In this document: piece by piece, positions 1 through 64,000 of the stretch
How the letters are laid out: every line of letters starts with the position of its first letter
Numbering within the stretch: the stretch's first letter is position 1
Origin: Parcubacteria group bacterium
GTDB lineage: Bacteria; Patescibacteriota; Minisyncoccia; Moranbacterales; UBA2206
NCBI GenBank assembly: GCA_041659505.1
Contig: JBAZYF010000001.1
Location: 189,274-253,273, forward strand
Direction of reading: 5' to 3'
DNA: 64,000 nt
Notes under the pieces: model-generated
Databases searched by the model: none
What the model was told of the DNA's origin: nothing
Seen by the model: the letters and a program-made list of their open reading frames with translations, nothing else
Made by a program: the position numbers and the translations under genes

Positions 1-188
1 CGGTTTTTGTTTAGCATTTTTTTGTAGGGACAAATCTTGTATTTGTCCTCCCCTTGGATTTTGTTTGTCCTGAAATTTGTGTTTATCCTGATTCAAGGAC
101 AGACGCAAGGTCTGTCCCTACGATATTATGGGAAATTGAAAACGTGGATTGTTTTTGGGTTTGACTCCTCAAACCCCTACAAAATCCT

Positions 189-240
189 GCCAATCATTCA
201 ACCCAGAAAACCACAGTTTCGGACAATCAATCCGCACTCA
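189..240. repeat. conserved ~50-nt module GCCAATCATTCAAYCCAGAAAAYCAYRGTTTCGGACA, copy downstream of the ATPase1 stop
   Basis: ~85% identical to 1709-1760 and 15633-15666; partial copies abut all four LamG stop codons. Confidence 0.6.
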
Positions 241-249
241 TTGCATTGT

Positions 250-1632
250 CTATTTCAACATCCAAACCGGAACCAGCACTAAATCTTTGTGCACCATAAA
301 ATCGTTTTTGGTAACGACAACTAACTTGTTACCACTTTTTTTTGCCAACTTCGTGGCAAATTTAAATTTATTGAGCGCAATCTGCTCGCGATATTTCACT
401 TCGACGTATTGATACGTTTTCGCGTCCAAAATATTATCCGTCGCTAAAAAATCCACTTCATCTTTCCGAACCCGCCGGAAAGAAACTGCGGAATAGCTTT
501 TTTGCAAAAGTTGCAAACAATAATTCTCCACCAAAAACCCCATTTTGTAGTTCCCTTGCGCCTCATCTGACCAAGCATAGAACGCCGAAACAAAATTGGG
601 ACTACCCAGGTAGATTTTTTTACCCAAGCGCCGGGATTTTCTGGCCGATTTAGTGAAATTATAGACAAGCTGAATGAGAAAACTTTCAGCGAAATAGTTG
701 AGGTATTTTTTGACCGTTTTTTCGTCGATGCCAATTTCGCGCGCGATGTTGCCCGTCTCAATCACCGATCCGATTTCACCGGCCAAAACTTGAAACAAAA
801 ATTTAAGTTCGTCCACTTTTTCCACTCCGAAAATTCGCACAATATCATATTCAATGGTTTTTTTGTAGATCGCATCGGTGAGATATTTTTTGACCACCGC
901 TAGATTATTTTCCCCAACGATTTCCGGAAATTGACCATAGCGAAGATAGTGTTCAAATTCTTTTTCCATTTCCGCGCCGTATTTTTGGAAAAATTTTTCT
1001 TGTGTTGATGAATTTTTCAAGACGAGGCATTGCCTCGTCTCTACAGCGGATGACTGATAACCGGCAAGCAGTTCTTTTTTGACCTTTTTTAATTCCAAAT
1101 ATTCTTGAAAATCCAACACCGGCAAAGAAAATTCATAGATCCGACCCACCAGACTCTCGGTGGTCTTTTTGCGTAAAAACAAAGAGGAAGAACCACTGAT
1201 AATGAATTTTATCCGCGCGTCAGTGTCATAATAGCGTTTCAAAATATGTTGCCATTTCGGGTTATATTGAATTTCATCAAGAAAAATATACAGCGAACCA
1301 CTTTTTGGTGCGCTTTTTTCCAAGTACGCATTCAGGTAATCCGCAATAGTAATCTTTCCGGGAATAATCGCTTCGTCAAAAGTCAAAAAAAGAATCGCCT
1401 CCGGTTTCACTGTCACGAGCAGTTTTTCAATCAATTGTTTCAGGAGAATCGTTTTTCCCGTACGCCGGAGTCCGACAATGGAAATGATCTGTTTTTTGGC
1501 TAAATAGGGCAAAATTTCACCAAACAACTTCCGCTTATAGCTGATATTTTTCAACTCGGCCAAAAACTCATCCGGCGAATCCCAGTGTTTGTTCTGTCGA
1601 TAAATTTCGGCTATAATAAAGGATTTTTTCAT
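250..1632 (-). CDS. COG1373-type AAA+ ATPase (AAA_14-like N-domain + DUF4143/PD-(D/E)xK-like C-domain), ATPase1
   Basis: Walker A GLRRTGKTIL, Walker B IFLDEIQY, C-terminal D...EVK motif (VDFLATD...YVEVKY); paralogous to 14180..15478 and 21356..22642. Confidence 0.8.
   Translation of the reverse strand: MKKSFIIAEIYRQNKHWDSPDEFLAELKNISYKRKLFGEILPYLAKKQIISIVGLRRTGKTILLKQLIEKLLVTVKPEAILFLTFDEAIIPGKITIADYLNAYLEKSAPKSGSLYIFLDEIQYNPKWQHILKRYYDTDARIKFIISGSSSLFLRKKTTESLVGRIYEFSLPVLDFQEYLELKKVKKELLAGYQSSAVETRQCLVLKNSSTQEKFFQKYGAEMEKEFEHYLRYGQFPEIVGENNLAVVKKYLTDAIYKKTIEYDIVRIFGVEKVDELKFLFQVLAGEIGSVIETGNIAREIGIDEKTVKKYLNYFAESFLIQLVYNFTKSARKSRRLGKKIYLGSPNFVSAFYAWSDEAQGNYKMGFLVENYCLQLLQKSYSAVSFRRVRKDEVDFLATDNILDAKTYQYVEVKYREQIALNKFKFATKLAKKSGNKLVVVTKNDFMVHKDLVLVPVWMLK
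1019..1046. repeat. palindromic element (PE) copy inserted in frame within the ATPase1 CDS (AGACGAGGCA-t-TGCCTCGTCTCTAC)
   Basis: inverted repeat seen directly; translates as ..AVETRQCLVL.. on the minus strand without breaking the frame. Confidence 0.7.
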
Positions 1633-1708
1633 ATTTTTACATTTATAGGTATTATTATTACCAATAATGTAACATCTATTAGGATGAGTGTCAATTTAGA
1701 TGTATTTT

Positions 1709-1760
1709 GCCAATCATTCAATCCAGAAAATCATGGTTTCGGACAGCTAATCCACACTCA
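1709..1760. repeat. conserved ~50-nt module copy in the ATPase1 upstream region
   Basis: GCCAATCATTCAATCCAGAAAATCATGGTTTCGGACAGCTAATCC; matches 189-240 and 15633-15666. Confidence 0.6.
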
Positions 1761-2003
1761 ACCCTTGCGGGGCTATTGGCCGTGATTAAATCACAAAACC
1801 GTCCAAATCTTCGGGCGAAATAAGTTGAAAAAGTTTGTCCTTTATTTGCTCTTTGATAAGCCTTTTATACATAATAGGCGTAATTTAGTGATTATGATTA
1901 CTATTTTACGCCTAACTATCTAGATGTTAAGCGCTTGAGCGTTACCATTGCCCCGAAAACACCTATAAATATTGCGTTTGATTTTTATGTTTTTTATTAC
2001 CCC

Positions 2004-2032
2004 GTAGAGACGAGGCAGTGCCTCGTCTAGAC
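2004..2032. repeat. PE copy GTAGAGACGAGGCA-g-TGCCTCGTCTAGAC
   Basis: perfect 10-bp stem with conserved GTAGAGACG flank. Confidence 0.75.
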
Positions 2033-2064
2033 GCCATAGGATTGCGCCATAACGTTTTTAGTCT

Positions 2065-2090
2065 TAGACGTGGCAGTGCCACGTCTCTAC
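2065..2090. repeat. PE copy, stem variant TAGACGTGGCA-g-TGCCACGTCTCTAC
   Basis: compensatory GAGG/CCTC to GTGG/CCAC stem change relative to other copies. Confidence 0.75.
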
Positions 2091-2135
2091 AATAAAATCA
2101 TGTCAATCCTTTAATCAGAAAAATCATAGTTCAGA

Positions 2136-5100
2136 CTACTGAAAATTCAACGCACTAGAATTATTATACAATTGCTTCACTTGTTCGGCGGTGAGGGCGT
2201 AGTTGAAAATTTTGACTTCGTCGATTTGGCCGGAGAAGGGATATGACGGATTCATAGATCCTACTGATACATCACCAGCGTGAAGGTTCCAGTATTTATC
2301 TTCTGACGCCATAAATGCTCCATTTTTATATAAATAAACATCTACGCCGTCATAAACAGCAACAACATGGGTCCAAGTGTTCAAGGGTTGAGTGCCAAAA
2401 GATGTGGGATAATAATCATCACCATAGCTTATAACTCCCAGATAATCATTATCATTAATGGCAATTCCAAATATACCAGCATACCCGGTTTCCCCATACC
2501 AAGCCAATGCTTCAGTATAATTCTGGTCAGCGGTTCTATTAAACCATAATGACATAGTTCTTGGAGCAAAACCTATAGGCAAGTTACTTCCTGATGCTGT
2601 CACATAATCATCCCCCCCATCAAAATTCAAACTGGCGCCGTATTTTCCGGTTCGGCCGTTGTACCAGGGGGTGTTGGCGTTGGCGGAGCAGGTGCCGGCG
2701 GTGGTTTGGCCGGAAGCGCCAAGATTAATCGTGCCATCGTTGCCGTTGCCGGATTCGTCGTGCACTGTGCTTCCCTGACATTCATTAAACCGCCACGCCG
2801 CGACCGGTTTGCCTTGATTATATTCCCAAGCAATCTGCGCCGGTGTGCGGGCGTAGTCATAGATGCGGACTTGGTCGATTTGGCCAGGGAAATAATAAGA
2901 ACTGCCAAGAGAGTTTCCAAAACGCACCGGATAACCTCCAGTATCAAGCGTTTCCGTCGCACTGCCGGCACTTTTTCCATCAACATAGATTTTTTGCGCG
3001 TTACTCGTGCTAGTAAAAGCGACATAGTGCCATTTATTATCCAGCACATCAATGCTGGAAGTCGCACTGCCAGAAGAATCCCCATCAGCAATACAAGTGA
3101 TTGTGTTTCCGCTATACCCAGCTATGCAAGATACGCCAAGCTTACTAACAGTTCCTCCGTATGCGCCGGGCGATCCCTTAAGCCAGAAAGAATATGTTGC
3201 ACCGTTTACAAAAGCAAAATTGTTAGCAGACTCAATATAATCATCCACCCCATCAAACGCGCAAGCTGAGCCGTATTTGCCTTGGGCGGCGCAGTTCATT
3301 CCGGTGGCATTGGCCCCATAATGCGTCGTGCCGTTGTTGCCGTTTCCGCTGGTGTCATAGATCGTTTGATTGTCGCCAGCCACTTTTTCATCCATCTTCC
3401 ATTCCCCCACCGGCGTGGCGCAAGCGGTTGTGTCGCCCGGGACACAATATTTTCCGCTCGAGGCATTAGTCGGCGCGCCGGTCGTCGAGACCGATCCGCC
3501 AGCGCCCATCTGCGCCGACACTCCGGAGTTGTAGTCGGTTTTGATTTCGTCTTCGGTGAGAGCGTAGGGGTAGATTTTGAGATCGTCGAGTTCACCGTTA
3601 AAATAATAGATCGGAACAGCTTCGGAGCTATCTCTTCCAATACTCAAAGGCATCGCTGAATAACTTAGCGCTTGCCCCGGGCCATAGCCATTGGCAGTAT
3701 ATATCATTGAAGTTTCTTTTCCATCCAGATACGCTTTTGCATCTGAAGAATTTCCATTTGTCGGAGAAAATGTCACGACAAGATGGTGCCAAACGCTATC
3801 GGTCACTGAACCAGTCGGCAAGTCCCAATAGGGATAGGCTGATCCTGTCATAATTTCAAATCGCGCATGACCATCATTCATCACGAGCAGTGAATAACTT
3901 TTATTAGAGCTTGTATCCACCGGCTTGTTTACAATTATGCCCGAATCATTTGGAGCCCTTTTTAGCCAGGTAGAAATTGTCAGCGAACTTGGTCGAAGCG
4001 CTGTGCTATCTGACACGTTCACATAATCATTCCCATCAAAACTAAGCGCCTTGCCATTTTTGCCGTCATTGGTCCAAGTTGGCGAGGATGAGCCGACGCC
4101 TAGGTTTCCGGCCAAACTTGTTCCGCCAAAACCGGAATTATGCGCCAAAGAGCCGTAGCCTTCGTTGAAATCATACACAGCGACTGGGTTGTGTTCGCCA
4201 TTGTTCATGTCCTCCAAAATCTGCTGTTGCGTGCGGGCATAGTTGTAGATGCGGAAATCATCAATAGCGCCATCAAAATACCTACTTCCAAATTGCGCAC
4301 CAATTTGCATACTACTACCATCATCAACCGTCCCCGCCACCTGGCTATTTTGAAAAACTCCATCAACATAAAGACTGTTGTTAGTACCCGCATGCAGAAA
4401 TTCTATGTGATGCCAGTTTCCACCACCCACAGCCACATTGGAGACAAGATCACTTCCACCGGGTATAGCAAAAGCAATTTTATTGCCATAGCCCATGGAA
4501 GAATTTAAAACTGCATAGAAATACCAGCCTCTAGTAAATAGCACCGAATTGACTGTTGTATCTTTGCTTTTTGTCCAGAACGAAATTGAAAAATTAGGTT
4601 CCAAGGAAAATGCCGGAATATCCACAACATCATCCACCCCATTAAAGCTCAGCGCCGTGCCGTATTTCCCTGATACAAATGGCGCTGTTACATTCTCAAC
4701 ATTTCCGCCTTCCCAATCATCAATCCGTCCGCTAGTTCCGTACAGTAAAACAAAACCTGACGAACCGCTGGTCAAATTGCTGTCGACATAACTAGTTTTT
4801 TCCACGCCGTTGATATAGCCTTTGAGTGTATTCCCCACGACTGCGAACTTAAAGATATCACCATTGGCCGGCGCAGATATGACCACATTTGCAAGTGTCG
4901 AATTGGAACCGCCAAGTGAGCGACCAAGTATCATCCTCCAACTTCCATCATAAAAAACAAATGCGTAGTAAGTATTTTGAGTAGACCCATCTGATCGACT
5001 CAGGAGACTATATTCCGTGTCGGCATTAACTGTATCTAGTTTTATCTGGGAATATTGATCGGCATTTAAGCTATTAGCATTCCAAATAAAAACACTCGCG

Positions 5101-8000
5101 TCACTAGTCGCAGTCTGCCCAACCGTCGTGCTGGAAATAATCTGCGCTGCGCCGCCGTTATAGACTTCAGTCCAGTTAGAACCAAGTGTTGGTCCGGCTC
5201 GATTGAAATCATCCGTCGCAACTGACGTGTAAGAATATGTGACGTCTGAGCCTTGATAATTTCCATCGTTGCCATTTTCGCTCGAATCGCTTATGGTTGT
5301 TCCATTGTGATCATCCATTTTCCAGTGGCCGACCGGGCCGGGTGCCCACTGATAGAGACGCTCCACCTCATCGGCGGACAAGGCGCGGTTGTAGATGCGG
5401 GTTTCGTCGATCGAGCCATTAAATGGATAGGCACCATTGCTACTATGCGCTCCGATTCGAAGAGGATAATCATTGGCTCCGATTCCGCCAGCATATATCG
5501 TTGGCGTGCCAACAGGCGAGCCATTGGCATAAAATTTGATAGTAGCACCATCATATGTTAAAGCTACATTAGTCCACACTCCATCCGGAACGAGATAGCC
5601 ACTACTTAAATCACTTGAATCTGAGGCGGGCGAAGAGTTTCCTAAAAAACATCCCAGATTATTGTCTATAAGATCAAGAAAATAATTACTTTCATCATTA
5701 TTTCCATATCCTTTATTAACTATCATAGCATAACCGGGGTTATTGCCATTTCTTTTTATCCAAGCGGAAATCGTAATATTTGACGGATCCAAACTCCCAT
5801 TGGCCGGGTCGCCCGCATCTATATATTTACCATTCGTTCCAGTGAAAACTCCCCCATTACCAAATTTTCCTCCGGCGGTCGTCGCTCCTCCAGCGGATGT
5901 TCCGTTATTGTTGTTGCCACTAGCATCTTTCACTTCTCCGCTCGTGCCGTTCCAACTCGCTTCGTCCATTTTCCAATAGCCAACTAGACCATCGGTCATC
6001 CACTTGTCGGAACTGCCCCCGAAAGTAGCGCTCGCTCCGGTTTTGGCTTGACCCATACCAGCGAGCCCAGCATTGTAGTCGGCTAAAATTTGCGCTTGCG
6101 TGCGGGCGTAGGGGTAGATTTTTGGTTCGTCGATGGAACCAGTGAAATAATTGCCACCGCCACTATAACCACCAACCGTAAAATAAGTATCATTATACAG
6201 TGTAGCTGGAATTGTTCCGGTATAATTAATACTGACTTGAGTTCCGTTTTTATACAATTTTAAGCGCCCAGAATTTCCTGATTGCGTGCCATCAAAAACC
6301 ATCGTCAAATAAATCCATTGGTTGTCTTCCAAGATATTTGAATCCGACCAGCCATAGTTATTTCCATCCGAGAATAATAACACATCATCTTCCCCACCTT
6401 CACCAGCGTAAGATGTTTCTATTCCCATTCCAGTGGATGAACCAAGATATGAACCCAAAATCAGCTTAAACTCGCCGGGATTATTCGGTTTCACCCATGC
6501 AGACATCGAAACATAAGAATCTCCCGACAGCGGAGCATTCCAAGATGTAGTTACAATACTGCTTGTCCCATCAAACCCCAAACACTTCCCACTCACACAC
6601 TCGCTCTCCGGCTTCCAGGTTGCGCCGGTGATGGTGCCGTCGTTTCTGTTTGAAGTTTCGTCGTGCGCAGTTGCGCCTTGGCCTTCGTCAAATGACCAAT
6701 AGCCGACCGGAGCTGGCGATATTTCTTCGGTGCCTAGCGCGCCGACGGAGTAGGTTGACGCTTCAGTGGAAAAATTGGTGGGGAAGATTGTGTAGGTATA
6801 ATTAGACTCGTCATTGCGATTAAATCCAGTTTCTTCACTGACCCAATTGAAAGTCGATCCGTTTTGGGTTGAAGTAATTGTCGCGCCGGTGGTGGAGGGG
6901 GTGAGGACTTGCCGAATGTAAAGATTATCTATATAAACAGTTCCTGTACAAATCCACCCGTTGGCCGTTCTAACATAAGTGCCCGTATTTGTTAGATATG
7001 CGTTATATGTCGTCCAATTACCTCCACCAGCAAACTGATACCATCCGCTTGAATCCCAGTCAGAATCAATAAATTGAAAATAGCAATTTTCGCCACTAGC
7101 TGTTCTAGCATCAAATGTCGCTGAATATAGAGCACCAGTTGTTGCTGGAACATCGCTTGAATAAGCATATAAATAATCAATACCCAGAGAAATAGCATAA
7201 CTCCCAACATGCTGAGCTCCTCCGCCGACAATACCAATAGCTCCCCCAGCATCCACATACCAAGAACCATAAGTATTGGCTTCTGTCTGCTGATCGCTTG
7301 CCGCCGTATTGTTGGACGATATATCACTTCCATATGTCTCCCCACTTCCCGCCGCTTTAACGTAGCCGGTCAACTTTAATCCCGCATGATCAGCAATAAT
7401 TAATTTGCTATTCAAATTATTAGTGAGCACATTCGCTGCGGAGAAATCGACAAAAGCTGTGCCGTTGACAATCGACAGTTTCATATTAGCTTGTGTCACT
7501 GCCCCGGTCTGCGTCTGAGCAAAACCATTTTCCGCGCTGGTATTGCCATAATACTGCCAAATGGCTTGCTGGCCAGCAGGGAAAGAGTCAAAGCTGACAT
7601 AGACGGAAGTATTGGCTGTTCCGCAGCCGGAAACAATCAGATAGGGCATAATTTTGCCATCATTCTTGGTGAAACGTAAATCTCCGCAATCGGCTTGGAA
7701 TTTGGTGGTGTCCGAAGTGTCCACGGTGAGAGCCACATAGACATTTGTTTGCACACTACCACTGTTGGTCAGTTGGATCGATTTACGAAAAGCCCATTTT
7801 TCATCCCACCAAGAAGCTTCGGTTTTTCGGCCGGAGAACCAGAAGTAAATTGGTAAAATTATGATGACAAGCAGAATGGCCAGGGCGAGGGTTTTGATTT
7901 TTTTGGAACGGAAAATTCTTTTGCCAAATTTGGCAAATCTAAATAGGCCACGGAGAATGGTTAGCAGTGTGCGTTGGAATTTTTGTTTCAACTTTGGCAT
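2136..8000 (-). CDS. giant secreted/cell-surface protein LamG1: signal-anchor TM + DUF2341-like domain + six LamG (Laminin_G_3/ConA-like) domains, 1,954 aa
   Basis: N-terminal TM (LALAILLVIIILPIYFWF). ASWWDEKWAFRK...DLRF...YYGN matches DUF2341. Six repeats of the LamG C-terminal strand motif ID[ED]x[KR]I[YF]xxALxxxE[IV]. C-terminus ...AEQVKQLYNNSSALNFQ shared with three paralogs. Confidence 0.85.
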   Translation of the reverse strand: MPKLKQKFQRTLLTILRGLFRFAKFGKRIFRSKKIKTLALAILLVIIILPIYFWFSGRKTEASWWDEKWAFRKSIQLTNSGSVQTNVYVALTVDTSDTTKFQADCGDLRFTKNDGKIMPYLIVSGCGTANTSVYVSFDSFPAGQQAIWQYYGNTSAENGFAQTQTGAVTQANMKLSIVNGTAFVDFSAANVLTNNLNSKLIIADHAGLKLTGYVKAAGSGETYGSDISSNNTAASDQQTEANTYGSWYVDAGGAIGIVGGGAQHVGSYAISLGIDYLYAYSSDVPATTGALYSATFDARTASGENCYFQFIDSDWDSSGWYQFAGGGNWTTYNAYLTNTGTYVRTANGWICTGTVYIDNLYIRQVLTPSTTGATITSTQNGSTFNWVSEETGFNRNDESNYTYTIFPTNFSTEASTYSVGALGTEEISPAPVGYWSFDEGQGATAHDETSNRNDGTITGATWKPESECVSGKCLGFDGTSSIVTTSWNAPLSGDSYVSMSAWVKPNNPGEFKLILGSYLGSSTGMGIETSYAGEGGEDDVLLFSDGNNYGWSDSNILEDNQWIYLTMVFDGTQSGNSGRLKLYKNGTQVSINYTGTIPATLYNDTYFTVGGYSGGGNYFTGSIDEPKIYPYARTQAQILADYNAGLAGMGQAKTGASATFGGSSDKWMTDGLVGYWKMDEASWNGTSGEVKDASGNNNNGTSAGGATTAGGKFGNGGVFTGTNGKYIDAGDPANGSLDPSNITISAWIKRNGNNPGYAMIVNKGYGNNDESNYFLDLIDNNLGCFLGNSSPASDSSDLSSGYLVPDGVWTNVALTYDGATIKFYANGSPVGTPTIYAGGIGANDYPLRIGAHSSNGAYPFNGSIDETRIYNRALSADEVERLYQWAPGPVGHWKMDDHNGTTISDSSENGNDGNYQGSDVTYSYTSVATDDFNRAGPTLGSNWTEVYNGGAAQIISSTTVGQTATSDASVFIWNANSLNADQYSQIKLDTVNADTEYSLLSRSDGSTQNTYYAFVFYDGSWRMILGRSLGGSNSTLANVVISAPANGDIFKFAVVGNTLKGYINGVEKTSYVDSNLTSGSSGFVLLYGTSGRIDDWEGGNVENVTAPFVSGKYGTALSFNGVDDVVDIPAFSLEPNFSISFWTKSKDTTVNSVLFTRGWYFYAVLNSSMGYGNKIAFAIPGGSDLVSNVAVGGGNWHHIEFLHAGTNNSLYVDGVFQNSQVAGTVDDGSSMQIGAQFGSRYFDGAIDDFRIYNYARTQQQILEDMNNGEHNPVAVYDFNEGYGSLAHNSGFGGTSLAGNLGVGSSSPTWTNDGKNGKALSFDGNDYVNVSDSTALRPSSLTISTWLKRAPNDSGIIVNKPVDTSSNKSYSLLVMNDGHARFEIMTGSAYPYWDLPTGSVTDSVWHHLVVTFSPTNGNSSDAKAYLDGKETSMIYTANGYGPGQALSYSAMPLSIGRDSSEAVPIYYFNGELDDLKIYPYALTEDEIKTDYNSGVSAQMGAGGSVSTTGAPTNASSGKYCVPGDTTACATPVGEWKMDEKVAGDNQTIYDTSGNGNNGTTHYGANATGMNCAAQGKYGSACAFDGVDDYIESANNFAFVNGATYSFWLKGSPGAYGGTVSKLGVSCIAGYSGNTITCIADGDSSGSATSSIDVLDNKWHYVAFTSTSNAQKIYVDGKSAGSATETLDTGGYPVRFGNSLGSSYYFPGQIDQVRIYDYARTPAQIAWEYNQGKPVAAWRFNECQGSTVHDESGNGNDGTINLGASGQTTAGTCSANANTPWYNGRTGKYGASLNFDGGDDYVTASGSNLPIGFAPRTMSLWFNRTADQNYTEALAWYGETGYAGIFGIAINDNDYLGVISYGDDYYPTSFGTQPLNTWTHVVAVYDGVDVYLYKNGAFMASEDKYWNLHAGDVSVGSMNPSYPFSGQIDEVKIFNYALTAEQVKQLYNNSSALNFQ

Positions 8001-8048
8001 ATGTCTGAACCACTGATTCGCACGTGATTTTCCTGATTACACGTGATT
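7994..8048. repeat. ~55-bp direct repeat, left copy (includes the LamG1 start codon and CACGTGATT x2)
   Basis: TTGGCATATGTCTGAACCACTGATTCGCACGTGATTTTCCTGATTACACGTGATT; second copy at 8428-8483 with ~3 mismatches. Confidence 0.8.
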
Positions 8049-8057
8049 AAGAGGAAC

Positions 8058-8447
8058 TTACTTAATATATCTTCTAACTTCCAAACTTTTTGCTCCGAAA
8101 TTAATCAATAGTCCTACTTTAACTTTATAGGCTTCAATGTAATTTATCAACTGAGCAACATTTACTTCTTCCAGTTTTGTGATGGCTTTTAGTTCTACCA
8201 TGATGTCACCATCAACTAGGAAATCGACTCTTCTTTTACCAATCATCGCGGATTCGTAAAAGATATCCATTTCTTTCTCTCTTTCAAATTTCAAATCTTC
8301 TTTGCTAAATTCTATTTCCAGTGCGCGTTGGTAGATTACCTCTTGAAATCCATTGCCTAGATACTGATGAACTTTTTGCGCACAGCCGATAATCTTTCCG
8401 GTTATGTCGGATTTGTAGTATTTATTGTTGGCATATGTCTGAACCAC
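8058..8447 (-). CDS. GxxExxY family protein (PD-(D/E)xK nuclease superfamily; family known from 23S rRNA intervening sequences)
   Basis: GFQEVIY matches the GxxExxY motif; ~125 aa size; C-terminal GLLINFG. ORF begins at a GTG that lies inside the direct repeat. Confidence 0.7.
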   Translation of the reverse strand: MVQTYANNKYYKSDITGKIIGCAQKVHQYLGNGFQEVIYQRALEIEFSKEDLKFEREKEMDIFYESAMIGKRRVDFLVDGDIMVELKAITKLEEVNVAQLINYIEAYKVKVGLLINFGAKSLEVRRYIK

Positions 8448-8483
8448 ATGATTAGCACGTGATTTTCCTGATTACACGTGATT
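8428..8483. repeat. ~55-bp direct repeat, right copy
   Basis: TTGGCATATGTCTGAACCACATGATTAGCACGTGATTTTCCTGATTACACGTGATT; it supplies the first ~6 codons of the GxxExxY ORF. Confidence 0.8.
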
Positions 8484-8543
8484 TAATTTAAGATTTCCCC
8501 AATCAGTGAAATCAGCGTAATCAGTGATAATCAGTGGTTCAGA
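8484..8543. repeat. short tandem AATCAGTG repeats plus partial LamG 3'-flank module (GTGGTTCAGACTACTGG)
   Basis: AATCAGTGAAATCAGCGTAATCAGTGATAATCAGTGG; GTGGTTCAGAC is the reverse complement of TGTCTGAACCAC in the adjacent direct repeat. Confidence 0.55.
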
Positions 8544-11500
8544 CTACTGGAAATTCAACGCGCTAGAATTATTATACAGTTGCTTGACTTGTTCGGCGGT
8601 GAGGGCGTAGTTGAAAATTTTGACTTCGTCGATTTGGCCGGGGAAAAAATAGCCATTATTTGAACTACCTAAATAAAGAGGAACTGAATCGCTGGATACA
8701 ATATTGCCAGTAGCAGCGGCATGATTTCTTGCGATGCCATCAACATAAATATAGACATTCGCTCCATCATAAATTCCCGTAATAAAATGCCAACTATTGT
8801 CCCAAACAATATTTCCTGAATCACCAGAAATAACTCCTCCGCTATTCGTAGTATGGACTCCGAACTGTAAATTTCCCGCACTTCCGGTGTACAATAAGTA
8901 CCCATAGCTCAAAGGAGCATCGCTTTTCCACACTAACCCTTCCCAATTTCCTGGGCTACTACTTTTTGCCCACATTGATACTGTCATACTATTCCCTGTT
9001 ATGTTCAAACTTGAACTATTGCTCACCAATGCCCAATCATCCCCCCCATCAAAATTCAAACTGGCGGCGTATTTTCCGGTTCTTCCATTATACCACGGTG
9101 TATTAGCATTGGCACTACAGGTGCCGGTGGTGGTTTGGCCGGAGGCGCCGAGATTTAATGTGCCGGTGTTGCCATTGCCACTGTCATCATGAATCGCCGT
9201 TCCCTGACACTCATTCATCCGCCACTCGGCAATCGGCCGCCCTTGATTATATTCCCAAGCAATTTGTGCCGGCGTGCGGGCGTAGTTGTAGATGCGGACT
9301 TGGTCGATCTGGCCGCCATAAGGATGCTCCCCGATCTGGCTATTGCCGATAGCGAGACCATAGCCGGTTACTGGAGTTCCGGTGTTTGAAGATCCTGACT
9401 GGGCGCCGTTTATATATAAGGTTCCTGTACCATTGCTTAAGCGCACTCCACAAACATACTGCCAAGTATTCAAATTTAAAGTTTTATCCGAAATTACAGC
9501 GCTAGATCCGTCATCGCTAGTTAAAGCCAAATTAGCTCCGTGATTATAGCTCATGAAAACAAATCTTGAGTTGCTGACTATCCCATCAAAAACATTCTTG
9601 CCCTGTGGTTTTATCCAGGCGCAAACAGTGACGGTGTTGGTGGAAATCAGATCAGTTCCGAGAGCCGCATAATCATCCACCCCATCAAACGTGCAGGCTT
9701 TGCCGACTTTTCCCGGTTGGGTGCAATCCATCCCGGTGTTGTTGGCGCCGTCAACGGTTGTGCCGTTGTTGCCGTTGCCGGAAGTGTCGTTGAGGTTTTT
9801 AGCGTCGCCAGATACTTTTTCATCCATCAGCCATTCCCCCACCGGTGCTGAGCATGTCGAAGTGTCGCCCGGCACGCAATACTGGCGTGAGTCGGAATTG
9901 CTAGGAGCGCCAGCCGAAGTCGTCCCGGAACTCCCCACCACTGCTGAGTAGCCGGAGTTGTAGTCGGATTTGACTTCGTCTTCGGTGAGGGCATAATTAT
10001 ATAATTTGACATCATCAAAAACCCCGCCAGCGTAGGCTGGTGAATTATCGAGCGATCTTCCACCAATAATTATTTTTTGGGCTGTTAGGGATTCAATGTC
10101 TCCCGAAAGAGCAAGGCTCGCTTCCAATTTTCCATTAATAAATATTTTTTTAGTATCACTACTGTCAAAAGAAAATACAAAATGATACCATTGTCCGCTT
10201 TGCATAACTGTTGTCCCAGTAGTATCGTGATAACTACCAATCCAATCACTGAAATGAGCTTTATGATCAGGATCTACAGCAACGACCCACTCACCACCCC
10301 AATCACCGCCATTAAAATATTTTGATATTTCACATGATTCCCCTGCGGTCGGCTTGCACCAATAGGAAACGGAAAATTCCGGACGAGCGCCATATGTTCC
10401 TGCATCGACATAATCATTCGTCCCATCAAAACTAAGCGCCTTGCCGTTTTTGCCGTCATTAGTCCAAGTCGGCGCGGATGATCCGACACCTAAGTTTCCA
10501 GCTAAACTTGCACCGCCATAACCGGAATTATGTGCTACAGAGCCGTAGCCTTCGTTGAAATTGTAATTGGCGATTGGTTGACTATTGCCTCCTCCGCCTG
10601 CTGGCTCCGGCGTGCCAAGCATATCATCCAAAATCTGCTGTTGGGTGCGGGCGTAGTTATATACACGGACGTCGTCGATTAATCCTAGAAAAGGATCCTC
10701 GGAAGGACCACTCGCGATATAAAGATCATAGCTAGTATTACCCACCGCCAAATAACTGCCCCAATCATAAGTGTAGGTATTTACACCGTCTACATAATAG
10801 ACAACCTTATAGCCATCATAGGTGGCAGAAACAAAATGCCATTTTCCATCCGTCACAACAGTTGGCGCATTTTGCGCTCTGAACGTTCCGCCGGAAAGAA
10901 TATACAAATACAACCTGCCCAGAGTATCCGTTCCAAACCACCAGCCATTGTCGTTATAGAGTTGCTTTTTGGCAAATAAATTCCAACCTGCGTGAGAACT
11001 ATTAATCCACATGCCGACCGACACGGTGCCGGAACTTTGCAAGCTGGAACCATTGCCACAATTTATCCAATCATCCACCCCATCAAAATTGCAAGCTGAA
11101 CCAAACTTGCCCGGCACAGTGCAATCCATTCCAGTGGTGTTGGCGCCGTAGTGGGTGGTGCCGTTATTGCCATAAGTCGAATCATCAGCAATCGTTTTTG
11201 CGTCCCCTTGTACTTTTTCATCCATCTTAAGATGCAAGACCGGCCCGGGTGCCCATTCGTAGAGTTTTTTAATTTCAGAAGGAGAAAGCGCGCGGTTGTA
11301 GATACGGGTTTCGTCGATTTTTCCCGGAAAATAATAATTACCTCCACCAATATATTCCCCCATTCTAACATTTGGGGTGAGTAAAGATAACGTAGCCGAA
11401 GTTTGATTATTTTTTTCGCCGTTTAGGTACATAATCAGATTCTTTCCCGAAAAATCATACACTATTGAAAAATGATACCAAGTATTCTGGGTAATTGTTC

Positions 11501-13868
11501 CGGTGCTTGAAAGATATAATCCATCAGCGGGGTCTTGAAAGTTTAACTGATTTGAAGTAATATGAATTTGTTTTTGAAAATCTAAATCAATAATATGATC
11601 TTCGGAAGTATCATTAACATTTCGATAGAACCAGCCAGAAATCGAAAAACTATTGTCGAATGCTGTTGCATCATTTAAAGCACCTACATTTACATAATCA
11701 TCCCCCCCATCAAAACTCCCCCCATTGCCAAATTTTCCTCCCGCAGTCGTAACGCCTCCGGCGGATGTTCCGTTATTATTGTTGTCACTAGCGTCTTTCA
11801 CTTCCCCGCTCGTGCCGCTCCAACTCGCTTCGTCCATTTTCCAATAACCGACCAGGCCGTCGGTGAGCCATTTTGTTGATTCGGAGCCAAAGGCAGCCGA
11901 CGCGCCTTGGGGGGCGCTTTGGCTTGCCAAGCCGGCGTTATAATCCTGCAAAATCTGCGCTTGCGTGCGGGCGTAGGGGTAGATTTTTGGTTCGTCGATG
12001 GAGCCTTGAAACAATGAATCTGTATTAACTGCTCCACCACCAAACCAAGCGCCTATCCGCAATTTATCACCTGTAGGAATTGAAGCAGAACTGGAATCTG
12101 TCCCTTTACTCACACCGTCTAAATACATTTCAAAGTCGTTGCCACTCCGGGTTAAAATGATGTGATGCCATTGATTAGTGGATGGGTCAACTCCGAGAGA
12201 AAAATACAACTGGCCTATTCCGCTGGTTCCAAACCAAAACTCCATGGCCGAATCTCCGCTATTATAAAACCATTCCCAGTCCATACTACCATATTCATCC
12301 CGCTTGCTCATCAATGTTTTATATGCGGATCCCGTTGTCCATGTTTTAGAATTAAACCAAAGAGAAAGAGTAAAATCTCCTGTCATATCAAGACTGCTAT
12401 CGTTGCCCATATCCACATAATCACTCGTCCCATTAAACGAAAGACACTTCCCACTCACACAATCACTCTCCGGCTTCCACGTCGCCCCGGTGATGCTGCC
12501 GTCATTTTTGTTGGCACTTTCATCGTGCGCGACCGCGCCTTGACCTTCATCGAATGACCAATAGGCGACCGGGGCTGGCGATATTTCTTCGGTTCCCAGC
12601 GCGCCAACAGAATAGGTTGACGCTTCGGTGGAGAAATTGGTGGGGAAAATTGTGTAGGTATAGTTAGAAGTATCATTGCGATTGAAACCACTTTCCTCAC
12701 TCGTCCAATTGAATGTCGAGCCATTTTGGGTCGAAGTGATGGTGGTGCCGGTAACAGAGGGAGAAATAATCTGCCTAGCAGAGGCATCATCCACTCTAAA
12801 ACTCTTGCCGACTGGTGAGATGGGGCTCCACCAGTTTGGATCAATGCCTTGAGCTATATCTGCTTTTGTCCTGTACCCACCACAACTAGTCCAGGCTGTA
12901 TCGCCACTGTCAATAGAACATAAGTTATAATAATCAAAAGTTTGGAAAAGACAAGCACCATCTGTTTGATCAACATTGCGCAGCCAGATACTCATATAGT
13001 AAAGTGCACCGGACGTAAATATGATATCCGATGAGGCCCCTGCCGTATTGCCAGTTGCCAAAACATTCAACGAATACGCTCCTGAGCTCCCCGGCCTCGG
13101 ATCAGTCACTCGACTGAGTGTCGCGTACCAGGCATGCCAATCGGAAGGCGGATCGCCAGTTTCAAATCCGGGATTTAATACTAATTCGCTTCCCAGCGAC
13201 TCCCCTGACCCCGCCGCCTTGATATAGCCAATCAATTCTAATCCTGCATTATCGGCAATAAACAGTTTGCTATTCAAATTATTAGTGAGAACGTTGGCAG
13301 CAGAAAAATCGACAAAAGCGGTGCCGTTAACAATGGATAGTTTCATATTCGCTTGCGTCACTGCTCCCGTCTGCGTCTGAGTAAAACCATTTTCCGCACC
13401 GGGGTTGCCATAATATTCCCAAATGGCTTGCTCACCTGCCGGGAAAGTTTCAAAGCTGACATAGACCGAAGTATTGGCCGTTCCGCAACCGGAAACAATC
13501 AGATAGGGCATAACCTTGCCGTCATTCTTGGTGAAACGCAAATCTCCGCAATCGGCTTGGAATTTAGTCGTGTCGGAAGTGTCCACGGTGAGCGCGACAT
13601 AGACATTCGTTTGCACTGCTCCGCTGTTGGTCAGTTGGATTGATTTGCGAAAGGCCCATTTTTCATCCCACCAGGAAGCTTCGGTGCTTCTGCCAGAAAG
13701 CCAGAAGTAAATTGGTAAAATTATTATCACTAATAAAATGGCCAGGGCGAGGGTTTTGGCTTTTTTGGATTGAAAAATTCTTTTCAAAAATTTGGCGAAT
13801 TTAAACAGGCCACGGATGAGGTGGAGCATTAGGCGTTGGAATTTTTGTTTGAGGGTTGGCATTTTCAA
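8544..13868 (-). CDS. giant cell-surface protein LamG2: TM + DUF2341-like + six LamG domains, 1,774 aa
   Basis: same domain motif order as LamG1; N-terminus MKMPTLKQKFQR..., identical C-terminus; real start may be the second ATG (13862). Confidence 0.85.
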   Translation of the reverse strand: MKMPTLKQKFQRLMLHLIRGLFKFAKFLKRIFQSKKAKTLALAILLVIIILPIYFWLSGRSTEASWWDEKWAFRKSIQLTNSGAVQTNVYVALTVDTSDTTKFQADCGDLRFTKNDGKVMPYLIVSGCGTANTSVYVSFETFPAGEQAIWEYYGNPGAENGFTQTQTGAVTQANMKLSIVNGTAFVDFSAANVLTNNLNSKLFIADNAGLELIGYIKAAGSGESLGSELVLNPGFETGDPPSDWHAWYATLSRVTDPRPGSSGAYSLNVLATGNTAGASSDIIFTSGALYYMSIWLRNVDQTDGACLFQTFDYYNLCSIDSGDTAWTSCGGYRTKADIAQGIDPNWWSPISPVGKSFRVDDASARQIISPSVTGTTITSTQNGSTFNWTSEESGFNRNDTSNYTYTIFPTNFSTEASTYSVGALGTEEISPAPVAYWSFDEGQGAVAHDESANKNDGSITGATWKPESDCVSGKCLSFNGTSDYVDMGNDSSLDMTGDFTLSLWFNSKTWTTGSAYKTLMSKRDEYGSMDWEWFYNSGDSAMEFWFGTSGIGQLYFSLGVDPSTNQWHHIILTRSGNDFEMYLDGVSKGTDSSSASIPTGDKLRIGAWFGGGAVNTDSLFQGSIDEPKIYPYARTQAQILQDYNAGLASQSAPQGASAAFGSESTKWLTDGLVGYWKMDEASWSGTSGEVKDASDNNNNGTSAGGVTTAGGKFGNGGSFDGGDDYVNVGALNDATAFDNSFSISGWFYRNVNDTSEDHIIDLDFQKQIHITSNQLNFQDPADGLYLSSTGTITQNTWYHFSIVYDFSGKNLIMYLNGEKNNQTSATLSLLTPNVRMGEYIGGGNYYFPGKIDETRIYNRALSPSEIKKLYEWAPGPVLHLKMDEKVQGDAKTIADDSTYGNNGTTHYGANTTGMDCTVPGKFGSACNFDGVDDWINCGNGSSLQSSGTVSVGMWINSSHAGWNLFAKKQLYNDNGWWFGTDTLGRLYLYILSGGTFRAQNAPTVVTDGKWHFVSATYDGYKVVYYVDGVNTYTYDWGSYLAVGNTSYDLYIASGPSEDPFLGLIDDVRVYNYARTQQQILDDMLGTPEPAGGGGNSQPIANYNFNEGYGSVAHNSGYGGASLAGNLGVGSSAPTWTNDGKNGKALSFDGTNDYVDAGTYGARPEFSVSYWCKPTAGESCEISKYFNGGDWGGEWVVAVDPDHKAHFSDWIGSYHDTTGTTVMQSGQWYHFVFSFDSSDTKKIFINGKLEASLALSGDIESLTAQKIIIGGRSLDNSPAYAGGVFDDVKLYNYALTEDEVKSDYNSGYSAVVGSSGTTSAGAPSNSDSRQYCVPGDTSTCSAPVGEWLMDEKVSGDAKNLNDTSGNGNNGTTVDGANNTGMDCTQPGKVGKACTFDGVDDYAALGTDLISTNTVTVCAWIKPQGKNVFDGIVSNSRFVFMSYNHGANLALTSDDGSSAVISDKTLNLNTWQYVCGVRLSNGTGTLYINGAQSGSSNTGTPVTGYGLAIGNSQIGEHPYGGQIDQVRIYNYARTPAQIAWEYNQGRPIAEWRMNECQGTAIHDDSGNGNTGTLNLGASGQTTTGTCSANANTPWYNGRTGKYAASLNFDGGDDWALVSNSSSLNITGNSMTVSMWAKSSSPGNWEGLVWKSDAPLSYGYLLYTGSAGNLQFGVHTTNSGGVISGDSGNIVWDNSWHFITGIYDGANVYIYVDGIARNHAAATGNIVSSDSVPLYLGSSNNGYFFPGQIDEVKIFNYALTAEQVKQLYNNSSALNFQ

Positions 13869-13884
13869 ATTTTATTATTCCCCC

Positions 13885-13910
13885 GTAGAGACGAGGCACT
13901 GCCTCGTCTT
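13885..13910. repeat. PE copy GTAGAGACGAGGCA-c-TGCCTCGTCTTGG, ~20 nt upstream of the LamG2 ATG
   Basis: on the gene strand: ...CGTCTCTACgggggaataataaaatttgaaaATG. Confidence 0.75.
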
Positions 13911-13945
13911 GGGCATTATTTTTCACCTCGTCTTGGGTTAAATTT
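13900..13945. promoter_or_regulatory. direct-repeat array of CCTCGTCTTGG half-sites (~27-bp spacing, 3 copies including the PE arm) in the LamG2 leader
   Basis: cctcgtcttgggcattatttttcacctcgtcttgggtta; parallels the 4-copy array at 21148-21250. Confidence 0.5.
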
Positions 13946-13991
13946 TTCTGCGTTTTGCTGTTGTTGGTTTGCGCATTGACGTTGTTAGTTC

Positions 13992-14017
13992 TAGACGTGG
14001 CAATGCCACGTCTCTAC
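13992..14017. repeat. PE copy, stem variant TAGACGTGGCA-a-TGCCACGTCTCTAC
   Basis: same GTGG/CCAC variant as 2065-2090. Confidence 0.75.
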
Positions 14018-14049
14018 AATTAGAATATAACGTATTAGAATATGCATAT

Positions 14050-14078
14050 ATTATACCGTAATTTTCACTATTTTACAA
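14050..14078 (-). promoter_or_regulatory. candidate sigma70-type promoter on the minus strand: TTGTAA, 17-bp spacer, TATAAT
   Basis: minus-strand reading ttgtaaaatagtgaaaattacggTATAATat; lies between the ATPase2 stop and the PE/iteron leader of LamG2. Confidence 0.45.
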
Positions 14079-14179
14079 AACAAAAAATCCTTAAAAAACA
14101 GGTTTTCAAATAAAAATTGGGCGTGGTAATTCGGGCGGTTTGAGTTTGCTTTTTTTGCTGTTAATTGAGCGCGCTAAAA

Positions 14180-15478
14180 TTATTTTAAATCTAAAAGCCA
14201 TTTCCAAACCGGAACTATTTTGATTTTTTTGCCTTTTATCTCTCGCTTCTCTTCCTGATTCTCGGTGATAATCAGTCCATTTTTAAGCTTAAACTTTTCC
14301 ATCGCTTCCAAGAGTCCCGCCAATTCCCTTTTTTCGTTATTATTATCCAACACCTTCGTCACCTGAATCGCTTCTGTTATTTTTCGTCCTTCTCTGACGA
14401 CAAAATCACATTCATGTTTTTCAAAATGGTAATAGATTTCTTTTCCCGCTTCTAAAAGGCCCAAAAAAACTGTGTTTTCCAAAAAACGGCCAAAATTTTC
14501 ACTAAACGAAAATGAGACTGCACTGATAAAGCTATTGTCGATCGCATAGGCTTTTTTGGGATAATTTTCCTGCTTTTTAAGCGAGTATTGATAGTTAGAC
14601 AGTTCGAACAAGAGAAAAGATTTTTCAAAAAATCCGATATATTCCTTGACGGTCTTATCATTCATCTGCAAAAAATCCGCTAGTGCGTTATAGCTGTACT
14701 TTTGGCCGATGTTGGAAAAAAGGTAGAGCAAAAGATTTTCGATTTCCCGAGTTTTTTTCACTTCAAAGCGCGGAACAATATCTTGATAGAGAATGTTTTT
14801 GTAATAATTGATTAGAATTTCTTGCCTGATTTCCTTCTTCTTTTCCAGGACTATTTCCGGAAAACCGCCAACTTTCAAGTATTCTCCGAAAACTTTTTTT
14901 AATTTTCCTTCGTTTCTTATCTGCTCCACCGCGCTACGCACTTCAATTTTTCTGGCGTCCGCTATTTCCGCCAAATTAAACGGGTAGATCTTTTTGGCAA
15001 TCGATCGGCCGGAAAGTAGTGTAGCCATCTCTGCCGAAAGCAGCCGAGAATTTGATCCGGTAATAAAAAATTTTACCCCGCCTTTCTCATAGAGACTTTT
15101 GACAAAAACTTGCCAATCGGAAAAAAACTGAACTTCATCCAGAAAAACAAACACTTTGCCCTTTGGTTCGACCAGCGCCAAATATTCCTCGAAAATTTTC
15201 GCAAGATTTCCCGGATCATTCTTGAAGCGATTAAGCAAGGGCGATTCCAAATTAAGTAGCAAGATATTTTTTGGTTTGACCTTTTTTTCTTGTATCAAAA
15301 ATTCGATCAATTGCCTGGCAACGGTTGATTTCCCGCTTCTTCGGACGCCCACCAAAGCCACAATTTGCCTGATATTGAGATATTTGACAAGTTCCACGAG
15401 AATTGCCCGCGGAAAGCCAACCTCCAGCGCTGTGCCCGCCCAATGCCTATTTTGCTCAACGATAAATTTTTCAAACAT
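14180..15478 (-). CDS. COG1373-type AAA+ ATPase with DUF4143/PD-(D/E)xK-like C-domain, ATPase2
   Basis: GVRRSGKST Walker A, VFLDEVQF Walker B, C-terminal HECDFVV...EAIQVTK. Confidence 0.8.
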   Translation of the reverse strand: MFEKFIVEQNRHWAGTALEVGFPRAILVELVKYLNIRQIVALVGVRRSGKSTVARQLIEFLIQEKKVKPKNILLLNLESPLLNRFKNDPGNLAKIFEEYLALVEPKGKVFVFLDEVQFFSDWQVFVKSLYEKGGVKFFITGSNSRLLSAEMATLLSGRSIAKKIYPFNLAEIADARKIEVRSAVEQIRNEGKLKKVFGEYLKVGGFPEIVLEKKKEIRQEILINYYKNILYQDIVPRFEVKKTREIENLLLYLFSNIGQKYSYNALADFLQMNDKTVKEYIGFFEKSFLLFELSNYQYSLKKQENYPKKAYAIDNSFISAVSFSFSENFGRFLENTVFLGLLEAGKEIYYHFEKHECDFVVREGRKITEAIQVTKVLDNNNEKRELAGLLEAMEKFKLKNGLIITENQEEKREIKGKKIKIVPVWKWLLDLK

Positions 15479-15507
15479 ACGATTCTATTACGAATTAACC
15501 ACTGTTT

Positions 15508-15529
15508 ATTCGTATTGTATTACGAATAG
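15508..15529. promoter_or_regulatory. operator-like inverted repeat TATTCGTA-ttgtat-TACGAATA ~30 nt upstream of the ATPase2 start; related half-site TATTACGAAT at 15487-15496
   Basis: perfect 8-bp arms seen directly. Confidence 0.35.
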
Positions 15530-15597
15530 ATTGAGATGTCAATTTAATCTATTTTCCCCTGAATGTTGTTGTTTTGCGCGTTGCTGTTTTCAGGTCT

Positions 15598-15623
15598 AGA
15601 CGAGGCAATGCCTCGTCTCTACA
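15598..15623. repeat. PE copy TAGACGAGGCA-a-TGCCTCGTCTCTAC
   Basis: inverted repeat; preceded by the conserved block GTTGTTGTTTTGCGCGTTGCTGTTTTCAGG also seen upstream of LamG2 and LamG3. Confidence 0.75.
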
Positions 15624-15632
15624 GGAATCATG

Positions 15633-15666
15633 CCAATCATTTAATCAGAAAAATCATAGTTTCGGA
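15633..15666. repeat. LamG 3'-flank module, full copy, directly downstream of the LamG3 stop
   Basis: GCCAATCATTTAATCAGAAAAATCATAGTTTCGGACTACTGG. Confidence 0.65.
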
Positions 15667-18600
15667 CTACTGGAAGTTGAGCGCGCTAGAATTATTATAC
15701 AATTGTTTCACTTGCTCGGCGGTGAGGGCGTAGTTGAAGATTTTGACTTCGTCGATTTTTCCTCCAAACGGATAACTAGAATATGTATTATCACCCATAA
15801 AAACATCGCCTGACGAATCATCAATCCTGGTGCCGCTTCCCCTGTTAGTATATGCAGCTACTATCTCTTCTCCGTTTATAAATAAATGAACACTATTAGC
15901 GCCTATCCCGCCGGAATAGACACCACAAACATACTGCCAGCTATTAAAGACTATTAAATTATCTGGCGTTTCCCTTAAAGCAATATAGTCACTCGTCGTA
16001 TTTGCAATTGACATGCCTAAGTGATTAGTATTCCAGATATACAAATCCCACCCAAAATAAGAGAGGCCATGTTTTGCAACAATCAAGGCATCAGTTTTAG
16101 TCGGATAAATCCAGGCGCAAGCTGAAAATGTTGCCATATTATCCAATGCTACTGGCGATCCCGCATTCACATAATCCCCCACCCCATCAAAATTCAAACT
16201 GGCGCCGTATTTTCCGGTTCGTCCGTTGTACCAGGGGGTGTCGGCGTTGGCACTGCAAGTGCCGGCGGTTGTTTGACCAGAGGCGCCCAGATTGATCGTC
16301 CCGTCATTACGATTCAAACTTTCATCATGCACCGTCGCGCCTTGGCATTCATCAAAATTCCACTGCGCCACCGGTTGCCCTTGGTTATATTCCCAAGCAA
16401 TTTGCGCCGGAGTGCGGGCGTAGTTGTAGATGCGGACTTGGTCGATTTGGCCGGTCCAATAATCTGCGCTAGTCGCTGGATCTTTTCCAACCGTAAGATT
16501 ATAAACACCCGAAACGACATCTAGGGTTTGGGCGACCGGAGTGGCCGCGGATATGCCATCAACATAAATTCTAAGATAACTGCCATCAAATGTTCCAGCA
16601 ACGTAGTGCCACGAATTATCATTGTAGCCATTTTTATCGCTCACAATATATATATAGCTACTTGAATCATGTAATTGCAAAGCAAAATCACCGGGATTAT
16701 CACCATTGGCAAATAACATATATCCATTTCTGTCAGTATCCCAGTTAGCATTTCCGACTATTGCTGGCCAATTTACTGTACTAGTAGTAAATTTAACCCA
16801 AGCCGAAACTGTTCCAGTGTGGGTCAGCTGGATTGATGGATCATTTCCCAGATCCGCATAATCGTCCACCCCATCAAAGCTACACGCTGTCCCCGCTTTT
16901 CCCGGTACACTACAATCCATTCCGGTTGTATTGGCGCCGTAATGTGTTGTGCCGTTGTTGCCGTTGCCTGATGTGTCATAAATCGTTTTTGCATCGCCTT
17001 TGACTTTTTCTTCCATCTTCCATTCCCCCACCGGCGCGGCGCAAGCGGTTGTGTCGCCCGGCACGCAATATTCTCCTCCGGCGGAATTGGTCGGCGCGCC
17101 AGTCGAAGCGGCCGTGCCCGCCGAACCCCACTGCGCCGAAGCACCGGAGTTGTAATCGGTTTTAATTTCGTCTTCGGTGAGAGCGTAGGGGTAGATTTTG
17201 ACGTCGTCAAGCTGTCCACCGAAATAATTTATCGGAGGATCATATGAGTTATTTCTGCCAATATTTAAATCATCCGATGAATATTGTAATGAACCTCCTG
17301 CCCCATAACCATTTGCCGAATAAATTGTTGCGATTTCCTTACCATCAATATATGTTTTTGAATCTGAAGCATCTCCCCGCACTGGAGAAAATGTCACCAC
17401 CAGATGGTGCCAATTATTATCTGGATATGGGAGTGTGCCGCATGGCGTTTCCCAATAGGGATAACCGTTGTTTGTTTGTATTTCAAAATGCGTTCCTCCT
17501 GCATATAGACACGTAGTGGAGAAAGAATAACTCTTTCCTGAAGTAGTGCCGTAGGCCTTATTTATCATCGTTCCACCCCCCCCATTTTGTTTTATCCAAG
17601 TAGAAAGTGTAAGTGCAGCCGGACGTAGGGCTGTACTATCCGGCACGCTGACATAATCATTCACCCCATCAAAACTCAAAGCCTTGCCATTTTTGCCGTC
17701 ATTAGTCCAAGTCGGCGCGGATGAGCCGACGCCCAGATTTGCATTCGTAGAGACGCATTGCGATGCGTCTCTACAACCCAGCCCGGAATTATGCGCCACA
17801 GAGCCGTAGCCTTCGTTGAAATCATAATTTACAATTGGTTGGCCATTGCCACCTCCGCCTGCTGGCTCCGGCGTGCCAAGCATATCCTCTAAAATCTGCT
17901 GTTGGGTGCGGGCGTAGTTGTAGATTCTCACATCATCCATTTTTCCTTTGAGCGCTTCATCCCAACTTGAGGTGCCAAAAACAAAACCGGCATTATCATT
18001 AGCAATTGGCGCTTCATTGCCCGTACCGCTAACCCAGCTTCCACTTACCGGGTTTCCATTCAAAAAAGCCTTGATGGAACTGCCTTGCCCGAAAGTATAT
18101 TCGAGGGTGAGATACGACCACTCATTCAATGGCACACCAGCACTAGCTACCTGCCACGACGACCAATCAGAATTATCCACTCGACGATAATAAAGAGTCG
18201 GATAAGCTCCAATTAGCGCAAAGCCATAGTTTTCATTCAATGTGGCTCCTTTGAAAATAAGATTGCTCTCACCGGCATATGCTTCGGGATTGACCCAAAG
18301 GGAAATTGTAATCGTTTTGCCCAATTGGAAATCATAGGGGCTGTTAGTGCCGGAATCAGGAAAATTCGCTTCATCGGGAACGCTACTGTCGAAAACTAGT
18401 GCACTGCCATATTTTCCCGTTGTCCAAACCGGGTCCTCGGCTTCGGCGGAACTGGTCGTACCCAAAACTCCTTCTCCAGTCGGTTGCTCGGAATTATAGA
18501 AATTCTGACCGGTTTTTTCATCAAATTTCCAATAGGCTACCGGGCCGGGTGCCCACTGGTAGAGTTTTTTAATTTCAGCGGGCGAAAGCGCGCGGTTGTA

Positions 18601-21162
18601 GATGCGGGTTTCGTCGATTTGGCCATCAAAAAAATAAGTAGTCATTTGGCCAATTTGAGCGCCGTTTCCCGAATCAGCTCCAGTATTTATATCTGGAACA
18701 CCTGTTGAAATTCTTGTACCCTGACTCACGCCATTAACAAAAACTTCTTGCAATTTCGTATTACGTTTAAATGTGGCAACAATATGATACCAAGTATCTG
18801 CTTCCATTAACTTAACATTATCAAAATCATCACCATAAAAACCAAAGGTTAGATTATTACTATTACCTCTAATCCCTAATGAAACGCGCCTATCAGTGCC
18901 ATTTGCATCGCCTATGTCAAAAAACCATTGATATCTATCAAGAGTATCTATTTTAATCCATGATTCAATTGAAAAATCGCCCGTATCAAAAGTATTAATA
19001 TATGGTGCTTGCACATAATCATCCACCCCATCAAAACTCCCCCCATTCCCAAATTTTCCTCCGGCGGTCGTGACGCCTCCGGCGGATGTTCCGTTATTAT
19101 TGTTGCCACTGGCATCTTTCACTTCTCCGCTCGTGCCGTTCCAACTCGCTTCGTCCATTTTCCAATAGCCGACCAGGCCGTCGGTCAGCCATTTTGTTGA
19201 CTCTGAACCGAAAGCAGCCGACGCGCCTTGGGGGGCGCTTTGGCTTGCCAAGCCTGCATTATAATCCTGCAAAATCTGCGCTTGCGTGCGGGCGTAGGGG
19301 TAGATTTTAACTTCATCGATATAGCCGGGAAAAAATTCGTGGTAAGAGCCACTTGAATAATAGGCTCCGATGATGACCTGCTGATCATTGACAACATTTA
19401 TACCCCCGCCATATGATCCATTATATTGAGAATCAAACTTGCCATTAATATAAAGCTTCTGATAACCAGTCGTCGCATCGTATGTTGCAGACATATAGTA
19501 CCACTTATTAATTTCCAGTGTCCCACCGACTAAATAGTCTCCGGTTATTACTGGCTGCTCTGTTTCATCCAGAGTGGTATAATAATTGAAAGTATCCAAT
19601 CCTTTATTTACAACAGTCTTAAAATTCGCATTATCCGCTGTCAATTTGATCCAATGACTGACAGTATAGCCATTGGGTGAATCCAGTGAATTACTATCTG
19701 GAATTGTCGCATAAGCGCTGGTTCCGTTGAAATATAGACACCCTCCACTCACACACTCACTCTCCGGCTTCCACGTCGCACCGGTGATGGTGCCGTTGTT
19801 TTTGTTTGATGTTTCGTCGTGCGCCGTTGTGCCTTGGCCTTCGTCGAATGACCAATAGCCGACCGGTCCGCCGGGGCTAGTTTCCTGCTTTCCCGAAACA
19901 GTCAAAAACGCCAATGGATTATTCTGATTAGCATATTCCGTGGCGATCCATTCGGGGTTGCGGACAGTGTTGGAAATTTTAACTTCTTCAATGCTTCCTG
20001 GAAATTGACTTGTATAACCCTGCCTCGCTCCAATAACAAACCCGTTACCAATGTGCCAAGGATCATCAATATCAGTCGGTCCCGCAACAAGATTGCCATT
20101 GATATATAACTTTGCCATATTATCAACGTCTATTGTCGCACAAACATATTGCCACTGGTCAAGTATGATACTGCCATTTGCACTATTTAGAACGCCTCGA
20201 TTATTATAAATGTTTAAATAATAAACCCCACCATCATTACCCATATTAAACTCGAAATCAGCATCACCAATAAATTGAGACATCCAACTATCATCCGCTT
20301 GTGGCTTTATCCAAGCGCAACCCGTTATCGGATAATCATCCAAGTCAACAGCTGTATCCACATAATCATCCCCCCCATCAAAATCCAACCCTTTCCCCAC
20401 TTTCGCGTCAACCGAATCCCCACTCGTCATTGTGCCATTACTTGTTCCATTGTTCGCGTTAGCGGTGGAGTCCAGCATTTGCGGAGCCGTGCCCGAAGGA
20501 TCCTGGTTCATATGTTGGACCATTTTGTAGTTTCCATCCCACACATTCATTTTGTCTTGTTGGCTAGTGGCGGTAGCATTGCCATAGTAAAGATAAATTT
20601 CCGTATCTTTGGCTTGAGTGAGATTGGGTAATTTTACCCAAGCAATGAGGGCGCCAGTGCCGGAGGTGTAGGATTCGATTTCGTGCGAGAGTTTTTTTCC
20701 GGTGGAATCGGTGAATACCAAATCATCGCCGTCTGTTTGAGCACCGGTGATGAGATTGGTGTCCGTGATGGAAACTAGCACCGGAAAGTTTTGCAACTCC
20801 CCTGCCACTTGGGATTTATTGATGGTGATTTTTTTGCGAAATCCCCAAGTGTCGTTCCACCAGGAGGCTTGGGTGTTTCTTCCTGAGAAGAAAAAATAGA
20901 TGGGTAAAATTATGAGGACGAGAAGAATGGCAAGGGCTACTTGCCTGTAAGCCACCCAGTGGCGCAAGCTTGCGCCACCGGGTGGCTTCGGAGAACCGGA
21001 AGTTAAGGTCGGACCTTTTGGGTGCCTAAGGTCCGACCTTAGTTTTTTCAAAAATCTGGCAAATTTAAACAGGCCACGGAGGATGGTTAGCATTGTGCGT
21101 TGGAATTTTTGTTTTAGGGTTGGCATTTTTGAATTTTTTGTTTCCCTGTAGAGACGAGGCAC
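15667..21162 (-). CDS. giant cell-surface protein LamG3: TM + DUF2341 + six LamG domains. The ORF-caller start is a GTG inside a PE; the likely true start is the ATG at ~21126 (MPTLKQKFQR...)
   Basis: N-terminus after residue 12 matches LamG1/2. DUF2341 signature ASWWNDTWGFRKKITINKSQV...NFPVLV...YLYYGN. Six LamG motif repeats; shared C-terminus. Confidence 0.85.
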   Translation of the reverse strand: MPRLYRETKNSKMPTLKQKFQRTMLTILRGLFKFARFLKKLRSDLRHPKGPTLTSGSPKPPGGASLRHWVAYRQVALAILLVLIILPIYFFFSGRNTQASWWNDTWGFRKKITINKSQVAGELQNFPVLVSITDTNLITGAQTDGDDLVFTDSTGKKLSHEIESYTSGTGALIAWVKLPNLTQAKDTEIYLYYGNATATSQQDKMNVWDGNYKMVQHMNQDPSGTAPQMLDSTANANNGTSNGTMTSGDSVDAKVGKGLDFDGGDDYVDTAVDLDDYPITGCAWIKPQADDSWMSQFIGDADFEFNMGNDGGVYYLNIYNNRGVLNSANGSIILDQWQYVCATIDVDNMAKLYINGNLVAGPTDIDDPWHIGNGFVIGARQGYTSQFPGSIEEVKISNTVRNPEWIATEYANQNNPLAFLTVSGKQETSPGGPVGYWSFDEGQGTTAHDETSNKNNGTITGATWKPESECVSGGCLYFNGTSAYATIPDSNSLDSPNGYTVSHWIKLTADNANFKTVVNKGLDTFNYYTTLDETEQPVITGDYLVGGTLEINKWYYMSATYDATTGYQKLYINGKFDSQYNGSYGGGINVVNDQQVIIGAYYSSGSYHEFFPGYIDEVKIYPYARTQAQILQDYNAGLASQSAPQGASAAFGSESTKWLTDGLVGYWKMDEASWNGTSGEVKDASGNNNNGTSAGGVTTAGGKFGNGGSFDGVDDYVQAPYINTFDTGDFSIESWIKIDTLDRYQWFFDIGDANGTDRRVSLGIRGNSNNLTFGFYGDDFDNVKLMEADTWYHIVATFKRNTKLQEVFVNGVSQGTRISTGVPDINTGADSGNGAQIGQMTTYFFDGQIDETRIYNRALSPAEIKKLYQWAPGPVAYWKFDEKTGQNFYNSEQPTGEGVLGTTSSAEAEDPVWTTGKYGSALVFDSSVPDEANFPDSGTNSPYDFQLGKTITISLWVNPEAYAGESNLIFKGATLNENYGFALIGAYPTLYYRRVDNSDWSSWQVASAGVPLNEWSYLTLEYTFGQGSSIKAFLNGNPVSGSWVSGTGNEAPIANDNAGFVFGTSSWDEALKGKMDDVRIYNYARTQQQILEDMLGTPEPAGGGGNGQPIVNYDFNEGYGSVAHNSGLGCRDASQCVSTNANLGVGSSAPTWTNDGKNGKALSFDGVNDYVSVPDSTALRPAALTLSTWIKQNGGGGTMINKAYGTTSGKSYSFSTTCLYAGGTHFEIQTNNGYPYWETPCGTLPYPDNNWHHLVVTFSPVRGDASDSKTYIDGKEIATIYSANGYGAGGSLQYSSDDLNIGRNNSYDPPINYFGGQLDDVKIYPYALTEDEIKTDYNSGASAQWGSAGTAASTGAPTNSAGGEYCVPGDTTACAAPVGEWKMEEKVKGDAKTIYDTSGNGNNGTTHYGANTTGMDCSVPGKAGTACSFDGVDDYADLGNDPSIQLTHTGTVSAWVKFTTSTVNWPAIVGNANWDTDRNGYMLFANGDNPGDFALQLHDSSSYIYIVSDKNGYNDNSWHYVAGTFDGSYLRIYVDGISAATPVAQTLDVVSGVYNLTVGKDPATSADYWTGQIDQVRIYNYARTPAQIAWEYNQGQPVAQWNFDECQGATVHDESLNRNDGTINLGASGQTTAGTCSANADTPWYNGRTGKYGASLNFDGVGDYVNAGSPVALDNMATFSACAWIYPTKTDALIVAKHGLSYFGWDLYIWNTNHLGMSIANTTSDYIALRETPDNLIVFNSWQYVCGVYSGGIGANSVHLFINGEEIVAAYTNRGSGTRIDDSSGDVFMGDNTYSSYPFGGKIDEVKIFNYALTAEQVKQLYNNSSALNFQ
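17747..17774. repeat. PE copy inserted in frame inside the LamG3 CDS (GTAGAGACGCAT-tgcg-ATGCGTCTCTAC)
   Basis: encodes CRDASQCVST. Paralogs LamG1/LamG2 have ..SLAGNLGVGSS.. here with no palindrome; flanking DNA aligns on both sides. Confidence 0.8.
20951..21040. repeat. two further palindromes inserted in frame in the LamG3 N-terminal region: 36-bp palindrome centred on AAGCTT, and a paired AAGGTCGGACCTT/AAGGTCCGACCTT
   Basis: adds ~35 aa (LRSDLRHPKGPTLTSGSPKPPGGASLRHWVAYRQV) absent from LamG1/2/4 between the basic leader and the TM helix. Confidence 0.7.
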
Positions 21163-21172
21163 TGCCTCGTCT
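21148..21172. repeat. PE copy GTAGAGACGAGGCA-c-TGCCTCGTCTTAGG, ~20 nt upstream of the LamG3 ATG
   Basis: gene strand: ...CGTCTCTACagggaaacaaaaaattcaaaaATG. Confidence 0.75.
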
Positions 21173-21250
21173 TAGGTTAATATTTTCACCTCGTCTTGGA
21201 CATTATTTTTCATCTCGTCTTGGGTTAATATTTTCACCTCATCTTGATGT
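21173..21250. promoter_or_regulatory. iteron-like array, ~4 copies of TTAATATTTTCACCTCGTCTTGG (~27-bp period)
   Basis: ttaatattttcacctcgtcttggaca / ttatttttcatctcgtcttgggttaa / tattttcacctcatcttgatg seen directly. Confidence 0.55.
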
Positions 21251-21310
21251 TAATTTTTCTGCGTTTTGTTGTTGTTATTATTGGTTTGTACGTCGACGTG
21301 GTTCTTTTCC

Positions 21311-21336
21311 TAGACGCCCCAACGGGGCGTCTCTAC
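21311..21336. repeat. PE copy, stem variant TAGACGCCCC-aa-CGGGGCGTCTCTAC
   Basis: different inner stem (GCCCC/GGGGC) with the same outer TAGACG/CGTCTCTAC. Confidence 0.75.
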
Positions 21337-21355
21337 AGAATCCGAATAATCGGGC

Positions 21356-22642
21356 TCAGACGGTTTCCAAAATCCACCGCCAGGCCGGAATAATTCGAAT
21401 TTTTTTGCCCTTGATTTTGATTTCCTCTTCCTGATCCATCGTGATGATTGTTCCGGTTTTCAATTTGAATTTCTCCAGCGCTTCAAGAAGACCATCAATT
21501 TCTCGTTGGTGATTCTTTTCATTTAGATTATAACACACTTGGTAGGCTTTTTTTATCTTCAAGCCGTCTTTCACCACAAAATCACATTCATGCTTTTCGC
21601 TGTAATAGAAAATTTCTTGTCCGCTTCGCAGGAGTTCCAAAAAAACCAGGTTTTCCAAATAGCATCCGCTATTTTCTGAAAAAGCAAAACCGATCTTGCC
21701 GACCAGTCCGCTATCAACGCAATAGATCTTGCGCCGGTTGGCATTTTGCTTGTGCAGGGAATAATCAAACTTTTTCAAGTCATAAAACAAATGGGCCTCT
21801 TTCAAAAGTTCCACATATTCTTTGGCGGTATGCTCATGGATATGAAGCATCTTAGCCAAACTGTTGTAGCTAAAAAGGCGAGCGGTGTTGCTGATTAAAA
21901 AATAGGCGGCTTGCTTGAGATTGTATGAATCCCTGATTTCATTATTATCAATGACGTCTTTTAGGATTATCGTTTGATAGTAGGCCTCGAGGACTGCGGC
22001 ATCACCTGTCATGACCGCTACCGGAAAACCTCCTTGACGCAAATATTGCTCAAACAAATTAGCCAGCTTATTTTTGAATGCGAAGTTTTTGGCATAGGAG
22101 GAAAAGAATTCTTGTTTTTTCGCCGTCAAAAATTCCTTGTAGGAAAAAGGAAAGACTGTTTGGGCAAAGTAACGTCCGGACAGGCGCGAAATATATTTTC
22201 CGGCAAGCAAATTCGCGTTAGAACCGGTAATGAAAATTTTTTGGAAAACCCGCGCGTCATATTTCGCCTTAACCCATTTTTCCCAAAACTGGATATTTTG
22301 CACTTCGTCCAGAAACAGATACTTGATTTTTTTGCCGGTTAGCGTTTCAGCTATTTCGATTATTTCGTCTAATTTTTCCGCTTTTTTATAGAAAGATAAA
22401 AAGACCGGGTTATCAAAATTAACCAGCAGGATTTCTTCGGGATGAGTTTTGCACTTAGCCACCAGCTCACTGATCAATAAATTAAAAATTACCGACTTCC
22501 CACTTCTTCTCACACCGGCAATCACTTCAATAAAATCGCTCTTCAGTCTGACTTTTTCCGTGGCCGCTCGAAAAACATAGCCCGCTTCCGCTTGTGTTCG
22601 CCAATGGCTGTTTTGCTCTAAAATTATATTTTTTAAGTCCAT
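21356..22642 (-). CDS. COG1373-type AAA+ ATPase with DUF4143-like C-domain, ATPase3
   Basis: GVRRSGKSV Walker A, LFLDEVQN Walker B, C-terminal HECDFVV. Confidence 0.8.
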   Translation of the reverse strand: MDLKNIILEQNSHWRTQAEAGYVFRAATEKVRLKSDFIEVIAGVRRSGKSVIFNLLISELVAKCKTHPEEILLVNFDNPVFLSFYKKAEKLDEIIEIAETLTGKKIKYLFLDEVQNIQFWEKWVKAKYDARVFQKIFITGSNANLLAGKYISRLSGRYFAQTVFPFSYKEFLTAKKQEFFSSYAKNFAFKNKLANLFEQYLRQGGFPVAVMTGDAAVLEAYYQTIILKDVIDNNEIRDSYNLKQAAYFLISNTARLFSYNSLAKMLHIHEHTAKEYVELLKEAHLFYDLKKFDYSLHKQNANRRKIYCVDSGLVGKIGFAFSENSGCYLENLVFLELLRSGQEIFYYSEKHECDFVVKDGLKIKKAYQVCYNLNEKNHQREIDGLLEALEKFKLKTGTIITMDQEEEIKIKGKKIRIIPAWRWILETV

Positions 22643-22702
22643 AATATATTATGTAATTTATTATATAATTGCATTATATACTATGCAATTTATAATGTCA
22701 AC

Positions 22703-22728
22703 CGCGTCCGAAAAATCATTGTTTCAGA
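22703..22728. repeat. partial LamG 3'-flank module downstream of the LamG4 stop
   Basis: CGAAAAATCATTGTTTCAGACTACTGG. Confidence 0.55.
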
Positions 22729-25700
22729 CTACTGGAAATTGAGCGCGCTGGAATTATTATACAATTGCTTCACTTGTTCGGCGGTGAGGGCGTAGTTGAA
22801 AATTTTGATGTCGTCGATTTGGCCGTTCATTGCATTACCAAATTTTAAATGATCAGGAGAATTTCCGACAGAAGAAGGCCCCATGTCTAATTCACTTGTT
22901 AGTGCCTTATCGACACCGTCAATGTAAACATGATTTATAGTTGGACTGCCAGCTTTCCATGTCCAAGTAAAATGAACCCATTTCTCCTTTTCCCATGTAT
23001 AATCCGTAACCCAGTAATAAGAGGCAACCGCACTGCTTGTTTGTCGAACTGCAACATACGGATGGTTTCCCGTAAAGGATGTGATTATATAACTAGGATT
23101 TGTCTCCCACTTTTCCAGGGGCGTTATTGCTAATGTTGCTCCCGAGCTCAAAAAATACCAAAAAGAAATCGTCAATGAGGTTGCTCCATCTAATAACGAA
23201 ACATCGCCAATATCTGCATAATCATCCCCCCCATCAAAATTCAAACTTGCGGCGTATTTTCCGGTTCTTCCATTATACCATGGCGTGTTGGCGTTGGCAC
23301 TGCAGGTGCCGGTCGTTGTTTGACCGGAGGCGCCAAGGTTGATTGTGCCGTTGTTGCCGTTGCCGGAATTATCGTGCACGGTTCCACCTTGGCATTCGTC
23401 AAATTTCCATTCGGCAATCGGTTTGCCTTGATTATATTCCCAAGCGATTTGCGCCGGTGTGCGGGCGTAGTTGTAGATGCGGACTTGGTCAATAGAACCG
23501 TTTAAAAATGAACCAGAATTAGTGTTGTGGCCAATTTGTATGGGTAAATTGTTTAGCGATGCATTGCAACCACCGGCTCCATCTCCTTTATCTAATAATC
23601 CGTTCAAATAAAATTTCGTACTACTCGGAGTCTCCACTATCGAAAAATGTGTCCACTGATTATTAGGAATTGTATTATTTCCCAAAACCCAGCCGGTGAC
23701 ATCGGAATAAAATATCAAGCGACCGTCATCATGATTCGTCGCCAGATACCATCGTTGGCCACTGCCTGATTGTTGATTGATAAAATAGTTATTTTGTGAC
23801 CTTATTGCCGCTTTAATCCAACCGCTGACTGTAAAACTAGAACTGCCTATGCTGAAATTTCCTGTGTCTGTAGCATCATCCACCCCATCAAACGAACAAG
23901 CGCTACCGACTTTTCCTGGGACGGTGCAATCCATTCCGGTGTTGTTGGCGCCGTCGTTGGTGGTGCCGTTGTTTCCGTTGCCGGAGGTGTCATAGATCGT
24001 TTGGGCATCGCCCGCCACTTTTTTATCCATCAGCCATTCCCCCACCGGTGCCGCACAAGGCTCAGTCGAACCCGGCACGCAATAGACGCCAGAAGTTGAA
24101 TTGGTCGGTGAGCCAGTCGTTGCAACTGTCCCCGCCGAACCCCACTGCGCCGAAGCACCGGAGTTGTAGTCAGTTTTAATTTCGTCTTCGGTGAGAGCGT
24201 AGGGGTAGATTTTGACGTCGTCGAAAAGCGCGTTAGTATAATATGAATTTGCATTACTATTGGCTATGCGCAAGCTTCTTCCAGCATTATTCACACTCAC
24301 TGTCCCAATGCTAGTCGTTTTTTTGTTTTTCCCATCTACATATAGTTTCAGATTTGTGCCTTCCCGTAAGCCAACCACATGATACCAATTATTTAGAGAA
24401 TGAGTGTCTGGATCGACAACTGTATAGCTTGTTGATCCACTTTCAATTGCGAAAAAAAATTTATCAGTCTCCCCGTCTGAACAAAGATTTATTACCCATT
24501 CATTATTTCCCGGTGAAGATCCGGTATCCCATTTATTAACTCCCCAAACATTATTCCAATTAGAACAAGCTGATTTTTTATTAACCCAAAAAGAGACCGA
24601 AAAATCATTGGCGCCAAAATCTAAAAGAGCATTGTCCGGCACTTCCGCATAATCATCATCCCCATCAAACTCCACGGCTTTGCCATTTTTTCCATTTTTC
24701 TCCCACATTAAAGCTACGCTATTATTAGCGCCGCCTCCAGCGATTAGGTTGGCATTTAATACTGCTCCGCCATAACCAAAATTATGCGCCACTGAGCCGT
24801 AGCCTTCGTTGAAATTGTAATGGGCGATTGGCTGACCATTGCCTCCTCCGCCTGCTGGCTCCGGCGTGCCAAGCATATCCTCCAAAATCTGCTGTTGCGT
24901 GCGAGCGTAGTTGTAGATGCGGACGTCATCGATTTGGCCACCGCAATAACCACCCCAATCATCCCGTCCAATTCTTAATTCTTGGCCACTATCGGAAACA
25001 TATGCACCGACACCATTTTGTTGGGATTGATAACCAGTCACTTTTGTGCCATCAAGATAAATCGATACACCCGAAACATCATCTCCTCCTAAAAAAGACA
25101 CCGCCACAAAATGAGATTTTCCATCTCCAGGAATTACCGAGTTAGTTACGATCCTTAAATCCGTATCACGGTTAATCCCGAATTGAATACGGCCTGCTTC
25201 ATCTGCTGTAAGGTACCACGAAACATTATTCGAAGCTCCTTTGGTTAAAAAAGGAACGTAATCGGTGCTATTCTTTACCCAGGCACTAGCGGAAAAAGTT
25301 TTTTGTGACAAATCAATCATCGCCACTGGGTTGGGAACAGAAACATAATCATCCACCCCATCAAAGTTACAGGATGAGCCAAACTTCCCCGGCGTGGTGC
25401 AATCCATTCCGGTGGTGTTAGCGCCGTAGTGGGTGGTGCCGTTGTTGCCATAGGTGGAATCATCGGCGAGGGTTTTTGCGTCGCCTTGAACTTTTTCATC
25501 CATCTTGAGGTGCAAGACCGGACCGGGTGCCCACTCGTAGAGTTTTTTAATTTCATCAGGCGAAAGCGCGCGGTTGTAGATGCGGGTTTCGTCGATTTGG
25601 CCATTGAAATCATATGGCGCATTATCACTTATTCCACCTATTTGAAATCGTGAGTCGCCCTCCCAATTCAGCGCTCCAACACTATTACTATTATCATACT

Positions 25701-27990
25701 GCCCATTAATATAAAGTTTCTGACTAGTAGAATCTGACACTAAAACTACATGGGTCCATTTTCCTACAATGTTACCCGATGTAATTGAATTCAGATTATG
25801 ATTTGAACCATCATAAATATTTGATACTACTACTCCGGACGATGTAATACCTACCCACGCATCTGATGAAGCCACATTCACTGCTCTATTATTAGAAACG
25901 CCGCTGGGTGCTACGGACGGCTTTATCCAGGTAGATATTGTTATATTAGGGAAAAGCGCCGGGCTCATTGGATTTTTTATTACATAATCATCCACCCCAT
26001 CAAAACTCCCCCCATTCCCAAACTTTCCCCCGGCGGTTGTGGCGCCTCCGGCAGATGTTCCGTTATTATTGTTACCGCTAGCATCAATCACTTCCCCACT
26101 CGTGCCGTTCCAAAGACTCTCGTCCATTTTCCAATAACCGACCAGGCCGTCGGTGAGCCATTTGCTTGACTCTGAACCGAAAGCAGCCGACGCGCCTTGG
26201 GGGGCGCTTTGGCTTGCCAAGCCTGCATTATAATCCTGCAAAATCTGCGCTTGCGTGCGGGCGTAGGGGTAGATTTTTGGTTCGTCAATGGAGCCGGAAA
26301 AGAAATCATAATATCCGCCCTGATCATCCGCGCCGACAACAACCTTATTAGAATTAGAAATAATGGCACCACTAGGATTTCCGGTATTAACATCCTGTTT
26401 TCCATTAATATACATCTTGCACATTGATCCATCGTAAGTCGCCATTATATGATACCAAGTATTTACCGATAATGCAGTAGCGGAAGTTATATAAACTGTC
26501 CAGCCACCCTCTGATGTTTTTAAAAGAAATAAAACATTTCCATCGGAATTTATGTCTATTTTATATTCTTGCTCTTTGCCAGCAATTACATAAATATTTC
26601 CTAGCGAAGGAGTTGCATTTATTTTTACCCAAGCTCCAATAGTAAGGGTAGAAAGTCCACTTAAGCCAGTTGCATTACCCATATCCACATAATCACTCGT
26701 CCCATCAAATCCCAAACACTTCCCACTCACACACTCACTCTCCGGCTTCCACGTTGCACCGGTGATGGTGCCGTCGTTACTGCTTGAACTTTCATCGTGG
26801 GCAGTCGTTCCTTGGCCTTCGTCGAATGACCAATAGCCAACCGGTCCGCCGGGACTTTGTTCCACTTTTCCACTGACCGACAAAAACGCCGAAGGGTTGT
26901 TTTGATTGGCATATTCGGTGGCGATCCATTCGGGGGTGCGGACGGAATTGGAAATTTTTACTTCTTCAATATTTCCTGGAAATTGACTTGTATAACCCTG
27001 CCTCGCTCCAATAACAAACCCGTTGCCAGCGTGCCAAGGATCATCAATATCAGTCGGCCCCGCAACAAGACCGCCATTGATATATAACTTTGCCATATTA
27101 TCAACGTCTATTGTCGCACAAACATATTGCCACTGATCAAGTATGATGCTGCCAAATGCACTATTTAGACCGCCTCGATTATTATAAATGCTTAAATAAT
27201 AAGCCCCACTATCATTACCCATATTAAACTCGAAATCAGCATCACCAATAAATTGAGACATCCAATTATCATCCGTTTGTGGCTTTATCCAGGCACAACC
27301 CGTAATCGGATAATCATCCAAGTCAACAGTCGTATCAACATAATCATCCGTCCCATCAAAATCCAACCCCTTCCCCACTTTCGCGTCAACCAAATCCCCA
27401 CTCGTCATTGTTCCGCCCGAAGTTCCATTATTAGCATTGCTCGTCGAATCAGTCATCTGCGGAGCAGTGCCCGAAGGATCCTGATTCATATGTTGCACCA
27501 TCTTGAAATTTCCATCCCACACATTTGTTTTGTCTTGCTGGCTCGTCGCCGTAGCATTGCCGTAATAAAGATAAATTTCCGTGTCTTTGGCTTTGGTTAA
27601 ATTTGGCAATTTTACCCAAGCAACCAGAGCGCCCGTGCCGGAAGTATAAGATTCAATTTCGTGCGACAGTTTTTTGCCGGTGGAATCCGTGAACACCAAA
27701 TCATCGCCGTCGGTTTGTGCGCCGGTGATGAGGTTGGTGTCGGTGATGGAAACGAGGACAGGAAAGTTTTGCAGTTCGCCCGCCACCTGAGATTTGTTGA
27801 TGGTGATTTTTTTTCTGTAGCCCCAGGTGTCGTTCCACCAGGAGGCTTCGGTGTTTCGGCCGGAGAAGAAAAAATAGATGGGTAAAATTATGAGGACAAT
27901 TAAAACAAGCGACAACAAAGCACGCTTTTTGCGAGGAGAGAAAAGACGGCGGGTGTAATTTTTAATTTTGAATTTTGAATTTTGAAACAA
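22729..27990 (-). CDS. giant cell-surface protein LamG4: TM + DUF2341 + six LamG domains; 5' end atypical (TTG start inside a repeat, conserved MPTLKQKF leader missing)
   Basis: DUF2341 block nearly identical to LamG3. Shared C-terminus. No in-frame ATG before the TM helix; the N-terminus is encoded by the AATTTTGAA repeats. Confidence 0.75.
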   Translation of the reverse strand: MFQNSKFKIKNYTRRLFSPRKKRALLSLVLIVLIILPIYFFFSGRNTEASWWNDTWGYRKKITINKSQVAGELQNFPVLVSITDTNLITGAQTDGDDLVFTDSTGKKLSHEIESYTSGTGALVAWVKLPNLTKAKDTEIYLYYGNATATSQQDKTNVWDGNFKMVQHMNQDPSGTAPQMTDSTSNANNGTSGGTMTSGDLVDAKVGKGLDFDGTDDYVDTTVDLDDYPITGCAWIKPQTDDNWMSQFIGDADFEFNMGNDSGAYYLSIYNNRGGLNSAFGSIILDQWQYVCATIDVDNMAKLYINGGLVAGPTDIDDPWHAGNGFVIGARQGYTSQFPGNIEEVKISNSVRTPEWIATEYANQNNPSAFLSVSGKVEQSPGGPVGYWSFDEGQGTTAHDESSSSNDGTITGATWKPESECVSGKCLGFDGTSDYVDMGNATGLSGLSTLTIGAWVKINATPSLGNIYVIAGKEQEYKIDINSDGNVLFLLKTSEGGWTVYITSATALSVNTWYHIMATYDGSMCKMYINGKQDVNTGNPSGAIISNSNKVVVGADDQGGYYDFFSGSIDEPKIYPYARTQAQILQDYNAGLASQSAPQGASAAFGSESSKWLTDGLVGYWKMDESLWNGTSGEVIDASGNNNNGTSAGGATTAGGKFGNGGSFDGVDDYVIKNPMSPALFPNITISTWIKPSVAPSGVSNNRAVNVASSDAWVGITSSGVVVSNIYDGSNHNLNSITSGNIVGKWTHVVLVSDSTSQKLYINGQYDNSNSVGALNWEGDSRFQIGGISDNAPYDFNGQIDETRIYNRALSPDEIKKLYEWAPGPVLHLKMDEKVQGDAKTLADDSTYGNNGTTHYGANTTGMDCTTPGKFGSSCNFDGVDDYVSVPNPVAMIDLSQKTFSASAWVKNSTDYVPFLTKGASNNVSWYLTADEAGRIQFGINRDTDLRIVTNSVIPGDGKSHFVAVSFLGGDDVSGVSIYLDGTKVTGYQSQQNGVGAYVSDSGQELRIGRDDWGGYCGGQIDDVRIYNYARTQQQILEDMLGTPEPAGGGGNGQPIAHYNFNEGYGSVAHNFGYGGAVLNANLIAGGGANNSVALMWEKNGKNGKAVEFDGDDDYAEVPDNALLDFGANDFSVSFWVNKKSACSNWNNVWGVNKWDTGSSPGNNEWVINLCSDGETDKFFFAIESGSTSYTVVDPDTHSLNNWYHVVGLREGTNLKLYVDGKNKKTTSIGTVSVNNAGRSLRIANSNANSYYTNALFDDVKIYPYALTEDEIKTDYNSGASAQWGSAGTVATTGSPTNSTSGVYCVPGSTEPCAAPVGEWLMDKKVAGDAQTIYDTSGNGNNGTTNDGANNTGMDCTVPGKVGSACSFDGVDDATDTGNFSIGSSSFTVSGWIKAAIRSQNNYFINQQSGSGQRWYLATNHDDGRLIFYSDVTGWVLGNNTIPNNQWTHFSIVETPSSTKFYLNGLLDKGDGAGGCNASLNNLPIQIGHNTNSGSFLNGSIDQVRIYNYARTPAQIAWEYNQGKPIAEWKFDECQGGTVHDNSGNGNNGTINLGASGQTTTGTCSANANTPWYNGRTGKYAASLNFDGGDDYADIGDVSLLDGATSLTISFWYFLSSGATLAITPLEKWETNPSYIITSFTGNHPYVAVRQTSSAVASYYWVTDYTWEKEKWVHFTWTWKAGSPTINHVYIDGVDKALTSELDMGPSSVGNSPDHLKFGNAMNGQIDDIKIFNYALTAEQVKQLYNNSSALNFQ

Positions 27991-27994
27991 GTCT

Positions 27995-28339
27995 TTAATC
28001 TTTTAATTTTGAAACAATTTTACCGAATATCAAGGTTAGCTCTTGGCATTCTTTCCAAACATTTTTGAGTTCTTCTTTTTTACTTGGTTCGCATTCTGCT
28101 AGCATGCGCAACCAGTGTTTTGTTTCTTGCGTTTCTTTTTTGGAGATAAAAATTTTATTTCTAAAATCTTTTTTCGAACTAGCCGCGTTGGCTTCCATAT
28201 AGTTAGCACCAATACTAGTTGCGGAACGAACTATTTGATTGATAATTGGCTTATTAATGGAATCTTGTTTTATATTTTTGCATAACTTGATGACTTCTAG
28301 GCCAAATTTTGCCGTACGCTCTTCTAAATCATATACCAT
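27995..28339 (-). CDS. four-helix-bundle protein of the 23S rRNA intervening-sequence protein family (Avd-like)
   Basis: RSATSIGANYMEA...SKKDFRNKIFISKKETQETKHWLRML matches the conserved core of this family (PF05635/TIGR02436); 114 aa. Confidence 0.75.
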   Translation of the reverse strand: MVYDLEERTAKFGLEVIKLCKNIKQDSINKPIINQIVRSATSIGANYMEANAASSKKDFRNKIFISKKETQETKHWLRMLAECEPSKKEELKNVWKECQELTLIFGKIVSKLKD

Positions 28340-28515
28340 AAATTTAAATCTTAATTTTGAATTTTTAAGCTCGAATTTTGAAATAATTTTTTAATTTTCA
28401 AATGTTTCAAAATTAATTCATTCGAGTTTGTTTCAAAATTAAGAATTCGAAATTCAAAATTAACTTAGTTTATTCGAGTTTGTTTCAAAATTCAAAATTC
28501 GAAATTCAAAATTAA
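28340..28515. repeat. AT-rich array of AATTTTGAA / TTCAAAATT repeats including a ~48-bp tandem duplication (28411-28455 / 28459-28510)
   Basis: seen directly; similar repeats at 27961-28020 flank the other side of the Avd-like gene. Confidence 0.7.
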
Positions 28516-31500
28516 CTACTTCTCCTCCACAATCCACCAGTTGACTTTCACGCTGCCGATGATCGGGTCGGAACATTTGATTTTGAATCCGGTGTACTCG
28601 CCGGTGACAACGTCGGTTTGTTTTTCCACCCAGACGCGTCCGCCGGCGTCGCCTTCGGGGGTGATAAAAATCTTGGTCGTCGCGCTAACGGCGGTCGTAT
28701 CAATCTTTACGGTCTTGCCATCTGACGCGGATATGATTTCCTCCTCGGTGACCGGCACATCGCAAATTCCGTTTTTCATAATCTTTCCGGCTTCACAAAT
28801 CACCACATCACCTAAGGTTTTCTTGGCCGCATCCACGATTTTCACGCTGAACGCTCCCGCCACGACGCTTTCCGCTTCCAGTTGGCCATTGAGAAGGATC
28901 GAATTGGCCGTGATACTGCCAGCCGTAATTTTTCCGTTCACAAAACTTAGATTAATTTCCCCTGTTTCCTTGTTAATATCCAGCGCATCGGCAAAATCCA
29001 TTACGCCTTGCGCTTGCACTTTCAGATCATCCATCTGCGTCTGGAGAGCCAGAAGGTCGCCAGATTGTTGGCTCAACTGCGCCTGCAAGTCTGCGATTTG
29101 CTGCGTCTGAGTTTCCAGATTCTGTGTGTCGGCAGTGATGCTGGAAAGTGTCTCCCCGATCAGTTGTAGTTTATTATCCACACTCAAAGATTGATCAGCC
29201 AGTTGACCGGTCAATTGGGCGACGATCTGGTTTTGATTTTGGGTGATGCTGGCAATCTGGGTTTCTTGCTGTTTAACTTGGCTGGAAAGGGCAATTGGAT
29301 TATTTATTCCACCGATCTGACCGAGCAGATATTTGGTCACTTCATTGATGGAAGAAACGGAAGCCGACAGATCGCGCTCTCCATTGGAAGCTAAAATGAA
29401 ATCGCTCAGCTTGGAGTGATCAAGCTGATTGGTCGAATCATTTTCGTCATACTCCCCATCCGGCAAACGTTGCATCGACAGCACTGCTTCGTAAGCCTGG
29501 TCGAGCGTTTTTGGATAAGCGGTGCGGTCAGTGATGGTGAGGGCGGACAGATTGGCGGTGGTATAGATGTCACCGACGACATAGAGCTTGGAAGTTGGAT
29601 CAGTTGTGCCGATGCCGACGTTGCCGGTTACTGTATCAATCCGCATTTTCTCTACTGAAGAAATATCATTAATAGTGACCAAACCTGCTTTCAAACTCAT
29701 TATATAGTCAGACGTATTGCTAAAAGTCAATGAGCCAACATCTTCGGCGCCGGGATATCCAAAATAGATTCCGGAACTGTAATATTGCTGAGAAGTCAGC
29801 ATCAACTCAGCATATCCATTGTAATTTGCAACTTGTACCTTTGCCATTGGATTCGTCGTCCCAATTCCCACATTTCCACTTGCATTAACATTAAAGCGTG
29901 AGCCGTTGATTTGGATGTCATCGTTGATGATTACTTCGCCCAAGTTGGCTGCAGACAGCGTCAGGTCAAGATTTTGCCAAGACGAATCAGTGGCGATATT
30001 GCCCGGGCCTTGGAACAGCAGATTGCCAGTATCTTCATTGGTGAGTAATAGATCATTGGCAAAGGAAACGTTGCCAGCCGAAGCAAACGACACGGGATTG
30101 GAGAAGGTTGTTTGTGCGCCACTGACCGTCATCACGTCTGTGCCGGCATAATCCAGTGTGAGTAGATTGCCCAGGCCATCACTGCGAATATATAGTCCGC
30201 CGGCGGATGCGGTGGTGGCGGAGTTATAGAAAGAACTGAGATAGCTATCGACTGATCCGGCTAGTTGCAGTTTGTAGCTTGGCGCGGTGGTGCCGATGCC
30301 GACGTTGCCAGCTATTAATGTTCCTATCGAATTCCCCTGAGTTCCATTTCCAATTGCCAGTACACCGCTAGATAATCGAGAAAGTCCAATATCTAATGTT
30401 CCCGCGTAACCGCCTTGCGACCAAGCAATTGAACTTGTGCTTGAAAGCTGTATTCCATTAGAATCAAGGTTCGCAGCAGAACCGCCATTTACGCTAGCGG
30501 CGTATAAATTTCCACTGGCGTTAAAATAGGTAACGACAGATCCGGTATTATTTTTAATCTCCAATAAATTCGTACTGCTCTGTCCAATCCCGGCTTGTAC
30601 GATAAAAGTAGTAGCACCGGTTTGATTCTCAATTCTAGAATTACCATTCACATCCAAAGCATACCCCGGATTCGTCGTTCCAATCCCCACATTCCCACTT
30701 CCCGTAATCAAAGCGAAATTATTATCCGCGCCTGACGCACTGAAATATCCGCCAATCGCAGTCGATGTTCCGCCGGTGTCGCCGGTGACGTTGGAATAGA
30801 TGCCGTAGGAATTAATTGTTCCGCCGGTGGCTCCGGTTCTGGAAAGGGCTTGATAGAGTCCGTAAGTTGTGTCGACTCCGGTGGTGACAATGCCGGTGTT
30901 ACTCAATGTTTGATAGATGCCATAGTTTGTTCCCGGGGCGGTGGTGCCGATGTTTAGGTTGTTTTGCAAAGTGTCATCGACAACCACAAATCCGTCGTTG
31001 GCGGCTGAGAGCGTCAAGTTGAGATTTTGCCAGCTGGATTCCGTGACAACATAACCCGGACCTTTGAAGCGGATATTGCCGGCGGTTGCATTGGTAAGAA
31101 GTAAGTCATTTGATAGCGACACATTGCCGGCCGAAGCAAACGAGACGGGATTGGAGAAAGTTGTTTGTGCGCCAGTGACCGTCATCACGTCCGATCCGGC
31201 ATAGTTTAAAGTCAAAAGACTGCCGAGGCCATCGCCACGGACATAGAGACCACCAGCCGAGTTTCCGGTGTTGGAATTGTAGAGATAACTCAAGTAGTTG
31301 TCGGTTGAACCGGTGACGTGAAGTTTGTAGGTTGGTGCGGTAGTGCCGATTCCGATGTTGCCGGAAGCATCAATGCGCATTCTTTCTGATCCGGATGTGT
31401 CTAAATTAATAAATCCATCATTGTGCGTAGTGTTATCTCCAGAACTTATGAACCACGAATAAGCACCATTAGGTGTCTGACCCCCAGAGCCGATACCACC

Positions 31501-34500
31501 TAACGCAGGATCAGAAATATAAAAGCCAGTATTGTCAATGGAATAAGTTGAACCAAGTCTAATGCTTGTTGCGAGTATTGAACCATTCACATCTAGCTTC
31601 GCTCCCGGATCCGTCGTCCCGATGCCGACGTTGCCATTTGCCAAAATTCTCATTCTTTCAAGATATTGCGTCACGAATGACATTACCCCTACAGATGTTA
31701 TGTTCAGCGAGTCATCTATGCCACTATTATTTTGATAAAGTATACTGCCCCGAGTTGGAGAAGTTGGCGAGCCGAAATATGAACCTGATACATATCCACC
31801 ATCACCAGCAATAAATTGCATCAGGGCTGAATTTGGATTATTTATTACGAATTGATACCCTGGCGCAGTCGTCCCAATTCCCACATTGCCATTTCCCGTA
31901 ATCAAGGCGAAATTGTTGTCGGCGCCTGACGCGCTGAAGTATCCACCGATCGCTGTCGATGTTCCGCCGGTGTCGCCGGTCACATTGGAATAGACACCGT
32001 AGGAATTGATTGTTCCACCAGTCGCTCCGGTTCTGGACAGGGCTTGATAGAGGCCATAAGTCGTGTCAACTCCGGTGGTCACAATGCCGGTGTTGTTCAA
32101 TGTTTGATAGATGCCATAGTTCGTGCCCGGGGCGGTAGAGCCGATGTTCAAATTGTTTTGCAATGTGTCGGCCACCACCACAAAGCCGTCATTGGCGGCG
32201 GACAATGTTAGGTCAAGATTTTGCCAGCCGGATTCGGTGACCACATAGCCAGCGCCTTGGAAGCGGATATTTCCGGCGGTCGAGTTGGTCAAAACCAAAT
32301 CATTCGAGAAAGCCACATTGCCGGCTGAAGCAAACGACACAGGATTGGAGAAAGTGGTTTGCGCGCCACTCACCGTCATCACGTCCGTGCCGGCATAGTT
32401 CAAAGTCAAAAGATTTCCCAGGCCATCGCCACGGACATAAAGGCCCCCAGCGGAATTTCCGGTGTTGGAATTATATAGATATGATAGATAGTTATCAGTT
32501 GAACCGGTGACGTGGAGTTTGTAGCCGGGAGCGGTGGTGCCGATGCCGACGTTGCCAGCTGCATTGATTAACATTGAATAATTACTACTATCACCATTTG
32601 TTGCAAAAGCAACATTGCCTCCTACGCCAGAATAAAGCTCGATTGAATTGTCTATGGCGTGGTCAAAGATAAGCCCCCCATCGCTTACTGAATTGTTAAA
32701 TAATCCCGCTGCCCCACCTGCCATAAATAAGTTTCCGCTTCTAATATAACCATTAGTATAAACTCCCACGTCGCTATCTGATGCTGTTACAATATCTAAT
32801 TTTCGTGTTGGATTCGTCGTTCCGATGCCGACGTTGCCGGAAGAGTTTATAACCATCTGAAGGGAAGCCATGTTAGTAGTTGAAAAGCCTAAAGAATTTC
32901 CACTTGTTAGAATAGGGCTATTGCCTCCGAGCATTGTTCCCCATGTTAAACTACCATATCCATTGATACCAAAAGCATTGCCAGCTGATACATTTCCACT
33001 GGCCGATATATTTCCGGTTACACTTAATTTTTCAGTCGGATTCGTTGTCCCAATTCCCACATTTCCATTTCCTGTAATCAAAGCGAAATTATTGTCGGCT
33101 CCTGATGCGCTGAAGTATCCGCCAATCGCGGTGGAGGTTCCGGTGCCGGCGTTGTCGGCGGTAACATTAGAATAAATTCCATAAGAATTGATCGTTCCGC
33201 CGGTGGCTCCGGTGCGAGACAGGGCTTGATAGAGTCCGTAAGTTGTGTCAACTCCGGTGGTTACAATTCCAGTGTTGTTCAGAGTTTGATAGATGCCATA
33301 ATTTGTTCCCGGTGCGGTGGAGCCGATGTTGAGGTTGTTTTGCAATGTGTCGGAAACGATGACGTAGCCATTGTTGGCGGCGCTAAGGTTGAGATTGAGA
33401 TCTTCCCAGCCGGATTCGGTGGCGATATAGCCCTGACTGCTAAAGCGGATATTGCCCGCCATTGGATTGGCCATCACCAAATCATTGGCCAGCGTCACAT
33501 TGCCAGCCGAAGCAAACGACACGGGATTAGAGAAAGTCGTTTGCGCTCCGCTGACTGTGAACACGTCTGTGCCGGCATAATTCAAAGTGAACAGATTGCC
33601 CAAGCCATCGCCACGAACATAGAGGCCACCAGCGGAGTTTCCGGTGTTGGAATTGTAGAGATAACTCAAATAGTTGTCGGTTGAGCCGGTGACGTGGAGT
33701 TTGTAACCGGGTGCGGTGGTGCCGATGCCAATGTTGCCAGCATTGCTAACGAAGAGTCCATTTCCTGTTCCTCCATAAATATAAGCATTGCCTCCCGCGG
33801 CAGTTTCTCCCTGCAATCCAATTCCATTAGTTGCTTTAAGATATCCCTGAACTCCTCCGCTTTGTTTGAAAACAAGCACGTTAGGATCCGTTCCTTTGCC
33901 ATCAAAACTCCCAGTGCCATATACATCCAATTTGTACCCCGGATTCGTCGTCCCGATGCCGACGTTACCACCAAGTCCTAAAACTGTGGCCGAATTAGCA
34001 TATCGCCCAAATATTTCCAGCGCATTTGATGTTATTGAAAAAGGATGAGTGGCATCGTAATTCACCGCAAACGTTGCATAATAACCTGCGCTAGAAGAAC
34101 TAACTACTCCCATAGCTGGATTAGCTACTCCGCCTATTTCGAGTTGTCTGGTCGGATTCGTCGTCCCGATGCCAACGTTGCCGGTGGAAGATATGAACAT
34201 TCTATCACTTCCGGCGGTCATAAAACTTATGAATTGCGATCCACTATCACTTCCCTGGATACCAGTTCCAGTTGCTCCAAAATACAAATAGTTGCTATAG
34301 CCGAGGAATAAATTTGACCTTATACGAGATTGTCCATCCACATCCAATATATACTGCGGACTTGTCATTCCAATTCCCACATTCGTCCCATCGTTATATA
34401 GATTGCTCGTCGCGGTCCAGGTTCCGGCGTTGCTGTAGAGTGTTTGGCCGGTGATGCCGGTCGGCAGTGAACCTCCGCCAGTGAGATTGATGCCGTTCCA

Positions 34501-37500
34501 GAGCAAATTGCCCCCGACGTTATAGAGCCGGTCGGTGGTTGGAGTTGGCGCCGTCGTCTGCGCCAAGTGCAGTCGGCCATTGACATCTAAAATTTCCACC
34601 GGAGCGGTGGTGCCGATGCCGATGTTTCCGGAAGAATTAATAACTAAATCTGAAGTAGGAGTTTGCCCAGAAGCATTTACATTTGTTAATCGACCAAATG
34701 ATAAAATACCTGCAGATACATTATTCATTAATACGCGACCCATTATTCCTCTTGTAATGAATGTATCCCCATTCGCACCCTGCTCACCATTGAAAACTAA
34801 ATACGGATAGCCACTGCTATAAGTAGAGCCAATAGCACTTCCATATCCTGCTGCATTAGGATGTCCAAATTCCAATCCATTTCCCGTGCCCCGCGCAGAA
34901 ATTAATGTGATAGATTGGGAGTTCCCTCCAATATCCAATCTTACTCCCGGACTCGTCGTGCCAATTCCAACATTTCCCGCCGCAGTGACTACAAAAGCGT
35001 TTGCGCCAGAGTTATTCACTTGCAAAAGTTGTGACGGCGCGGTTGTCCCGATGCCGACGAAACCGTTGGCGTCGATAATCATTGCGGTGGTGCCGGAACC
35101 CATTGTGACTTTGGAGTTGGCGGCGCTGAGGCGCAATAGTTCTTGACTATTGCCCAGGCCATTAGCACCGATGAACACAAAATCTCCGCCGGTGATGTTG
35201 GAGAAAACGGTCGAGTTGGCGCCGAGCGCTCCGACAGTCGGCGTGCCAACAATGAGGCCACTGACCGCCGTGTTGGCAGTGACCGGCGTCGCGCGGTGGG
35301 TAATGATCGAATCATTGGAATCACCCAGGGTAAAATATTGATCATCTTTCATCGAGAACGCTCCGGTCACCGTGAGGCCGGCAAAACTTGGTGAGCTGGT
35401 CGTCAAAAGATGCTGATTGAGATTCGCGTCTCCCGTGAGGTTTAGGGTGTAAGTGCTAAGTCCCAGTGTTCCGCTTCCACTGGAAATCGTGTTGCCATTC
35501 ACTTTCACCGCCGTCACCTCGCCCAAGGCATTGACTTGGAATTGAGAAGTGGCGCCGACGGAAAGCAGAGCCAATGGATTCGTCGTTCCGATTCCCACAT
35601 TCCCGCCATTAGCAATCCACATCCGATCTGCATTGGCGGTTCTGAAATATAGACTGCTACCAGCGCCGGTTCCGCTCCAATTAATACTCTCCGTGCCATT
35701 AGAATTAACGATGTCTAGGTTTGATGAACGCATGTATAGTCCTGCACCAGATGCAAAGACTCGCAAATTTCCTACTATATCCAAAGCCACTCCCGGAGCA
35801 GTCGTCCCAATTCCCACATTCCCCGCCGAAGTCACATTCAAACCGTTTGTTCCGCCGGCGATGAGGGAAAGGATGTCTGCATCAGCTGTTCCAACTCCGG
35901 TATTTTGATCAGCAAAGAAAGTAAAACCAGGGATTGTTCCCGAAGGAGTTGCGTGTAGGATCGCTGCACCATTGGTAACATTAGAATGGATAAAGCTGGA
36001 ACTTATGCTCCACGCGCCACCTCCATTTAAATTTATCATCAAACTATCATCTGCATCTTCATAAATCCCACTATCCCCGTCGCCAAAAGCCAAGCCAGTC
36101 GCCAAACTGCCGACTCCGCCGTTGAGGTGGAGGATGGCTAGCGGATTGGTGGTGCCGATGCCGACTTGGCCCGCCGAAGTAACAACGAAGGAGGCCGTTG
36201 CCGAACTATTAACTTGAAAAAGTTGCACTGGCGAGACAGTACCAATTCCCACATTGCCACCATTAAAATAACTATTTCCCGAACCGGTCACAGCAAGAAG
36301 GCCTCCCATTGATAAATTTCCAGCAGTATCCATTACGATAAGAGGAGCTGAGCCAGTGGCGGTGGTTGGGTTTCCGGTAGCACTGTATTTCGGATTCCAT
36401 CCTCCCGCCAAGAGCGGAGGTGTAGCGCCAGTCGTGTTGGAATACCATATATTAGTAGAATTATCCGGTCCGATACCATCAATACTCATGTCACCGGCAT
36501 AACTGCCAATATACCAGGTATTGTCCCCGCTTGACCACCAGATATACCAGGTGACCCCGAATTGGTAATAATTTTTCCCATTATGTTGCCCCATATATAC
36601 ATATGTCCCATTGGGGCTACCCATTGTGCCTCCGCCATTACCGCTCACCACTATTGGGACAACAACAGTTTGTCCAATTGTTGCCGACTGAGAGACTAAA
36701 GCTCCCATGGAAGACACTGTAAATTGATTGTCTGCTACTGCCAGTAACTGCGTTGGATTCGTCGTCCCAATCCCGACATTCGTACCATCGTCATACAGCA
36801 CCCCTGTCGAAAGATTATTGGCTCCTGTCCAGCGGGCGACATAGTTTTGGGTACCGGTGCCCAGGGCGAATGTTCCAGTGGCATCGGGCAATGTATAGGT
36901 CTGCACGGCGGTAAGATTAGCAATCGTCAATTGTCCTCGGCCATCGGCGTCATAGAAATAGAGTTGGGTGCCGGCGGTGCCGGTTGCAGTGAAGGCGTCG
37001 CCGGAAGTGACGTTGCCAATGCCGGTGATGTCACCGATTCCGCCTGTTCCTGCCGCAGACCAACTCATGGCACCGTCTATGGCCGAAGTGAGAACATAAC
37101 CTGATCCGCCGGGATAGCTACCAGGCAGAGTATAGGTGATGTCCGCTGTTTGATCGGCGCCTTGAAGAATTGTGTAGTATTGAGGAGTTGATCCACCTTC
37201 CAAGATTCCCATTGTTCCGGCGATGGAGAGTTTTTGGAGAGGGTTCGTGGTGCCGATGCCTAAATTACCATCTGTAGTAAGTCTCATTTTCTCCAAAGTT
37301 GTGCCTCCCACGGCAAAATATAAATTTTCACCGGCATTTGAAGCAATTTGGCCAGAATTATTGCCGATAACAAGACCATTCAAGTAAATCGCATCTCCCC
37401 CGATGTTTCCATTTACATGTAATTTATAGAGGGGATTCGTCGTTCCGATGCCAACGTTGCCGGAAGAATTGATTCGCATCGCCTCTGCTCCGACCGTAGA

Positions 37501-40500
37501 AAATCCTAATGCATTGTTAGAGCCAGTAAGAAACAAGCCTGTTGATTGTCCATTGGAAAAAGTATAGCTTGGCGATGCAGGGCCACCATTAGCATTCATA
37601 ATGTAGGAATTTACCGTAAGATTTGAATTTATAAAAGTAGCGCCACCTACATGCAATTTATACGTTGGATCAGTCGTCCCAATACCAATGTTGCCATTGC
37701 TTAAAATAACCATGCTTCTTGTCGGGATATAATCAACACCACTGGTTAGACCAGAGTTGTTCCAAAATTCAGTTCCTCCATTTTGATTAAAGTTAATTCC
37801 AGATGCCGCTGAATAATTTGGTGTAAAGTTTAGATTTGAATGATAGTAGGCATTGTTTCCAATAAAACTTCCAACGCTATCATACACAGAGCCAATCCAT
37901 AATTGCTGCAATGAGTTTGTGTTCCAAAGACGCAGTTGTTTGTAGTCCGTGTTTTGGAGGTCTAATCTTGTTGCTGGACTCGTCGTCCCAATTCCCACAT
38001 TCGTCCCATTGTCATACAGCACCCCAGTGGAAAGATTATTCGCTCCTGTCCAGCGGGCGACATAATTTTGCGTGCCGGTGCCGAGGGCCACTGTGCCGTC
38101 GGCGTTTGGCAAGGTGTAGGTTCTGGCTTGAGTAAGATCAGCAATTGTCAGTTGACCTCTACCATCGGCGTCGTAGAAATAGAGTTGGGTGCCAGCTGTG
38201 CCGGAAGCGGTGAAGGCGTCGCCTCCTGTTACATTGCCAATGGCGGTGATATCGCCTGCTCCGCTGATGCCGTTTACGGTTTTCCATTCCAAAACGCCAC
38301 TTCCATTGGAAACCAAAACTTGATCAGGATCACCGTCATTGACCGGAAAAGTGTAGATCGTATTTTGCGTCATTGAGGCGCTGGGTTGCAAGGTCAAAGT
38401 ATAGTCCGTCGCACCGACTTCGCTGTAGAGCGCGAGGCTTCCTGTGATTCCAGCGTTGCCGATTTGCATGCGCGCTGTGCTCGTGTCGATGCCAAAAATT
38501 GAATTAGCCAAAGTTGTTCCGCCGATAGCAAAGTCGCTGGCGGTGTCCGTGAGATAGGAAAGGCTCGGCGTACCAACCACGCGCGTCCAATCGCTTGATC
38601 CGGCAGTGGCTTCCGCCCAGCGCGGATTGACGCCGACACCTCTGGTTTGGAGATAATAACCGTCTGTTCCGGCGGGCAAATTGACCCAGCTCGTTCCGTT
38701 GTAATAAAGCACATCGCCTTGCGCGGGAGTGCTTGGCGCGACGAGATAGCTATTAGTATCAAAGCCCATCACTCCGCCACTGGTCATGCTCAAAAGATAG
38801 GTGGCAATGGGTTCGTCGGAAGGCAGATAGAAATGGGCGGAAGAAGTCATCGCACTGTTGGGGGAAAGGGTGGCGGAATAATCCAAGGCGCCTTGTTCGC
38901 TATAGAAACTTAAAGCTCCACTGGTGCCAGCCATTCCCAATGTCGGCGTGTGGGTAATTGACCAAGTGCCGGCGGTGAGCATCGGCATACCGCTGGAAGA
39001 TGCCGTGTCGATGCCAGTGCCTCCGCGCGATGTGGCCAGTTGCGGTTCAGCGGTGAGGGCGTTGGCTCCGCTCCAATAAGCAACCGATCCGGCAGTGCCT
39101 GATCCGGAAATAGCTCCCGCCGCGCCCCAAGTAGTAATGCAGCTGGTGCCATTGCCGAGGCACAGTCCCGCAAATTCGCCATAACCGGCGGTCACGACTT
39201 TGTCATAAGTAGAAATTCCACCAGTGATGCGTAAATTTCCGACTGTGCCGGCATCGGAAAAAGAAGCCAAAAGATTGGTACCATCGGTCAATTCAAGATT
39301 ACCGGAAGTACCGTTATAGCTGGTCGAAAAATTACCATCTGCGCCATAACGCAAAGCTGTGTTGTCCGCGAGCGTCCAAACTCCGCTGATGTTTTCGCTG
39401 TCTGCATCGAAGATATAGGCTTCGATTTTGTTTTCCAAATTCGCTTCCGTCGCTACGCCCGTGCCTCCAGTTGCGACGCCAAGAGTGGCATTGATTGACC
39501 AAGTTCCACTAGAAAGCGTCGGCACGCCGGTCGCACTGCCGGTGTTGAGGCCCGTTCCGCCATTGCCCGCACCCAAAAGTCCCGTCACATCCGTGGCCAG
39601 ATCAATCGCATTTCTGGTGAGCACTTGATTACCATCAAGGGTGATGTAGTCCAGTGTTCCCGCGAGTGTAAGCGCGGTGTGGATGTCGGTGGTGTAGGCC
39701 ACTGTTCCGCCTTCGTTTTTGAACACGATGTCACGATCAGCGGTCGGATTGGTGATGATGAAGCGCGTTTCAAAATTATCATCCGCTCCCGAACCTTCAA
39801 AGGTGATTGTTTGCGTATCGGAGTAGTTGGCATCGGCCAGGTTGAAATAGAAAGCGGAAGAATTGACCGCGCTTCCGCCAATCATTAGGCTGTCTGCGGT
39901 ATCGGTAAGAAAAGTAAAGGCGCCTCCGTCTGACCATTTCGACCCCCCACTTCCTCCATCATTCACAATCCAAGTAAACCCACCACCAGAATTATAGCTC
40001 AAAACATAACCGGCTGTTGGGCCGTTGGTGGCGCTCAAATCCGCTTCGGCAATCGTGCTGTCGCTGATTTCTGAGGAACCGATGGCATCTGATTGAATCG
40101 TGGCGACACCTAAGTTACTGATGAGCATATCTCCGCTCATAGAACGGAAAGTTGGCACACCAGTCGCTCCGGCAATGAGCAGTTGGGCGTCGGTGCCGGC
40201 CGTCGTCATTCCGACTGCACTGGCTCCCAGACCATAAAGGACACCGTTCGTGGTGAGCGTGGAGCGACCGGTTCCGCCATCAGCCACGGAAATGTCGGTG
40301 CCACCGGCGCGGTAGATGTAGCTCGAACCGATGGTTACGGCGGTTGGGATGTCAGTGGCAATCGAAGGCACGCCCGATCCGTTAGTCACGAGTAGTCCAT
40401 TATTGCCGGAAGTCACGCCAGAAAGGGCGTTAGTGCCAGACCAATAGGCCAGTTGATTAGCCACGCCGGTGCCCAGAGCGACTGAGCCTGTGGCATTGGG

Positions 40501-43500
40501 GAAAGTGTAAGTTTGATTGGCGCTGAGATCTGCCACGTCTAATGTTCCATAAAAAGTATCACCGGTGGATTCCATAATTTGCAGTTCACTGCCGGCATTA
40601 GCGAGCACAATGTCAAAGGCGCCGGCTTGCGTCCAATTGGAAGTCAAACTGCCTAAAGCCAAGGTGAGTGTCGCACCTTCGCTGCCGCCGTTGGCGCCGG
40701 TGATTCCATTGCCGTTAGTGAGCGTTGCCACGTAGTTGCCGGTGGTATCGGTGGTCAGTGCGACAGAATTAGATTGAATTGTGGCGGTGCCAGTGTCAGT
40801 CAGATTTATGTCTCCACTAACTGATTGGAAAGTCGGTGTTCCGGTTGCTCCGGCAATGAGGATTTGTCCGCTCGTACCGGCGCTGGTCATTCCCACGGCA
40901 CTCGAACCGAGGCCATAAATAACGCCGTTATTGGTGAGAGTCGAGCGACCGGTTCCGCCGTTACTCACCGGTAGTGTGCCTGTGACATCAGTTGTGAGAT
41001 CAATCGCTCCGCGCGTAAGCACTTGATTACTGTCCAGCGTGAGATAGTCCAGTGTTCCGGCCAGGGTGACGGAATTGTGGAGATCAGTTGTGAGAGCGAT
41101 GGTGCCGGAGGCGTTGGGGAAATTAATCGCTCGATCAGCGGTTGGATCAAGCACACCGACGGTTGTTTCATAAGCGTCCGGAGTGGCTCCTTCGAAAGTG
41201 AACGTAGAAGCGCTAATATCAAAGAAAAATCCAGTATCTGCCGTGCTTCCGCCGATAAGCAGGTTATTTGTCGTCGCAGTAAGATAGGTAAAACCACTGC
41301 CGGAATCAGTCCATTTCGACCCCCCACTTCCTCCATCATTCACAATCCAAGTAAACCCACCACCAGAATTATAGCTCAAAACATAACCGGCTGTTGGGCC
41401 GTTGGTGGCGCTCAAATCCGCTTCGGCAATCGTGCTGTCGCTGATTTCTGAGGAACCGATGGCATCTGATTGAATCGTGGCGACACCTAAGTTACTGATG
41501 AGCATATCTCCGCTCATAGAACGGAAAGTTGGCACACCAGTCGCTCCGGCAATGAGCAGTTGGGCGTCGGTGCCGGCCGTCGTCATTCCGACTGCACTGG
41601 CTCCCAGACCATAAAGGACACCGTTCGTGGTGAGCGTGGAGCGACCGGTTCCGCCATCAGCCACGGAAATGTCGGTGCCACCGGCGCGGTAGATGTAGCT
41701 CGAACCGATGGTTACGGCGGTTGGGATGTCAGTGGCAATCGAAGGCACGCCCGATCCGTTAGTCACGAGTAGTCCATTATTGCCGGAAGTCACGCCAGAA
41801 AGGGCGTTAGTGCCAGACCAATAGGCCAGTTGATTAGCCACGCCGGTGCCCAGAGCGACTGAGCCTGTGGCATTGGGGAAAGTGTAAGTTTGATTGGCGC
41901 TGAGATCTGCCACGTCTAATGTTCCATAAAAAGTATCACCGGTGGATTCCATAATTTGCAGTTCACTGCCGGCATTAGCGAGCACAATGTCAAAGGCGCC
42001 GGCTTGCGTCCAATTGGAAGTCAAACTGCCTAAAGCCAAGGTGAGTGTCGCACCTTCGCTGCCGCCGTTGGCGCCGGTGATTCCATTGCCGTTAGTGAGC
42101 GTTGCCACGTAGTTGCCGGTGGTATCGGTGGTCAGTGCGACAGAATTAGATTGAATTGTGGCGGTGCCAGTGTCAGTCAGATTTATGTCTCCACTAACTG
42201 ATTGGAAAGTCGGTGTTCCGGTTGCTCCGGCAATGAGGATTTGTCCGCTCGTACCGGCGCTGGTCATTCCCACGGCACTCGAACCGAGGCCATAAATAAC
42301 GCCGTTATTGGTGAGAGTCGAGCGACCGGTTCCGCCGTTACTCACCGGTAGTGTGCCTGTGACATCAGTTGTGAGATCAATCGCTCCGCGCGTAAGCACT
42401 TGATTACTGTCCAGCGTGAGATAGTCCAGTGTTCCGGCCAGGGTGACGGAATTGTGGAGATCAGTTGTGAGAGCGATGGTGCCGGAGGCGTTGGGGAAAG
42501 TGTAAGTTTGATTGGCGCTCAAGTCGCCCACGTCCACTGTGCCATAATAGGTGTTGCCAGATGATTCCATAATTTGCAATTCACTGCCCGCGTTGCCCAA
42601 GATTATATCAAAAGCACCCGACTGATTCCAATTAGCGGTGAGATTACTCAAAGCCAAAGTTAAGGTTGCGCCTTCACTGCCAGCGGAACCGCCGGTCAGG
42701 CCATTACCACTGGCGACTGTGGCCACATAGTTTCCAGTTGTCTGCGTCGTGAGTGCGATGCGATCCGCTCCGACTGAGGCCACACCCGCCGCGCTGATCG
42801 TCACATCCCCACTCATCGTCACAAAAGTCGGCACACCAGTCGCGTTAGCCACTAAAAATTGCGTTTCTGTTCCAGCCGTCGTCGCTTGAAGCGCGCCTGT
42901 TCCATTGCCATAGAGCACGCCGTTGGTTGCATAAGTTCCCGCTCCGGTGCCTCCGCGCGTCACACTCAAATACTGTTCCGCCGCCAGAGAACTGGCTCCC
43001 GTCCAATAGGTCGCGTAGCCATTGGTGCCAGTGCCAGTCACTCCGCCCACGCCGGAAACCGAACTCCAAGAGAGCGCACCGTTGCCGTCCGTGATTAAAA
43101 CTTGCTGATTGATTCCGTCATCGGCCGGCATAGTCAGTGTCACATCTTGCGTCATCGCCGGATTTGGCGCAATAGCCAGCGTGTGATCAGTCGCGCCTTG
43201 CTCACTATATATAGTGAGCGATCCGCTTGTGGCATCTGCTCCTAATTGAATTGTCGCATCCAGATCCAGTGTTGTTCCGGTCAAGTTCAGATTGCCCGAA
43301 TTGGCGGTGATCCAAGCGATAGAACTATTGGAATCATCCCAGAACATTAGACGGTCGGCGTTGGGGTCGGTGAGATTCGCTCCAGTTCCTCCGCGCGACA
43401 TTGCGAGTTGATTTTCATAAGCCAGTGTGTTGTCATCAAGCCAATAAGCGGCCGAATTGGCAAAACCGGTGCCATCAAGCGCGCCCACACCGGAAACTGA

Positions 43501-46500
43501 ACTCCAAGTCAGGGCGCCGGCACCATTCGTAATCAGCACTTGACTAGCATCACCATCATTAGCTGGAAGGGTGAAGGTAACGTTTTGCGTCATTGCTCCG
43601 TTTGGTTGTAATTTGACAGAATAATCTGTTGTTCCTTGTTCACTATATAGGGTAAGGTCACCACTCGTACCATTGGAACCAAGCGTGACAGAAGAAGCCA
43701 GGTCAAACACTGTGCCGGTGATGTTAAGGTTAGCAGCGCCGGAAAGCCAAGCGATAGAACTATTGGAATCATCCCAGAACATTAGACGGTCGGCGTTGGG
43801 GTCGGTGAGCGAGGCTCCCGTTCCACCGTCAGCCAGTGACACATCCGTTCCGCCAGCGCGATAGATATAGCCCGAACCGATCGTGACGGCGGTGGGCAAA
43901 TCCGTACTAATTGAAGGCGCGCCACCGGCACCAGTGACCAAAATTCCGTCGTTCGCGGTGGCAATGCTCGAGAGCGTGTTCGCCGAAGTTGTATAAAGAA
44001 TAGTGTTTACTCCGCCAAAAGTTCCCACACCAGTGCCTCCGCGCACCACACTCACATATTGTTCCGCCAAAAGCGTGTTAGCATCTGACCAATAAGCCGG
44101 ATAACCGGCAGTTCCGATGCCTAATGCAACAGTTCCGGAAACATTAGGAAAGGTGTATGTCTGATCAGCGCTCAAATTTGCTACATCAAAAATTCCGTAA
44201 TATAGCCCGCCGATTGATTCCATAATTTTCAATTCAGACGAGGCATTGGCTAAAACTAAATCATAGGCGCCACCTTGGCTCCAATCAGCCGTTAGATTGC
44301 TCAGCGCCAACGTCAGAGTTGCCCCCTCACTCCCGCCATTAGCACCAGCTATTCCATTGCCATTGCTCAAGGAAAGGACATAATTGCCTGTCGTGTCACT
44401 GCCCAGCGCCACAGCGTCCGGTTGGATTGTCGCCACACCCAAATCTGTCAGATTAATGTCCCCGCTCACCGAACGGAAAACTGGTGTGCCGGTTGCTCCA
44501 GCGATAATAAGCTGTCCACTGGTTCCCGCTGTGCTCGCACTGATTCCACTGGTGCCATTGCCATAGAGTACGCCATTGGTAGCAAAAGTGATCTGTCCTG
44601 TTCCGCCGTTGCCCACTGGCAGTGTGCCGGTCACGTCGGTGGCAAGATCAATGGCACTTCTAGTAATGACTTGATTGCCATCAATTGTGAGATAGTCTAA
44701 TGTTCCGCCCAAGGTCGCAGAGTTGTGTAAATCAGAGGTAAGGGCAACTGTGCCGGAAGCGTTGGGGAAATTAATCGCTCGATCAGCCGTTGGATCAAGC
44801 ACACCTAGCGTTGTTTCATAAGCATCCGGAGTGGCTCCTTCCAAAGTTAAGGTAGAGGCGCTGATATCAAAGAAGAATCCTGTATCCGTTGCGCTTCCGC
44901 CGATAACCAGGTCATTTGTCGTTGTGGTGAGATAGGTAAACGTTCCCGTGTCTGTCCATTTGGAAGAACCCGAGCCACCCGTTTCTGGCGACCAATGCAT
45001 CTGACCGCCGACATATTTCAAAATCAAGCCTTCTCCGGCGGCATTGTCAAAATTAATGTCCCCTTCGGCGATACTGCTGTCGATAATTTCCGCGCTACCC
45101 ACCGCACTATTAGCAATTGTCGCCGTTCCATTGGCGATAATGGTTACATCTCCGCCTAGCGTCACAAAAGCTGGAATACTGCTGGCATTAGCAATGAGGA
45201 TTTGTCCCGATGATCCGGCCGCGGTGATTTGCATTGCTCCGACTCCATTGCCATAAACAATTCCATTGGGCGTGAAAGTAGTCGCGCCGGTTCCGCCGTT
45301 GGCCACTGGGAGCGTACCAGTCACATGGCTAGCCAGATCAATTTGAGCAAAGGTAATCGCTTGACCGATGATTGACGCATAGGTTTGGCCGGCGAGCGTG
45401 ACTGGGGCGTGGATGTCGCTAGTCAAAGCTAGTGTGCCAGAGGTATCGGGGAAAGTATAGGTGCGGTTAGCACTCAAGTCGCCCACATCTACTGTGCCAT
45501 AGAACGCTCCGCCATTGGATTCCATGATTTGCAATTCACTGCCGGCATTAGCGAGTACGATGTCAAATGCGCCGGTTTGGTTCCAATTGGAGGTTAAATT
45601 ACCTAGCGCCAACGTCAGAGTTGCCCCCTCACTCCCGCCATTAGCACCAGCTATTCCATTGCCATTGCTCAAGGAAAGGACATAATTGCCTGTCGTGTCA
45701 CTGCCCAGCGCCACAGCGTCCGGTTGGATTGTCGCCACACCCAAATCTGTCAGATTAATGTCCCCGCTCACCGAACGGAAAACTGGTGTGCCGGTTGCTC
45801 CAGCGATAATAAGCTGTCCACTGGTTCCCGCTGTGCTCGCACTGATTCCACTGGTGCCATTGCCATAGAGTACGCCATTGGTAGCAAAAGTGATCTGTCC
45901 TGTTCCGCCGTTGCCCACTGGCAGTGTGCCGGTCACGTCGGTGGCAAGATCAATGGCACTTCTAGTAATGACTTGATTGCCATCAATTGTGAGATAGTCT
46001 AATGTTCCGCCCAAGGTCGCAGAGTTGTGTAAATCAGAGGTAAGGGCAACTGTGCCGGAAGCGTTGGGGAAATTAATCGCTCGATCAGCCGTTGGATCAA
46101 GCACACCTAGCGTTGTTTCATAAGCATCCGGAGTGGCTCCTTCCAAAGTTAAGGTAGAGGCGCTGATATCAAAGAAGAATCCTGTATCCGTTGCGCTTCC
46201 GCCGATAACCAGGTCATTTGTCGTTGTGGTGAGATAGGTAAACGTTCCCGTGTCTGTCCATTTGGAAGAACCCGAGCCACCCGTTTCTGGCGACCAATGC
46301 ATCTGACCGCCGACATATTTCAAAATCAAGCCTTCTCCGGCGGCATTGTCAAAATTAATGTCCCCTTCGGCGATACTGCTGTCGATAATTTCCGCGCTAC
46401 CCACCGCACTATTAGCAATTGTCGCCGTTCCATTGGCGATAATGGTTACATCTCCGCCTAGCGTCACAAAAGCTGGAATACTGCTGGCATTAGCAATGAG

Positions 46501-49500
46501 GATTTGTCCCGATGATCCGGCCGCGGTGATTTGCATTGCTCCGACTCCATTGCCATAAACAATTCCATTGGGCGTGAAAGTAGTCGCGCCGGTTCCGCCG
46601 TTGGCCACTGGGAGCGTACCAGTCACATGGCTAGCCAGATCAATTTGAGCAAAGGTAATCGCTTGACCGATGATTGACGCATAGGTTTGGCCGGCGAGCG
46701 TGACTGGGGCGTGGATGTCGCTAGTCAAAGCTAGTGTGCCAGAGGTATCGGGGAAAGTATAGGTGCGGTTAGCACTCAAGTCGCCCACATCTACTGTGCC
46801 ATAGAACGCTCCGCCATTGGATTCCATGATTTGCAATTCACTGCCGGCATTAGCGAGTACGATGTCAAATGCGCCGGTTTGGTTCCAATTGGAAGTCAGG
46901 CTATCCAGCGCAAACGACGCCGTCCAACCTTCTCCGGCCACGCCGGAAATGGCAATTCCATTGCCACTTGTTGCACCGAGCAGATAATTTCCCACCGTGT
47001 CAGTTCCTAGTGCGACTGAATTGGGCTGAATCGTTGACGCGCCCGAAGCCGCAATAAAAACATCGCCGGTCATTGGCACAAATACTGGCACCCCGCTGGA
47101 ATTGGCCACGACAAACTGCGCTTCCGTTCCTGCTGCTGTAATGTTAATTCCACTCGTGCCATTACCGTAGAGAATGCCGTTGGTGGCAAAAGTCGCTCTG
47201 CCTGTTCCACCGTTGCTGATTGGCAACGTACCCGTCACATCAGTTGTCAAATCAATCTGCCCGCGCACTATGTCTTGCCCGGCAAGCGTGATGTAGTCAT
47301 AAAGACCGCTCACACTCAAATTCGTCTGAGTAATAATTGTTTGCCCGGTGCCATTGCCAATCACCAATTGATCATTGTCCACGTCCCATTCAATCCGGCC
47401 TTCAGCGGTTGGTGTCGGCGTGGCTGATTGAACCAGTGTAAGATTTGATCCGGAAATCGTTCCGCCGGAAATCGTCAGCGCATCAGAAACATAGGCATCC
47501 GTAACAGGAGTCGCATTCCAGATACCGGCCGTCACTGTTCCCAGCGAACTGATAGTTGATGTATTGCGCCATTGTAAAGCAGATCCGGTATTGCTCAAAA
47601 ATTGACCCGCTGATCCAACAGCCATTCTTTGCCATTTGATGATTCCCCCGCCTTGATTAGTTCCCACAATCATATCGCCCTCCAAAGGCGAAGCAGCCAC
47701 GACATCCGGATGAGAAAGCGAAAGTAAATTATGCGCTCCGACAAAGGGGGAATTTTGCCAGCCAGGCGCTCCGCCCAAAACACCAAAAATTTGTCCGTTC
47801 GATCCAATCGGCAAACGTGTCAGCGCTCCGCCGGAAGAATAATATAGCAGATCGCCTGGAACATAACTAGACAGTCCTGTTCCGCCATTGCCAGTTGGCA
47901 ATGTGCCCGTCACATCCGTGCCTAAATCAATCGCGTTTAGTGTAAGCACTTGATTGGCATCGATTGAGAGATAATCCAAAGAACCAGCCAACGTGACTGC
48001 GCTGTGACCAAGTGCCGACAAATTACCCCATGCCGGTGTACCATCGGCAGAAATTGATAATACTTGGCCGATTGTTCCCGCGGATATCTTAGAGAAAGTT
48101 GAGCCGGAAGAATAATACAGCATATCGCCGGAAGTAAAAGCAGAAAGTCCCGTGCCTCCACTGGCAATTGGCAAAATGCCTTGCGTTTCGCTTGCCAGAT
48201 CAACTTTTCCGACCGTGAATTTTTGGCCAGAAAGCGTGAGAAACTTGGAGCCGGAAATGGTAAATTTCAAACGTTTGTCGTTGCCCAAAAGTAGCTGATT
48301 ACTCCCCGTTCCGGTTGGCAAATTGGAAATGGCAATTTTGCCTTGCGCGTCCAGAGCAACAATGTCCCCGGCCGAGACGCCAACTTTTTTGCCATTGAGG
48401 AGCAGTGAATTTCCGGCATTGAGCGCATAAAGCGGAGTGGCCAGTCTTTTTCTCGGTGCCATCTCGCTATCCTCTCCCACGCGGATGCCCAAAAAGAACT
48501 GACCAGCTTGGATGGTTGTGAAAATTGGCAAGTCAGTGACTTGTCCCAGGTTAACGCGGAAAATACCATCCTTAACCGTGACAGTTTGCGTTTCTTCCCA
48601 AACGCGATTGGCGCTGTCTGTGTCGGAAGGATAAGCGTCAATTTGGGTGCGATCTGTGTCATAGATGGCAAAACGCACAGCATAGCTTCCGTCCTCTACT
48701 TGCCCGTTGGCGCCGGAAAGCGCTCCGGTCAATTGAATAATTCTCGGTTTTGTGACAATGGTTGTCGCGTCACTCGCATTTTGCGTCGTCGTATTGTCCG
48801 ACGCAACAATCGCTTCCGCCAAAACCATTTCTTGTCCTCCTTCGCTAAAGCTACGGCGTGACGAGCCCGAATTGGATTTGGCAATAGTTTTTTCATCTCC
48901 CATCGGCGCATACGCCAAATCTTGTCCCCCTGCCAAATTTCCTTCGCTACGCTGAAGCTCTTTGACACGCCGTAGTTCATCAACGGAGGAGGTTAGCGAA
49001 AGCGAGGCCAACTGATATTTTTCCGGCAAAGCGTAGGCCACTGTCGCGAAAAGCAAAATAATTCCAACCACCAAAGCCGGATATTTAGCATTGACAAGAA
49101 TTAAATTTTTCTTGGCTCGGAGTGCCAGAGAATTTTCTTGCCTTTTTTCTTTCGAAGCCAATTCAAAATTATGCGCGGATTTTTCTTTTTTGACAGAAAG
49201 ATTTTTTTTGCCTTTGAAAAAAATTGAAATTATTTTTTCTGATGATTTTAGTAATTTTAGATTCGCAAAAATTTGGCGGATAATTTTTAGCAAAAACCAA
49301 GCCAGAAAAATACCGGAAATCAGAACCGCAAATGAGACTGCAAGTTGTTCAATCAGCACCAAATCTAGTTTTTCGCCGGAAAAAATCGCACCGGCAAAAA
49401 TGGCTTGTTTGCGGGAATTTTTACCCGTGCAGACGAGGCAGTGCCTCGTCTCTGCCGCTTTTTTGCCACCACAAATAGCCCTTTCCCAAACTTGGGTTAA

Positions 49501-49575
49501 GAGATTTTTCATCGATTCTCTCGATGTGGAAATAAACAAAATCAGACTGTGGACTAAGCGTCTATGGACTCGCAT
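28516..49575 (-). CDS. giant repetitive cell-surface protein (7,019 aa): N-terminal TM helices, long arrays of GTLPxxNGGTG-containing repeats, C-terminal arrays of N[VI]GIGTTxP..KL.V repeats, coiled-coil tail
   Basis: single uninterrupted ORF. Two hydrophobic helices near the N-terminus. Internal tandem and dispersed repeats. True start uncertain (a PE lies in the first 50 codons). Confidence 0.8.
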   Translation of the reverse strand: MRVHRRLVHSLILFISTSRESMKNLLTQVWERAICGGKKAAETRHCLVCTGKNSRKQAIFAGAIFSGEKLDLVLIEQLAVSFAVLISGIFLAWFLLKIIRQIFANLKLLKSSEKIISIFFKGKKNLSVKKEKSAHNFELASKEKRQENSLALRAKKNLILVNAKYPALVVGIILLFATVAYALPEKYQLASLSLTSSVDELRRVKELQRSEGNLAGGQDLAYAPMGDEKTIAKSNSGSSRRSFSEGGQEMVLAEAIVASDNTTTQNASDATTIVTKPRIIQLTGALSGANGQVEDGSYAVRFAIYDTDRTQIDAYPSDTDSANRVWEETQTVTVKDGIFRVNLGQVTDLPIFTTIQAGQFFLGIRVGEDSEMAPRKRLATPLYALNAGNSLLLNGKKVGVSAGDIVALDAQGKIAISNLPTGTGSNQLLLGNDKRLKFTISGSKFLTLSGQKFTVGKVDLASETQGILPIASGGTGLSAFTSGDMLYYSSGSTFSKISAGTIGQVLSISADGTPAWGNLSALGHSAVTLAGSLDYLSIDANQVLTLNAIDLGTDVTGTLPTGNGGTGLSSYVPGDLLYYSSGGALTRLPIGSNGQIFGVLGGAPGWQNSPFVGAHNLLSLSHPDVVAASPLEGDMIVGTNQGGGIIKWQRMAVGSAGQFLSNTGSALQWRNTSTISSLGTVTAGIWNATPVTDAYVSDALTISGGTISGSNLTLVQSATPTPTAEGRIEWDVDNDQLVIGNGTGQTIITQTNLSVSGLYDYITLAGQDIVRGQIDLTTDVTGTLPISNGGTGRATFATNGILYGNGTSGINITAAGTEAQFVVANSSGVPVFVPMTGDVFIAASGASTIQPNSVALGTDTVGNYLLGATSGNGIAISGVAGEGWTASFALDSLTSNWNQTGAFDIVLANAGSELQIMESNGGAFYGTVDVGDLSANRTYTFPDTSGTLALTSDIHAPVTLAGQTYASIIGQAITFAQIDLASHVTGTLPVANGGTGATTFTPNGIVYGNGVGAMQITAAGSSGQILIANASSIPAFVTLGGDVTIIANGTATIANSAVGSAEIIDSSIAEGDINFDNAAGEGLILKYVGGQMHWSPETGGSGSSKWTDTGTFTYLTTTTNDLVIGGSATDTGFFFDISASTLTLEGATPDAYETTLGVLDPTADRAINFPNASGTVALTSDLHNSATLGGTLDYLTIDGNQVITRSAIDLATDVTGTLPVGNGGTGQITFATNGVLYGNGTSGISASTAGTSGQLIIAGATGTPVFRSVSGDINLTDLGVATIQPDAVALGSDTTGNYVLSLSNGNGIAGANGGSEGATLTLALGNLTSNWNQTGAFDIVLANAGSELQIMESNGGAFYGTVDVGDLSANRTYTFPDTSGTLALTSDIHAPVTLAGQTYASIIGQAITFAQIDLASHVTGTLPVANGGTGATTFTPNGIVYGNGVGAMQITAAGSSGQILIANASSIPAFVTLGGDVTIIANGTATIANSAVGSAEIIDSSIAEGDINFDNAAGEGLILKYVGGQMHWSPETGGSGSSKWTDTGTFTYLTTTTNDLVIGGSATDTGFFFDISASTLTLEGATPDAYETTLGVLDPTADRAINFPNASGTVALTSDLHNSATLGGTLDYLTIDGNQVITRSAIDLATDVTGTLPVGNGGTGQITFATNGVLYGNGTSGISASTAGTSGQLIIAGATGTPVFRSVSGDINLTDLGVATIQPDAVALGSDTTGNYVLSLSNGNGIAGANGGSEGATLTLALSNLTADWSQGGAYDLVLANASSELKIMESIGGLYYGIFDVANLSADQTYTFPNVSGTVALGIGTAGYPAYWSDANTLLAEQYVSVVRGGTGVGTFGGVNTILYTTSANTLSSIATANDGILVTGAGGAPSISTDLPTAVTIGSGYIYRAGGTDVSLADGGTGASLTDPNADRLMFWDDSNSSIAWLSGAANLNITGTVFDLASSVTLGSNGTSGDLTLYSEQGTTDYSVKLQPNGAMTQNVTFTLPANDGDASQVLITNGAGALTWSSVSGVGALDGTGFANSAAYWLDDNTLAYENQLAMSRGGTGANLTDPNADRLMFWDDSNSSIAWITANSGNLNLTGTTLDLDATIQLGADATSGSLTIYSEQGATDHTLAIAPNPAMTQDVTLTMPADDGINQQVLITDGNGALSWSSVSGVGGVTGTGTNGYATYWTGASSLAAEQYLSVTRGGTGAGTYATNGVLYGNGTGALQATTAGTETQFLVANATGVPTFVTMSGDVTISAAGVASVGADRIALTTQTTGNYVATVASGNGLTGGSAGSEGATLTLALSNLTANWNQSGAFDIILGNAGSELQIMESSGNTYYGTVDVGDLSANQTYTFPNASGTIALTTDLHNSVTLAGTLDYLTLDSNQVLTRGAIDLTTDVTGTLPVSNGGTGRSTLTNNGVIYGLGSSAVGMTSAGTSGQILIAGATGTPTFQSVSGDINLTDTGTATIQSNSVALTTDTTGNYVATLTNGNGITGANGGSEGATLTLALGSLTSNWTQAGAFDIVLANAGSELQIMESTGDTFYGTLDVADLSANQTYTFPNATGSVALGTGVANQLAYWSGTNALSGVTSGNNGLLVTNGSGVPSIATDIPTAVTIGSSYIYRAGGTDISVADGGTGRSTLTTNGVLYGLGASAVGMTTAGTDAQLLIAGATGVPTFRSMSGDMLISNLGVATIQSDAIGSSEISDSTIAEADLSATNGPTAGYVLSYNSGGGFTWIVNDGGSGGSKWTDSGSGFTYLTATTNNLLIGGSTADTGFFFDISASTFTFEGATPDAYETTVGVLDPTADRAINFPNASGTIALTTDLHNSVTLAGTLDYLTLDSNQVLTRGAIDLTTDVTGTLPVSNGGTGRSTLTNNGVIYGLGSSAVGMTSAGTSGQILIAGATGTPTFQSVSGDINLTDTGTATIQSNSVALTTDTTGNYVATLTNGNGITGANGGSEGATLTLALGSLTSNWTQAGAFDIVLANAGSELQIMESTGDTFYGTLDVADLSANQTYTFPNATGSVALGTGVANQLAYWSGTNALSGVTSGNNGLLVTNGSGVPSIATDIPTAVTIGSSYIYRAGGTDISVADGGTGRSTLTTNGVLYGLGASAVGMTTAGTDAQLLIAGATGVPTFRSMSGDMLISNLGVATIQSDAIGSSEISDSTIAEADLSATNGPTAGYVLSYNSGGGFTWIVNDGGSGGSKWSDGGAFTFLTDTADSLMIGGSAVNSSAFYFNLADANYSDTQTITFEGSGADDNFETRFIITNPTADRDIVFKNEGGTVAYTTDIHTALTLAGTLDYITLDGNQVLTRNAIDLATDVTGLLGAGNGGTGLNTGSATGVPTLSSGTWSINATLGVATGGTGVATEANLENKIEAYIFDADSENISGVWTLADNTALRYGADGNFSTSYNGTSGNLELTDGTNLLASFSDAGTVGNLRITGGISTYDKVVTAGYGEFAGLCLGNGTSCITTWGAAGAISGSGTAGSVAYWSGANALTAEPQLATSRGGTGIDTASSSGMPMLTAGTWSITHTPTLGMAGTSGALSFYSEQGALDYSATLSPNSAMTSSAHFYLPSDEPIATYLLSMTSGGVMGFDTNSYLVAPSTPAQGDVLYYNGTSWVNLPAGTDGYYLQTRGVGVNPRWAEATAGSSDWTRVVGTPSLSYLTDTASDFAIGGTTLANSIFGIDTSTARMQIGNAGITGSLALYSEVGATDYTLTLQPSASMTQNTIYTFPVNDGDPDQVLVSNGSGVLEWKTVNGISGAGDITAIGNVTGGDAFTASGTAGTQLYFYDADGRGQLTIADLTQARTYTLPNADGTVALGTGTQNYVARWTGANNLSTGVLYDNGTNVGIGTTSPATRLDLQNTDYKQLRLWNTNSLQQLWIGSVYDSVGSFIGNNAYYHSNLNFTPNYSAASGINFNQNGGTEFWNNSGLTSGVDYIPTRSMVILSNGNIGIGTTDPTYKLHVGGATFINSNLTVNSYIMNANGGPASPSYTFSNGQSTGLFLTGSNNALGFSTVGAEAMRINSSGNVGIGTTNPLYKLHVNGNIGGDAIYLNGLVIGNNSGQIASNAGENLYFAVGGTTLEKMRLTTDGNLGIGTTNPLQKLSIAGTMGILEGGSTPQYYTILQGADQTADITYTLPGSYPGGSGYVLTSAIDGAMSWSAAGTGGIGDITGIGNVTSGDAFTATGTAGTQLYFYDADGRGQLTIANLTAVQTYTLPDATGTFALGTGTQNYVARWTGANNLSTGVLYDDGTNVGIGTTNPTQLLAVADNQFTVSSMGALVSQSATIGQTVVVPIVVSGNGGGTMGSPNGTYVYMGQHNGKNYYQFGVTWYIWWSSGDNTWYIGSYAGDMSIDGIGPDNSTNIWYSNTTGATPPLLAGGWNPKYSATGNPTTATGSAPLIVMDTAGNLSMGGLLAVTGSGNSYFNGGNVGIGTVSPVQLFQVNSSATASFVVTSAGQVGIGTTNPLAILHLNGGVGSLATGLAFGDGDSGIYEDADDSLMINLNGGGAWSISSSFIHSNVTNGAAILHATPSGTIPGFTFFADQNTGVGTADADILSLIAGGTNGLNVTSAGNVGIGTTAPGVALDIVGNLRVFASGAGLYMRSSNLDIVNSNGTESINWSGTGAGSSLYFRTANADRMWIANGGNVGIGTTNPLALLSVGATSQFQVNALGEVTAVKVNGNTISSGSGTLGLSTYTLNLTGDANLNQHLLTTSSPSFAGLTVTGAFSMKDDQYFTLGDSNDSIITHRATPVTANTAVSGLIVGTPTVGALGANSTVFSNITGGDFVFIGANGLGNSQELLRLSAANSKVTMGSGTTAMIIDANGFVGIGTTAPSQLLQVNNSGANAFVVTAAGNVGIGTTSPGVRLDIGGNSQSITLISARGTGNGLEFGHPNAAGYGSAIGSTYSSGYPYLVFNGEQGANGDTFITRGIMGRVLMNNVSAGILSFGRLTNVNASGQTPTSDLVINSSGNIGIGTTAPVEILDVNGRLHLAQTTAPTPTTDRLYNVGGNLLWNGINLTGGGSLPTGITGQTLYSNAGTWTATSNLYNDGTNVGIGMTSPQYILDVDGQSRIRSNLFLGYSNYLYFGATGTGIQGSDSGSQFISFMTAGSDRMFISSTGNVGIGTTNPTRQLEIGGVANPAMGVVSSSSAGYYATFAVNYDATHPFSITSNALEIFGRYANSATVLGLGGNVGIGTTNPGYKLDVYGTGSFDGKGTDPNVLVFKQSGGVQGYLKATNGIGLQGETAAGGNAYIYGGTGNGLFVSNAGNIGIGTTAPGYKLHVTGSTDNYLSYLYNSNTGNSAGGLYVRGDGLGNLFTLNYAGTDVFTVSGAQTTFSNPVSFASAGNVTLANDLVMANPMAGNIRFSSQGYIATESGWEDLNLNLSAANNGYVIVSDTLQNNLNIGSTAPGTNYGIYQTLNNTGIVTTGVDTTYGLYQALSRTGATGGTINSYGIYSNVTADNAGTGTSTAIGGYFSASGADNNFALITGNGNVGIGTTNPTEKLSVTGNISASGNVSAGNAFGINGYGSLTWGTMLGGNSPILTSGNSLGFSTTNMASLQMVINSSGNVGIGTTNPTRKLDIVTASDSDVGVYTNGYIRSGNLFMAGGAAGLFNNSVSDGGLIFDHAIDNSIELYSGVGGNVAFATNGDSSNYSMLINAAGNVGIGTTAPGYKLHVTGSTDNYLSYLYNSNTGNSAGGLYVRGDGLGNLLTLNYAGTDVMTVSGAQTTFSNPVSFASAGNVAFSNDLVLTNSTAGNIRFQGAGYVVTESGWQNLDLTLSAANDGFVVVADTLQNNLNIGSTAPGTNYGIYQTLNNTGIVTTGVDTTYGLYQALSRTGATGGTINSYGVYSNVTGDTGGTSTAIGGYFSASGADNNFALITGNGNVGIGTTAPGYQFVINNPNSALMQFIAGDGGYVSGSYFGSPTSPTRGSILYQNNSGIDDSLNITSVGVMSFVTQYLERMRILANGNVGIGTTDPGAKLDVNGSILATSIRLGSTYSIDNTGFYISDPALGGIGSGGQTPNGAYSWFISSGDNTTHNDGFINLDTSGSERMRIDASGNIGIGTTAPTYKLHVTGSTDNYLSYLYNSNTGNSAGGLYVRGDGLGSLLTLNYAGSDVMTVTGAQTTFSNPVSFASAGNVSLSNDLLLTNATAGNIRFKGPGYVVTESSWQNLNLTLSAANDGFVVVDDTLQNNLNIGTTAPGTNYGIYQTLSNTGIVTTGVDTTYGLYQALSRTGATGGTINSYGIYSNVTGDTGGTSTAIGGYFSASGADNNFALITGSGNVGIGTTNPGYALDVNGNSRIENQTGATTFIVQAGIGQSSTNLLEIKNNTGSVVTYFNASGNLYAASVNGGSAANLDSNGIQLSSTSSIAWSQGGYAGTLDIGLSRLSSGVLAIGNGTQGNSIGTLIAGNVGIGTTAPSYKLQLAGSVDSYLSSFYNSATTASAGGLYIRSDGLGNLLTLDYAGTDVMTVSGAQTTFSNPVSFASAGNVSFANDLLLTNEDTGNLLFQGPGNIATDSSWQNLDLTLSAANLGEVIINDDIQINGSRFNVNASGNVGIGTTNPMAKVQVANYNGYAELMLTSQQYYSSGIYFGYPGAEDVGSLTFSNTSDYIMSLKAGLVTINDISSVEKMRIDTVTGNVGIGTTDPTSKLYVVGDIYTTANLSALTITDRTAYPKTLDQAYEAVLSMQRLPDGEYDENDSTNQLDHSKLSDFILASNGERDLSASVSSINEVTKYLLGQIGGINNPIALSSQVKQQETQIASITQNQNQIVAQLTGQLADQSLSVDNKLQLIGETLSSITADTQNLETQTQQIADLQAQLSQQSGDLLALQTQMDDLKVQAQGVMDFADALDINKETGEINLSFVNGKITAGSITANSILLNGQLEAESVVAGAFSVKIVDAAKKTLGDVVICEAGKIMKNGICDVPVTEEEIISASDGKTVKIDTTAVSATTKIFITPEGDAGGRVWVEKQTDVVTGEYTGFKIKCSDPIIGSVKVNWWIVEEK
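30670..33470. repeat. three diverged ~1.2-kb repeats inside the giant CDS (~300-aa units beginning N[IV]GIGTT[AN]PGYKLHVTGSTDNYLSYLYNSNTGNSAGGLYVRGDGLG...)
   Basis: protein repeats visible three times; DNA blocks at ~30670, ~31868 and ~33040 are ~85-90% identical. Confidence 0.7.
39933..42505. repeat. near-identical tandem duplication inside the giant CDS, period 1,377 bp (~1.9 copies)
   Basis: identical spurious ORFs at 40183..40395 and 41560..41772; identity starts at CATTTCGACCCCCCACTTCC (39933 / 41310) and is lost near 41127 / 42504. Confidence 0.85.
44299..46890. repeat. near-identical tandem duplication inside the giant CDS, period 1,302 bp (2 copies)
   Basis: identical spurious ORF pairs 44384/45686, 44422/45724, 45044/46346; 434-aa identical protein blocks. 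Confidence 0.85.
49427..49455. repeat. PE copy inside the annotated N-terminus of the giant ORF (GTGCAGACGAGGCA-g-TGCCTCGTCTCTGC)
   Basis: translates as AAETRHCLVCT in frame. Confidence 0.7.
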
Positions 49576-49714
49576 TTTTTGTTTTATTTTCCCATGAATT
49601 TACTTCTGAATTATACCATAAAAAAAAAGATTGCAATAGGGCAAAATGGCAAAGTTATCCACAGGTGGAAATTGAGAAAAAATTGGTTGAATTTTTGATA
49701 TATTTATCGCATCC

Positions 49715-49742
49715 GTAGAGACGAGGCACTGCCTCGGCTTGG
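49715..49742. repeat. PE copy, degenerate right arm (GTAGAGACGAGGCA-c-TGCCTCGGCTTGG)
   Basis: seen directly. Confidence 0.65.
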
Positions 49743-49781
49743 TCACATTTCCAATCTATTTTTTGCAAAAATACCTAGCCT

Positions 49782-49829
49782 GTAGAGACGCCTGCCTGTC
49801 CGGTAGGCAGGCAATTCAATGCGTCTAGC
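49782..49829. repeat. long PE variant GTAGAGACG-[GCCTGCCT-gtccggt-AGGCAGGC]-caattcaatg-CGTCTAGC
   Basis: conserved outer arms with a different 8-bp inner hairpin. Confidence 0.6.
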
Positions 49830-49862
49830 GGTTTTAATAATCGGGTAAATTTTACACAAAAA

Positions 49863-49887
49863 AAGACGTGGCAGTGCCACGTCTCTA
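49863..49887. repeat. PE copy AGACGTGGCA-g-TGCCACGTCTCTAC
   Basis: GTGG/CCAC stem variant. Confidence 0.75.
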
Positions 49888-49912
49888 CAAGTAAATTTAT
49901 TTTCGCAAATTT

Positions 49913-50992
49913 TTACCGATTCCCCTCAATCTTCCAAGAATGCACTTCCTTCAAGATCGAATCGACGTCGGAAACCCATTTTTGCACCGCCTTTGGATCA
50001 TCCAAGTCCGGTCGATAACCGCATTTCCAGGGACTAACCATCTTTTGCGCGGTGGTCATTTTTTCATTATAAATCAAATCCTTGATCCGTTTGGCCGTCC
50101 GTTCAAAACCTTCTTGCGGAGTCGCAAAACAAGAATGCCCGGCTGAGCCCATTTTGTCTGTCTTTAAGCGAAAACCGACGTAGTTATAGCAATCCTTGCC
50201 ATTGTTCACCGGGACATGATCACCCCAAGAACTTTCCTTTCTGGCAATCGCGATAAACATCGCCGCCACCAACGGATCTTCTTTGGCAATGAAAGGCGCC
50301 ATTTGCTTGATCGGATGATTGCCGACCAACTCACGAATTTTGGTTTCAAATTCTTTTTGTTTGGCCAATTTTGCATCTTCGACCTGTTTTTTGGCCAGAT
50401 CTGCCTGTTTCTTTTTGTCTGCCTCCGCCTCGGCCTTGGCCGCATTTTCGCCCAAAACCCTGGATTCTTCTTGTTTTTGACTCAACTGCACGATTGCCTC
50501 TTTGACCTGAGCCTCTTCCACGTCGGCGTGCGCGCCCGGCCCCAAATAACGATAAATCATCGTCATCAAAAACATCCCAAAAATGAGCGAACCGACCAGC
50601 GACAAATTCCAAGCCCGCATCACACTCACACCATTTGTATAACCAGCAAATGCATCTTTGAGATAAGTCGTGAAACTGGCATAACGCTCGCTCAACTCGG
50701 AATAAATCTTCGCTTCCGGTTTTGTCTGATAGCTATAGCGGACAGTTTTTTCCCGCCGTGAAACAACCGAATCTAATCGGTCAGTCGCAAAATTAATTTT
50801 CCCGCCACGCTTTATCCGCAAAAGTTCATTTTGGGTGAGGTAGAGCTTAGAATCGCGCGTCGTGAAATCGCGCACTTGTCCATATTTTTTAGAAAACAAG
50901 ACGGAAGAATTTTTATACTTCAAGACAAATTTCGCCAAAGCATAATCCGGCGCGAGCGGTTTCTTTTGATTTTTGATTATCCCATCTAACAT
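49913..50992 (-). CDS. membrane-anchored protein with coiled-coil and C-terminal GH73 (glucosaminidase)-like peptidoglycan hydrolase domain
   Basis: TM helix MRAWNLSLVGSLIFGMFLMTMIY; K/A/E-rich coiled coil; FIAIARKESSWGDHVPVNNGKDCYNYVGFR resembles the A..ESgwG...NN.FG core of mannosyl-glycoprotein endo-beta-N-acetylglucosaminidase domains. Confidence 0.5.
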   Translation of the reverse strand: MLDGIIKNQKKPLAPDYALAKFVLKYKNSSVLFSKKYGQVRDFTTRDSKLYLTQNELLRIKRGGKINFATDRLDSVVSRREKTVRYSYQTKPEAKIYSELSERYASFTTYLKDAFAGYTNGVSVMRAWNLSLVGSLIFGMFLMTMIYRYLGPGAHADVEEAQVKEAIVQLSQKQEESRVLGENAAKAEAEADKKKQADLAKKQVEDAKLAKQKEFETKIRELVGNHPIKQMAPFIAKEDPLVAAMFIAIARKESSWGDHVPVNNGKDCYNYVGFRLKTDKMGSAGHSCFATPQEGFERTAKRIKDLIYNEKMTTAQKMVSPWKCGYRPDLDDPKAVQKWVSDVDSILKEVHSWKIEGNR

Positions 50993-51039
50993 GTTTTGAT
51001 TATAGCATAGTTTTTATTTTTCGTCTTTTTATAAATCCC

Positions 51040-51240
51040 CTTCGCCCTCCGGGAGAAGGCCTGCCCGAATTGCAACTCGTTGCAGGCGGGTGGCCGAAGG
51101 CCGGATGAGGGAAAGGGTGTTGCGTAAAACAAAAACTGAATTGGTTTAGATTATTCCTAATTTATTGCCCTTGCCCTCACCTGTCATGATTGCATGACAT
51201 CCTCTCCCGAGGGGAGAAGAGGCTTTTTATTTTTTTTCAA
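51040..51240. other. structured intergenic region: GC-rich nested inverted repeats, and a plus-strand terminator-like hairpin + T-run (CCTCTCCCgaGGGGAGAAGAGGcttttt) overlapping the lgt 3' end
   Basis: GCCTGCCCGAATTGCAACTCGTTGCAGGCGGG and CCGAAGGCCGG pairings seen directly. Confidence 0.35.
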
Positions 51241-52107
51241 AAAAAGTAAAATCAATCCACCAAAAAACATTGCGAGAGAAAATATTTGTCCCAATGTGAA
51301 ATTGCCAAAAATAAATCCGATTTGCGGATCCGGTTCGCGAAAAAATTCACCCGCGAAACGCGCGCCGGCATAACCGATGAGATAGAGCGCTAAAAATTTT
51401 CCTGAGAAACTTTTATAATTGCGCCAAAACCAAAAAAATATAAATAGTAAAAATCCCTCCAAAAAGGCTTCATAGAGCTGTGATGGATAGCGTAAAACAC
51501 CGGTTGGATCGGCCGGAAAATACATCCCAAAGCGTGAAACCGTCACTCGTCCATAAAGTTCGCCGTTCAAAAAATTGCCGATCCGGCCGAAAAAATAGCC
51601 GGCAGGAATGACGGGAATAATAAAATCCGCGAGCGCCCAAAAATTAATTTTGTATTTTTTAATAAAAATCCAAGCGGCGATTAGAACGCCAAGAAGTCCT
51701 CCGTGATAACTCATACCATAAATGCCAATCAGTTTTCCCGTGTCCAAATCAAACGGAGAAATGATTGCCAAAGGATGCGCAGAATAAAATGGGAAATTAT
51801 AGAAAAAAACATAGCCCAAGCGTCCACCGATGATGACACCAAAAAAACAAAATAGTAAAAAATCTAAAAGCACTTCTTGCTTTTTTTGTAATTTATTTTT
51901 TGCACTGATATTTCTTCCCTCCTCGAGTTTAGAAAAAATTTTTTTATCCTCAAAAAGCTGCAATCTTTTTTTCAAAAGCAGCCAAACAACCAAAAGCGCC
52001 ACCGCATACATCAGAGCATACCAGCCGACAGAAAAAAATCCGAAATGCATTATTTCGGGATTGATTTTTTCAGGAATGTGCTGATAGAAGTCTAAGAAAT
52101 TATTCAT
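51184..52107 (-). CDS. lgt: prolipoprotein diacylglyceryl transferase
   Basis: Lgt signature GRIGNFLNGELYG, polytopic membrane protein, conserved YHGG. Confidence 0.9.
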   Translation of the reverse strand: MNNFLDFYQHIPEKINPEIMHFGFFSVGWYALMYAVALLVVWLLLKKRLQLFEDKKIFSKLEEGRNISAKNKLQKKQEVLLDFLLFCFFGVIIGGRLGYVFFYNFPFYSAHPLAIISPFDLDTGKLIGIYGMSYHGGLLGVLIAAWIFIKKYKINFWALADFIIPVIPAGYFFGRIGNFLNGELYGRVTVSRFGMYFPADPTGVLRYPSQLYEAFLEGFLLFIFFWFWRNYKSFSGKFLALYLIGYAGARFAGEFFREPDPQIGFIFGNFTLGQIFSLAMFFGGLILLFLKKNKKPLLPSGEDVMQS

Positions 52108-52235
52108 TCAAAAGCACCTAATTTCTAATTACAAATTTCCAATGTCAAACCAAGTCTAAAATCCAAAGTTCAAAAAATACTTTTTGTCATTTTGATTTGG
52201 AAATTGATTTGATATTTGGCATTGGAAATTTGGAA

Positions 52236-52535
52236 TTATTGTTTCCCCTTCTTCATCTCCGCCTCCGCTTTTTTCTCTTCTTTTTTCTCCAGGCGTGCCA
52301 GATAAAAACTGGCGACTACCACGATCAAAGTAATCACTACCGCATAGGCCAGTTTAGCTCTGAGGCTGTTTTGATCCTGTGGGAAAAAATAGTCGATAAA
52401 GGCTTTAATGGCGTCATTCCAGGCCAGACCAGCTACGAGTCCAAGCGCCGCAACGATATATTTCACCGTCCGGTTGCGCACCTCGCTTTTCACTTTCGCC
52501 AGCTCCCCGATCAATTTTTCTTCAATTTTTTTCAT
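52236..52535 (-). CDS. small membrane protein, unknown function
   Basis: one or two TM helices, K/E-rich C-terminal tail. Confidence 0.5.
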   Translation of the reverse strand: MKKIEEKLIGELAKVKSEVRNRTVKYIVAALGLVAGLAWNDAIKAFIDYFFPQDQNSLRAKLAYAVVITLIVVVASFYLARLEKKEEKKAEAEMKKGKQ

Positions 52536-52543
52536 ATTGTTTT

Positions 52544-53293
52544 TTATTTTTTACCAATTAATTCTTCCACCGCCAAGCTAGCTACCAATGCGAATGCATG
52601 GTGCCGGCCAAAACGTGACAGAGTAATTTTTTCTGCTTTTTCATCGTGTTCTATTTCTACAATTTGTCCGATTTCTATCTTCTCAATTTTCCCGATTTTC
52701 CAATCTTTTTTACTCTCGCTTGTTTCGCCGAAATAGCTGACTGGAGCATGCGATTTTTTTGCCAGCTCCTTAACCCGCAGATTATCATGATTCAAAATCA
52801 CCGCACCGCTTTTTTTCGTTTTTTCGGCCAGGATAATATACTCCGCGACAAGATCATTCATCGTAGGAAAAGATTCTAAATATCTTTGCGTGATATCCGT
52901 CACGACAGAAATTTCCGGTTCGATGATTGAAAGCAGATAGCGCATATCACCGGGACAAGAAACACCCAACTCCAAAACCAGATATTCGGGAAAGTTTTTT
53001 TGCCAGATTGCCCGAAAAGCAGCACTGATCACTGGCCGCCATTCTTGAAAAGAATTATATCCACTGGATAGGCCTAGAATGGCCAAGGGAAGCCCGATGT
53101 CTGTGTTAAAATTACGTGGATTTGCCCTAACTTTTCTTCCTTTTTTCTCCAAAATCTTTTTGATTTCATCCCGCACAAAAGTCTTATTCACACTCCCCGC
53201 CACCGCAATAATTTTCGGACGATGAATCGCCAAAACTAATTTAGCGATTAGCTTGAGATAAAATTTTAGGATGGGTTTGAAAATTGTTTTCAT
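52544..53293 (-). CDS. short Mur-ligase-family protein (MurF-like central domain only, degenerate P-loop)
   Basis: KIIAVAGSVNKT replaces the canonical GTNGKTTT; NFNTDIGLPLAILGL resembles the MurF N.NN.IGvPLTLL motif; only 249 aa. Confidence 0.5.
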   Translation of the reverse strand: MKTIFKPILKFYLKLIAKLVLAIHRPKIIAVAGSVNKTFVRDEIKKILEKKGRKVRANPRNFNTDIGLPLAILGLSSGYNSFQEWRPVISAAFRAIWQKNFPEYLVLELGVSCPGDMRYLLSIIEPEISVVTDITQRYLESFPTMNDLVAEYIILAEKTKKSGAVILNHDNLRVKELAKKSHAPVSYFGETSESKKDWKIGKIEKIEIGQIVEIEHDEKAEKITLSRFGRHHAFALVASLAVEELIGKK

Positions 53294-53379
53294 ATCTCTT
53301 GTGTCATTCCCGCCCCCGTTTTCACGAGGATAAACTCCGTCGGGAATCTAGGTTCCGCTAATTATAAGTTTTAATTTTT

Positions 53380-53518
53380 GTCATCCTGAGCGGAGTTCGT
53401 ACTCGAACGTAGTCGAAGGATCTGCTCACCAATACCGCAAGTTTTACAAATATAAATTAAGCTCTGGATAACGCAAAGCAGATTCTTCGACTCCGCTCCG
53501 CTTCGCTCAGAATGACAA
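53380..53518. repeat. ~140-bp imperfect long inverted repeat (GTCATCCTGAGCG...GTCGAAGGATCTGC / GCAGATTCTTCGAC...CGCTCAGAATGAC)
   Basis: arms 53380-53425 and 53478-53518; the spurious ORF 53371..53589 translates it as ..HCHSERSGAESK../..SSTNSAQDDKN. Confidence 0.6.
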
Positions 53519-53524
53519 TGCTTT

Positions 53525-54712
53525 TTATTTGCCAAACAATTTTTCCATCCGATCAAACGCCCGATTAATATCTTGCGCACTCCGCCCAAAACTCATCCGC
53601 ACATGATTTTTTCCGCTCGGTCCAAAGGCCACACCAGGCACAACCGCCACTTGCGCTTTTTCTAACAGTCCCAGTGCGAAACGCCACGACAAACTATCCG
53701 GACAATCCTTGATCTCGCCAAAATCAAAATCAGTTTTCAAAATGCGGGGAAAAACATAATAGGCACTGGTGGGTTTTACGTAGCTAAAAATATGACTCAA
53801 TTTGTCCAATCGGCGACAAATCAGATCGCGCCTTTTTTCATATTCCCGATTAAAAAATTCGACGTCACGATCCCCCATTTCAAGCGCTCCCATTGCCGCG
53901 TATTGCGAAATGACCGGGGCGCAAGTGACCAACGAATCATGAACTTTCAATATTTCTTTGGCAATACTTTCGTCGGTGTGGAGGTACGCCACACGCCAAC
54001 CGGTCATCGCAAAAGATTTGGAAAAACTGAACAGCCGAATCACTCTTTTGCGCAATTCCGGCAATTCCGCCAGACTAAAAATTTTCTCATTGGAATCGAA
54101 AATAAAATCCTTATATACTTCATCGGAAATGAGATAGAGGTTATGTTTTTCGGCGAGCCGTGCCAGTCCCAAGAGTTGTTCTTTGGAATAGATCGTCCCG
54201 GTCGGGTTGTTTGGATTGCAATAGAAAATTGCTTTGGTTTTTGGCGTGATCGCCGCTTCATATTTTTCTAAGTTAAACGCCCAACCATTTCCTTCATCAA
54301 GTGAAACAAATACCGGTTGGCATCCAGCGAGCAAGATCACTTCGCGGTACGAAGTATAGGTCGGCTCAGGAATAATGATTTCATCACCAGGATTCGTAAT
54401 GGCAAATAATGTTGCTGTAATGCCTTCAATCGAGCCAGCCGTCACAATAATTTCTTTTTCAAAATCATAAAACATCCCCGCCTCCGCCAGTTTCACTTCA
54501 ATTAGCTCGCGCAGTTCAGAAAGTCCCGGAGAAAGCGAATATTTCGCCACCACACCATTTTTGAGGGCCAGTTCCACGCGCCGTTTAATGCACTCTGGCG
54601 TATCAAAACTCGGCACGCCTTGCGCCAAGGAAATGACATCCGGAAACTTAGAAGCCCGTAGTTCCATCTGCTTAATCACAGACAGTCGTAAATTTTTTGT
54701 GCGTTCAAACAT
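53525..54712 (-). CDS. pyridoxal-phosphate-dependent aminotransferase, class I/II
   Basis: NPNNPTGT motif and the SFSKSFAMTGWRVAY PLP-lysine region. Confidence 0.85.
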   Translation of the reverse strand: MFERTKNLRLSVIKQMELRASKFPDVISLAQGVPSFDTPECIKRRVELALKNGVVAKYSLSPGLSELRELIEVKLAEAGMFYDFEKEIIVTAGSIEGITATLFAITNPGDEIIIPEPTYTSYREVILLAGCQPVFVSLDEGNGWAFNLEKYEAAITPKTKAIFYCNPNNPTGTIYSKEQLLGLARLAEKHNLYLISDEVYKDFIFDSNEKIFSLAELPELRKRVIRLFSFSKSFAMTGWRVAYLHTDESIAKEILKVHDSLVTCAPVISQYAAMGALEMGDRDVEFFNREYEKRRDLICRRLDKLSHIFSYVKPTSAYYVFPRILKTDFDFGEIKDCPDSLSWRFALGLLEKAQVAVVPGVAFGPSGKNHVRMSFGRSAQDINRAFDRMEKLFGK

Positions 54713-54714
54713 AA

Positions 54715-55191
54715 CTAAAAACTATTTAAGCCAGTAATAACAGTTGATTCATTATTCCTTTGATTATCCAGCGCTTCTTTAATTCCTGCAAACAAAGACT
54801 CAGGGAGATTATCATAATCAAACCACTCCCATTTTTCACATCTCAGCGGCTCATTCACCATTGCCTCACCTCCGATATGCTTCCCTTCTAATATTATCGT
54901 TATGTGATGTAACCGATATGGCTCAAGTCGATCCTCTCTCGCCACTAGAACTTTTTTTGACACCTCGATTTCAATCCCACATCCCAGCTCTTCATCTATC
55001 TCTCTGTCGGCAGCGTCAAGCAACTTTTCGTTTTGCTTAAGATGCCCGCCAGGAAAACCCCACTGGCCATAACCAACTTTTGATAACCTTTTTCCAAGAA
55101 GCACTCTTCCTGCGCTATCAAACACAGCCACATCAACACCTATCATAATTCCCTGACCTTCTTTCATGCTTATCCTTACTTCCTGCTCCAT
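54715..55191 (-). CDS. NUDIX hydrolase
   Basis: Nudix box GFPGGHLKQNEKLLDAADREIDEELG. Confidence 0.85.
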   Translation of the reverse strand: MEQEVRISMKEGQGIMIGVDVAVFDSAGRVLLGKRLSKVGYGQWGFPGGHLKQNEKLLDAADREIDEELGCGIEIEVSKKVLVAREDRLEPYRLHHITIILEGKHIGGEAMVNEPLRCEKWEWFDYDNLPESLFAGIKEALDNQRNNESTVITGLNSF

Positions 55192-55371
55192 ATTGATCTA
55201 GTTTTAATTTTTAATCTTATTCCAACTTTTTCCCCAATTTCAACTTCACCGAATTCGCAAAATTTAGCATAGCGGAATCAAGCGCATATTTAGGTTTAAA
55301 TTTGTTTTTTTGCATAAAAAATTTGCTTCATCCTTTCGTAATTATATGCAAAGATAAAGCAAAAAGCAAGG

Positions 55372-56442
55372 TTATTTTTTCAATAGCGCGCCCGAAATCA
55401 ACTCATCCAAAAATACTGGAAAACCCATTCCAGCCTGACGCGCTGCCTCTGGAGCAAGACTGGTCGGAGTCATGCCAGGCACAGTGTTGATGTCGATAAA
55501 ATAGGCTTCGCTATTTTTTTCATCATACATAAAATCCACCCGCGCGAGATCCGCGCAACCGATTGCTTGAAAAGTTTTGATGGCATAAGCTTCCAATTTT
55601 TTCTGAAACTCTACTGGAATCTCTGCCGGACAAATGTGCCGACTTCCTCCGGTTTCATATTTGGCTTTGTAATCATAGAACTCGGAAATGAGTGGAATGA
55701 TTTCTGTGATTGCCAACACTTTCGGATCAGCATTTCCCATCACCGTCACTGTCAGCTCGCGCCCTTTGATATATTGTTCCAAGAGCACTTCCGATCCATA
55801 GCGAAAGGCATCCGCAATTCCTTTCTCCAATTCCGTTTCAGTTTTCGCAATAGAAATTCCGACCGATGATCCCAGTTCTGCCGGTTTAATCACAACAGGC
55901 AAATCGATCTTTTCTAAAATATTTTCTAGCGTATAATTTTCTTTTTTCAAGACCAGATCTTTCGCAACACTGACACCAAAATTTTTAGCAATTACTTTTG
56001 CTTTTGGTTTATTCATCCCTAGCGCATGCGCCAAAACTCCGGAAAAAACATACGGAACACCCAGCATATCCAGCATCCCCTGCAAACGTCCGTCTTCGCC
56101 AAACGGCCCGTGGATAAGCGGGAATACTCGATCAATTTTTTCACCAGAAAGATCACCTTCGGTAAAATTCAAAAGACTACGCTCTCCCCTTTGAAGAGTC
56201 ACCAAGCTCTGAGATTTCTCGAGACTGATCGCACCTTCCTTACCAAGTTTATCAGAATTATTTTTCAGATACTGCGCGCCTTTTTCTCCGATCAACCAAT
56301 TTCCGCCTTTTGTAATTGCAATTGGAATGATGCGATATTTTTCCTGATTAAGGTTTTTCATTACCGCCTGCGCCGAAGAAAGGGACACTTCATGCTCGCC
56401 AGACTGACCACCAAAAATCACCGCGATGTTTATTTTTTTCAT
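55372..56442 (-). CDS. ddl: D-alanine--D-alanine ligase (start placed at internal ATG, MKKINIAVIFGG; the ORF-caller's start at 56577 is probably too long)
   Basis: N-terminal IAVIFGGQSGEHEVSLSS, ATP-grasp core; FPLIHGPFGEDGRLQGMLDMLGVPYV is a typical Ddl segment. Confidence 0.85.
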   Translation of the reverse strand: MKKINIAVIFGGQSGEHEVSLSSAQAVMKNLNQEKYRIIPIAITKGGNWLIGEKGAQYLKNNSDKLGKEGAISLEKSQSLVTLQRGERSLLNFTEGDLSGEKIDRVFPLIHGPFGEDGRLQGMLDMLGVPYVFSGVLAHALGMNKPKAKVIAKNFGVSVAKDLVLKKENYTLENILEKIDLPVVIKPAELGSSVGISIAKTETELEKGIADAFRYGSEVLLEQYIKGRELTVTVMGNADPKVLAITEIIPLISEFYDYKAKYETGGSRHICPAEIPVEFQKKLEAYAIKTFQAIGCADLARVDFMYDEKNSEAYFIDINTVPGMTPTSLAPEAARQAGMGFPVFLDELISGALLKK

Positions 56443-56455
56443 AAGTTTTAACAGA

Positions 56456-56845
56456 TTATCTTTTCTTCTTAATTTCCCGCAAAACCTTTCTCGCCACTTC
56501 AAGATACTTGGGAAATTTGGCATAAAGATCATTGGCCATTTTTTCCGAATACGTATGCACCGACAAATTGCGATCATCCGTCATAGAAAGACAGGTTTCA
56601 ATTTCTTCTTCACTCAGTTCCAAAATATTTCGTACTTCGCGGAAACAAGCCTTGGGCGATGCGCATTCGATACTTTCGAGTTCTTTCAAATAAATTTTCA
56701 CCACTTTCCAAAAAAGCTCAAAAGAAAATTCATAGCGTTGAATTGTAGCGTCACGATTAAGGTCATTAAAAGGTGCGTCCAGCGCCTTTTTCCAAGCAGT
56801 TAGCGCTTGTTCTAATTGCCCAATTTTTTCGCCTAAATAAGCCAT
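56456..56845 (-). CDS. HEPN-domain nucleotidyltransferase substrate-binding protein (HI0074 family), putative toxin
   Basis: DATIQRYEFSFELFWKVVKIYL and the RNLSVHTYSE R-x4-HxY HEPN motif. Confidence 0.8.
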   Translation of the reverse strand: MAYLGEKIGQLEQALTAWKKALDAPFNDLNRDATIQRYEFSFELFWKVVKIYLKELESIECASPKACFREVRNILELSEEEIETCLSMTDDRNLSVHTYSEKMANDLYAKFPKYLEVARKVLREIKKKR

Positions 56846-57117
56846 ATTTTTTTCTCATTTAATAATTTAGCTTGAAAATTTTCATCTGCTTTTTTGAGAT
56901 AGACCAAATCAACTTTATAGGGTAAATGTGATTCCTCCAAATCTTCCTTCGCCAGGGCAATTGCTTTTTCATCGAAAATATCGCCTGAAATGGCCACATC
57001 AACATCGGAAAACATGCCCTCACCCAGACTGGAACCAAACACAAAAAACTTGGCCTCACCGCCCAGCCTCTTTCTCAAAATAGCGCTGATCTGTTTTTGA
57101 TATTTTTCCTCTAACAT
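56833..57117 (-). CDS. minimal nucleotidyltransferase (MNT, HI0073-like), putative antitoxin; start placed at internal ATG
   Basis: FVFGSSLGEGMFSDVDVAI (GS...D.D motif); overlaps the HEPN gene by 13 bp. Confidence 0.75.
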   Translation of the reverse strand: MLEEKYQKQISAILRKRLGGEAKFFVFGSSLGEGMFSDVDVAISGDIFDEKAIALAKEDLEESHLPYKVDLVYLKKADENFQAKLLNEKKIWLI

Positions 57118-57224
57118 AGTCTTGCTTTGATTATAGCAAATAATAGGCAAAAATCAACTAAAATCCACCCCCTGCCTAGAGGGTGGATTTATCTTTCGTT
57201 ATGCCGTAAATTTCAAAAAATTTA

Positions 57225-58046
57225 CTAGTTATTTGACGCTTCCGCACTATCTTTGGCAAAAGCCTTTCGCAGTTCAATCCTGGCTTGCTCCATCGTTGTT
57301 TTGAAATTAGAAAGAGCACTTTCCACAACACCTTTTCTGGTTGCAATCAGCGCTGCCACTTGCGTGTTGACTTTGGCGACACTCTGCTTGTCTGTCTGCG
57401 TTTTTGTGCGATTAGCTTGCATACTTTTTTTGAAATTTGCCATCACTGTTTTCGCGTCAACTCCCGCCACGCAATCAGCTTTGGCTTTCTCCAAAAGCGC
57501 CTTGCGCGAATCTGCCGTCACGCTCAATAATTGATCTACCTGGCCATTTCTAGTGGCAATTGCCGCCTGTACACCCTCTTGAAATTTACTAATCGCTCCG
57601 TCCAAAATTCCCCGCCGTGTTTCGATTGCCGCGCGAACCTTGGTTTCAAAATCGGCTACCGCTTTTTTCTGCGCGTCAGTCATTGCTTTCGCTTCCAATG
57701 CCTTAAATTGGCCGTCGCGGTTAGCATCCCAAGCCTCTCGGTTAGTGTTTAATTTAGCTTCGATTTCCGCTTTTTTGGCTGTCCAATTCGTCAATCTTTC
57801 TTGACTCCTGGTCTGAAGCTTATTTTCTTCACCTGCCATTTTCTGAGCGAACGCATCGGCCCGCTCTGCAATTTTTTCACAGATATTGTCATTTACCGCC
57901 GCTTTTTTGTCGGCTATTTTTTGCTGGACATCCGATCTCCCGCTCCCCCCATTTGTAGCGTCACTGACAGCCCAAGCATTGGCGGAAAAAAGCAAACCGG
58001 CAACAACCGCTAACGATAGGGTTTGTTTATAAATTAGTTTGATCAT
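57225..58046 (-). CDS. secreted alpha-helical/coiled-coil protein, unknown function
   Basis: signal peptide MIKLIYKQTLSLAVVAGLLFSANAWA; repetitive A/K/E-rich helices. Confidence 0.6.
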   Translation of the reverse strand: MIKLIYKQTLSLAVVAGLLFSANAWAVSDATNGGSGRSDVQQKIADKKAAVNDNICEKIAERADAFAQKMAGEENKLQTRSQERLTNWTAKKAEIEAKLNTNREAWDANRDGQFKALEAKAMTDAQKKAVADFETKVRAAIETRRGILDGAISKFQEGVQAAIATRNGQVDQLLSVTADSRKALLEKAKADCVAGVDAKTVMANFKKSMQANRTKTQTDKQSVAKVNTQVAALIATRKGVVESALSNFKTTMEQARIELRKAFAKDSAEASNN

Positions 58047-58356
58047 AAGTATTGCTTAAATTATTAGACTCCGCGCTATCATCAGTTAGTGCTTTGACAT
58101 CAGCCTCATCGCTGGTTGCCTGGAGTTTCTCATTGTCCGCTCCGCTGATTATCGCATCAACAGTGTTGTCCACTTCGCCAGTCGGCGCAGGTGTTTTGAT
58201 TTCCGCCGTATCCATTGTCTTTTTTACTGCCGGATTTTCCGCCGGCTTTTCCGCTTGCTTTTGCATCGGTGGGTTAGTCGTCACGTCCTTAGCACCGCAT
58301 CCCGCGAGCAAAAAAACGCTCGCGCCGAGGGCTAGTGTGATAATGTTTTTTTTCAT
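58027..58356 (-). CDS. small lipoprotein
   Basis: signal peptide + lipobox LLAGC; low-complexity mature part. Confidence 0.6.
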   Translation of the reverse strand: MKKNIITLALGASVFLLAGCGAKDVTTNPPMQKQAEKPAENPAVKKTMDTAEIKTPAPTGEVDNTVDAIISGADNEKLQATSDEADVKALTDDSAESNNLSNTYDQTNL

Positions 58357-58442
58357 AGAATTGTTTTGTGTTTAGTTGATTACTTAAAACCTCCTTATTC
58401 AAAGAGCATCGACCAAACGCACTTTGTTATTTTTTTTCAAAA

Positions 58443-59087
58443 TTATTCAATACAACAATCGATCGCTTTTCTAACTAACTCGCCCAACTTTCCCATGAAA
58501 CCACTTCGCTCAGTAACGCTTGCGGTTTTTGCCGAACCTGCGACTGACGAATTATTTATTTGAGCCTGCGGAATTTCTGCTGATTTGTTTTTCTTGTCGT
58601 CATGTCTGTTCAGTGCCTCATCATCAATTTTTTTGATATCCCCGGTGTTGATTACTTTCATGTTAATCCCCCAAAACAACGAGTATAAATCATAGGCTTT
58701 TTGAAAAAGATCTTGCGCTTTTTCTTTTCTACCCATCCCCTGTTGCTTCGTCCCCACTTCCATTAGCCTCATTGAAGCCGCCAGCAAGTGTTTTGAAATG
58801 CACCATTCTTCGCCTTGTGGATCTTTGACAATTTCTCGCAAAAGTTCTCCACGCATTTTCCGCGCCTCTTGCAACAAATCAAAATATTCCGGTTTTTGCA
58901 ATTTCGCTCCCGTAAAAAAGAAATGCTCTTCAATACTCACCAAGTTCATGATAGCAATCGACAAATCCTGATCGGATGAGAGATCCATCTTATCCTGCTT
59001 TTTCATCTGATCGATCTTTTCCACGAACTCATTAAGACTGCGGATTTTGTTTTCTTCCATAATTCTACGAATTACAAATCTGTACAA
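58443..59087 (-). CDS. hypothetical cytoplasmic protein
   Basis: long ORF, no recognisable motif. Confidence 0.45.
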   Translation of the reverse strand: MYRFVIRRIMEENKIRSLNEFVEKIDQMKKQDKMDLSSDQDLSIAIMNLVSIEEHFFFTGAKLQKPEYFDLLQEARKMRGELLREIVKDPQGEEWCISKHLLAASMRLMEVGTKQQGMGRKEKAQDLFQKAYDLYSLFWGINMKVINTGDIKKIDDEALNRHDDKKNKSAEIPQAQINNSSVAGSAKTASVTERSGFMGKLGELVRKAIDCCIE

Positions 59088-59277
59088 ATTTACAAATATA
59101 CAAATTGCAATATTATATTGCTAATTATAAAGGCTTGCTATTTTTCGTTCAAGAAAATTCTTGACGTTCGACTTTTTTAGCATCCAAAATTTTAGTAGAC
59201 CGGCAGAACACCAACCAAAATGCGGAAACCGCGCTATAAAGAATTTACTTGGACGGAAAATAGCAAACTACACTTTC

Positions 59278-59796
59278 TTAGCTTCGAGTTAAAAAATAAA
59301 ATGCAATACTCAAAAGCAAAAGAAATCCTACCGGAACAGCCACTTTTTGAAAAGGAAAATAGACTTTATTATTATTATTTTTCTTTAATTTAAAATGCCA
59401 CATTCCGCCGAAATAAAAAACTACACTCCCGAAAATTATGCCCAAAAGCAGTTTGTCCACGCCCCAAAATGTGTGATAGGCCTGCCCCATCAGTCCCACA
59501 AAATAGAGCGGGATGATAGTGAGGAGATAATAACCGGCGTAGACTGTGAGAGCTTCTCCCCGGAAATTAATTTTTTTCTTTTTCAACCATTCCAATGTCC
59601 AAGCCGAAAGCCCGACCAAGAGCGCTCCAATCCAAAGTCCCGTCACTGTGTCGTCAATGCCGAGATAATGCGAAAGCTCCAGTCCCGCACCCACCGCCAC
59701 CACACAAACCGGACAAAATGCTTGCACAGAAAATGTTGGCATCAGCATTAATCCAACCAGTAAAAATATTTTTTTAAGTCCTGCACTACTGCGCAT
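59278..59796 (-). CDS. polytopic membrane protein with an N-terminal CPVC motif
   Basis: 4-5 predicted TM helices; CxxC (AFCPVCVV) at the start of TM1. Confidence 0.55.
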   Translation of the reverse strand: MRSSAGLKKIFLLVGLMLMPTFSVQAFCPVCVVAVGAGLELSHYLGIDDTVTGLWIGALLVGLSAWTLEWLKKKKINFRGEALTVYAGYYLLTIIPLYFVGLMGQAYHTFWGVDKLLLGIIFGSVVFYFGGMWHFKLKKNNNNKVYFPFQKVAVPVGFLLLLSIAFYFLTRS

Positions 59797-60151
59797 TAAT
59801 TTTATCTTTGAAAAAATTGATTATTTCATCCTGTCCAAGATAGCACTTTTCCGCCGTCCAAAGAAATGGAACTGCTCCGATAGAATCTTTGGCCACTTGG
59901 CACTCCTGTTGTTTTTGAATCATCAGATTAGCGCTCGCCTTATCGCCCCCCACTTCGTGCTGCGAAAAACTGACCTTATCTTTGACATTATTATCCGCGA
60001 TATATTTTTCTACCACGATGCAATGCGGACACTGCGTGCTGTAAAACAAAATAATCGCCGAATTGTCCGTCACCGTCGCTGGCGGATTGCCGCAACCGGA
60101 AAAAATTAACAACACAAAAAACAAAAAAACACCCAAAGTAATTTTTCGCAT
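59786..60151 (-). CDS. thioredoxin-fold lipoprotein (CPHC active-site motif); start placed at internal ATG MRKITLG
   Basis: lipobox IFSGC; FYSTQCPHC thioredoxin/glutaredoxin-like CxxC; overlaps the upstream membrane-protein gene by ~11 bp. Confidence 0.6.
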   Translation of the reverse strand: MRKITLGVFLFFVLLIFSGCGNPPATVTDNSAIILFYSTQCPHCIVVEKYIADNNVKDKVSFSQHEVGGDKASANLMIQKQQECQVAKDSIGAVPFLWTAEKCYLGQDEIINFFKDKINAQ

Positions 60152-60338
60152 AAAAACAAAATTAGTCCGAATTAATAATACAAACTCCAAAATTTACTCC
60201 AGTTTACCAGCCTACAACAAATCATAAATAAGTTAACCAACGAACTCGTCCGCTGTAGCCTTAGCGAAGGCGGATTAAATCCTGACGTTCTAAATTATAC
60301 CAGTCACCAGCTTATCCTGCAACCCGATAAGAATACAC

Positions 60339-60386
60339 GTGGGATTTACGGGCTTGCCAAAAGCAAGTCCGTAAATCCCACTGCAA
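60339..60386. other. long perfect hairpin (12-bp stem TGGGATTTACGG / CCGTAAATCCCA with inner stem CTTGC/GCAAG)
   Basis: seen directly in a 255-bp ORF-free interval; function unknown. Confidence 0.4.
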
Positions 60387-60392
60387 ACAAAA

Positions 60393-60428
60393 AAACAGCC
60401 CCGATTGCTCGGGACTGATTTTTTTTCA
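60393..60428 (-). terminator. bidirectional intrinsic terminator (A-run, hairpin CAGCCCCGattgctCGGGACTG, T-run) right after the RRM gene stop
   Basis: minus-strand reading: CAGTCCCGagcaatCGGGGCTG followed by TTTTTTTG. Confidence 0.6.
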
Positions 60429-60444
60429 GCGTTTCAAAGAAATA

Positions 60445-60768
60445 CTAGTATCTCCTTGATCCACCAAAACCACCATCGCCGCCGCCTGGTTTTCGGAAAC
60501 CACCAGTTCTTGGTCTTTCCTCCATTGGGCGAGCTTCATTAACAGTCAAAGTTCTTCCTTCGAACTCTTTTCCGTCAAACATTTCGATAGCTTTTGTAGC
60601 TTCTTCGTCAGAAGCCATTTCCACAAAACCGAAACCCTTTGAACGACCAGACATCTTATCAGTGATGATAATAGCTGTCGCAACGGCTCCTGCTTGAGAG
60701 AAATAATCTTTCAAGCCGTCTTGTGTTGTACTGTAGGAGAGTCCTCCCACGTATAGTTTTTGTGCCAT
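60445..60768 (-). CDS. RNA-binding protein with an RRM domain and glycine-rich tail
   Basis: RNP-2 LYVGGL, RNP-1 KGFGFVEM, C-terminal GGGDGGFGG. Confidence 0.85.
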   Translation of the reverse strand: MAQKLYVGGLSYSTTQDGLKDYFSQAGAVATAIIITDKMSGRSKGFGFVEMASDEEATKAIEMFDGKEFEGRTLTVNEARPMEERPRTGGFRKPGGGDGGFGGSRRY

Positions 60769-61186
60769 GTGTTTGCCTTATACTTAAATTACATTGCAAG
60801 CCGACCTTCTCTTTTAGCTTACTTCTCTGAAACTGACGTTTCAAGATCTTTGTCCTTAGATTCACATATAAGGCAAAACCTACTGAGAAAACTTACAATA
60901 GGTCTATTATACACCTAAACACGAAAAAAATCAAGTGGTAGGAGTCAAAATGGCTCATTATCGACTTTTTGTTCTAATGGCGGGGAAACAAGCGTTTAAT
61001 CTACTATCTGTTGATGTAGACAAAAATTTGCGTTTTTCTTTTCACCGCCGCAGCGCTTGTCACCGGCAGTTATCTTTTCTCTAAGATTGAGGTTTAGAAA
61101 ATTTTGCAAATTAAATAAGGCAATCGGAAATTTAATTTCCGATTGCCTTGCGACTTGTTTTTTGTATAAACGCTCCTCTCTTATAA

Positions 61187-61552
61187 TTAGCTGGAGGAAT
61201 TTTTCTTTTTCCAGTAATAACAATCTCCCGGAGATGCTCTGTATATTTTTTTACAATGCACCCCACACTTACATTCTTTGTGAGGTTCATCATTTTCTGA
61301 TATTCCAAAATAGCATCCAAATTTTTCAGCGCCTGTGTCTTTCATTTTGTTTTCCGCTTTTGATTCATTTTTCCACACATCAATCGCATTCAAGGTCATT
61401 GATATTTTTCTTTCCGCAGATGCCCTGAAATCTTCCCAGAAAGTTTCTTTGCTAGTTTGGCCTTCTTTGTATGCTTCCAATAATACGCAAAGGGAGTCCC
61501 TTACCTCTGTTGAAATTCCTTCAATCAGTCGATCTATTTTTGTTTTCATCAT
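61187..61552 (-). CDS. hypothetical small protein with Cys-rich C-terminus
   Basis: ORF only; CKCGVHCKK...GDCYYW. Confidence 0.35.
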   Translation of the reverse strand: MMKTKIDRLIEGISTEVRDSLCVLLEAYKEGQTSKETFWEDFRASAERKISMTLNAIDVWKNESKAENKMKDTGAEKFGCYFGISENDEPHKECKCGVHCKKIYRASPGDCYYWKKKNSSS

Positions 61553-61576
61553 AAACCTCCTATTTCGTAAACGTTT

Positions 61577-62341
61577 CTACAACCTGTCCCACATAAAATC
61601 CAGGTACATCTTAATCGCTTGAGCGATAGACGCATCTTCGATGACAGTCGCGGTTTTGCGGTCGTAGGAAATAAGCGCTGTGACTGCTCCGGAAATGACC
61701 ACGTCGGCAGAAATTTTTATTTCCGGCAAAAGAAATTTAGTGTGCGCGATGCCCTTGGCCACGTGAGCAAATTTGTGATTAAGTGGCGTGTCTTCCAAGA
61801 TCATGCGATAGAAAATTTTTCGCTCTTTAATCTCTTGGAAATAGGCCAGCTCGTCTCTTTCCGAGACAACTTTGGTCGCCGTTTCGTAGGATCCGCAATT
61901 GATGACAGAATGATGCTTGAGAATGTATTGCTCAAAAACCTGCTCAATTCCTTCCCTCCCTTCGAAGAATTTGATTTGCGGTTTATTTTCTTGACTGATA
62001 TCAATCATTTTGAGCATTGGCAAAATGGTATTTTGTAAAAGTTGCATTTCCAATTTTGTTTCTGCTTGCCTCTCGATAACCAACTTTTCCAGGTTTTGCG
62101 GATCTTCCGCCACAAACAATTTCTTTTTTCCTTTGCGACTTTCCGCCACGAGTCCCTTAAGCTTCAACTTATCCAGCGCCGCATAGATGCTCACGCGGTT
62201 CACTCCTGATGCCCGCGAAATATCCTGCACAGTCGATGCACCGTTTTCCAAAAGAGCCAGGTAAGCAGCCACTTCTTTCTCGGTCAGTTTTAATTGTAAA
62301 AGAGCCACTTCTAACTTTTGCGGCGTTTGTTTCTTTCTCAT
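61577..62341 (-). CDS. TrmB-family HTH transcriptional regulator
   Basis: N-terminal wHTH LTEKEVAAYLALLENGASTVQDISRASGVNRVSIYAALDKLKLKGLV typical of TrmB. Confidence 0.75.
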   Translation of the reverse strand: MRKKQTPQKLEVALLQLKLTEKEVAAYLALLENGASTVQDISRASGVNRVSIYAALDKLKLKGLVAESRKGKKKLFVAEDPQNLEKLVIERQAETKLEMQLLQNTILPMLKMIDISQENKPQIKFFEGREGIEQVFEQYILKHHSVINCGSYETATKVVSERDELAYFQEIKERKIFYRMILEDTPLNHKFAHVAKGIAHTKFLLPEIKISADVVISGAVTALISYDRKTATVIEDASIAQAIKMYLDFMWDRL

Positions 62342-62467
62342 GGCATTAGTAAGTTAAGATACACCAGATTGGAACGATCACCAAGGCGATGTATACAAAT
62401 TATATTAATTAAATTCACAATTGGCGATATTTTGGCTTGTTTGTTGGTTATTTTGATTTTAATAATG

Positions 62468-62488
62468 TTGTAAATGGGTTGTTTACAA
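62468..62488. promoter_or_regulatory. perfect palindrome TTGTAAA-N7-TTTACAA in the divergent intergenic region between the TrmB-like gene and the plus-strand gene; related GT[AT]TACAAATTA half-sites at 62389-62401 and 62481-62493
   Basis: seen directly. Confidence 0.4.
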
Positions 62489-62627
62489 ATTAGCATGAAG
62501 TCACATTAAAAACAAGTCTAATGTTAAAAAGTCTCAAATAGAATTGTACACAGAAGAGTAATGGAAAAAGCCTAATAAAAACTGTCATAAAATAGACACA
62601 ACCCTTCTTTACTGGTAAACTATATTT

Positions 62628-63230
62628 ATGGAAACATTCTTATCAACAATTACTTCTGGCTATCCAATACCAACTTGGATCGTAAAAGTAGCTCTAATTA
62701 TTTGGGCTGTTTATATTTTTGTTGGAATAGTACTTCGTATTTATAAATTTATTGAAAAAACAAACAGCTCTATTTGTTTATTTAATGAAGTTAAAAAAGA
62801 ACTGAAATCATTAGGTGACAAGCATTCCAAGCTACTGGAAAAATTCAACACGCTTATCGCTGCGCTAGCTGAAAAAAACTCGCTCGATAATCCAGATTTA
62901 TTTTCCACAAATAGCCCACTGAATCTCACTCAAAAAGGAATTGACTTTATTGAAAATGTTGGATGGAAGGCATCGCTTGAAAATGAAGTCAATAAGAAGA
63001 TACTGTTCGATTCATTGGATAAATTCAAATTGAAAACAAAATATGACGTTGAAAAATATTCAATCGTCTTACTTACAGAGCTAGCGGGAATGAGAAGTGA
63101 AAATCCCTACACTCCCGTAAAAAGATACCTTTATGAAAATGCCAAGCAGGATGATTTCAAAGTATTAACCGCTTGTGCCATATATCTCAGGGATAAATAC
63201 TTAGAAAGCCATCCAGAAATAAAAGACTAA
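62628..63230 (+). CDS. hypothetical membrane-anchored protein (only credible plus-strand gene in the window)
   Basis: N-terminal TM helix VKVALIIWAVYIFVGIVL; no recognisable motif. Confidence 0.5.
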   Translation: METFLSTITSGYPIPTWIVKVALIIWAVYIFVGIVLRIYKFIEKTNSSICLFNEVKKELKSLGDKHSKLLEKFNTLIAALAEKNSLDNPDLFSTNSPLNLTQKGIDFIENVGWKASLENEVNKKILFDSLDKFKLKTKYDVEKYSIVLLTELAGMRSENPYTPVKRYLYENAKQDDFKVLTACAIYLRDKYLESHPEIKD

Positions 63231-63268
63231 ATAGCCAGAACGTGGCTATTTTTTCTTGCTACCAAAAT

Positions 63269-63952
63269 TTACTGACAAGCGTATTGACAAGCATCGATCC
63301 AACTTGCAAGTTCGCTTTTTGTTTGAACATATCCCAAGATATTAACGCTCGCGCCTTTGTGAATTCCGAGGTGTAGGTGTTTTCTCTCGCCGTCCGTTTC
63401 CGTGCTATAGGCAGCGCCGAGTTGACCAAGTGTGTCGCCGGCTTTCAGATCAGCCCCGATAGCGCTTGTGATACTGGAAAGTTTCAAGTGGCCGTAAACA
63501 ACCGTAACTGGTTGGTTGTTGAGCATGCACGATTCCACAGCCACTCCGCCATAACCGCTGGCAGATTTTTTCAAGATTAATTTTCCGTCACAAATTGCCT
63601 GCACAGGAACGGTTGCGTTCAGTTCTTCGGGAAAGATTTCGAAATCCGTGCCAGTGTGATAGCCAGAAAAACGTTCCGGCTGAACTGGAGACGTTGCTGG
63701 CGTGATGTAGATGCCGAAATATTTTTTGGTCACGCGCTCATTGGCGCGATCTAGTGGAGCCTGAAAACCACCAACGACTTGCACTGGTGAGCTGGTCGCC
63801 GGATCGGAAACTGTAGAATTATTTTGTATCGGCAAAGGCTGAGTTTGATTATTTTTAGTCACAGAGGCAGGCGCAACTATTTTTTCCACCCGCCAAAAAA
63901 TCAACCCCACTAAAACAAAAACTAAAATCAGAAGAATAAAATATTTTTTCAT
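63269..63952 (-). CDS. M23 family (LytM-like) metallopeptidase, secreted/anchored
   Basis: signal anchor; YHTGTDFE (HxGxD) and HLHLGIHK zinc-binding motifs. Confidence 0.85.
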   Translation of the reverse strand: MKKYFILLILVFVLVGLIFWRVEKIVAPASVTKNNQTQPLPIQNNSTVSDPATSSPVQVVGGFQAPLDRANERVTKKYFGIYITPATSPVQPERFSGYHTGTDFEIFPEELNATVPVQAICDGKLILKKSASGYGGVAVESCMLNNQPVTVVYGHLKLSSITSAIGADLKAGDTLGQLGAAYSTETDGERKHLHLGIHKGASVNILGYVQTKSELASWIDACQYACQ

Positions 63953-64000
63953 ATTCTTATATTATTAAAATAGCTCTCTTTTGCGAATTTTTTTCTCCAA

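What the first reader, a model, noticed from the sequence alone, without database searches (positions are those of the whole stretch)
1019..49887. Locus-specific palindromic element family (GTAGAGACG-stem-CGTCTCTAC), 13 copies, three inserted in frame in coding sequence
Every intergenic interval of the LamG/ATPase/giant-gene locus carries 1-3 copies of a 25-48-bp hairpin element. The outer arms TAGAGACG/CGTCTCTA are conserved. The inner stem varies but stays complementary (GAGGCA/TGCCTC, GTGGCA/TGCCAC, GCCCC/GGGGC, GCAT/ATGC, and a long GCCTGCCT/AGGCAGGC variant). Three copies sit inside ORFs without breaking the frame: ATPase1 (1019-1046), LamG3 (17747-17774, where paralogs LamG1/2 lack it) and the giant-gene N-terminus (49427-49455). 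That is the signature behaviour of Rickettsia palindromic elements. None occur in the housekeeping half of the window. The compensatory stem changes imply selection on the hairpin (DNA or RNA) itself.
Basis: seen in the sequence. Interest (0 to 1): 0.85.

Follow-up and report, generated by a model that had tools for sequence, protein, structure and literature searches.

The report
GTAG-footed REP palindromes, RAYT-type
The hairpins are copies of a known kind of tiny bacterial repeat (REP elements, mobilised by a dedicated RAYT transposase) that occurs in many bacterial phyla, so the finding is real but is an ordinary member of a described family rather than something peculiar to this locus.

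Summary
The window has 13 copies of a palindrome with core AGACG-NGGCA-N-TGCCN-CGTCT: 10 exact copies against 0.05 expected by chance. Three copies lie in frame inside genes, and orthologues or paralogues of those genes lack them. The interpretation "locus-specific" is wrong. The full element is a 29-bp palindrome, GTAG-AGACGNGGCANTGCCNCGTCT-CTAC. One scan of reference genomes hit its 120-stretch limit, with hits in Patescibacteria, Omnitrophota, Acidobacteriota, Verrucomicrobiota, Bacteroidota, Chloroflexota and others. In those genomes the only protein family that recurs next to the hairpin is a 180-230 aa HUH/Tyr enzyme. It is related to the E. coli REP-associated tyrosine transposase (RAYT) and is often bracketed by two copies with the GTAG feet facing outwards (a REPtron). 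Its motifs, the "double-foot" REPs and the in-frame REP copies inside the transposase gene itself match TnpA_REP subclass 2.4 / RAYT Group 4 (Quentin 2018). That paper's tables already list GTAGAGAC...GTCTCTAC REPs. The window, probably a Moranbacteria genome, holds no RAYT. About half its copies came from tandem duplication of the LamG/ATPase module, leaving roughly six insertion events. Verdict: a new member of a known kind, of modest interest.

The parts
1020..1044 (-). REP copy (core AGACGAGGCATTGCCTCGTCT plus CTAC foot) inside the ATPase1 CDS. It is read in frame as AVETRQCLVL.
   Evidence: Absent from 21 orthologues. DNA fold -10 kcal/mol, z -5.9.
2004..2028 (+). REP copy (GTAG foot plus core, A-T inner pair). 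Right member, in the direction of transcription, of the doublet between the LamG1 stop and ATPase1.
2066..2090 (-). REP copy (core with T-A inner pair plus CTAC foot). Left member of the same doublet. The whole 2004-2090 unit can fold as one long hairpin.
   Evidence: Fold of 1998-2096: -23.3 kcal/mol, z -5.3.
13885..13909 (+). REP copy (GTAG plus core), about 30 nt upstream of the LamG2 ATG. Member of the doublet 13885-14017. It abuts a 24-nt tandem array at 13902-13948.
13993..14017 (-). REP copy (core TGGCA/TGCCA plus CTAC). The other member of the doublet. It lies downstream of a promoter-like site at 14078-14050.
15598..15622 (-). REP copy about 45 nt after the LamG3 stop. It is a half doublet with the homologous spacer retained. 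The paralogous position in 1690-1765 is empty.
17747..17774 (.). Double-foot REP GTAGAGACGCATTGCGATGCGTCTCTAC inside LamG3, read as CRDASQCVST. Net +6 aa against paralogues.
   Evidence: z -6.8. The related CATTGCAATG inner stem is seen in L025, L055 and L058.
21148..21172 (+). REP copy (GTAG plus core) just upstream of the LamG3 ATG. Member of the doublet 21148-21336. It abuts a 4-copy 24-nt tandem array at 21165-21259.
21312..21336 (-). REP copy with a swapped inner stem (CCCCA/GGGG) plus CTAC foot. Paralogous to 13993-14017.
   Evidence: CCCC..GGGG variants are also seen in L022 and L075.
49427..49455 (.). REP copy with degenerate feet (GTGC...CTGC) inside the giant gene, residues about 41-51, read as AAETRHCLVCT.
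49715..49739 (+). Degenerate REP copy (GTAG plus AGACGAGGCACTGCCTCGGCT, one arm mismatch).
   Evidence: Weak fold, z -1.4.
49782..49827 (+). Long composite copy: GTAGAGACG, an inner hairpin GCCTGCCT/AGGCAGGC, an 8-nt asymmetric insert, then GCGTCTA.
49864..49888 (-). REP copy after gene 49913-50992. It is the only copy followed by a T-run and so the only terminator-like one.
1690..1765 (-). Empty paralogue of the post-LamG insertion site: ...GATTGGCA|AAATACATCTAAATTGACA, without a REP.

Best explanation
The hairpins are REP elements (repetitive extragenic palindromes) of the GTAG-footed class, in the 'long/double-foot' form GTAG-AGACG-[variable inner stem]-CGTCT-CTAC. They occur singly and as inverted doublets with the feet facing outwards (REPIN-like, 87-189 bp).

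The likely mechanism, inferred from the E. coli TnpA_REP system, is as follows. The palindrome folds on single-stranded DNA. A single-copy RAYT elsewhere in the genome (an HUH/Tyr Y1 transposase of TnpA_REP subclass 2.4 / RAYT Group 4) binds the hairpin and reads the GTAG foot. It then cuts and rejoins the DNA, copying single REPs or whole doublets to new sites.

The hairpin must fold to be recognised, so the arms stay complementary while the inner stem is free to vary.

Two of the three reading frames on each strand of the palindrome are free of stop codons (VETRxCLVS and RDEAxPRLY). Copies whose net length change is a multiple of three therefore survive in flexible linkers of proteins.

In this window about six insertions were followed by tandem duplication of the LamG/ATPase module, giving 13 copies.

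Shown here: the family, its feet, its covariation, the filled and empty sites, the in-frame insertions, and the RAYT association in other genomes. Inferred: that a RAYT exists in this genome and moves these copies.
For: - The 29-bp consensus with GTAG/CTAC feet was recovered from 120 loci although the feet were not in the search pattern. 121 of 137 copies have a foot and 37 have both.
- Core positions 6 and 16 are complementary in 126 of 137 copies and use all four pair types.
- Unbiased clustering of all ORFs in the 120 loci gave, as its joint-largest cluster and the one lying next to the hairpins, 180-230 aa proteins. Their invariant motifs are PNHxH, WQ and YIxxNP.
- These proteins hit NCBIfam REP_Tyr_transpos at E 1e-12 to 1e-16 and PDB 4ER8, E. 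coli TnpA_REP, at 3e-5.
- More than 1,630 database clusters are related, many named 'REP element-mobilizing transposase RayT'.
- REPtron layout: in L046, L068 and L026 the order is GTAG-REP, 13-17 nt, RAYT, 9 nt, REP with the foot outwards (CTAC in L046 and L026; GTAC in L068). L080 and L075 have REPs on both sides of the gene.
- REPs lie in frame inside RAYT genes between the HuH and Tyr motifs, for example L098 and L085 'CRDEALPRLY'.
- All of this matches the published description of subclass 2.4 (PMC6006769). That paper's Table S1 lists GTAGAGACGCACGGCCGTGCGTCTCTAC and similar REPs.
- In other genomes 24 of 137 copies lie inside long open frames, always in the two stop-free frames.
- Within the window there are filled and empty paralogous sites. 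The four doublets share a spacer yet sit in two different gene contexts. The three intragenic copies are missing from orthologues or paralogues.
Against: - No RAYT gene lies in the 64 kb (tblastn), and the rest of the source genome could not be examined.
- About 40 kb from related Moranbacteria contigs carries no REP, so presence is patchy.
- The RAYTs score below NCBIfam's 80-bit equivalog cut-off (46-60 bits). Pfam Y1_Tnp hits are below its gathering score for five of the six proteins that hit, and a seventh, truncated protein had no hit.
- Transposition of REPs by a RAYT has never been shown in vivo for any system (PMC8266576 and PMC6006769, as quoted).
- Net length changes at the three coding sites (+2, +4 and +6 aa) are shorter than a whole REP, so the events were not simple 29-bp insertions.
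- Many of the window's copies are explained by duplication rather than by transposition.
Confidence: 0.85

Rival explanations
1. The hairpins are local cis-regulatory RNA structures (terminators, 3'-end stabilisers or 5'-leader structures) of the LamG/ATPase operons. They multiplied only because the gene module was tandemly duplicated, and they are not mobile.
For: - Several copies sit at paralogous positions with homologous flanks and spacers.
- Copy 49864-49888 is followed by a T-run and scores as a terminator.
- Copies lie just after LamG stops or between promoter-like sites and LamG starts.
- Rare mismatches in other genomes are mostly G-T/C-A, which an RNA stem would tolerate.
Against: - Only 1 of 13 copies has a T-tract.
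- The same 29-bp sequence occurs beside unrelated genes in about ten phyla and brackets RAYT genes.
- Three copies are inside coding sequence, at sites where orthologues lack them.
- An empty paralogous site exists.
- Rfam has no matching family.
- Host co-option of individual copies is not excluded and is compatible with the main explanation.
Confidence: 0.1
2. The element is a miniature inverted-repeat transposable element (MITE) or a Rickettsia-palindromic-element-like unit. It would be moved in trans by a conventional (DDE) transposase rather than by a RAYT.
For: The doublets (87-189 bp) have inverted terminal hairpins, like terminal inverted repeats (TIRs). In-frame insertion into genes resembles RPEs.
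Against: - No target-site duplication is evident at the filled versus empty site.
- The conserved module is the 21-29 bp self-complementary hairpin with a GTAG foot, not a TIR pair.
- Spacers are window-specific.
- The only recurrent neighbouring gene is a Y1 HUH enzyme.
- No recurrent DDE transposase family stood out in the ORF clustering, although only the RAYT and ATPase clusters were identified.
Confidence: 0.04

Closest known systems
GTAG-footed REP / REPIN elements with RAYT (TnpA_REP) subclass 2.4 of Quentin et al. 2018 (= RAYT Group 4 of Bertels et al. 2017); 'double-foot' REPs
   Same: - A 5' GT[AG]G foot at the base of a 9-13 bp stem, often with the complementary C[TC]AC on the other side.
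- Outer stem GTAGAGAC(G), as in the published REPs of Chloroflexus aggregans and two further genomes in the same table (strain codes AesuA01, EmolA01).
- Inverted dimers with the feet facing outwards.
- RAYT motifs NH[IFV]H / WQ / YIxNNP.
- REP copies in frame inside the RAYT gene and inside other genes.
- A patchy, multi-phylum distribution.
   Different: - The exact inner stem (NGGCA-N-TGCCN) is not in the published tables.
- The hosts here include Patescibacteria/CPR, Omnitrophota, WOR-3 and Calditrichota, which the 2013-2018 surveys of complete genomes did not cover.
- No RAYT was seen in this window.
E. coli REP / TnpA_REP (PDB 4ER8), RAYT Group 2
   Same: An HUH/Tyr enzyme that recognises a folded REP plus a GTAG foot on single-stranded DNA. 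This is the mechanistic model used here. It is the best PDB match to the RAYT profile.
   Different: Only distant sequence similarity (E 3e-5, and below the NCBIfam equivalog cut-off). E. coli REPs are bulged, single-footed and species-specific.
Rickettsia palindromic elements (RPE)
   Same: Palindromic repeats that are tolerated as in-frame insertions in protein-coding genes.
   Different: From general knowledge, RPEs are about 100-150 bp and restricted to Rickettsia, and no RAYT is known for them. Di Nocera 2013 places Rickettsial REPs in the CGTC-tagged families, not the GTAG-tagged ones. No sequence relationship was found.
Cyanobacterial small dispersed repeats (Elhai et al. 2008) and GTAG-12/15/16 REPs (Di Nocera 2013)
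   Same: Very short (21-29 nt) hairpin repeats found in intergenic DNA and in frame in genes.
   Different: The Elhai paper was not available in the library, so any sequence identity to those families is my recollection only and was not tested.

Membership tests
GTAG-tagged REP (repetitive extragenic palindrome) | Short (20-40 bp) stem-loop-forming palindrome | tested here: met
   9-12 bp perfect stems with 3-4 nt loops. DNA folds of -9.9 to -14 kcal/mol, z from -3.4 to -6.8.
GTAG-tagged REP (repetitive extragenic palindrome) | Conserved GT[AG]G tetranucleotide at the foot of the stem | tested here: met
   11 of 13 window copies have GTAG or CTAC at the exact position. So do 121 of 137 copies in other genomes, although the foot was not in the search pattern.
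GTAG-tagged REP (repetitive extragenic palindrome) | Many copies per genome, mostly extragenic, far above chance | tested here: inconclusive
   The window has 10 exact cores against 0.05 expected, and 10 of 13 copies are intergenic. Several MAGs have more than 10 hit loci each.
GTAG-tagged REP (repetitive extragenic palindrome) | Frequent inverted dimers (HH type / REPIN) | tested here: met
   Doublets at 2004-2090, 13885-14017 and 21148-21336 have the feet facing outwards and share a spacer. The same layout is seen in Acidobacteriota and Verrucomicrobiota loci.
GTAG-tagged REP (repetitive extragenic palindrome) | A cognate RAYT gene flanked by the same REPs (REPtron) in the same genome | not testable with these tools
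   Met in other genomes: L046, L068, L026, L080, L075, L098.
TnpA_REP subclass 2.4 / RAYT Group 4 system | Protein motifs NH[IFV]H, WQ and YIxNNP; length about 190 aa | tested here: met
   Alignment A2 has invariant P-N-H-x-H, W, and Y-x-x-x-N-P in YI(R/I/L)(N/D)NP. The Q after W is present in 7 of 8 sequences. Lengths are 180-237 aa as aligned, compared with Table 1 of PMC6006769.
TnpA_REP subclass 2.4 / RAYT Group 4 system | Double-foot REPs, and REP copies inserted in frame within tnpA_REP between the HuH and Tyr motifs | tested here: met
   37 of 137 copies are double-foot. L098, L085 and L022 RAYTs carry CRDEALPRLY-type or VETP-type segments between the motifs.
E. coli-type REP-associated tyrosine transposase (NCBIfam NF047646 equivalog) | Score at or above the curated 80-bit cut-off | tested here: not met
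   46-60 bits. These proteins are related to, but not equivalogs of, the E. coli enzyme.
Rickettsia palindromic elements | A 100-150 bp element of the Rickettsia RPE sequence families | tested here: not met
   The unit here is 21-29 bp with a GTAG foot. There is no Rfam hit. Only the in-frame behaviour is shared.
Intrinsic (Rho-independent) terminator | GC-rich stem immediately followed by a U-run | tested here: not met
   Only copy 49864-49888 qualifies, that is 1 of 13.

The most novel reading that the evidence does not exclude
A REP-RAYT system with an essentially identical 29-bp recognition hairpin is shared by about ten phyla, including the reduced-genome Patescibacteria (CPR) and Omnitrophota. 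This would mean that REP-RAYT systems spread between phyla, contrary to the prevailing picture of vertically inherited, lineage-specific REPINs. In these episymbionts the elements would preferentially seed and reshape variable surface-protein loci. They would add peptide cassettes to linkers of giant and LamG proteins, and supply repeats for paralogue duplication and recombination.
Probability: 0.2. Interest if true: 0.5.

Novelty: new member of a known kind. Interest (0 to 1): 0.3.

Why it matters
The finding mainly explains itself. A striking set of hairpins turns out to be REP elements of a published class, so annotators should mask them and should not treat the 'VETRxCLVS' and 'CRDEALPRLY' peptides as protein motifs.

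Two points are modestly useful:
- This REP/RAYT subclass is abundant in candidate-phyla-radiation bacteria and Omnitrophota, which earlier surveys of complete genomes did not cover.
- The same outer stem and foot are kept across phyla while the RAYT proteins are only 34-45% identical. That makes it a convenient system for studying how RAYTs recognise REPs.

Tried and rejected
- An Rfam scan of the whole window found nothing at gathering thresholds.
- A literature search for the literal sequence strings returned only unrelated primer and vector matches.
- I tested whether the hairpin travels with the AAA_14/DUF4143 ATPase or the LamG genes. Only 4 of 120 loci have the ATPase and none has a LamG homologue, so the idea was rejected.
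- I asked whether phages carry the element. There were 4 hits in 2.9 million viral contigs. Only one has a GTAG foot; the others look like chance terminators.
- I tried to locate the source contig through an exact-protein look-up of Ddl. It is not on record.
- I looked for syntenic orthologous loci through ATPase1 orthologues P0001 and P0012. They sit in unrelated contexts and carry no REPs, so no orthologous-site comparison of the intergenic copies was possible.
- The doublet spacers have no match in other loci, so only the hairpins are conserved across genomes.
- L072 was initially counted as RAYT-bearing. I dropped it because the tblastn match covers little more than the REP-encoded peptide.
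- Terminator reading: only one copy fits.
Full report
**1. Observation**

The window (45% G+C) carries a block of minus-strand genes:
- three AAA_14/DUF4143 ATPases (250-1632, 14180-15478, 21356-22642);
- four LamG-repeat proteins of 1,750-1,950 aa;
- a 7,019-aa ORF (28516-49575);
- housekeeping genes (lgt, ddl, an aminotransferase and others) beyond 49.9 kb.

The word TAGAGACG occurs 14 times against 0.61 expected. The perfect 21-bp palindrome AGACG-N11-CGTCT occurs 10 times against 0.05 expected. A tolerant hairpin scan adds the GCAT-stem copy at 17747-17774 and a one-mismatch copy at 49719-49739. With the long composite copy at 49782-49827 the total is 13, as reported.

All copies fold much better than shuffled sequence, apart from the degenerate copy at 49708-49744 and, less clearly, the long copy's inner hairpin.

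- The strict two-arm pattern TAGAGACG...CGTCTCTA matches only once. Most copies carry the outer GTAG/CTAC on one side only.
- Three of the eight intergenic intervals of the locus (8001-8543, 22643-22728, 27991-28515) have no copy.

**2. The family is not local**

The hits come from MAGs of:
- Patescibacteria (Moran-, Falkow-, Komeili-, Buchanan-, Magasanik-, Wirth-, Sacchari- and Peribacteria);
- Omnitrophota, Acidobacteriota, Verrucomicrobiota and Bacteroidota;
- Calditrichota, WOR-3, Chloroflexota and a few Proteobacteria bins.

Several assemblies contribute more than 10 loci each.

The flanks were not part of the pattern, yet they show the full consensus GTAG-AGACGNGGCANTGCCNCGTCT-CTAC. Of 137 copies, 121 have GT[AG]G and/or C[TC]AC at the exact position, and 37 have both.

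The two free stem positions are complementary in 126 of 137 copies, against 48 +/- 5 in shuffles. All four pair types are used. Most exceptions are G-T/C-A.

Other inner stems on the same outer stem also occur in these loci: CAAAATTTTG, CATTGCAATG, CGATTAATCG and CCCC..GGGG. They include relatives of the two rare variants in the window.

A caveat: some hits are on short contigs of MAG bins, whose taxonomic assignment may be wrong. However, hits also lie on contigs of 100-300 kb assigned to Terriglobia, Verrucomicrobiia, Parcubacteria and Chloroflexota.

**3. What travels with it**

The window's own genes do not travel with the hairpin. An AAA_14 ATPase is near it in 4 of 120 loci, and LamG or the giant protein in none.

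I clustered all ORFs of the 120 loci without prior assumption. The joint-largest cluster, and the one lying next to the hairpins, consists of 180-230 aa proteins. Features of these proteins:
- invariant P-N-H-x-H, W (followed by Q in 7 of 8) and Y-I-x-x-N-P;
- NCBIfam REP_Tyr_transpos at E 1e-12 to 1e-16, which is below the 80-bit equivalog cut-off;
- weak Pfam Y1_Tnp hits;
- E. coli TnpA_REP (4ER8) as the best solved relative;
- more than 1,630 database clusters related to one of them, many named 'REP element-mobilizing transposase RayT', from Falkowbacteria, Omnitrophota, Gracilibacteria, Roizmanbacteria, Emticicia and others.

Gene layout around these genes:
- In L046 (Verrucomicrobiia), L068 and L026 (Acidobacteriota) the gene is bracketed within 9-17 nt by two copies of the hairpin, with the feet facing outwards.
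- L080 (Falkowbacteria) and L075 (Patescibacteria) have REPs on both sides of the gene.
- L098 has one copy upstream.

Several of these genes carry the palindrome in frame between the HuH and Tyr motifs, for example 'CRDEALPRLY'.

**4. Comparison with the literature**

GTAG-footed REPs are described by Di Nocera et al. 2013 (PMC3733652). That paper covers their HH dimers, their occurrence inside genes, and REPtrons.

Quentin et al. 2018 (PMC6006769) define TnpA_REP subclass 2.4, which equals RAYT Group 4 of Bertels et al. 2017. Its defining features are:
- motifs NH[IFV]H / WQ / YIxNNP and a length of about 194 aa;
- 'long' and 'double foot' REPs (GT[AG]G plus C[TC]AC);
- REP copies inserted in frame within tnpA_REP between HuH and Y;
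- a patchy distribution in Cyanobacteria, Bacteroidetes and various other phyla.

Every one of these features was seen here.

Their Table S1 lists GTAGAGACGCACGGCCGTGCGTCTCTAC (Chloroflexus aggregans), GTAGAGACAAGGCATGCCTTGTCTCTAC and GTAGAGACAGGGCATTGCCCTGTCTCTAC. The NGGCA-N-TGCCN inner stem itself is not listed.

The element is therefore a member of a described REP/RAYT class, in hosts that those surveys did not sample.

**5. Anatomy in the window**

*Doublets.* Read in the direction of transcription (minus strand), the intergenic copies form doublets of the form GTAG-hairpin-spacer-hairpin-CTAC:
- 2090-2004, after LamG1;
- 14017-13885 and 21336-21148, between an ATPase and the next LamG start;
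- a half unit at 15622-15598, after LamG3.

All four share a homologous spacer of about 30 nt. That spacer has no match in other genomes. The unit therefore exists in two different gene contexts, which argues that the doublet was copied as a whole.

*Filled and empty sites.* The post-LamG flank recurs four times. Two copies are filled (after LamG1 and LamG3). Two are empty (after LamG4, and a fourth copy at about 1690-1765). For example, GATTGGCA|AAATACATCTAAATTGACA is empty, and GATTGGCA|TGATTCCTGTAG-REP-...CAGGGG|AAAATAGATTAAATTGACA is filled.

*Inner-stem changes between paralogues.* Paralogous copies differ by a compensatory pair (2066 has T-A, 15598 has A-T) or by a wholesale inner-stem swap (13993 has TGGCA, 21312 has CCCCA).

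*Event count.* I count about six insertion events: two doublet contexts, three intragenic copies and the 49.7-49.9 kb cluster. The rest arose by duplication of the LamG/ATPase module.

*Enrichment.* With so few independent events, the absence of copies from the 14-kb housekeeping part is not significant evidence for targeting. This is my inference from interval lengths.

**6. The in-frame copies**

- LamG3: the 28-bp double-foot palindrome is read as CRDASQCVST. It adds a net six residues at a linker where LamG1, LamG2 and LamG4 align without it.
- ATPase1: AVETRQCLVL lies in the variable linker between AAA_14 and DUF4143. Twenty-one orthologues at 48-79% identity, mostly 458 aa and several named Moranbacteria/Moraniibacteriota, lack it. 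The window protein is 2 aa longer there.
- Giant protein: three homologues conserve the N-terminus upstream of the hairpin (M..L.HSL.LF.ST...VKNLLTP.WER). The annotated start is therefore real and the copy is coding. Those homologues lack AAETRHCLVCT. They and shorter N-terminal homologues carry other REP-derived peptides a little further on (VETRFIASRD, VETPQRGVST, DAMNRVST).

Across other genomes, 24 of 137 copies sit inside long open frames, with up to 967 and 1,087 open codons on the two sides. They always use frames VETRxCLVS or RDEAxPRLY. The third frame starts with the TAG of the foot.

**7. Function**

Only copy 49864-49888 is followed by a T-run. Promoter-like TTGACA-17-TATAAT sites lie at 22701-22673, 15542-15514 and 14078-14050. 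These positions place some REPs in 3' regions and the 14017-13885 doublet in a probable 5' leader.

Host use of individual copies is possible, but it is not what defines the family.

**8. Verdict**

The explanation is a REP/REPIN family served by a subclass-2.4 RAYT.

The mobile-palindrome reading, the in-frame reading and the hairpin-selection reading are supported.

The missing piece is the RAYT of this particular genome, which lies outside the 64 kb if it exists.

The element is a new member of a known kind, of modest interest.

Noticed in passing
window 27995-28339 (minus strand), interval 27991-28515: A small gene for a four-helix-bundle protein (TIGR02436, E 1.5e-24), the kind found in 23S rRNA intervening sequences. 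It sits between the giant gene and LamG4 and is preceded by a tandem direct repeat of about 50 nt (TTAATTTTGAATTTCGAATT.TTGAATTTTGAAACAAACTCGAAT).
   Followed up: partly
window 8058-8447 (minus strand), interval 8001-8543: A small gene for a GxxExxY protein (TIGR04256, E 1.1e-38) between LamG2 and LamG1. It is bracketed by a direct repeat of about 55 nt (..AATCACGTGTAATCAGGAAAATCACGTGC.AATCA.GTGGTTCAGACAT), which suggests it is itself an inserted cassette.
   Followed up: partly
window 13902-13948 and 21165-21259: 24-nt tandem arrays of 2 and 4 copies whose first unit is the arm of the adjacent REP (CCTCGTCTTGGG/TTAGG...). One REP arm has been reiterated with about 15 nt of spacer, possibly by slippage or an aberrant rejoining event.
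   Followed up: partly
window 61117-61149: A perfect 16-bp-stem palindrome, AAGGCAATCGGAAATTTAATTTCCGATTGCCTT, in the housekeeping half. It is unrelated to the REP family and has only a single copy in the window.
   Followed up: no
window 22701-22673, 15542-15514, 14078-14050 (minus strand): Near-consensus sigma-70-type promoter-like sites (TTGACA-17-TATAAT, 12 of 12 and 11 of 12 matches) lie upstream of ATPase3 and ATPase2 and upstream of the REP doublet before LamG2. The ATPases may therefore be separate transcription units.
   Followed up: no
P0122, P0124, P0126 (homologues of the giant protein N-terminus); L082:3266, L009:3434: Homologous giant proteins in other Moranbacteria carry several different REP-derived peptides clustered after the conserved LPEKYQLANL motif. 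In other CPR loci REPs sit in the middle of ORFs of more than 700-2,000 codons. Large surface proteins seem to be frequent hosts of in-frame REPs.
   Followed up: partly
L035:3-23, L061:2-22, L072:59-79: Several REP copies lie at the very ends of MAG contigs, as expected if the repeat breaks short-read assemblies. Copy numbers in MAGs are therefore probably underestimates.
   Followed up: no

What the first reader, a model, noticed from the sequence alone, without database searches (positions are those of the whole stretch)
2136..27990. Tandem array of four giant six-LamG surface-protein paralogs with near-identical ends and hypervariable interiors
LamG1-4 share domain architecture and motif order. 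Their 5' ~140 bp and 3' ~110 bp plus immediate flanks are ~85-100% identical in DNA, and the conserved strand-motif blocks recur in the same order. The interiors between those blocks are strongly diverged in sequence and length. The interleaved ATPase paralogs are only ~35% identical. Conserved termini beside diverged neighbours point to ongoing gene conversion or cassette exchange, as in other surface-protein variation families. In a small-genome organism this would be a host- or partner-interaction repertoire.
Basis: partly seen in the sequence, partly recalled or inferred. Interest (0 to 1): 0.75.

Follow-up and report, generated by a model that had tools for sequence, protein, structure and literature searches.

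The report
Mosaic multi-lectin surface gene array
Four neighbouring giant genes of a small-genome (CPR/Patescibacteria) bacterium encode membrane-anchored chains of 6-7 lectin-like LamG domains whose junctions are kept alike, partly by gene conversion, while the ~110-residue centre of each domain differs completely. This is probably a repertoire of about 26 binding modules, and the same pattern recurs across this bacterial radiation.

Summary
The array is real: four head-to-tail minus-strand paralogs (1753-1954 aa) with an N-terminal membrane helix, DUF2341 and 6, 6, 7 and 7 Laminin_G_3 domains. AAA_14/DUF4143 ATPase genes and one PDDEXK_3 gene lie between them.

Identity is periodic along the whole gene. 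Each LamG has a conserved frame (64-93% aa between same-position paralogs) and a ~110-aa core that is only 23-35% identical to every other core.

Fourfold-degenerate sites match 66% in frames but 28-30% in cores, where saturation predicts 27%. Quartet-informative sites form runs supporting all three topologies (0 of 10,000 shuffles as clustered). One tract with dS 0.14 carries a whole core between G3 and G4, beside sequence with dS 0.94. So recombination has occurred.

Frames are also under strong purifying selection. They are 54-77% identical to other genomes at near-saturated synonymous sites. Conversion is mostly old, and nothing points to a programmed switch or a DGR.

Homologues, tandem arrays and the same frame/core pattern occur in many CPR phyla.

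Verdict: observation partly confirmed, interpretation partly supported. This is a new variant of a known kind, of moderate interest.

The parts
2136..8000 (-). G1, 1954 aa: membrane helix, DUF2341, a non-LamG_3 'type A' domain (6711-7508), 6 LamG_3 domains and an extra ~190-aa insert (4716-5303). Cores: L1 6177-6548, L2 5454-5816, L3 4308-4619, L4 3633-4013, L5 2922-3230, L6 2268-2597. Frames: K1 5823-6149, K2 4626-5426, K3 4020-4280, K4 3237-3605, K5 2604-2894.
   Evidence: identical to P0002, named 'DUF2341 domain-containing protein [Parcubacteria group bacterium]'
8544..13868 (-). G2, 1774-aa ORF; by homology with G1 the likely ATG is at 13862. Type A N-domain at 12573-13370 and 6 LamG_3 domains. 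Cores: L1 12042-12410, L2 11361-11687, L3 10722-11060, L4 10062-10403, L5 9351-9662, L6 8676-9026. Frames: K1 11694-12014, K2 11067-11333, K3 10410-10694, K4 9669-10034, K5 9033-9323.
15667..21162 (-). G3, 1831-aa ORF; by homology the likely ATG is at 21126. 7 LamG_3 domains. Cores: L1 20035-20355, L2 19363-19704, L3 18661-19008, L4 17983-18348, L5 17254-17646, L6 16489-16851, L7 15799-16164. Frames: K1 19711-20007, K2 19015-19335, K3 18355-18633, K4 17653-17955, K5 16858-17226, K6 16171-16461.
22729..27990 (-). G4, 1753 aa with a TTG start and a divergent extreme N-terminus. 7 LamG_3 domains. Cores: L1 27013-27333, L2 26332-26682, L3 25639-25977, L4 24976-25338, L5 24268-24642, L6 23536-23865, L7 22861-23211. 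Frames: K1 26689-26985, K2 25984-26304, K3 25345-25611, K4 24649-24948, K5 23872-24240, K6 23218-23508.
19963..20403 (-). Recent conversion or duplication tract in G3; its partner in G4 is 26941-27381. It carries the whole first LamG core at 90-100% nt identity, with dS 0.14.
   Evidence: the adjoining N-terminal region of the same pair has dS 0.94
26941..27381 (-). G4 partner of the recent G3/G4 tract.
2110..2231 (-). Conserved 3' block of G1: the last 32 codons (GQIDEVKIFNYALTAEQVKQLYNNSSALNFQ*) plus ~25 nt downstream. Equivalent blocks lie at about 8518-8639 (G2), 15641-15762 (G3) and 22703-22824 (G4). Identity is 87-92% nt in all pairs.
250..1632 (-). ATPase1 (AAA_14 + DUF4143; PADLOC PDC-S01). 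A neighbour of the array, probably not part of the LamG system.
14180..15478 (-). ATPase2 (AAA_14 + DUF4143; PDC-S01), between G3 and G2.
21356..22642 (-). ATPase3 (AAA_14 + DUF4143; PDC-S01), between G4 and G3. 41% aa identical to ATPase2.
8058..8447 (-). PDDEXK_3 nuclease-family gene (129 aa) between G2 and G1, flanked by ~49-nt direct repeats (8001-8048 and 8435-8483).
13888..13910 (.). One of ten copies of the palindrome GAGACGAGGCAnTGCCTCGTCT that flank the giant genes. The others start at 1019, 2007, 2065, 13992, 15597, 21151, 49430, 49718 and 49863.
   Evidence: 20 strand-matches found, 0 expected

Best explanation
This is a tandem family of four genes for N-terminally membrane-anchored, extracellular multi-lectin proteins of the DUF2341 + LamG_3 family, which is widespread in Patescibacteria/CPR.

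Each LamG (ConA-like jelly-roll) module has two parts:
- A frame: the first four strands, the last strand plus helix, and a position-specific Gly/Ser/Ala-rich spacer joining it to the next module.
- A core of ~110 residues, about ten strands with their loops.

Proposed mechanism:
- The four paralogs are old.
- Their cores evolve fast under weak or diversifying constraint, and have passed the point where homologous recombination can act on them.
- The frames are held by strong purifying selection and are intermittently homogenised among paralogs by short-tract gene conversion. A tract occasionally still carries a whole core.
- The outcome is one conserved chassis displaying about 26 unrelated binding modules.

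Shown here: the architecture, the fold, the age difference between frames and cores, the mosaic phylogeny, and the generality across CPR.

Inferred: surface exposure, a role in binding partner, host or substrate surfaces (probably glycans), and selection for diversity.
For: - Architecture:
  - Pfam Laminin_G_3 and DUF2341 hits; 26 LamG units delimited.
  - Hydrophobic N-terminal helix, read directly from the sequence.
  - AF2 model of one unit has pLDDT 87.7.
  - Foldseek top hits are lectin-type domains: clostridial neurotoxin HCN, arabinanase AbnA domain 4 and trans-sialidase, TM 0.7-0.78.
- Frame/core contrast:
  - Same-position frames are 64-93% aa identical; different-position frames are 32-49%.
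  - Cores are 23-35% identical to every other core regardless of position. The exceptions are G3.L1=G4.L1 (91%) and G1.L4~G3.L5 (52%).
  - Boundaries are sharp, at FDGxDDY and GxIDE.
- Different ages:
  - Fourfold sites at identical residues match 752/1124 (0.67) in frames and 128/425 (0.30) in cores. The saturation expectation is 0.27.
  - Restricted to columns identical in all four genes, the figures are 587/888 (0.66) against 40/144 (0.28).
- Recombination:
  - Quartet-informative sites change pattern 39 times against 61.7 +/- 4.4 expected, 0 of 10,000 shuffles as low, and all three topologies are represented.
  - The closest pair changes from block to block.
  - G3/G4 core L1 has dS 0.14 beside a region with dS 0.94.
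  - Out-of-register junction copies are 72-78% nt identical over ~160 nt.
- Purifying selection on frames:
  - dN/dS is 0.05-0.2.
  - Frames are 54-77% aa identical to other genomes.
  - Against the L077 array they are 66-75% aa identical with a fourfold match of only 316/858 = 0.37.
- Fast cores:
  - dN/dS is 0.39 in the recently shared core.
  - 69% of 1354 cores from 311 family proteins have no relative at >=50% identity.
- Generality:
  - 264 confirmed homologous stretches in GTDB species genomes of many CPR phyla.
  - 20 of 60 loci carry 2-4 tandem copies.
  - The same periodic profile appears in other arrays.
  - The same fourfold contrast appears in L077, L008, L020 and L003.
Against: - Apart from the G3/G4 tract, frame dS is 0.3-1.0, so conversion is infrequent or old.
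- NG86 estimates near 1 are imprecise.
- In three other arrays (L044, L031, L022) frames are conserved at the amino-acid level although their fourfold sites are close to saturation. Selection alone can therefore produce the periodic amino-acid pattern.
- If the paralogs are ancient, orthologous cores should be recognisable in related genomes. Only two cores have better matches elsewhere: G4.L5 at 57% to P0008 and G3.L6 at 50% to L068. Core replacement from outside is therefore not excluded.
- Core alignments are poor. I reduced this problem by using invariant anchor columns, but could not remove it.
- There are no population, expression or binding data. Surface location and function are inferred.
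Confidence: 0.6

Rival explanations
1. Recent duplication plus cassette import. The four genes are young duplicates, with frame dS <= 1. Nearly all cores were later replaced by recombination at the conserved junctions with diverged LamG cores from other loci, strains or species. This would be a population-level exchange of binding modules.
For: - Cores are saturated at synonymous sites while frames are not.
- Boundaries are sharp.
- G4's second half of K4 plus core L5 is closest to a protein from another genome (P0008, 57%) rather than to its own paralogs at ~25-30%.
- The core pool is huge and mostly singletons.
- Within-genome frames are younger than the split from the L077 lineage.
Against: - It needs about 24 of 26 cores to have been replaced independently.
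- No donor copies are visible in the 72 kb available.
- No close relatives with swapped cores were found among 5.8 billion proteins, where the nearest non-self hit is 40%, or in the metagenome scan.
- Junction identity to other genomes is only 54-77% aa at near-saturated synonymous sites, which is poor substrate for homologous recombination.
Confidence: 0.2
2. No recombination at all. Ordinary duplication was followed by strong purifying selection on structurally essential junctions, and by relaxed or diversifying selection on the rest of each LamG domain.
For: - Junctions are position-specifically conserved across phyla.
- dN/dS is 0.05-0.2.
- Arrays L044, L031 and L022 show the amino-acid pattern with near-saturated synonymous sites in frames.
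Against: - It cannot explain a fourfold-site match of 0.66 in frames against 0.28 in cores within the same genes.
- It cannot explain the clustered conflicting quartet signal.
- It cannot explain a dS of 0.14 beside 0.94 within one gene pair.
Confidence: 0.1
3. A programmed variation system: antigenic-variation-style cassette switching, or a diversity-generating retroelement (DGR) acting on the LamG cores. The interleaved nuclease or ATPase genes might assist it.
For: - Nuclease-related genes (PDDEXK_3, AAA_14/DUF4143) or Avd-family 23S_rRNA_IVP genes recur next to these genes in several genomes.
- Palindromes flank every gene.
Against: - There is no reverse transcriptase or template repeat in the window.
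- Mismatches show no adenine bias: A is involved in 32 and 21 of 119.
- Cores differ by many indels over ~110 aa.
- All four genes are complete ORFs and there are no silent partial cassettes.
- No site-specific recombinase is present.
- The longest exact identities are 50-59 nt.
- The ATPases match a candidate defence family and are absent from 69 of 75 related loci.
Confidence: 0.04
4. Assembly artefact: chimeric joins between strain variants at repeated junctions create apparent mosaics.
For: The sequence comes from a metagenome assembly (k141 contig name), and repeats are present.
Against: - Exact repeats between paralogs are at most 59 nt, or 112 nt for G3/G4. That is below k=141.
- The ENA contig and the window are 100% identical over 18 kb.
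- The same pattern is seen in more than ten independent assemblies from other phyla, including complete chromosomes.
Confidence: 0.02

Closest known systems
DUF2341/LamG ('concanavalin A-like lectin') giant proteins of CPR/Patescibacteria, noted in the literature as putative adhesion or host-interaction proteins (PMC11809585, PMC11310336). DUF2341 has been linked to type IV pilus-associated adhesins (PMC4858521).
   Same: Same protein family. DUF2341 and Laminin_G_3 hits, an N-terminal membrane helix, and full-length homologues at 28-40% identity in many CPR phyla. G1 itself is deposited as 'DUF2341 domain-containing protein [Parcubacteria group bacterium]'.
   Different: The papers I found treat these only as large adhesin-like proteins. 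None described the tandem arrays, the position-specific conserved junctions with hyperdiverse cores, or the conversion evidence (the search was limited).
Flagellin-type architecture: conserved termini, hypervariable central domain (from general knowledge)
   Same: Conserved structural ends with sharp boundaries, and a surface-exposed middle whose divergence is saturated and which shows recombination.
   Different: Here the motif repeats 6-7 times within one polypeptide, once per LamG domain, and in four tandem paralogs. There is no filament assembly role.
Multigene surface-protein families diversified by segmental gene conversion, such as Neisseria pilE/pilS, Borrelia vlsE, Anaplasma msp2 and Mycoplasma MgPa repeats (from general knowledge)
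   Same: Paralogous copies with conserved stretches that allow recombination, variable stretches in between, and mosaic phylogenetic signal.
   Different: No expression site with silent donors: all four copies are complete genes. Conversion acts mainly on the conserved parts, so it homogenises rather than diversifies. Tracts are mostly old. Within-population switching has not been shown.
Concerted evolution with conversion-free diverged segments in duplicated genes. This is the population-genetic model in which selected or diverged segments escape conversion (from general knowledge).
   Same: Lower synonymous divergence in segments that still recombine, saturated divergence in segments that do not, and sharp boundaries.
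   Different: This is a generic model, not a specific system. Here it applies in a regular, domain-periodic way.
Diversity-generating retroelement (DGR) targets, which are common in CPR
   Same: Hypervariable ligand-binding parts of surface proteins in small-genome symbionts. An Avd-family (PF05635) gene lies inside the related array L077.
   Different: No RT or template repeat, no adenine-specific pattern, variation with indels over whole ~110-aa cores, and a lectin jelly-roll rather than a C-type-lectin or Ig target fold.
PADLOC PDC-S01 candidate defence ATPases (AAA_14 + DUF4143), for the interleaved genes
   Same: All three ATPases match PDC-S01 profiles end to end (E 1e-60 to 1e-113).
   Different: This concerns the neighbouring genes only. 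A functional link to the LamG genes is not supported, since the ATPases are present in 6 of 75 related loci.

Membership tests
CPR DUF2341 + multi-LamG_3 giant surface-protein family | DUF2341 domain near the N-terminus | tested here: met
   PF10102 hits above the gathering score in all four genes (29.6-49.1 bits against 23.4)
CPR DUF2341 + multi-LamG_3 giant surface-protein family | Multiple Laminin_G_3 (ConA-like) domains | tested here: met
   6-7 stretches per protein, E 1e-135 to 1e-166. 26 units delimited. AF2 model with pLDDT 87.7 and lectin-fold matches.
CPR DUF2341 + multi-LamG_3 giant surface-protein family | Full-length homology to proteins of Patescibacteria genomes | tested here: met
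   Matches over residues ~5-1750 at 29-37% identity in Falkow-, Roizman-, Shapiro-, Komeili-, Levy-, Woese-, WWE3, Saccharibacteria and other MAGs. 188 proteins with E <= 1e-20.
CPR DUF2341 + multi-LamG_3 giant surface-protein family | Extracellular or surface location and an adhesive function | not testable with these tools
   Only an N-terminal hydrophobic helix followed by ...TEASWW is seen. There are no experimental data.
Gene-conversion-homogenised (concertedly evolving) tandem paralogs | Segments with lower synonymous divergence than the rest of the same genes | tested here: met
   Fourfold match 0.66-0.67 in frames against 0.28-0.30 in cores. dS 0.14 against 0.94 within G3/G4.
Gene-conversion-homogenised (concertedly evolving) tandem paralogs | Spatially clustered, mutually incompatible phylogenetic signal | tested here: met
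   39 pattern changes against 61.7 +/- 4.4 expected, 0 of 10,000 shuffles as low, with all three quartet topologies in runs.
Gene-conversion-homogenised (concertedly evolving) tandem paralogs | Paralogs within a genome more alike, at silent sites, than orthologous segments between genomes | tested here: met
   Within-genome frames 0.66; window against L077 frames 0.37. Recent duplication gives the same result, so this alone does not prove conversion.
Programmed antigenic-variation cassette systems | One expression site plus silent or partial donor cassettes | tested here: not met
   All four copies are complete ORFs with start regions. No partial copies were found in intergenic DNA.
Programmed antigenic-variation cassette systems | Variants switching within one population | not testable with these tools
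   No read data. The two available assemblies are identical.
Diversity-generating retroelement target | Nearby reverse transcriptase and a template repeat | tested here: not met
   No RVT hit in any window ORF scanned. No extra copy of a variable segment in intergenic DNA.
Diversity-generating retroelement target | Adenine-specific substitutions | tested here: not met
   Of 119 G3/G4 mismatches, A is involved in 32 (G3) and 21 (G4), and transitions dominate.
PADLOC PDC-S01 (interleaved ATPases) | Full-length match to PDC-S01 profiles with AAA_14 + DUF4143 | tested here: met
   E 1.2e-60, 1.8e-113 and 1.8e-110. Pfam AAA_14 and DUF4143 hits. Defence activity was not tested.

The most novel reading that the evidence does not exclude
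The position-specific conserved junctions work as built-in recombination sites for a combinatorial lectin-display system. LamG cores would be exchangeable modules drawn from a very large pool in the population or pan-CPR. This would let episymbiotic bacteria re-tool partner or host recognition domain by domain. The mobile nuclease, ATPase or Avd-like genes that recur beside these genes might promote the exchange.
Probability: 0.15. Interest if true: 0.8.

Novelty: new variant of a known kind. Interest (0 to 1): 0.55.

Why it matters
CPR/Patescibacteria are mostly uncultured, small-genome bacteria thought to live attached to other cells. How they recognise partners is an open question.

This locus, with its two giant neighbours, devotes at least 55 kb of a 656-kb contig to huge surface proteins. 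The analysis shows that these proteins share a regular design that recurs across the radiation: a constrained chassis carrying dozens of unrelated lectin-like modules.

That gives concrete, testable candidates for specificity determinants, namely the ~110-aa cores. It also predicts that cores, not junctions, track host range. Finally, it offers a clean natural example of domain-periodic concerted evolution in which conversion is confined to junctions.

Tried and rejected
1. Metagenome scan with the invariant 23-mer of the 3' block (TTCAACTACGCCCTCACCGCCGA). It gave three loci, none with any further similarity to the window, so they are chance hits. No strain variants were obtained.
2. Looking for allelic differences between assemblies. 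The ENA contig is 100% identical to the window over 18 kb, and an exact look-up of G4 found nothing.
3. Source look-up through the Ddl protein. It is not on record.
4. A two-domain alignment for structure prediction. Overlapping units pulled the alignment out of register, so I dropped it for single-domain units.
5. AF2 model of the 'type A' N-terminal domain of G1/G2. It reached only pLDDT 45.5 and is unusable. Lenient Pfam scans of that domain and of the G1 insert found nothing.
6. Rfam (no hit) and tRNA scan (none).
7. Promoter and terminator scans were uninformative.
8. DGR hypothesis rejected: no RT and no adenine bias.
9. A co-duplicated [ATPase + LamG] unit as the explanation was not supported. 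ATPase coding DNA is almost unalignable while the adjoining LamG ends are ~90% identical, and the ATPases are rarely linked in other genomes.
10. The 7019-aa neighbour is unrelated to G1-G4 and has no Pfam domain.
Full report
**What is there.** All genes in the region lie on the minus strand. In the direction of transcription the order is:
- a 7019-aa ORF (49575-28516);
- G4 (27990-22729, 1753 aa);
- ATPase3 (22642-21356);
- G3 (21162-15667, 1831-aa ORF; likely ATG at 21126);
- ATPase2 (15478-14180);
- G2 (13868-8544; likely ATG at 13862);
- a 129-aa PDDEXK_3 gene (8447-8058);
- G1 (8000-2136, 1954 aa);
- ATPase1 (1632-250).

Each of G1-G4 has a DUF2341 hit and 6-7 Laminin_G_3 stretches, with whole-protein E-values of 1e-135 to 1e-166. 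A profile built from the repeats delimits 6, 6, 7 and 7 LamG units, 26 in all.

The N-termini carry one hydrophobic helix (..ALAILLVIIILPIYFWFSGR.TEASWW..), read directly from the sequence. There is no C-terminal anchor motif.

The ATPases are AAA_14 + DUF4143 and match the PADLOC candidate defence family PDC-S01 end to end. They are 41%, 28% and 26% identical to each other.

The rest of the window (50-64 kb) holds housekeeping genes: Lgt, a Mur ligase, an aminotransferase, a NUDIX protein, Ddl, a TrmB-family regulator and an M23 peptidase.

The sequence is identical over 18 kb to ENA contig ERZ27247358:k141_801829. G1 is on record from a 656-kb contig as 'DUF2341 domain-containing protein [Parcubacteria group bacterium]'.

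**Checking the observation.** The 3' claim holds. The last ~96 coding nt plus 22-40 nt downstream are 87-92% identical in all six pairs.

The 5' claim holds only in part:
- G1, G2 and G3 share MP(K/T)LKQKFQR... at 85-88% nt identity.
- G4 has a different start.
- G3 has an insertion.
- Upstream non-coding similarity exists only between G2 and G3 (83%).

Nothing is near 100% identical.

More importantly, the termini are not special. In a codon alignment scanned in 40-codon windows, identity alternates along the whole gene between 70-97% and 30-45% nt, the latter being essentially random. Interior blocks reach 91% over 324 nt.

The conserved blocks run from the last strand and helix of one LamG (G.IDEV.IYNYALT..EI...Y), through a position-specific Gly/Ser/Ala-rich spacer, to the first strands of the next LamG (VGYWKMDE...SGNGNNGT...GK.G.A..FDG.DDY). 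The transitions at FDGxDDY and GxIDE are abrupt. I call these blocks frames, and the ~110 residues between them cores.

**Frames against cores.** Same-position frames are 64-93% aa identical among the four paralogs. Frames at different positions are 32-49% identical, so register is preserved.

Cores behave quite differently. All 26 are 23-35% identical to one another whether or not they occupy the same position. The two exceptions are G3.L1 = G4.L1 (91%) and G1.L4 ~ G3.L5 (52%).

An AF2 model of one unit (G2 residues 670-876, built with the 26 units as its alignment) has pLDDT 87.7 and pTM 0.87. It is a jelly-roll with a C-terminal helix. The frame supplies strands 1-4 and the last strand plus helix, and the core supplies about ten strands.

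Its best PDB matches are lectin-type ConA-like domains: clostridial neurotoxin HCN, arabinanase AbnA domain 4 and the trans-sialidase lectin domain, at TM 0.7-0.78.

**Selection or recombination?** Both are present.

*Purifying selection on the frames is clear.*
- dN/dS is 0.05-0.2.
- The same position-specific frames are 54-77% identical in proteins from other genomes whose cores are only ~27-40% identical.
- Against the nearest related array (L077, JGI 3300044802), frames are 66-75% aa identical while fourfold sites match only 316/858 = 0.37, close to the saturation value of 0.27.

*Selection alone does not explain the data within the array.*
- Fourfold-degenerate third positions at identical residues match 752/1124 (0.67) in frames and 128/425 (0.30) in cores. 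Fisher p is 1e-5 to 1e-9 per pair.
- To guard against misalignment in the cores, I repeated the count on columns where all four genes share the residue, such as the invariant Gly of the 'Y.NG' motif. The result was 587/888 (0.66) against 40/144 (0.28). Frames and cores therefore have different coalescence ages.
- Along the frames, quartet-informative sites occur in runs supporting each of the three possible topologies. There are 39 changes of pattern against 61.7 +/- 4.4 expected, and 0 of 10,000 shuffles were as low, even with the N-terminal part excluded.
- The closest pair changes from block to block.
- Within the G3/G4 pair, the DUF2341 region has dS 0.94 (dN/dS 0.05), but the adjoining first LamG core has dS 0.14 (dN/dS 0.39) and 90-100% nt identity. 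This is a recent conversion tract that carried a whole core.
- Junction sequence has also been copied out of register. The N-frame after K2 in G2 and G4 resembles the K4/K5 type at 72-78% nt over ~160 nt.
- An assembly chimera is unlikely. Exact repeats between paralogs are at most 59 nt, or 112 nt for G3/G4, which is below the assembler's k of 141.

**Generality.** A scan of one genome per GTDB species found 264 confirmed homologous stretches. The best 75 loci come from Falkow-, Roizman-, Shapiro-, Komeili-, Levy-, Woese-, Amesbacteria, WWE3, Saccharibacteria and others. Many are labelled 'uncultured Gammaproteobacteria', probably a placeholder.
- 20 of 60 loci hold 2-4 head-to-tail copies at ~5 kb spacing.
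- Pairwise profiles of those tandem paralogs show the same periodic pattern.
- The fourfold-site contrast recurs in L077, L008, L020 and L003.
- In L044, L031 and L022 the frames are conserved in protein sequence with nearly saturated silent sites. The amino-acid pattern therefore comes from selection, with conversion added to varying degrees.
- Among 1354 LamG cores from 311 family proteins, 69% have no relative at >=50% identity.
- The ATPases accompany the family in only 6 of 75 loci.

**Most likely mechanism.** The paralogs are old tandem duplicates.
- Their cores evolve fast and have diverged beyond the reach of homologous recombination.
- Their frames are structurally or functionally constrained and are still similar enough to be converted among paralogs in short tracts. 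Rarely, a tract still carries a whole core.
- The product is one conserved chassis displaying about 26 different lectin-like modules. By analogy and from the literature on CPR LamG/DUF2341 proteins (PMC11809585, PMC11310336, PMC4858521), its role is presumably attachment to partner or host surfaces.

I put this at about 0.6. The main rival, at about 0.2, is recent duplication followed by import of foreign cores at the junctions. It is favoured by the G4 K4/L5 segment, whose closest relative lies in another genome (57%). It is disfavoured by the number of replacements required and by the lack of donors or strain variants.

The remaining rivals are poorly supported: pure selection, programmed switching, a DGR (no RT, no adenine bias) and assembly artefact.

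**Novelty.** The protein family and its presumed adhesive role are known. My limited literature searches found no description of three things:
- the domain-periodic frame/core architecture;
- its conservation across CPR phyla;
- the evidence that junctions evolve in concert while cores do not.

This is a new variant of a familiar theme, the variable surface-protein family with conserved recombining segments. It is not a new kind of system.

**Limits.**
- There are no read-level, expression or binding data.
- NG86 dS values near 1 are imprecise.
- Core alignments are weak.
- Only 72 kb of the genome was available.

Noticed in passing
window 1019-1041, 2007-2029, 2065-2087, 13888-13910, 13992-14014, 15597-15619, 21151-21173, 49430-49452, 49718-49740, 49863-49885: A 22-23-nt perfect palindrome, GAGACGAGGCAnTGCCTCGTCT, occurs ten times where none is expected by chance. 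The copies lie in the intergenic DNA flanking the giant genes, often within ~20-60 nt of a start or stop codon. One copy sits in frame inside ATPase1, between its two domains. There is no Rfam match. It could be a REP-like element, an operator or an RNA hairpin.
   Followed up: partly
window 8001-8048 and 8435-8483, around the PDDEXK_3 gene at 8058-8447: The small PDDEXK_3 gene between G2 and G1 is bracketed by ~49-nt direct repeats (96% identical), with an inverted partial copy at 8501-8544. It looks like an insertion into the G1 leader with duplication of the target sequence.
   Followed up: partly
L077 11582-12199; loci L062, L060, L066, L015, L017, L057, L065, L018, L058, L068 (23S_rRNA_IVP); L011, L035 (PDDEXK_3); L003, L014, L041, L055, L059, L070 (AAA_14): Small genes of the kinds found in rRNA intervening sequences lie immediately beside the multi-LamG genes in many unrelated CPR genomes, often just upstream. 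They include 23S_rRNA_IVP (the Pfam family that also holds DGR Avd), PDDEXK_3, and AAA_14/DUF4143 ATPases. I did not test whether this exceeds chance given their copy number.
   Followed up: partly
window 28516-49575 (minus strand): A 7019-aa ORF directly upstream of the array. It has no Pfam hit, is rich in Gly/Thr/Ser/Ala (46% of residues), and is unrelated to G1-G4. GC content rises to 0.54 in its middle, against ~0.45 in the LamG genes and 0.38-0.43 in the housekeeping part.
   Followed up: partly
L076 17984-25865 (beyond the window's left end): Downstream of ATPase1 lie a 220-aa ORF and another giant gene of at least 4218 aa, whose only hit is a sub-threshold Amidase_6 match. The island of giant genes therefore spans more than 57 kb of a 656-kb contig.
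   Followed up: partly
window 1748-1903 and L076 18740-18896: A ~155-nt non-coding segment downstream of G1 is repeated at 95% identity, in inverted orientation, upstream of the next giant gene.
   Followed up: no
window 4716-5303 (G1 residues ~900-1095): G1 alone carries an extra ~190-aa domain (..DDFNRAGPTLGSNWTEV..) between its second and third LamG. A similar sequence forms the N-terminal domain of paralog H4 in L077 (..FFDDFNRGTALDTSKWTATG..). There is no Pfam hit. By eye it resembles another ConA-like jelly-roll family.
   Followed up: partly
window 6711-7508 (G1) and 12573-13370 (G2): In place of the first LamG, G1 and G2 have a 'type A' domain with the same conserved-ends, variable-middle pattern. 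Its middle starts with a CBM4/9-like motif (NPGFETG...W). The same domain and pattern occur in P0005, P0006, P0009, P0010 and P0011. The AF2 model was too poor to use (pLDDT 45).
   Followed up: partly
loci L001, L005, L008 and many others: Many contigs carrying this typically CPR gene family are titled 'uncultured Gammaproteobacteria' or 'Pseudomonadales'. These are probably placeholder or mistaken taxonomic labels in those deposited MAGs.
   Followed up: no

What the first reader, a model, noticed from the sequence alone, without database searches (positions are those of the whole stretch)
7994..8543. GxxExxY (PD-(D/E)xK) gene inserted as a cassette with ~55-bp direct repeats in the slot the other units fill with an AAA+ ATPase
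In three LamG units a COG1373 ATPase gene lies between successive LamG genes. Between LamG2 and LamG1 a 129-aa GxxExxY protein occupies the same slot. It is bracketed by a 55-bp direct repeat (7994-8048 / 8428-8483) that contains the LamG1 start codon and two CACGTGATT boxes. The GxxExxY ORF begins inside the repeat at a GTG. A short inverted copy of the repeat end (GTGGTTCAGAC) and AATCAGTG tandem repeats lie on the far side. GxxExxY proteins are known as selfish-type passengers of 23S rRNA intervening sequences. This looks like a cassette integrated by recombination at the LamG 5' region.
Basis: partly seen in the sequence, partly recalled or inferred. Interest (0 to 1): 0.65.

Follow-up and report, generated by a model that had tools for sequence, protein, structure and literature searches.

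The report
Nuclease gene inside conserved hairpin element
The small GxxExxY nuclease-like gene between two giant LamG genes is a rearranged copy of a conserved hairpin-flanked gene module that recurs between operon genes in Patescibacteria, often as an empty hairpin, which suggests an undescribed, widespread passenger element.

Summary
A 55/56-nt direct repeat (7994-8048 and 8428-8483; 20/20, a 1-nt indel, then 34/35) brackets an intact 129-codon GxxExxY / PD-(D/E)xK ORF (8058-8447, minus strand). It occurs nowhere else in the window.

The interpretation needs revising. The repeat is not LamG 5'-UTR. It is the 3' arm of a conserved element, plus 8 nt of the LamG1 start.

Close homologues (76-91% identity) in other Patescibacteria sit in unrelated operons, flanked by the same arms: TCTGAACCACTGATT..CACTGATT.. 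upstream and ..AATCAGTGGTTCAGA downstream. These arms pair into a stem that encloses the ORF. ORF-less hairpins of the same family occur in many genomes, including at two orthologous sites that are filled in one genome and empty in another.

The window copy is rearranged: a complete empty hairpin (8438-8543), then the ORF with its first five codons replaced by arm sequence (only a GTG start remains), then a second 3' arm next to the LamG1 ATG.

Synonymous sites between cassettes are saturated, yet the arms stay 88-100% identical, so the arms are functional.

The closest analogues are 23S-rRNA intervening sequences and REPIN/RAYT systems. It is a member of neither. The mechanism is inferred, not shown. 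No empty allele of this particular junction was found.

The parts
8544..13862 (-). LamG2 giant surface-protein gene. Its TAG stop (8546-8544) is followed with 0 nt of spacing by the 5' arm.
   Evidence: The start at ATG 13862 is assigned from the shared N-terminus MP(K/T)LKQKFQR with LamG1 and LamG3.
8501..8543 (-). 5' arm of the hairpin element: TCTGAACCACTGATTATCACTGATTACGCTGATTTCACTGATT, with four TGATT units spaced 9-10 nt apart.
   Evidence: Its first 26 nt are 100% identical to the arm in L004 and 88-92% identical to those in L093, L104, L010 and L121.
8484..8500 (-). Apical loop of the ORF-less hairpin (GGGGAAATCTTAAATTA).
   Evidence: fold. It is homologous to the loop of the hairpin that follows the ORF in L004.
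8438..8483 (-). Proximal copy of the 3' arm (AATCACGTGTAATCAGGAAAATCACGTGCTAATCATGTGGTTCAGA). It contains the GTG 8447 that starts the ORF.
   Evidence: Together with the 5' arm it forms the complete hairpin 8438-8543, which scores 105.5 bits (E 7e-25) against the hairpin model R1.
8428..8437 (-). Duplicated CATATGCCAA, the last base of the arm region plus a copy of the LamG start. Its ATG (8434-8432) is out of frame with GxxExxY and opens a 10-codon ORF (MPTINTTNPT*).
   Evidence: Read directly from the sequence. It is the end of direct-repeat copy 2.
8058..8447 (-). GxxExxY / PD-(D/E)xK ORF of 129 codons. The N-terminal VVQTYA replaces the family's M(D/E)KY(I/V).
   Evidence: E36, D75, E85-x-K87, Q99, N102 and Y103 are invariant in the alignment. 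AF2 pLDDT is 83.9. The best PDB fold hits are Cas4 (4ic1), exonucleases and restriction-enzyme-like folds.
8049..8057 (-). 9-nt linker between the stop codon and the distal 3' arm.
8004..8048 (-). Distal copy of the 3' arm (AATCACGTGTAATCAGGAAAATCACGTGCGAATCAGTGGTTCAGA). It pairs with the 5' arm to enclose the ORF in the minimum-energy fold.
   Evidence: Duplex energy with the 5' arm is -50.7 kcal/mol, against -48.7 for the proximal copy.
7994..8003 (-). CATATGCCAA, containing the LamG1 start codon (8000-7998). It is the end of direct-repeat copy 1.
2136..8000 (-). LamG1 giant surface-protein gene, downstream of the cassette.

Best explanation
WHAT IT IS (shown)
- The region is one copy of a conserved module of Patescibacteria: a small PD-(D/E)xK (GxxExxY) gene embedded in a hairpin-forming element.
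- The element has two arms of about 45 nt, built from CAC(N)TGATT units spaced 9-10 nt apart. Its termini are invariant: GAACCACTGATT ... AATCAGTGGTTC.
- In the canonical form the ORF sits in the apical loop, so the arms form a stem that encloses it.
- The module is wedged between operon genes and is always co-oriented with the upstream gene. The 5' arm often starts 0-1 nt after that gene's stop codon.
- The same hairpin also exists without an ORF at many sites, in either orientation.
- The window copy is a rearranged variant: [empty hairpin 8438-8543] + [ORF lacking its native first five codons, fused in frame to arm sequence] + [second 3' arm 8004-8048] + LamG1 ATG.
- The 55-nt direct repeat is therefore a duplicated 3' arm plus 8 nt (TATGCCAA) of a LamG start.

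HOW THE REPEAT AROSE (inferred)
- It arose by a rearrangement within the tandem LamG array.
- My preferred version (about 0.4) is an illegitimate deletion. It would have fused the ATGCCAAC start of a lost LamG paralogue, one preceded by an empty hairpin, to codon 6 of a canonical cassette that followed that paralogue.
- The alternatives are single-crossover integration through the arm, or tandem duplication followed by loss of one ORF.

HOW IT WORKS (inferred)
- The cassette has no promoter or terminator of its own and is read as part of the LamG2-LamG1 transcript.
- The single 5' arm can pair with either 3' arm. Pairing with the proximal arm buries the GTG start of GxxExxY. Pairing with the distal arm encloses the ORF and lies directly upstream of the LamG1 start.
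- As in 23S-rRNA intervening sequences and Correia elements, the long imperfect duplex is a plausible RNase III substrate. Cleavage would separate the passenger mRNA from the host cistrons.
- The arms are conserved in sequence far beyond what pairing alone would need. The nuclease-fold protein is under strong purifying selection.
- I therefore propose that the protein recognises its own arms and the ORF-less hairpins, in a REPIN/RAYT-like relationship that maintains or spreads the hairpins.
For: Same arms, different neighbours:
- Identical or near-identical arms flank the homologous ORF next to unrelated genes. In L004 these are Fib_succ_major and a 4-helix-bundle gene. In L010 they are DUF2304 and GT2. 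In L148 the upstream gene is parB. L150 is in a TrbL-like region. L093, L104 and L121 add further contexts.

Filled versus empty orthologous sites:
- L128 (empty) versus L093 (filled), after the same GspE-like gene.
- L018 (empty) versus L104 (filled), between the same two genes.

Hairpin family:
- The hairpin model R1 finds one full hairpin in the window, and hairpins in both orientations in 20 of the 40 other loci searched.
- Four architectures occur: arm-ORF-arm, hairpin-ORF-arm (the window), arm-ORF-hairpin (L004), and hairpin-ORF-hairpin (L150-154).

Folds:
- The arms form the closing stem in the minimum-energy folds of the window cassette, L104 and L121.
- The local hairpin has z = -6.9.

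Selection:
- pS is 0.67-0.95 (saturated) against pN of 0.04-0.17.
- The 5' arm is 88-100% identical between the window and L004, L093, L104, L010 and L121 (62% to the more distant L148).

Protein:
- The catalytic signature is intact and the fold is PD-(D/E)xK.

Expression context:
- No promoter or terminator signal above chance lies in the intergenic parts.
- The upstream gene is co-oriented in every one of about 14 independent contexts.
- Of 23 arm termini with a long ORF ending nearby, 17 lie within -5 to +2 nt of its stop codon.

Distant relatives:
- GxxExxY genes at 28-59% identity in seven other phyla occupy the same kind of operon slot.
- Most carry lineage-specific arms. In four of the eight examined the arms are mutually complementary.
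- Verrucomicrobial copies at 36% identity keep the GAACCACTGATT..CAC terminus.

Array history:
- The array holds other relics of rearrangement, such as a LamG 3'-end relic after ATPase-2.
Against: - There is no transcript, cleavage or biochemical evidence. RNase III processing and protein-arm recognition are analogies only.
- Base pairs in the hairpin are almost invariant, so there is no covariation to show that the RNA or DNA structure itself is selected.
- Empty hairpins occur in both orientations relative to their neighbouring genes. This fits a DNA-level element better than a strand-specific RNA function.
- Some distant relatives have direct rather than inverted flanking repeats (L237, L239), so a stem around the ORF is not universal.
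- Synonymous saturation between genomes means there is no sign of recent mobility. The different contexts could partly reflect genome shuffling.
- The window copy has lost its native ATG and has an out-of-frame ATG 13 nt downstream of the GTG, so it may be poorly translated or decaying.
- No allele of this junction other than the one in the window was found, so the origin of the duplication cannot be resolved.
Confidence: 0.6

Rival explanations
1. First reader's model. A free cassette integrated by recombination into the 5' region of LamG1, and the 55-bp repeat is the duplicated or recombined LamG target (Campbell-type single crossover).
For: - The duplicated unit extends 8 nt beyond the arm into the LamG start (TATGCCAA). 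A single crossover of a circle carrying that segment would give exactly this structure.
- Two of the ATPase genes in the same array are also bracketed by 30-60-nt direct repeats of local sequence.
Against: - 47 of the 55 nt are the element's own arm, found next to the same ORF beside unrelated genes.
- The ORF has lost its own first five codons, which a clean cassette integration would not cause.
- No integrase or recombinase is present in the 64 kb.
- The donor circle would already need to carry LamG-start sequence.
Confidence: 0.2
2. The hairpins are host intercistronic RNA elements (mRNA stabilisers, processing sites or attenuators, comparable to REP or Correia hairpins). The GxxExxY ORF is an unrelated passenger that lands in them and has no functional link to the arms.
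For: - ORF-less hairpins fit snugly between stop and start codons.
- Other hairpin families with different sequences occupy similar gaps in the window, at 52130-52234 and around the 4-helix-bundle gene.
- There are no promoters or terminators.
Against: - In this same genome the 4-helix-bundle gene uses entirely different arms, so arm type tracks ORF type.
- The GAACCACTGATT..CAC terminus accompanies GxxExxY genes that are only 36% identical, in Verrucomicrobia.
- The arms beside the ORF are conserved while synonymous sites are saturated. The arm relics after LamG1, LamG3 and LamG4, which lack an ORF, are degenerate.
Confidence: 0.2
3. Integron-type gene cassette, with the hairpin acting as an attC site.
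For: - The ORF is promoterless and co-oriented, next to an imperfect hairpin with conserved ends and bulges.
- In L150-154 the ORF lies between two complete hairpins.
Against: - No IntI or attI is present in the window.
- The cassettes are scattered singly in housekeeping operons rather than in arrays.
- The canonical ORF lies inside the hairpin, not between hairpins.
- The arm end GTTCAGA does not fit the GTTRRRY core.
Confidence: 0.03
4. A transposon insertion with a target-site duplication, or an assembly artefact at a repeat.
For: Direct repeats flank a small gene, and short contigs L002 and L003 break inside the distal arm.
Against: - 55 nt is far longer than known target-site duplications, and there is no transposase.
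- The independent assembly contig L001 spans the whole structure at 100% identity, and L002 and L003 match it as far as they extend.
Confidence: 0.03

Closest known systems
23S rRNA intervening sequences (IVS) carrying an ORF, e.g. the Coxiella burnetii helix-45 IVS with S23p (PMC4990558)
   Same: - A small ORF of unknown function is enclosed by a long stem formed from flanking inverted repeats.
- It is embedded in, and transcribed as part of, a host transcript.
- In the IVS the stem is cut by RNase III and the element is regarded as selfish or neutral.
- The window also holds a gene of the IVS-named family PF05635 with the same anatomy.
   Different: - It sits between protein-coding cistrons, not in an rRNA helix. 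There is no rRNA in the window or the related loci.
- The arms are a conserved, dispersed repeat family that also exists without an ORF.
- The ORF is a PD-(D/E)xK protein under strong purifying selection, whereas the Coxiella ORF is decaying.
- RNase III cleavage has not been tested.
REPIN/RAYT systems (PMC3116915, PMC3337134)
   Same: - Hairpin-forming repeats of about 100 nt are dispersed in intergenic gaps.
- A protein gene is flanked by the same repeats in inverted orientation.
- Gene and repeats are conserved over long times. Here synonymous sites are saturated while the arms are conserved.
   Different: - The associated protein is a 129-aa PD-(D/E)xK fold, not an HUH/Y1 (IS200/IS605-like) transposase.
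- The ORF commonly lies inside a single hairpin.
- Copy number per genome and co-occurrence could not be measured here.
Correia repeat-enclosed elements of Neisseria and similar MITEs (PMC2649163)
   Same: ORF-less hairpin elements of about 80-160 nt with terminal inverted repeats, lying next to genes and co-transcribed with them. Correia elements bind RNase III and are cut by it.
   Different: No TA target duplication is evident. The termini abut stop codons. An autonomous-looking partner ORF lies within the element. The host phylum and the sequence are different.
Integron gene cassettes with attC sites
   Same: Promoterless, co-oriented small ORFs associated with imperfect hairpins that have conserved ends.
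   Different: There is no integrase, attI or array. The ORF lies in the hairpin loop. The core-site consensus is not met.

Membership tests
GxxExxY protein (TIGR04256) / PDDEXK_3 (PF13366) | Full-length HMM match above the curated cut-off | tested here: met
   PF13366 scores 128.8 bits against a cut-off of 22. TIGR04256 scores 132.1 bits against a cut-off of 35, covering model positions 2-116 of 116.
GxxExxY protein (TIGR04256) / PDDEXK_3 (PF13366) | GxxExxY motif plus the D ... E-x-K catalytic signature | tested here: met
   G33-F-Q-E36-V-I-Y39, D75 and E85-L-K87 are invariant across 19 homologues.
GxxExxY protein (TIGR04256) / PDDEXK_3 (PF13366) | PD-(D/E)xK (restriction-endonuclease-like) fold | tested here: met
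   The AF2 model has pLDDT 83.9 with an alpha-alpha-beta-beta-beta-alpha-beta-beta order. The top Foldseek PDB hits are all PD-(D/E)xK nucleases: Cas4 4ic1 (E 1.5e-3), LHK-Exo, AddAB and 3ijm. The E-values are weak. No solved structure was found by sequence.
GxxExxY protein (TIGR04256) / PDDEXK_3 (PF13366) | Nuclease activity | not testable with these tools
   Pfam and the 2012 survey list the family's function as unknown (PMC3424549).
23S rRNA intervening sequence | Inserted in a helix of the 23S rRNA gene | tested here: not met
   There is no rRNA in the window or in 18 related loci. The element lies between protein-coding genes.
23S rRNA intervening sequence | ORF enclosed by a long stem formed from flanking inverted repeats | tested here: met
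   for the window. for the canonical copies.
23S rRNA intervening sequence | Excision from the transcript by RNase III | not testable with these tools
   This needs transcript end-mapping or an in-vitro RNase III assay.
REPIN/RAYT system | Dispersed hairpin repeats, with the associated gene flanked by them in inverted orientation | tested here: met
REPIN/RAYT system | The associated gene encodes an HUH/Y1 (IS200/IS605-type) transposase | tested here: not met
   The protein is a PD-(D/E)xK fold.
REPIN/RAYT system | Genome-wide co-occurrence of the repeat family with its gene, with many repeats per gene | not testable with these tools
   Only 8-kb fragments of each genome were retrievable.
Integron gene cassette | IntI integrase and attI adjacent to an array of cassettes | tested here: not met
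   No integrase is among the window's ORFs, and the cassettes occur singly in operons.
Transposon with target-site duplication | A short (2-14 bp) duplication of target sequence and a transposase | tested here: not met
   The repeat is 55 nt, of which 47 nt is element sequence. No transposase is present.
MITE (Correia-like) | Terminal inverted repeats, multiple genomic copies, and a defined target duplication | tested here: inconclusive
   Terminal inverted repeats and multiple copies are shown. No consistent target duplication was seen. The left end abuts TAA, TAG or TGA stop codons.

The most novel reading that the evidence does not exclude
GxxExxY proteins are the dedicated nucleases of a previously unrecognised class of hairpin replicators.

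- The ORF-bearing hairpin would be the autonomous form and the ORF-less hairpins its dependants.
- The system would be vertically persistent and REPIN/RAYT-like, but built on a PD-(D/E)xK enzyme.
- It would live in the intercistronic gaps of operons, and in rRNA as IVSs, across Patescibacteria, PVC bacteria, Bacteroidota and other phyla.
- The long stems would double as RNase III sites that make the insertions harmless to the host operon.
Probability: 0.25. Interest if true: 0.8.

Novelty: new variant of a known kind. Interest (0 to 1): 0.6.

Why it matters
- GxxExxY and four-helix-bundle 'IVS' proteins are among the commonest small hypothetical genes in Patescibacteria, Bacteroidota and PVC bacteria, yet the library I searched holds almost nothing on them. 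GxxExxY appears in 3 papers, none of them about its biology.
- This work shows that they come as hairpin-enclosed modules, with ORF-less counterparts and with filled and empty orthologous sites. That links the old puzzle of rRNA intervening sequences to a general class of operon passengers.
- It gives the protein a concrete candidate substrate: its own arms.
- It predicts RNA processing sites inside giant surface-protein operons.
- It has practical consequences for annotation. Start and stop codons lie in or next to the arms, the window's start codon is a GTG created by the rearrangement, and contigs break at the arms.

Tried and rejected
1. Empty allele of the LamG2/LamG1 junction. A metagenome scan for GGTTCAGACATATGCCAA gave 16 loci, all chance matches without arms.
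2. LamG1 N-terminus homologue search. The best hits were 49-57% identical and were not orthologous arrays.
3. L001, L002 and L003 are 100% identical to the window, so they add no population variation.
4. Rfam. Nothing reached gathering thresholds in the window or in 18 related loci, and only noise appeared at E <= 10.
5. RNAalifold covariation. The pairs are invariant, so this was uninformative.
6. Viral contigs. 71 pattern matches were found. None passed a strict test for arm-like repeat units, and 5 passed a looser one.
7. PADLOC and PHROGs gave no informative hit for the GxxExxY or 4-helix-bundle proteins.
8. PDB by sequence. Only spurious MecA hits came up.
9. The idea that the repeat is the standard LamG 5' UTR was rejected.
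10. The integron, transposon target-duplication and misassembly readings were rejected (see rival explanations).
11. A diversity-generating retroelement link through the Avd-like four-helix-bundle gene was considered. No reverse transcriptase is present in the window.
It therefore gives examples, not counts.

Full report
**1. Observation**

All genes in the region are on the minus strand.
- LamG1 spans 2136-8000.
- The 129-codon ORF spans 8058-8447.
- LamG2 spans 8544-13862.
- AAA_14+DUF4143 ATPases lie at 250-1632, 14180-15478 and 21356-22642, between or after the other LamG paralogues.

The direct repeat is real. 7994-8013 equals 8428-8447 (20/20). After a 1-nt indel, 8014-8048 matches 8449-8483 at 34/35. 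It is unique in the window, and all four CACGTGATT boxes in the window lie in it.

Copy 1 contains the LamG1 ATG (8000-7998). Copy 2 contains the only in-frame start of the small ORF, the GTG at 8447.

The ORF is a full-length GxxExxY / PDDEXK_3 protein.

The 'short inverted copy' on the far side is really a 43-nt arm (8501-8543). It begins immediately after the LamG2 TAG and is complementary to the whole repeat. With the proximal repeat copy it forms a 106-nt hairpin (-46.6 kcal/mol, z = -6.9).

L001, from another assembly, spans the whole structure at 100% identity. L002 and L003 match it up to the point inside the distal arm where they end. It is not an assembly artefact.

**2. What the repeat is**

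The protein has more than 100 relatives at 71-91% identity, mostly from Moranbacteria-like Patescibacteria. I retrieved their genomic contexts by protein identity only, so the sample is not biased towards any flanking sequence. Every one showed the same flanks.
- Upstream: TC(T/A)GAACCACTGATT-NN-CACTGATT..., ending just before the ATG.
- Downstream: ...AATCA(C)GTG-N-AATCAGG-AAAATCA(C)GTG-NN-AATCAGTGGTTC(A/T)GA.

The neighbouring genes are unrelated to LamG:
- a Fib_succ_major protein and a four-helix-bundle gene (L004-L009);
- DUF2304 and a glycosyltransferase (L010);
- parB (L148);
- a TrbL-like region (L150-L159).

The arms therefore belong to the cassette, not to LamG. In the minimum-energy folds of the window cassette and of the canonical copies L104 and L121, the two arms form the closing stem around the ORF.

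**3. Empty hairpins, and filled versus empty sites**

A pattern scan of one genome per species with GAACCACTGATTNNCAC returned many chance matches. It also returned about 35 genuine elements in Moranbacteria/Moraniibacteriota, Paceibacterota, Falkowbacteria and other Parcubacteria.

Many of these are hairpins of 78-163 nt with no ORF. Others are solo 5' arms. Four more carry the GxxExxY ORF.

Two pairs are orthologous sites.
- After the same GspE-like gene, L128 has the empty hairpin and L093 has the ORF in the hairpin loop. Both share the downstream flank caattaaaaaa.
- Between the same two genes, L018 is empty and L104 is filled.

A covariance model built from eight hairpins finds exactly one full hairpin in the window, at 8438-8543 (105.5 bits). 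It also finds hairpins in both orientations elsewhere.

Four architectures occur:
- arm-ORF-arm;
- hairpin-ORF-arm (the window);
- arm-ORF-hairpin (L004);
- hairpin-ORF-hairpin (L150-154, with variable numbers of tandem partial arms).

**4. The window copy is rearranged**

The alignment shows a window-specific block between the 5' arm and the ORF body, spanning about 67 alignment columns (roughly 50 nt net of what it replaces). The block is loop + 3' arm + CATATGCCAAC.

All homologues start M(D/E/K/N)KY(I/V/T)NNKYYKSD. The window protein starts (V)VQTYANNKYYKSD. So the native first five codons were replaced by arm sequence that happens to supply an in-frame GTG.

The duplicated unit runs 8 nt past the arm into a LamG start (TATGCCAA). 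LamG2 and LamG3 start ATGCCAAC..., as copy 2 does. The event therefore happened within the LamG array.

I favour a deletion that removed a LamG paralogue lying between an empty hairpin and a canonical cassette. The array contains other such relics, for example a 30-nt LamG 3'-end copy right after ATPase-2. A single-crossover integration, or a duplication followed by ORF loss, cannot be excluded.

An out-of-frame ATG (8434) sits in the same context as the LamG1 start and opens a 10-codon ORF. Translation of this GxxExxY copy is therefore uncertain.

**5. Constraint**

Among eight cassettes, synonymous differences are saturated (pS 0.67-0.95) while pN is 0.04-0.17. The protein is under strong purifying selection.

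The catalytic signature E36, D75, E85-x-K87 is invariant. The AF2 model (pLDDT 83.9) has a PD-(D/E)xK topology, and its best PDB neighbours are Cas4, RecB-type and lambda-type exonucleases, and restriction-enzyme-like folds, at weak E-values.

Despite that divergence, the first 26 nt of the non-coding 5' arm are 88-100% identical between the window and five of the other cassettes. The 12-bp termini are invariant in every hairpin.

Because the pairs do not vary, there is no covariation. The data cannot say whether an RNA or a DNA structure is selected.

The 5'-arm relics after the LamG1, LamG3 and LamG4 stop codons have no ORF and are degenerate.

**6. Position**
- The upstream gene is co-oriented in every independent context examined, about 14 in all.
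- Of 51 exact arm termini, 23 have an ORF of at least 80 codons ending within -5 to +21 nt. Eight are at 0 nt, four at +1, and three use the arm's own TGA as the stop.
- The 3' arm is often followed within a few nucleotides by the next ATG.
- No promoter or terminator signal above chance lies in the gaps.

**7. Generality**

GxxExxY genes at 28-59% identity on plasmids or chromids of Bacteroides, Bernardetia, Treponema, Gemmatirosa, Prevotella, Fusobacteria and Sphingomonas are likewise wedged, co-oriented, between operon genes. Examples are fabD-GxxExxY-fabG in Sphingomonas and radA-GxxExxY in Bacteroides.

Most are flanked by lineage-specific arms built from 8-10-nt units, but not all:
- The arms are inverted in four (L233-L236).
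- They are direct in two (L237, L239), which echoes the window.
- L238 has an arm only upstream, and no flanking repeat was found in L232.

Verrucomicrobial copies only 36% identical keep the GAACCACTGATT..CAC terminus.

In the window itself, the four-helix-bundle 'IVS protein' gene (27995-28339) has the same anatomy but with (AATTTTGA)n arms. Arm type therefore tracks ORF type.

**8. Comparison with known systems**

The anatomy matches ORF-bearing 23S-rRNA intervening sequences (PMC4990558), but the location does not. No rRNA is present.

The relation between a gene and dispersed hairpins that also flank it matches REPIN/RAYT systems (PMC3116915, PMC3337134), but the protein is not an HUH transposase.

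The ORF-less hairpins resemble Correia-type elements, which are RNase III substrates (PMC2649163).

The integron, transposon target-duplication and retroelement readings fail on defining features.

I found no description of this module. 'GxxExxY' occurs in three papers of the library, all incidental mentions. Pfam PF13366 is listed with unknown function. Rfam has no matching family.

**9. Verdict**

The feature is a rearranged member of a conserved family of hairpin-embedded nuclease gene modules, which appears to be undescribed.

The structural claims are well supported. The mechanism rests on analogy and needs experiments. That mechanism comprises co-transcription, alternative pairing, RNase III-type processing, and protein-arm recognition.

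Noticed in passing
window 27950-28520: A four-helix-bundle '23S rRNA IVS protein' gene (27995-28339, PF05635/TIGR02436) lies between the 7019-aa giant gene and LamG4. It has the same anatomy as the GxxExxY cassette but different arms: a tandemly duplicated (AATTTTGA)n arm upstream, a local hairpin, and a (TCAAAATT)n arm downstream that contains the first listed start of LamG4. The minimum-energy fold encloses the ORF (z = -5.4).
   Followed up: partly
window 188-240 / 1708-1760; 14158-14187 / 15670-15699; 13959-14018 / 15564-15623: The AAA_14+DUF4143 ATPase genes match the PADLOC defence candidate PDC-S01 (E down to 1.8e-113). Two of them are also bracketed by direct repeats of 30-60 nt (83-85% identity, about 1.5 kb apart). 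These repeats are made of LamG 3'-end, arm-relic or REP sequence. ATPase-3 instead appears to split an arm relic.
   Followed up: partly
window 2096-2135, 15625-15666, 22710-22728, and ~1712-1750: Degenerate solo 5' arms (TCTGAAC.ATGATTTTTCTGATTAAA.GATTG.CATGATT) start directly after the stop codons of LamG1, LamG3 and LamG4. This suggests that the ancestral LamG unit already ended in such an arm.
   Followed up: partly
window 52130-52234: Another hairpin of about 105 nt, with a different sequence (TTCCAAAT-type units), fills the gap between the stop codon of the gene upstream of lgt and the lgt start. This genome therefore has several families of intercistronic hairpins.
   Followed up: no
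35 loci including L013-L131: The arm termini abut stop codons with nucleotide precision. There are 8 cases at 0 nt, 4 at +1, and 3 in which the arm's own TGA is the stop codon.
   Followed up: partly
L025, L036, L045, L069, L092, L103, L110, L112, L122, L126 (Opitutales and other Verrucomicrobia): A related repeat, GTTGAACCACTGATTAACACTGAT(G/A)AACACTGAT, recurs in PVC genomes. One Opitutales MAG gave five hits. In L126 and L122 it flanks GxxExxY genes that are only 36% identical to the window protein.
   Followed up: partly
L238 (Sphingomonas chromid), L235 (Bacteroides), L234, L233, L236, L237, L239: Distant GxxExxY genes sit inside housekeeping operons (fabD-GxxExxY-fabG-acpP-fabF; radA-GxxExxY) with lineage-specific arms such as CCACAGAGG units. 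In L237 and L239 the flanking repeats are direct, as in the window.
   Followed up: partly
window 13889-13909, 13993-14013, 15598-15618, 1020-1045, 2008-2033, 2066-2091, 21300-21340, 49800-49890: REP-like hairpins of the form (GT)AGAGACG(A/T)GGCAnTGCC(T/A)CGTCTCTAC are scattered through the LamG array. In addition, 24-nt tandem repeats (AAGACGAGGTGAAAA...) lie upstream of LamG2 and LamG3 (13902-13948, 21166-21259).
   Followed up: no
window 56456-57150: A nucleotidyltransferase gene plus a substrate-binding (MNT/HEPN-like) gene lie next to ddl, overlapping the end of its listed ORF. This is another small passenger-type module among the cell-wall genes.
   Followed up: no
L004 6001-6815 and inverted copy 10250-11064; L005-L009: In a Moranbacteria relative the GxxExxY cassette is followed directly by a bAvd-like four-helix-bundle gene. 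In related contigs (L005, L006, L009; spaced further apart in L007 and L008) two PDC-S01-type ATPase genes lie further downstream. The same three gene families that fill the LamG slots therefore travel together elsewhere.
   Followed up: no
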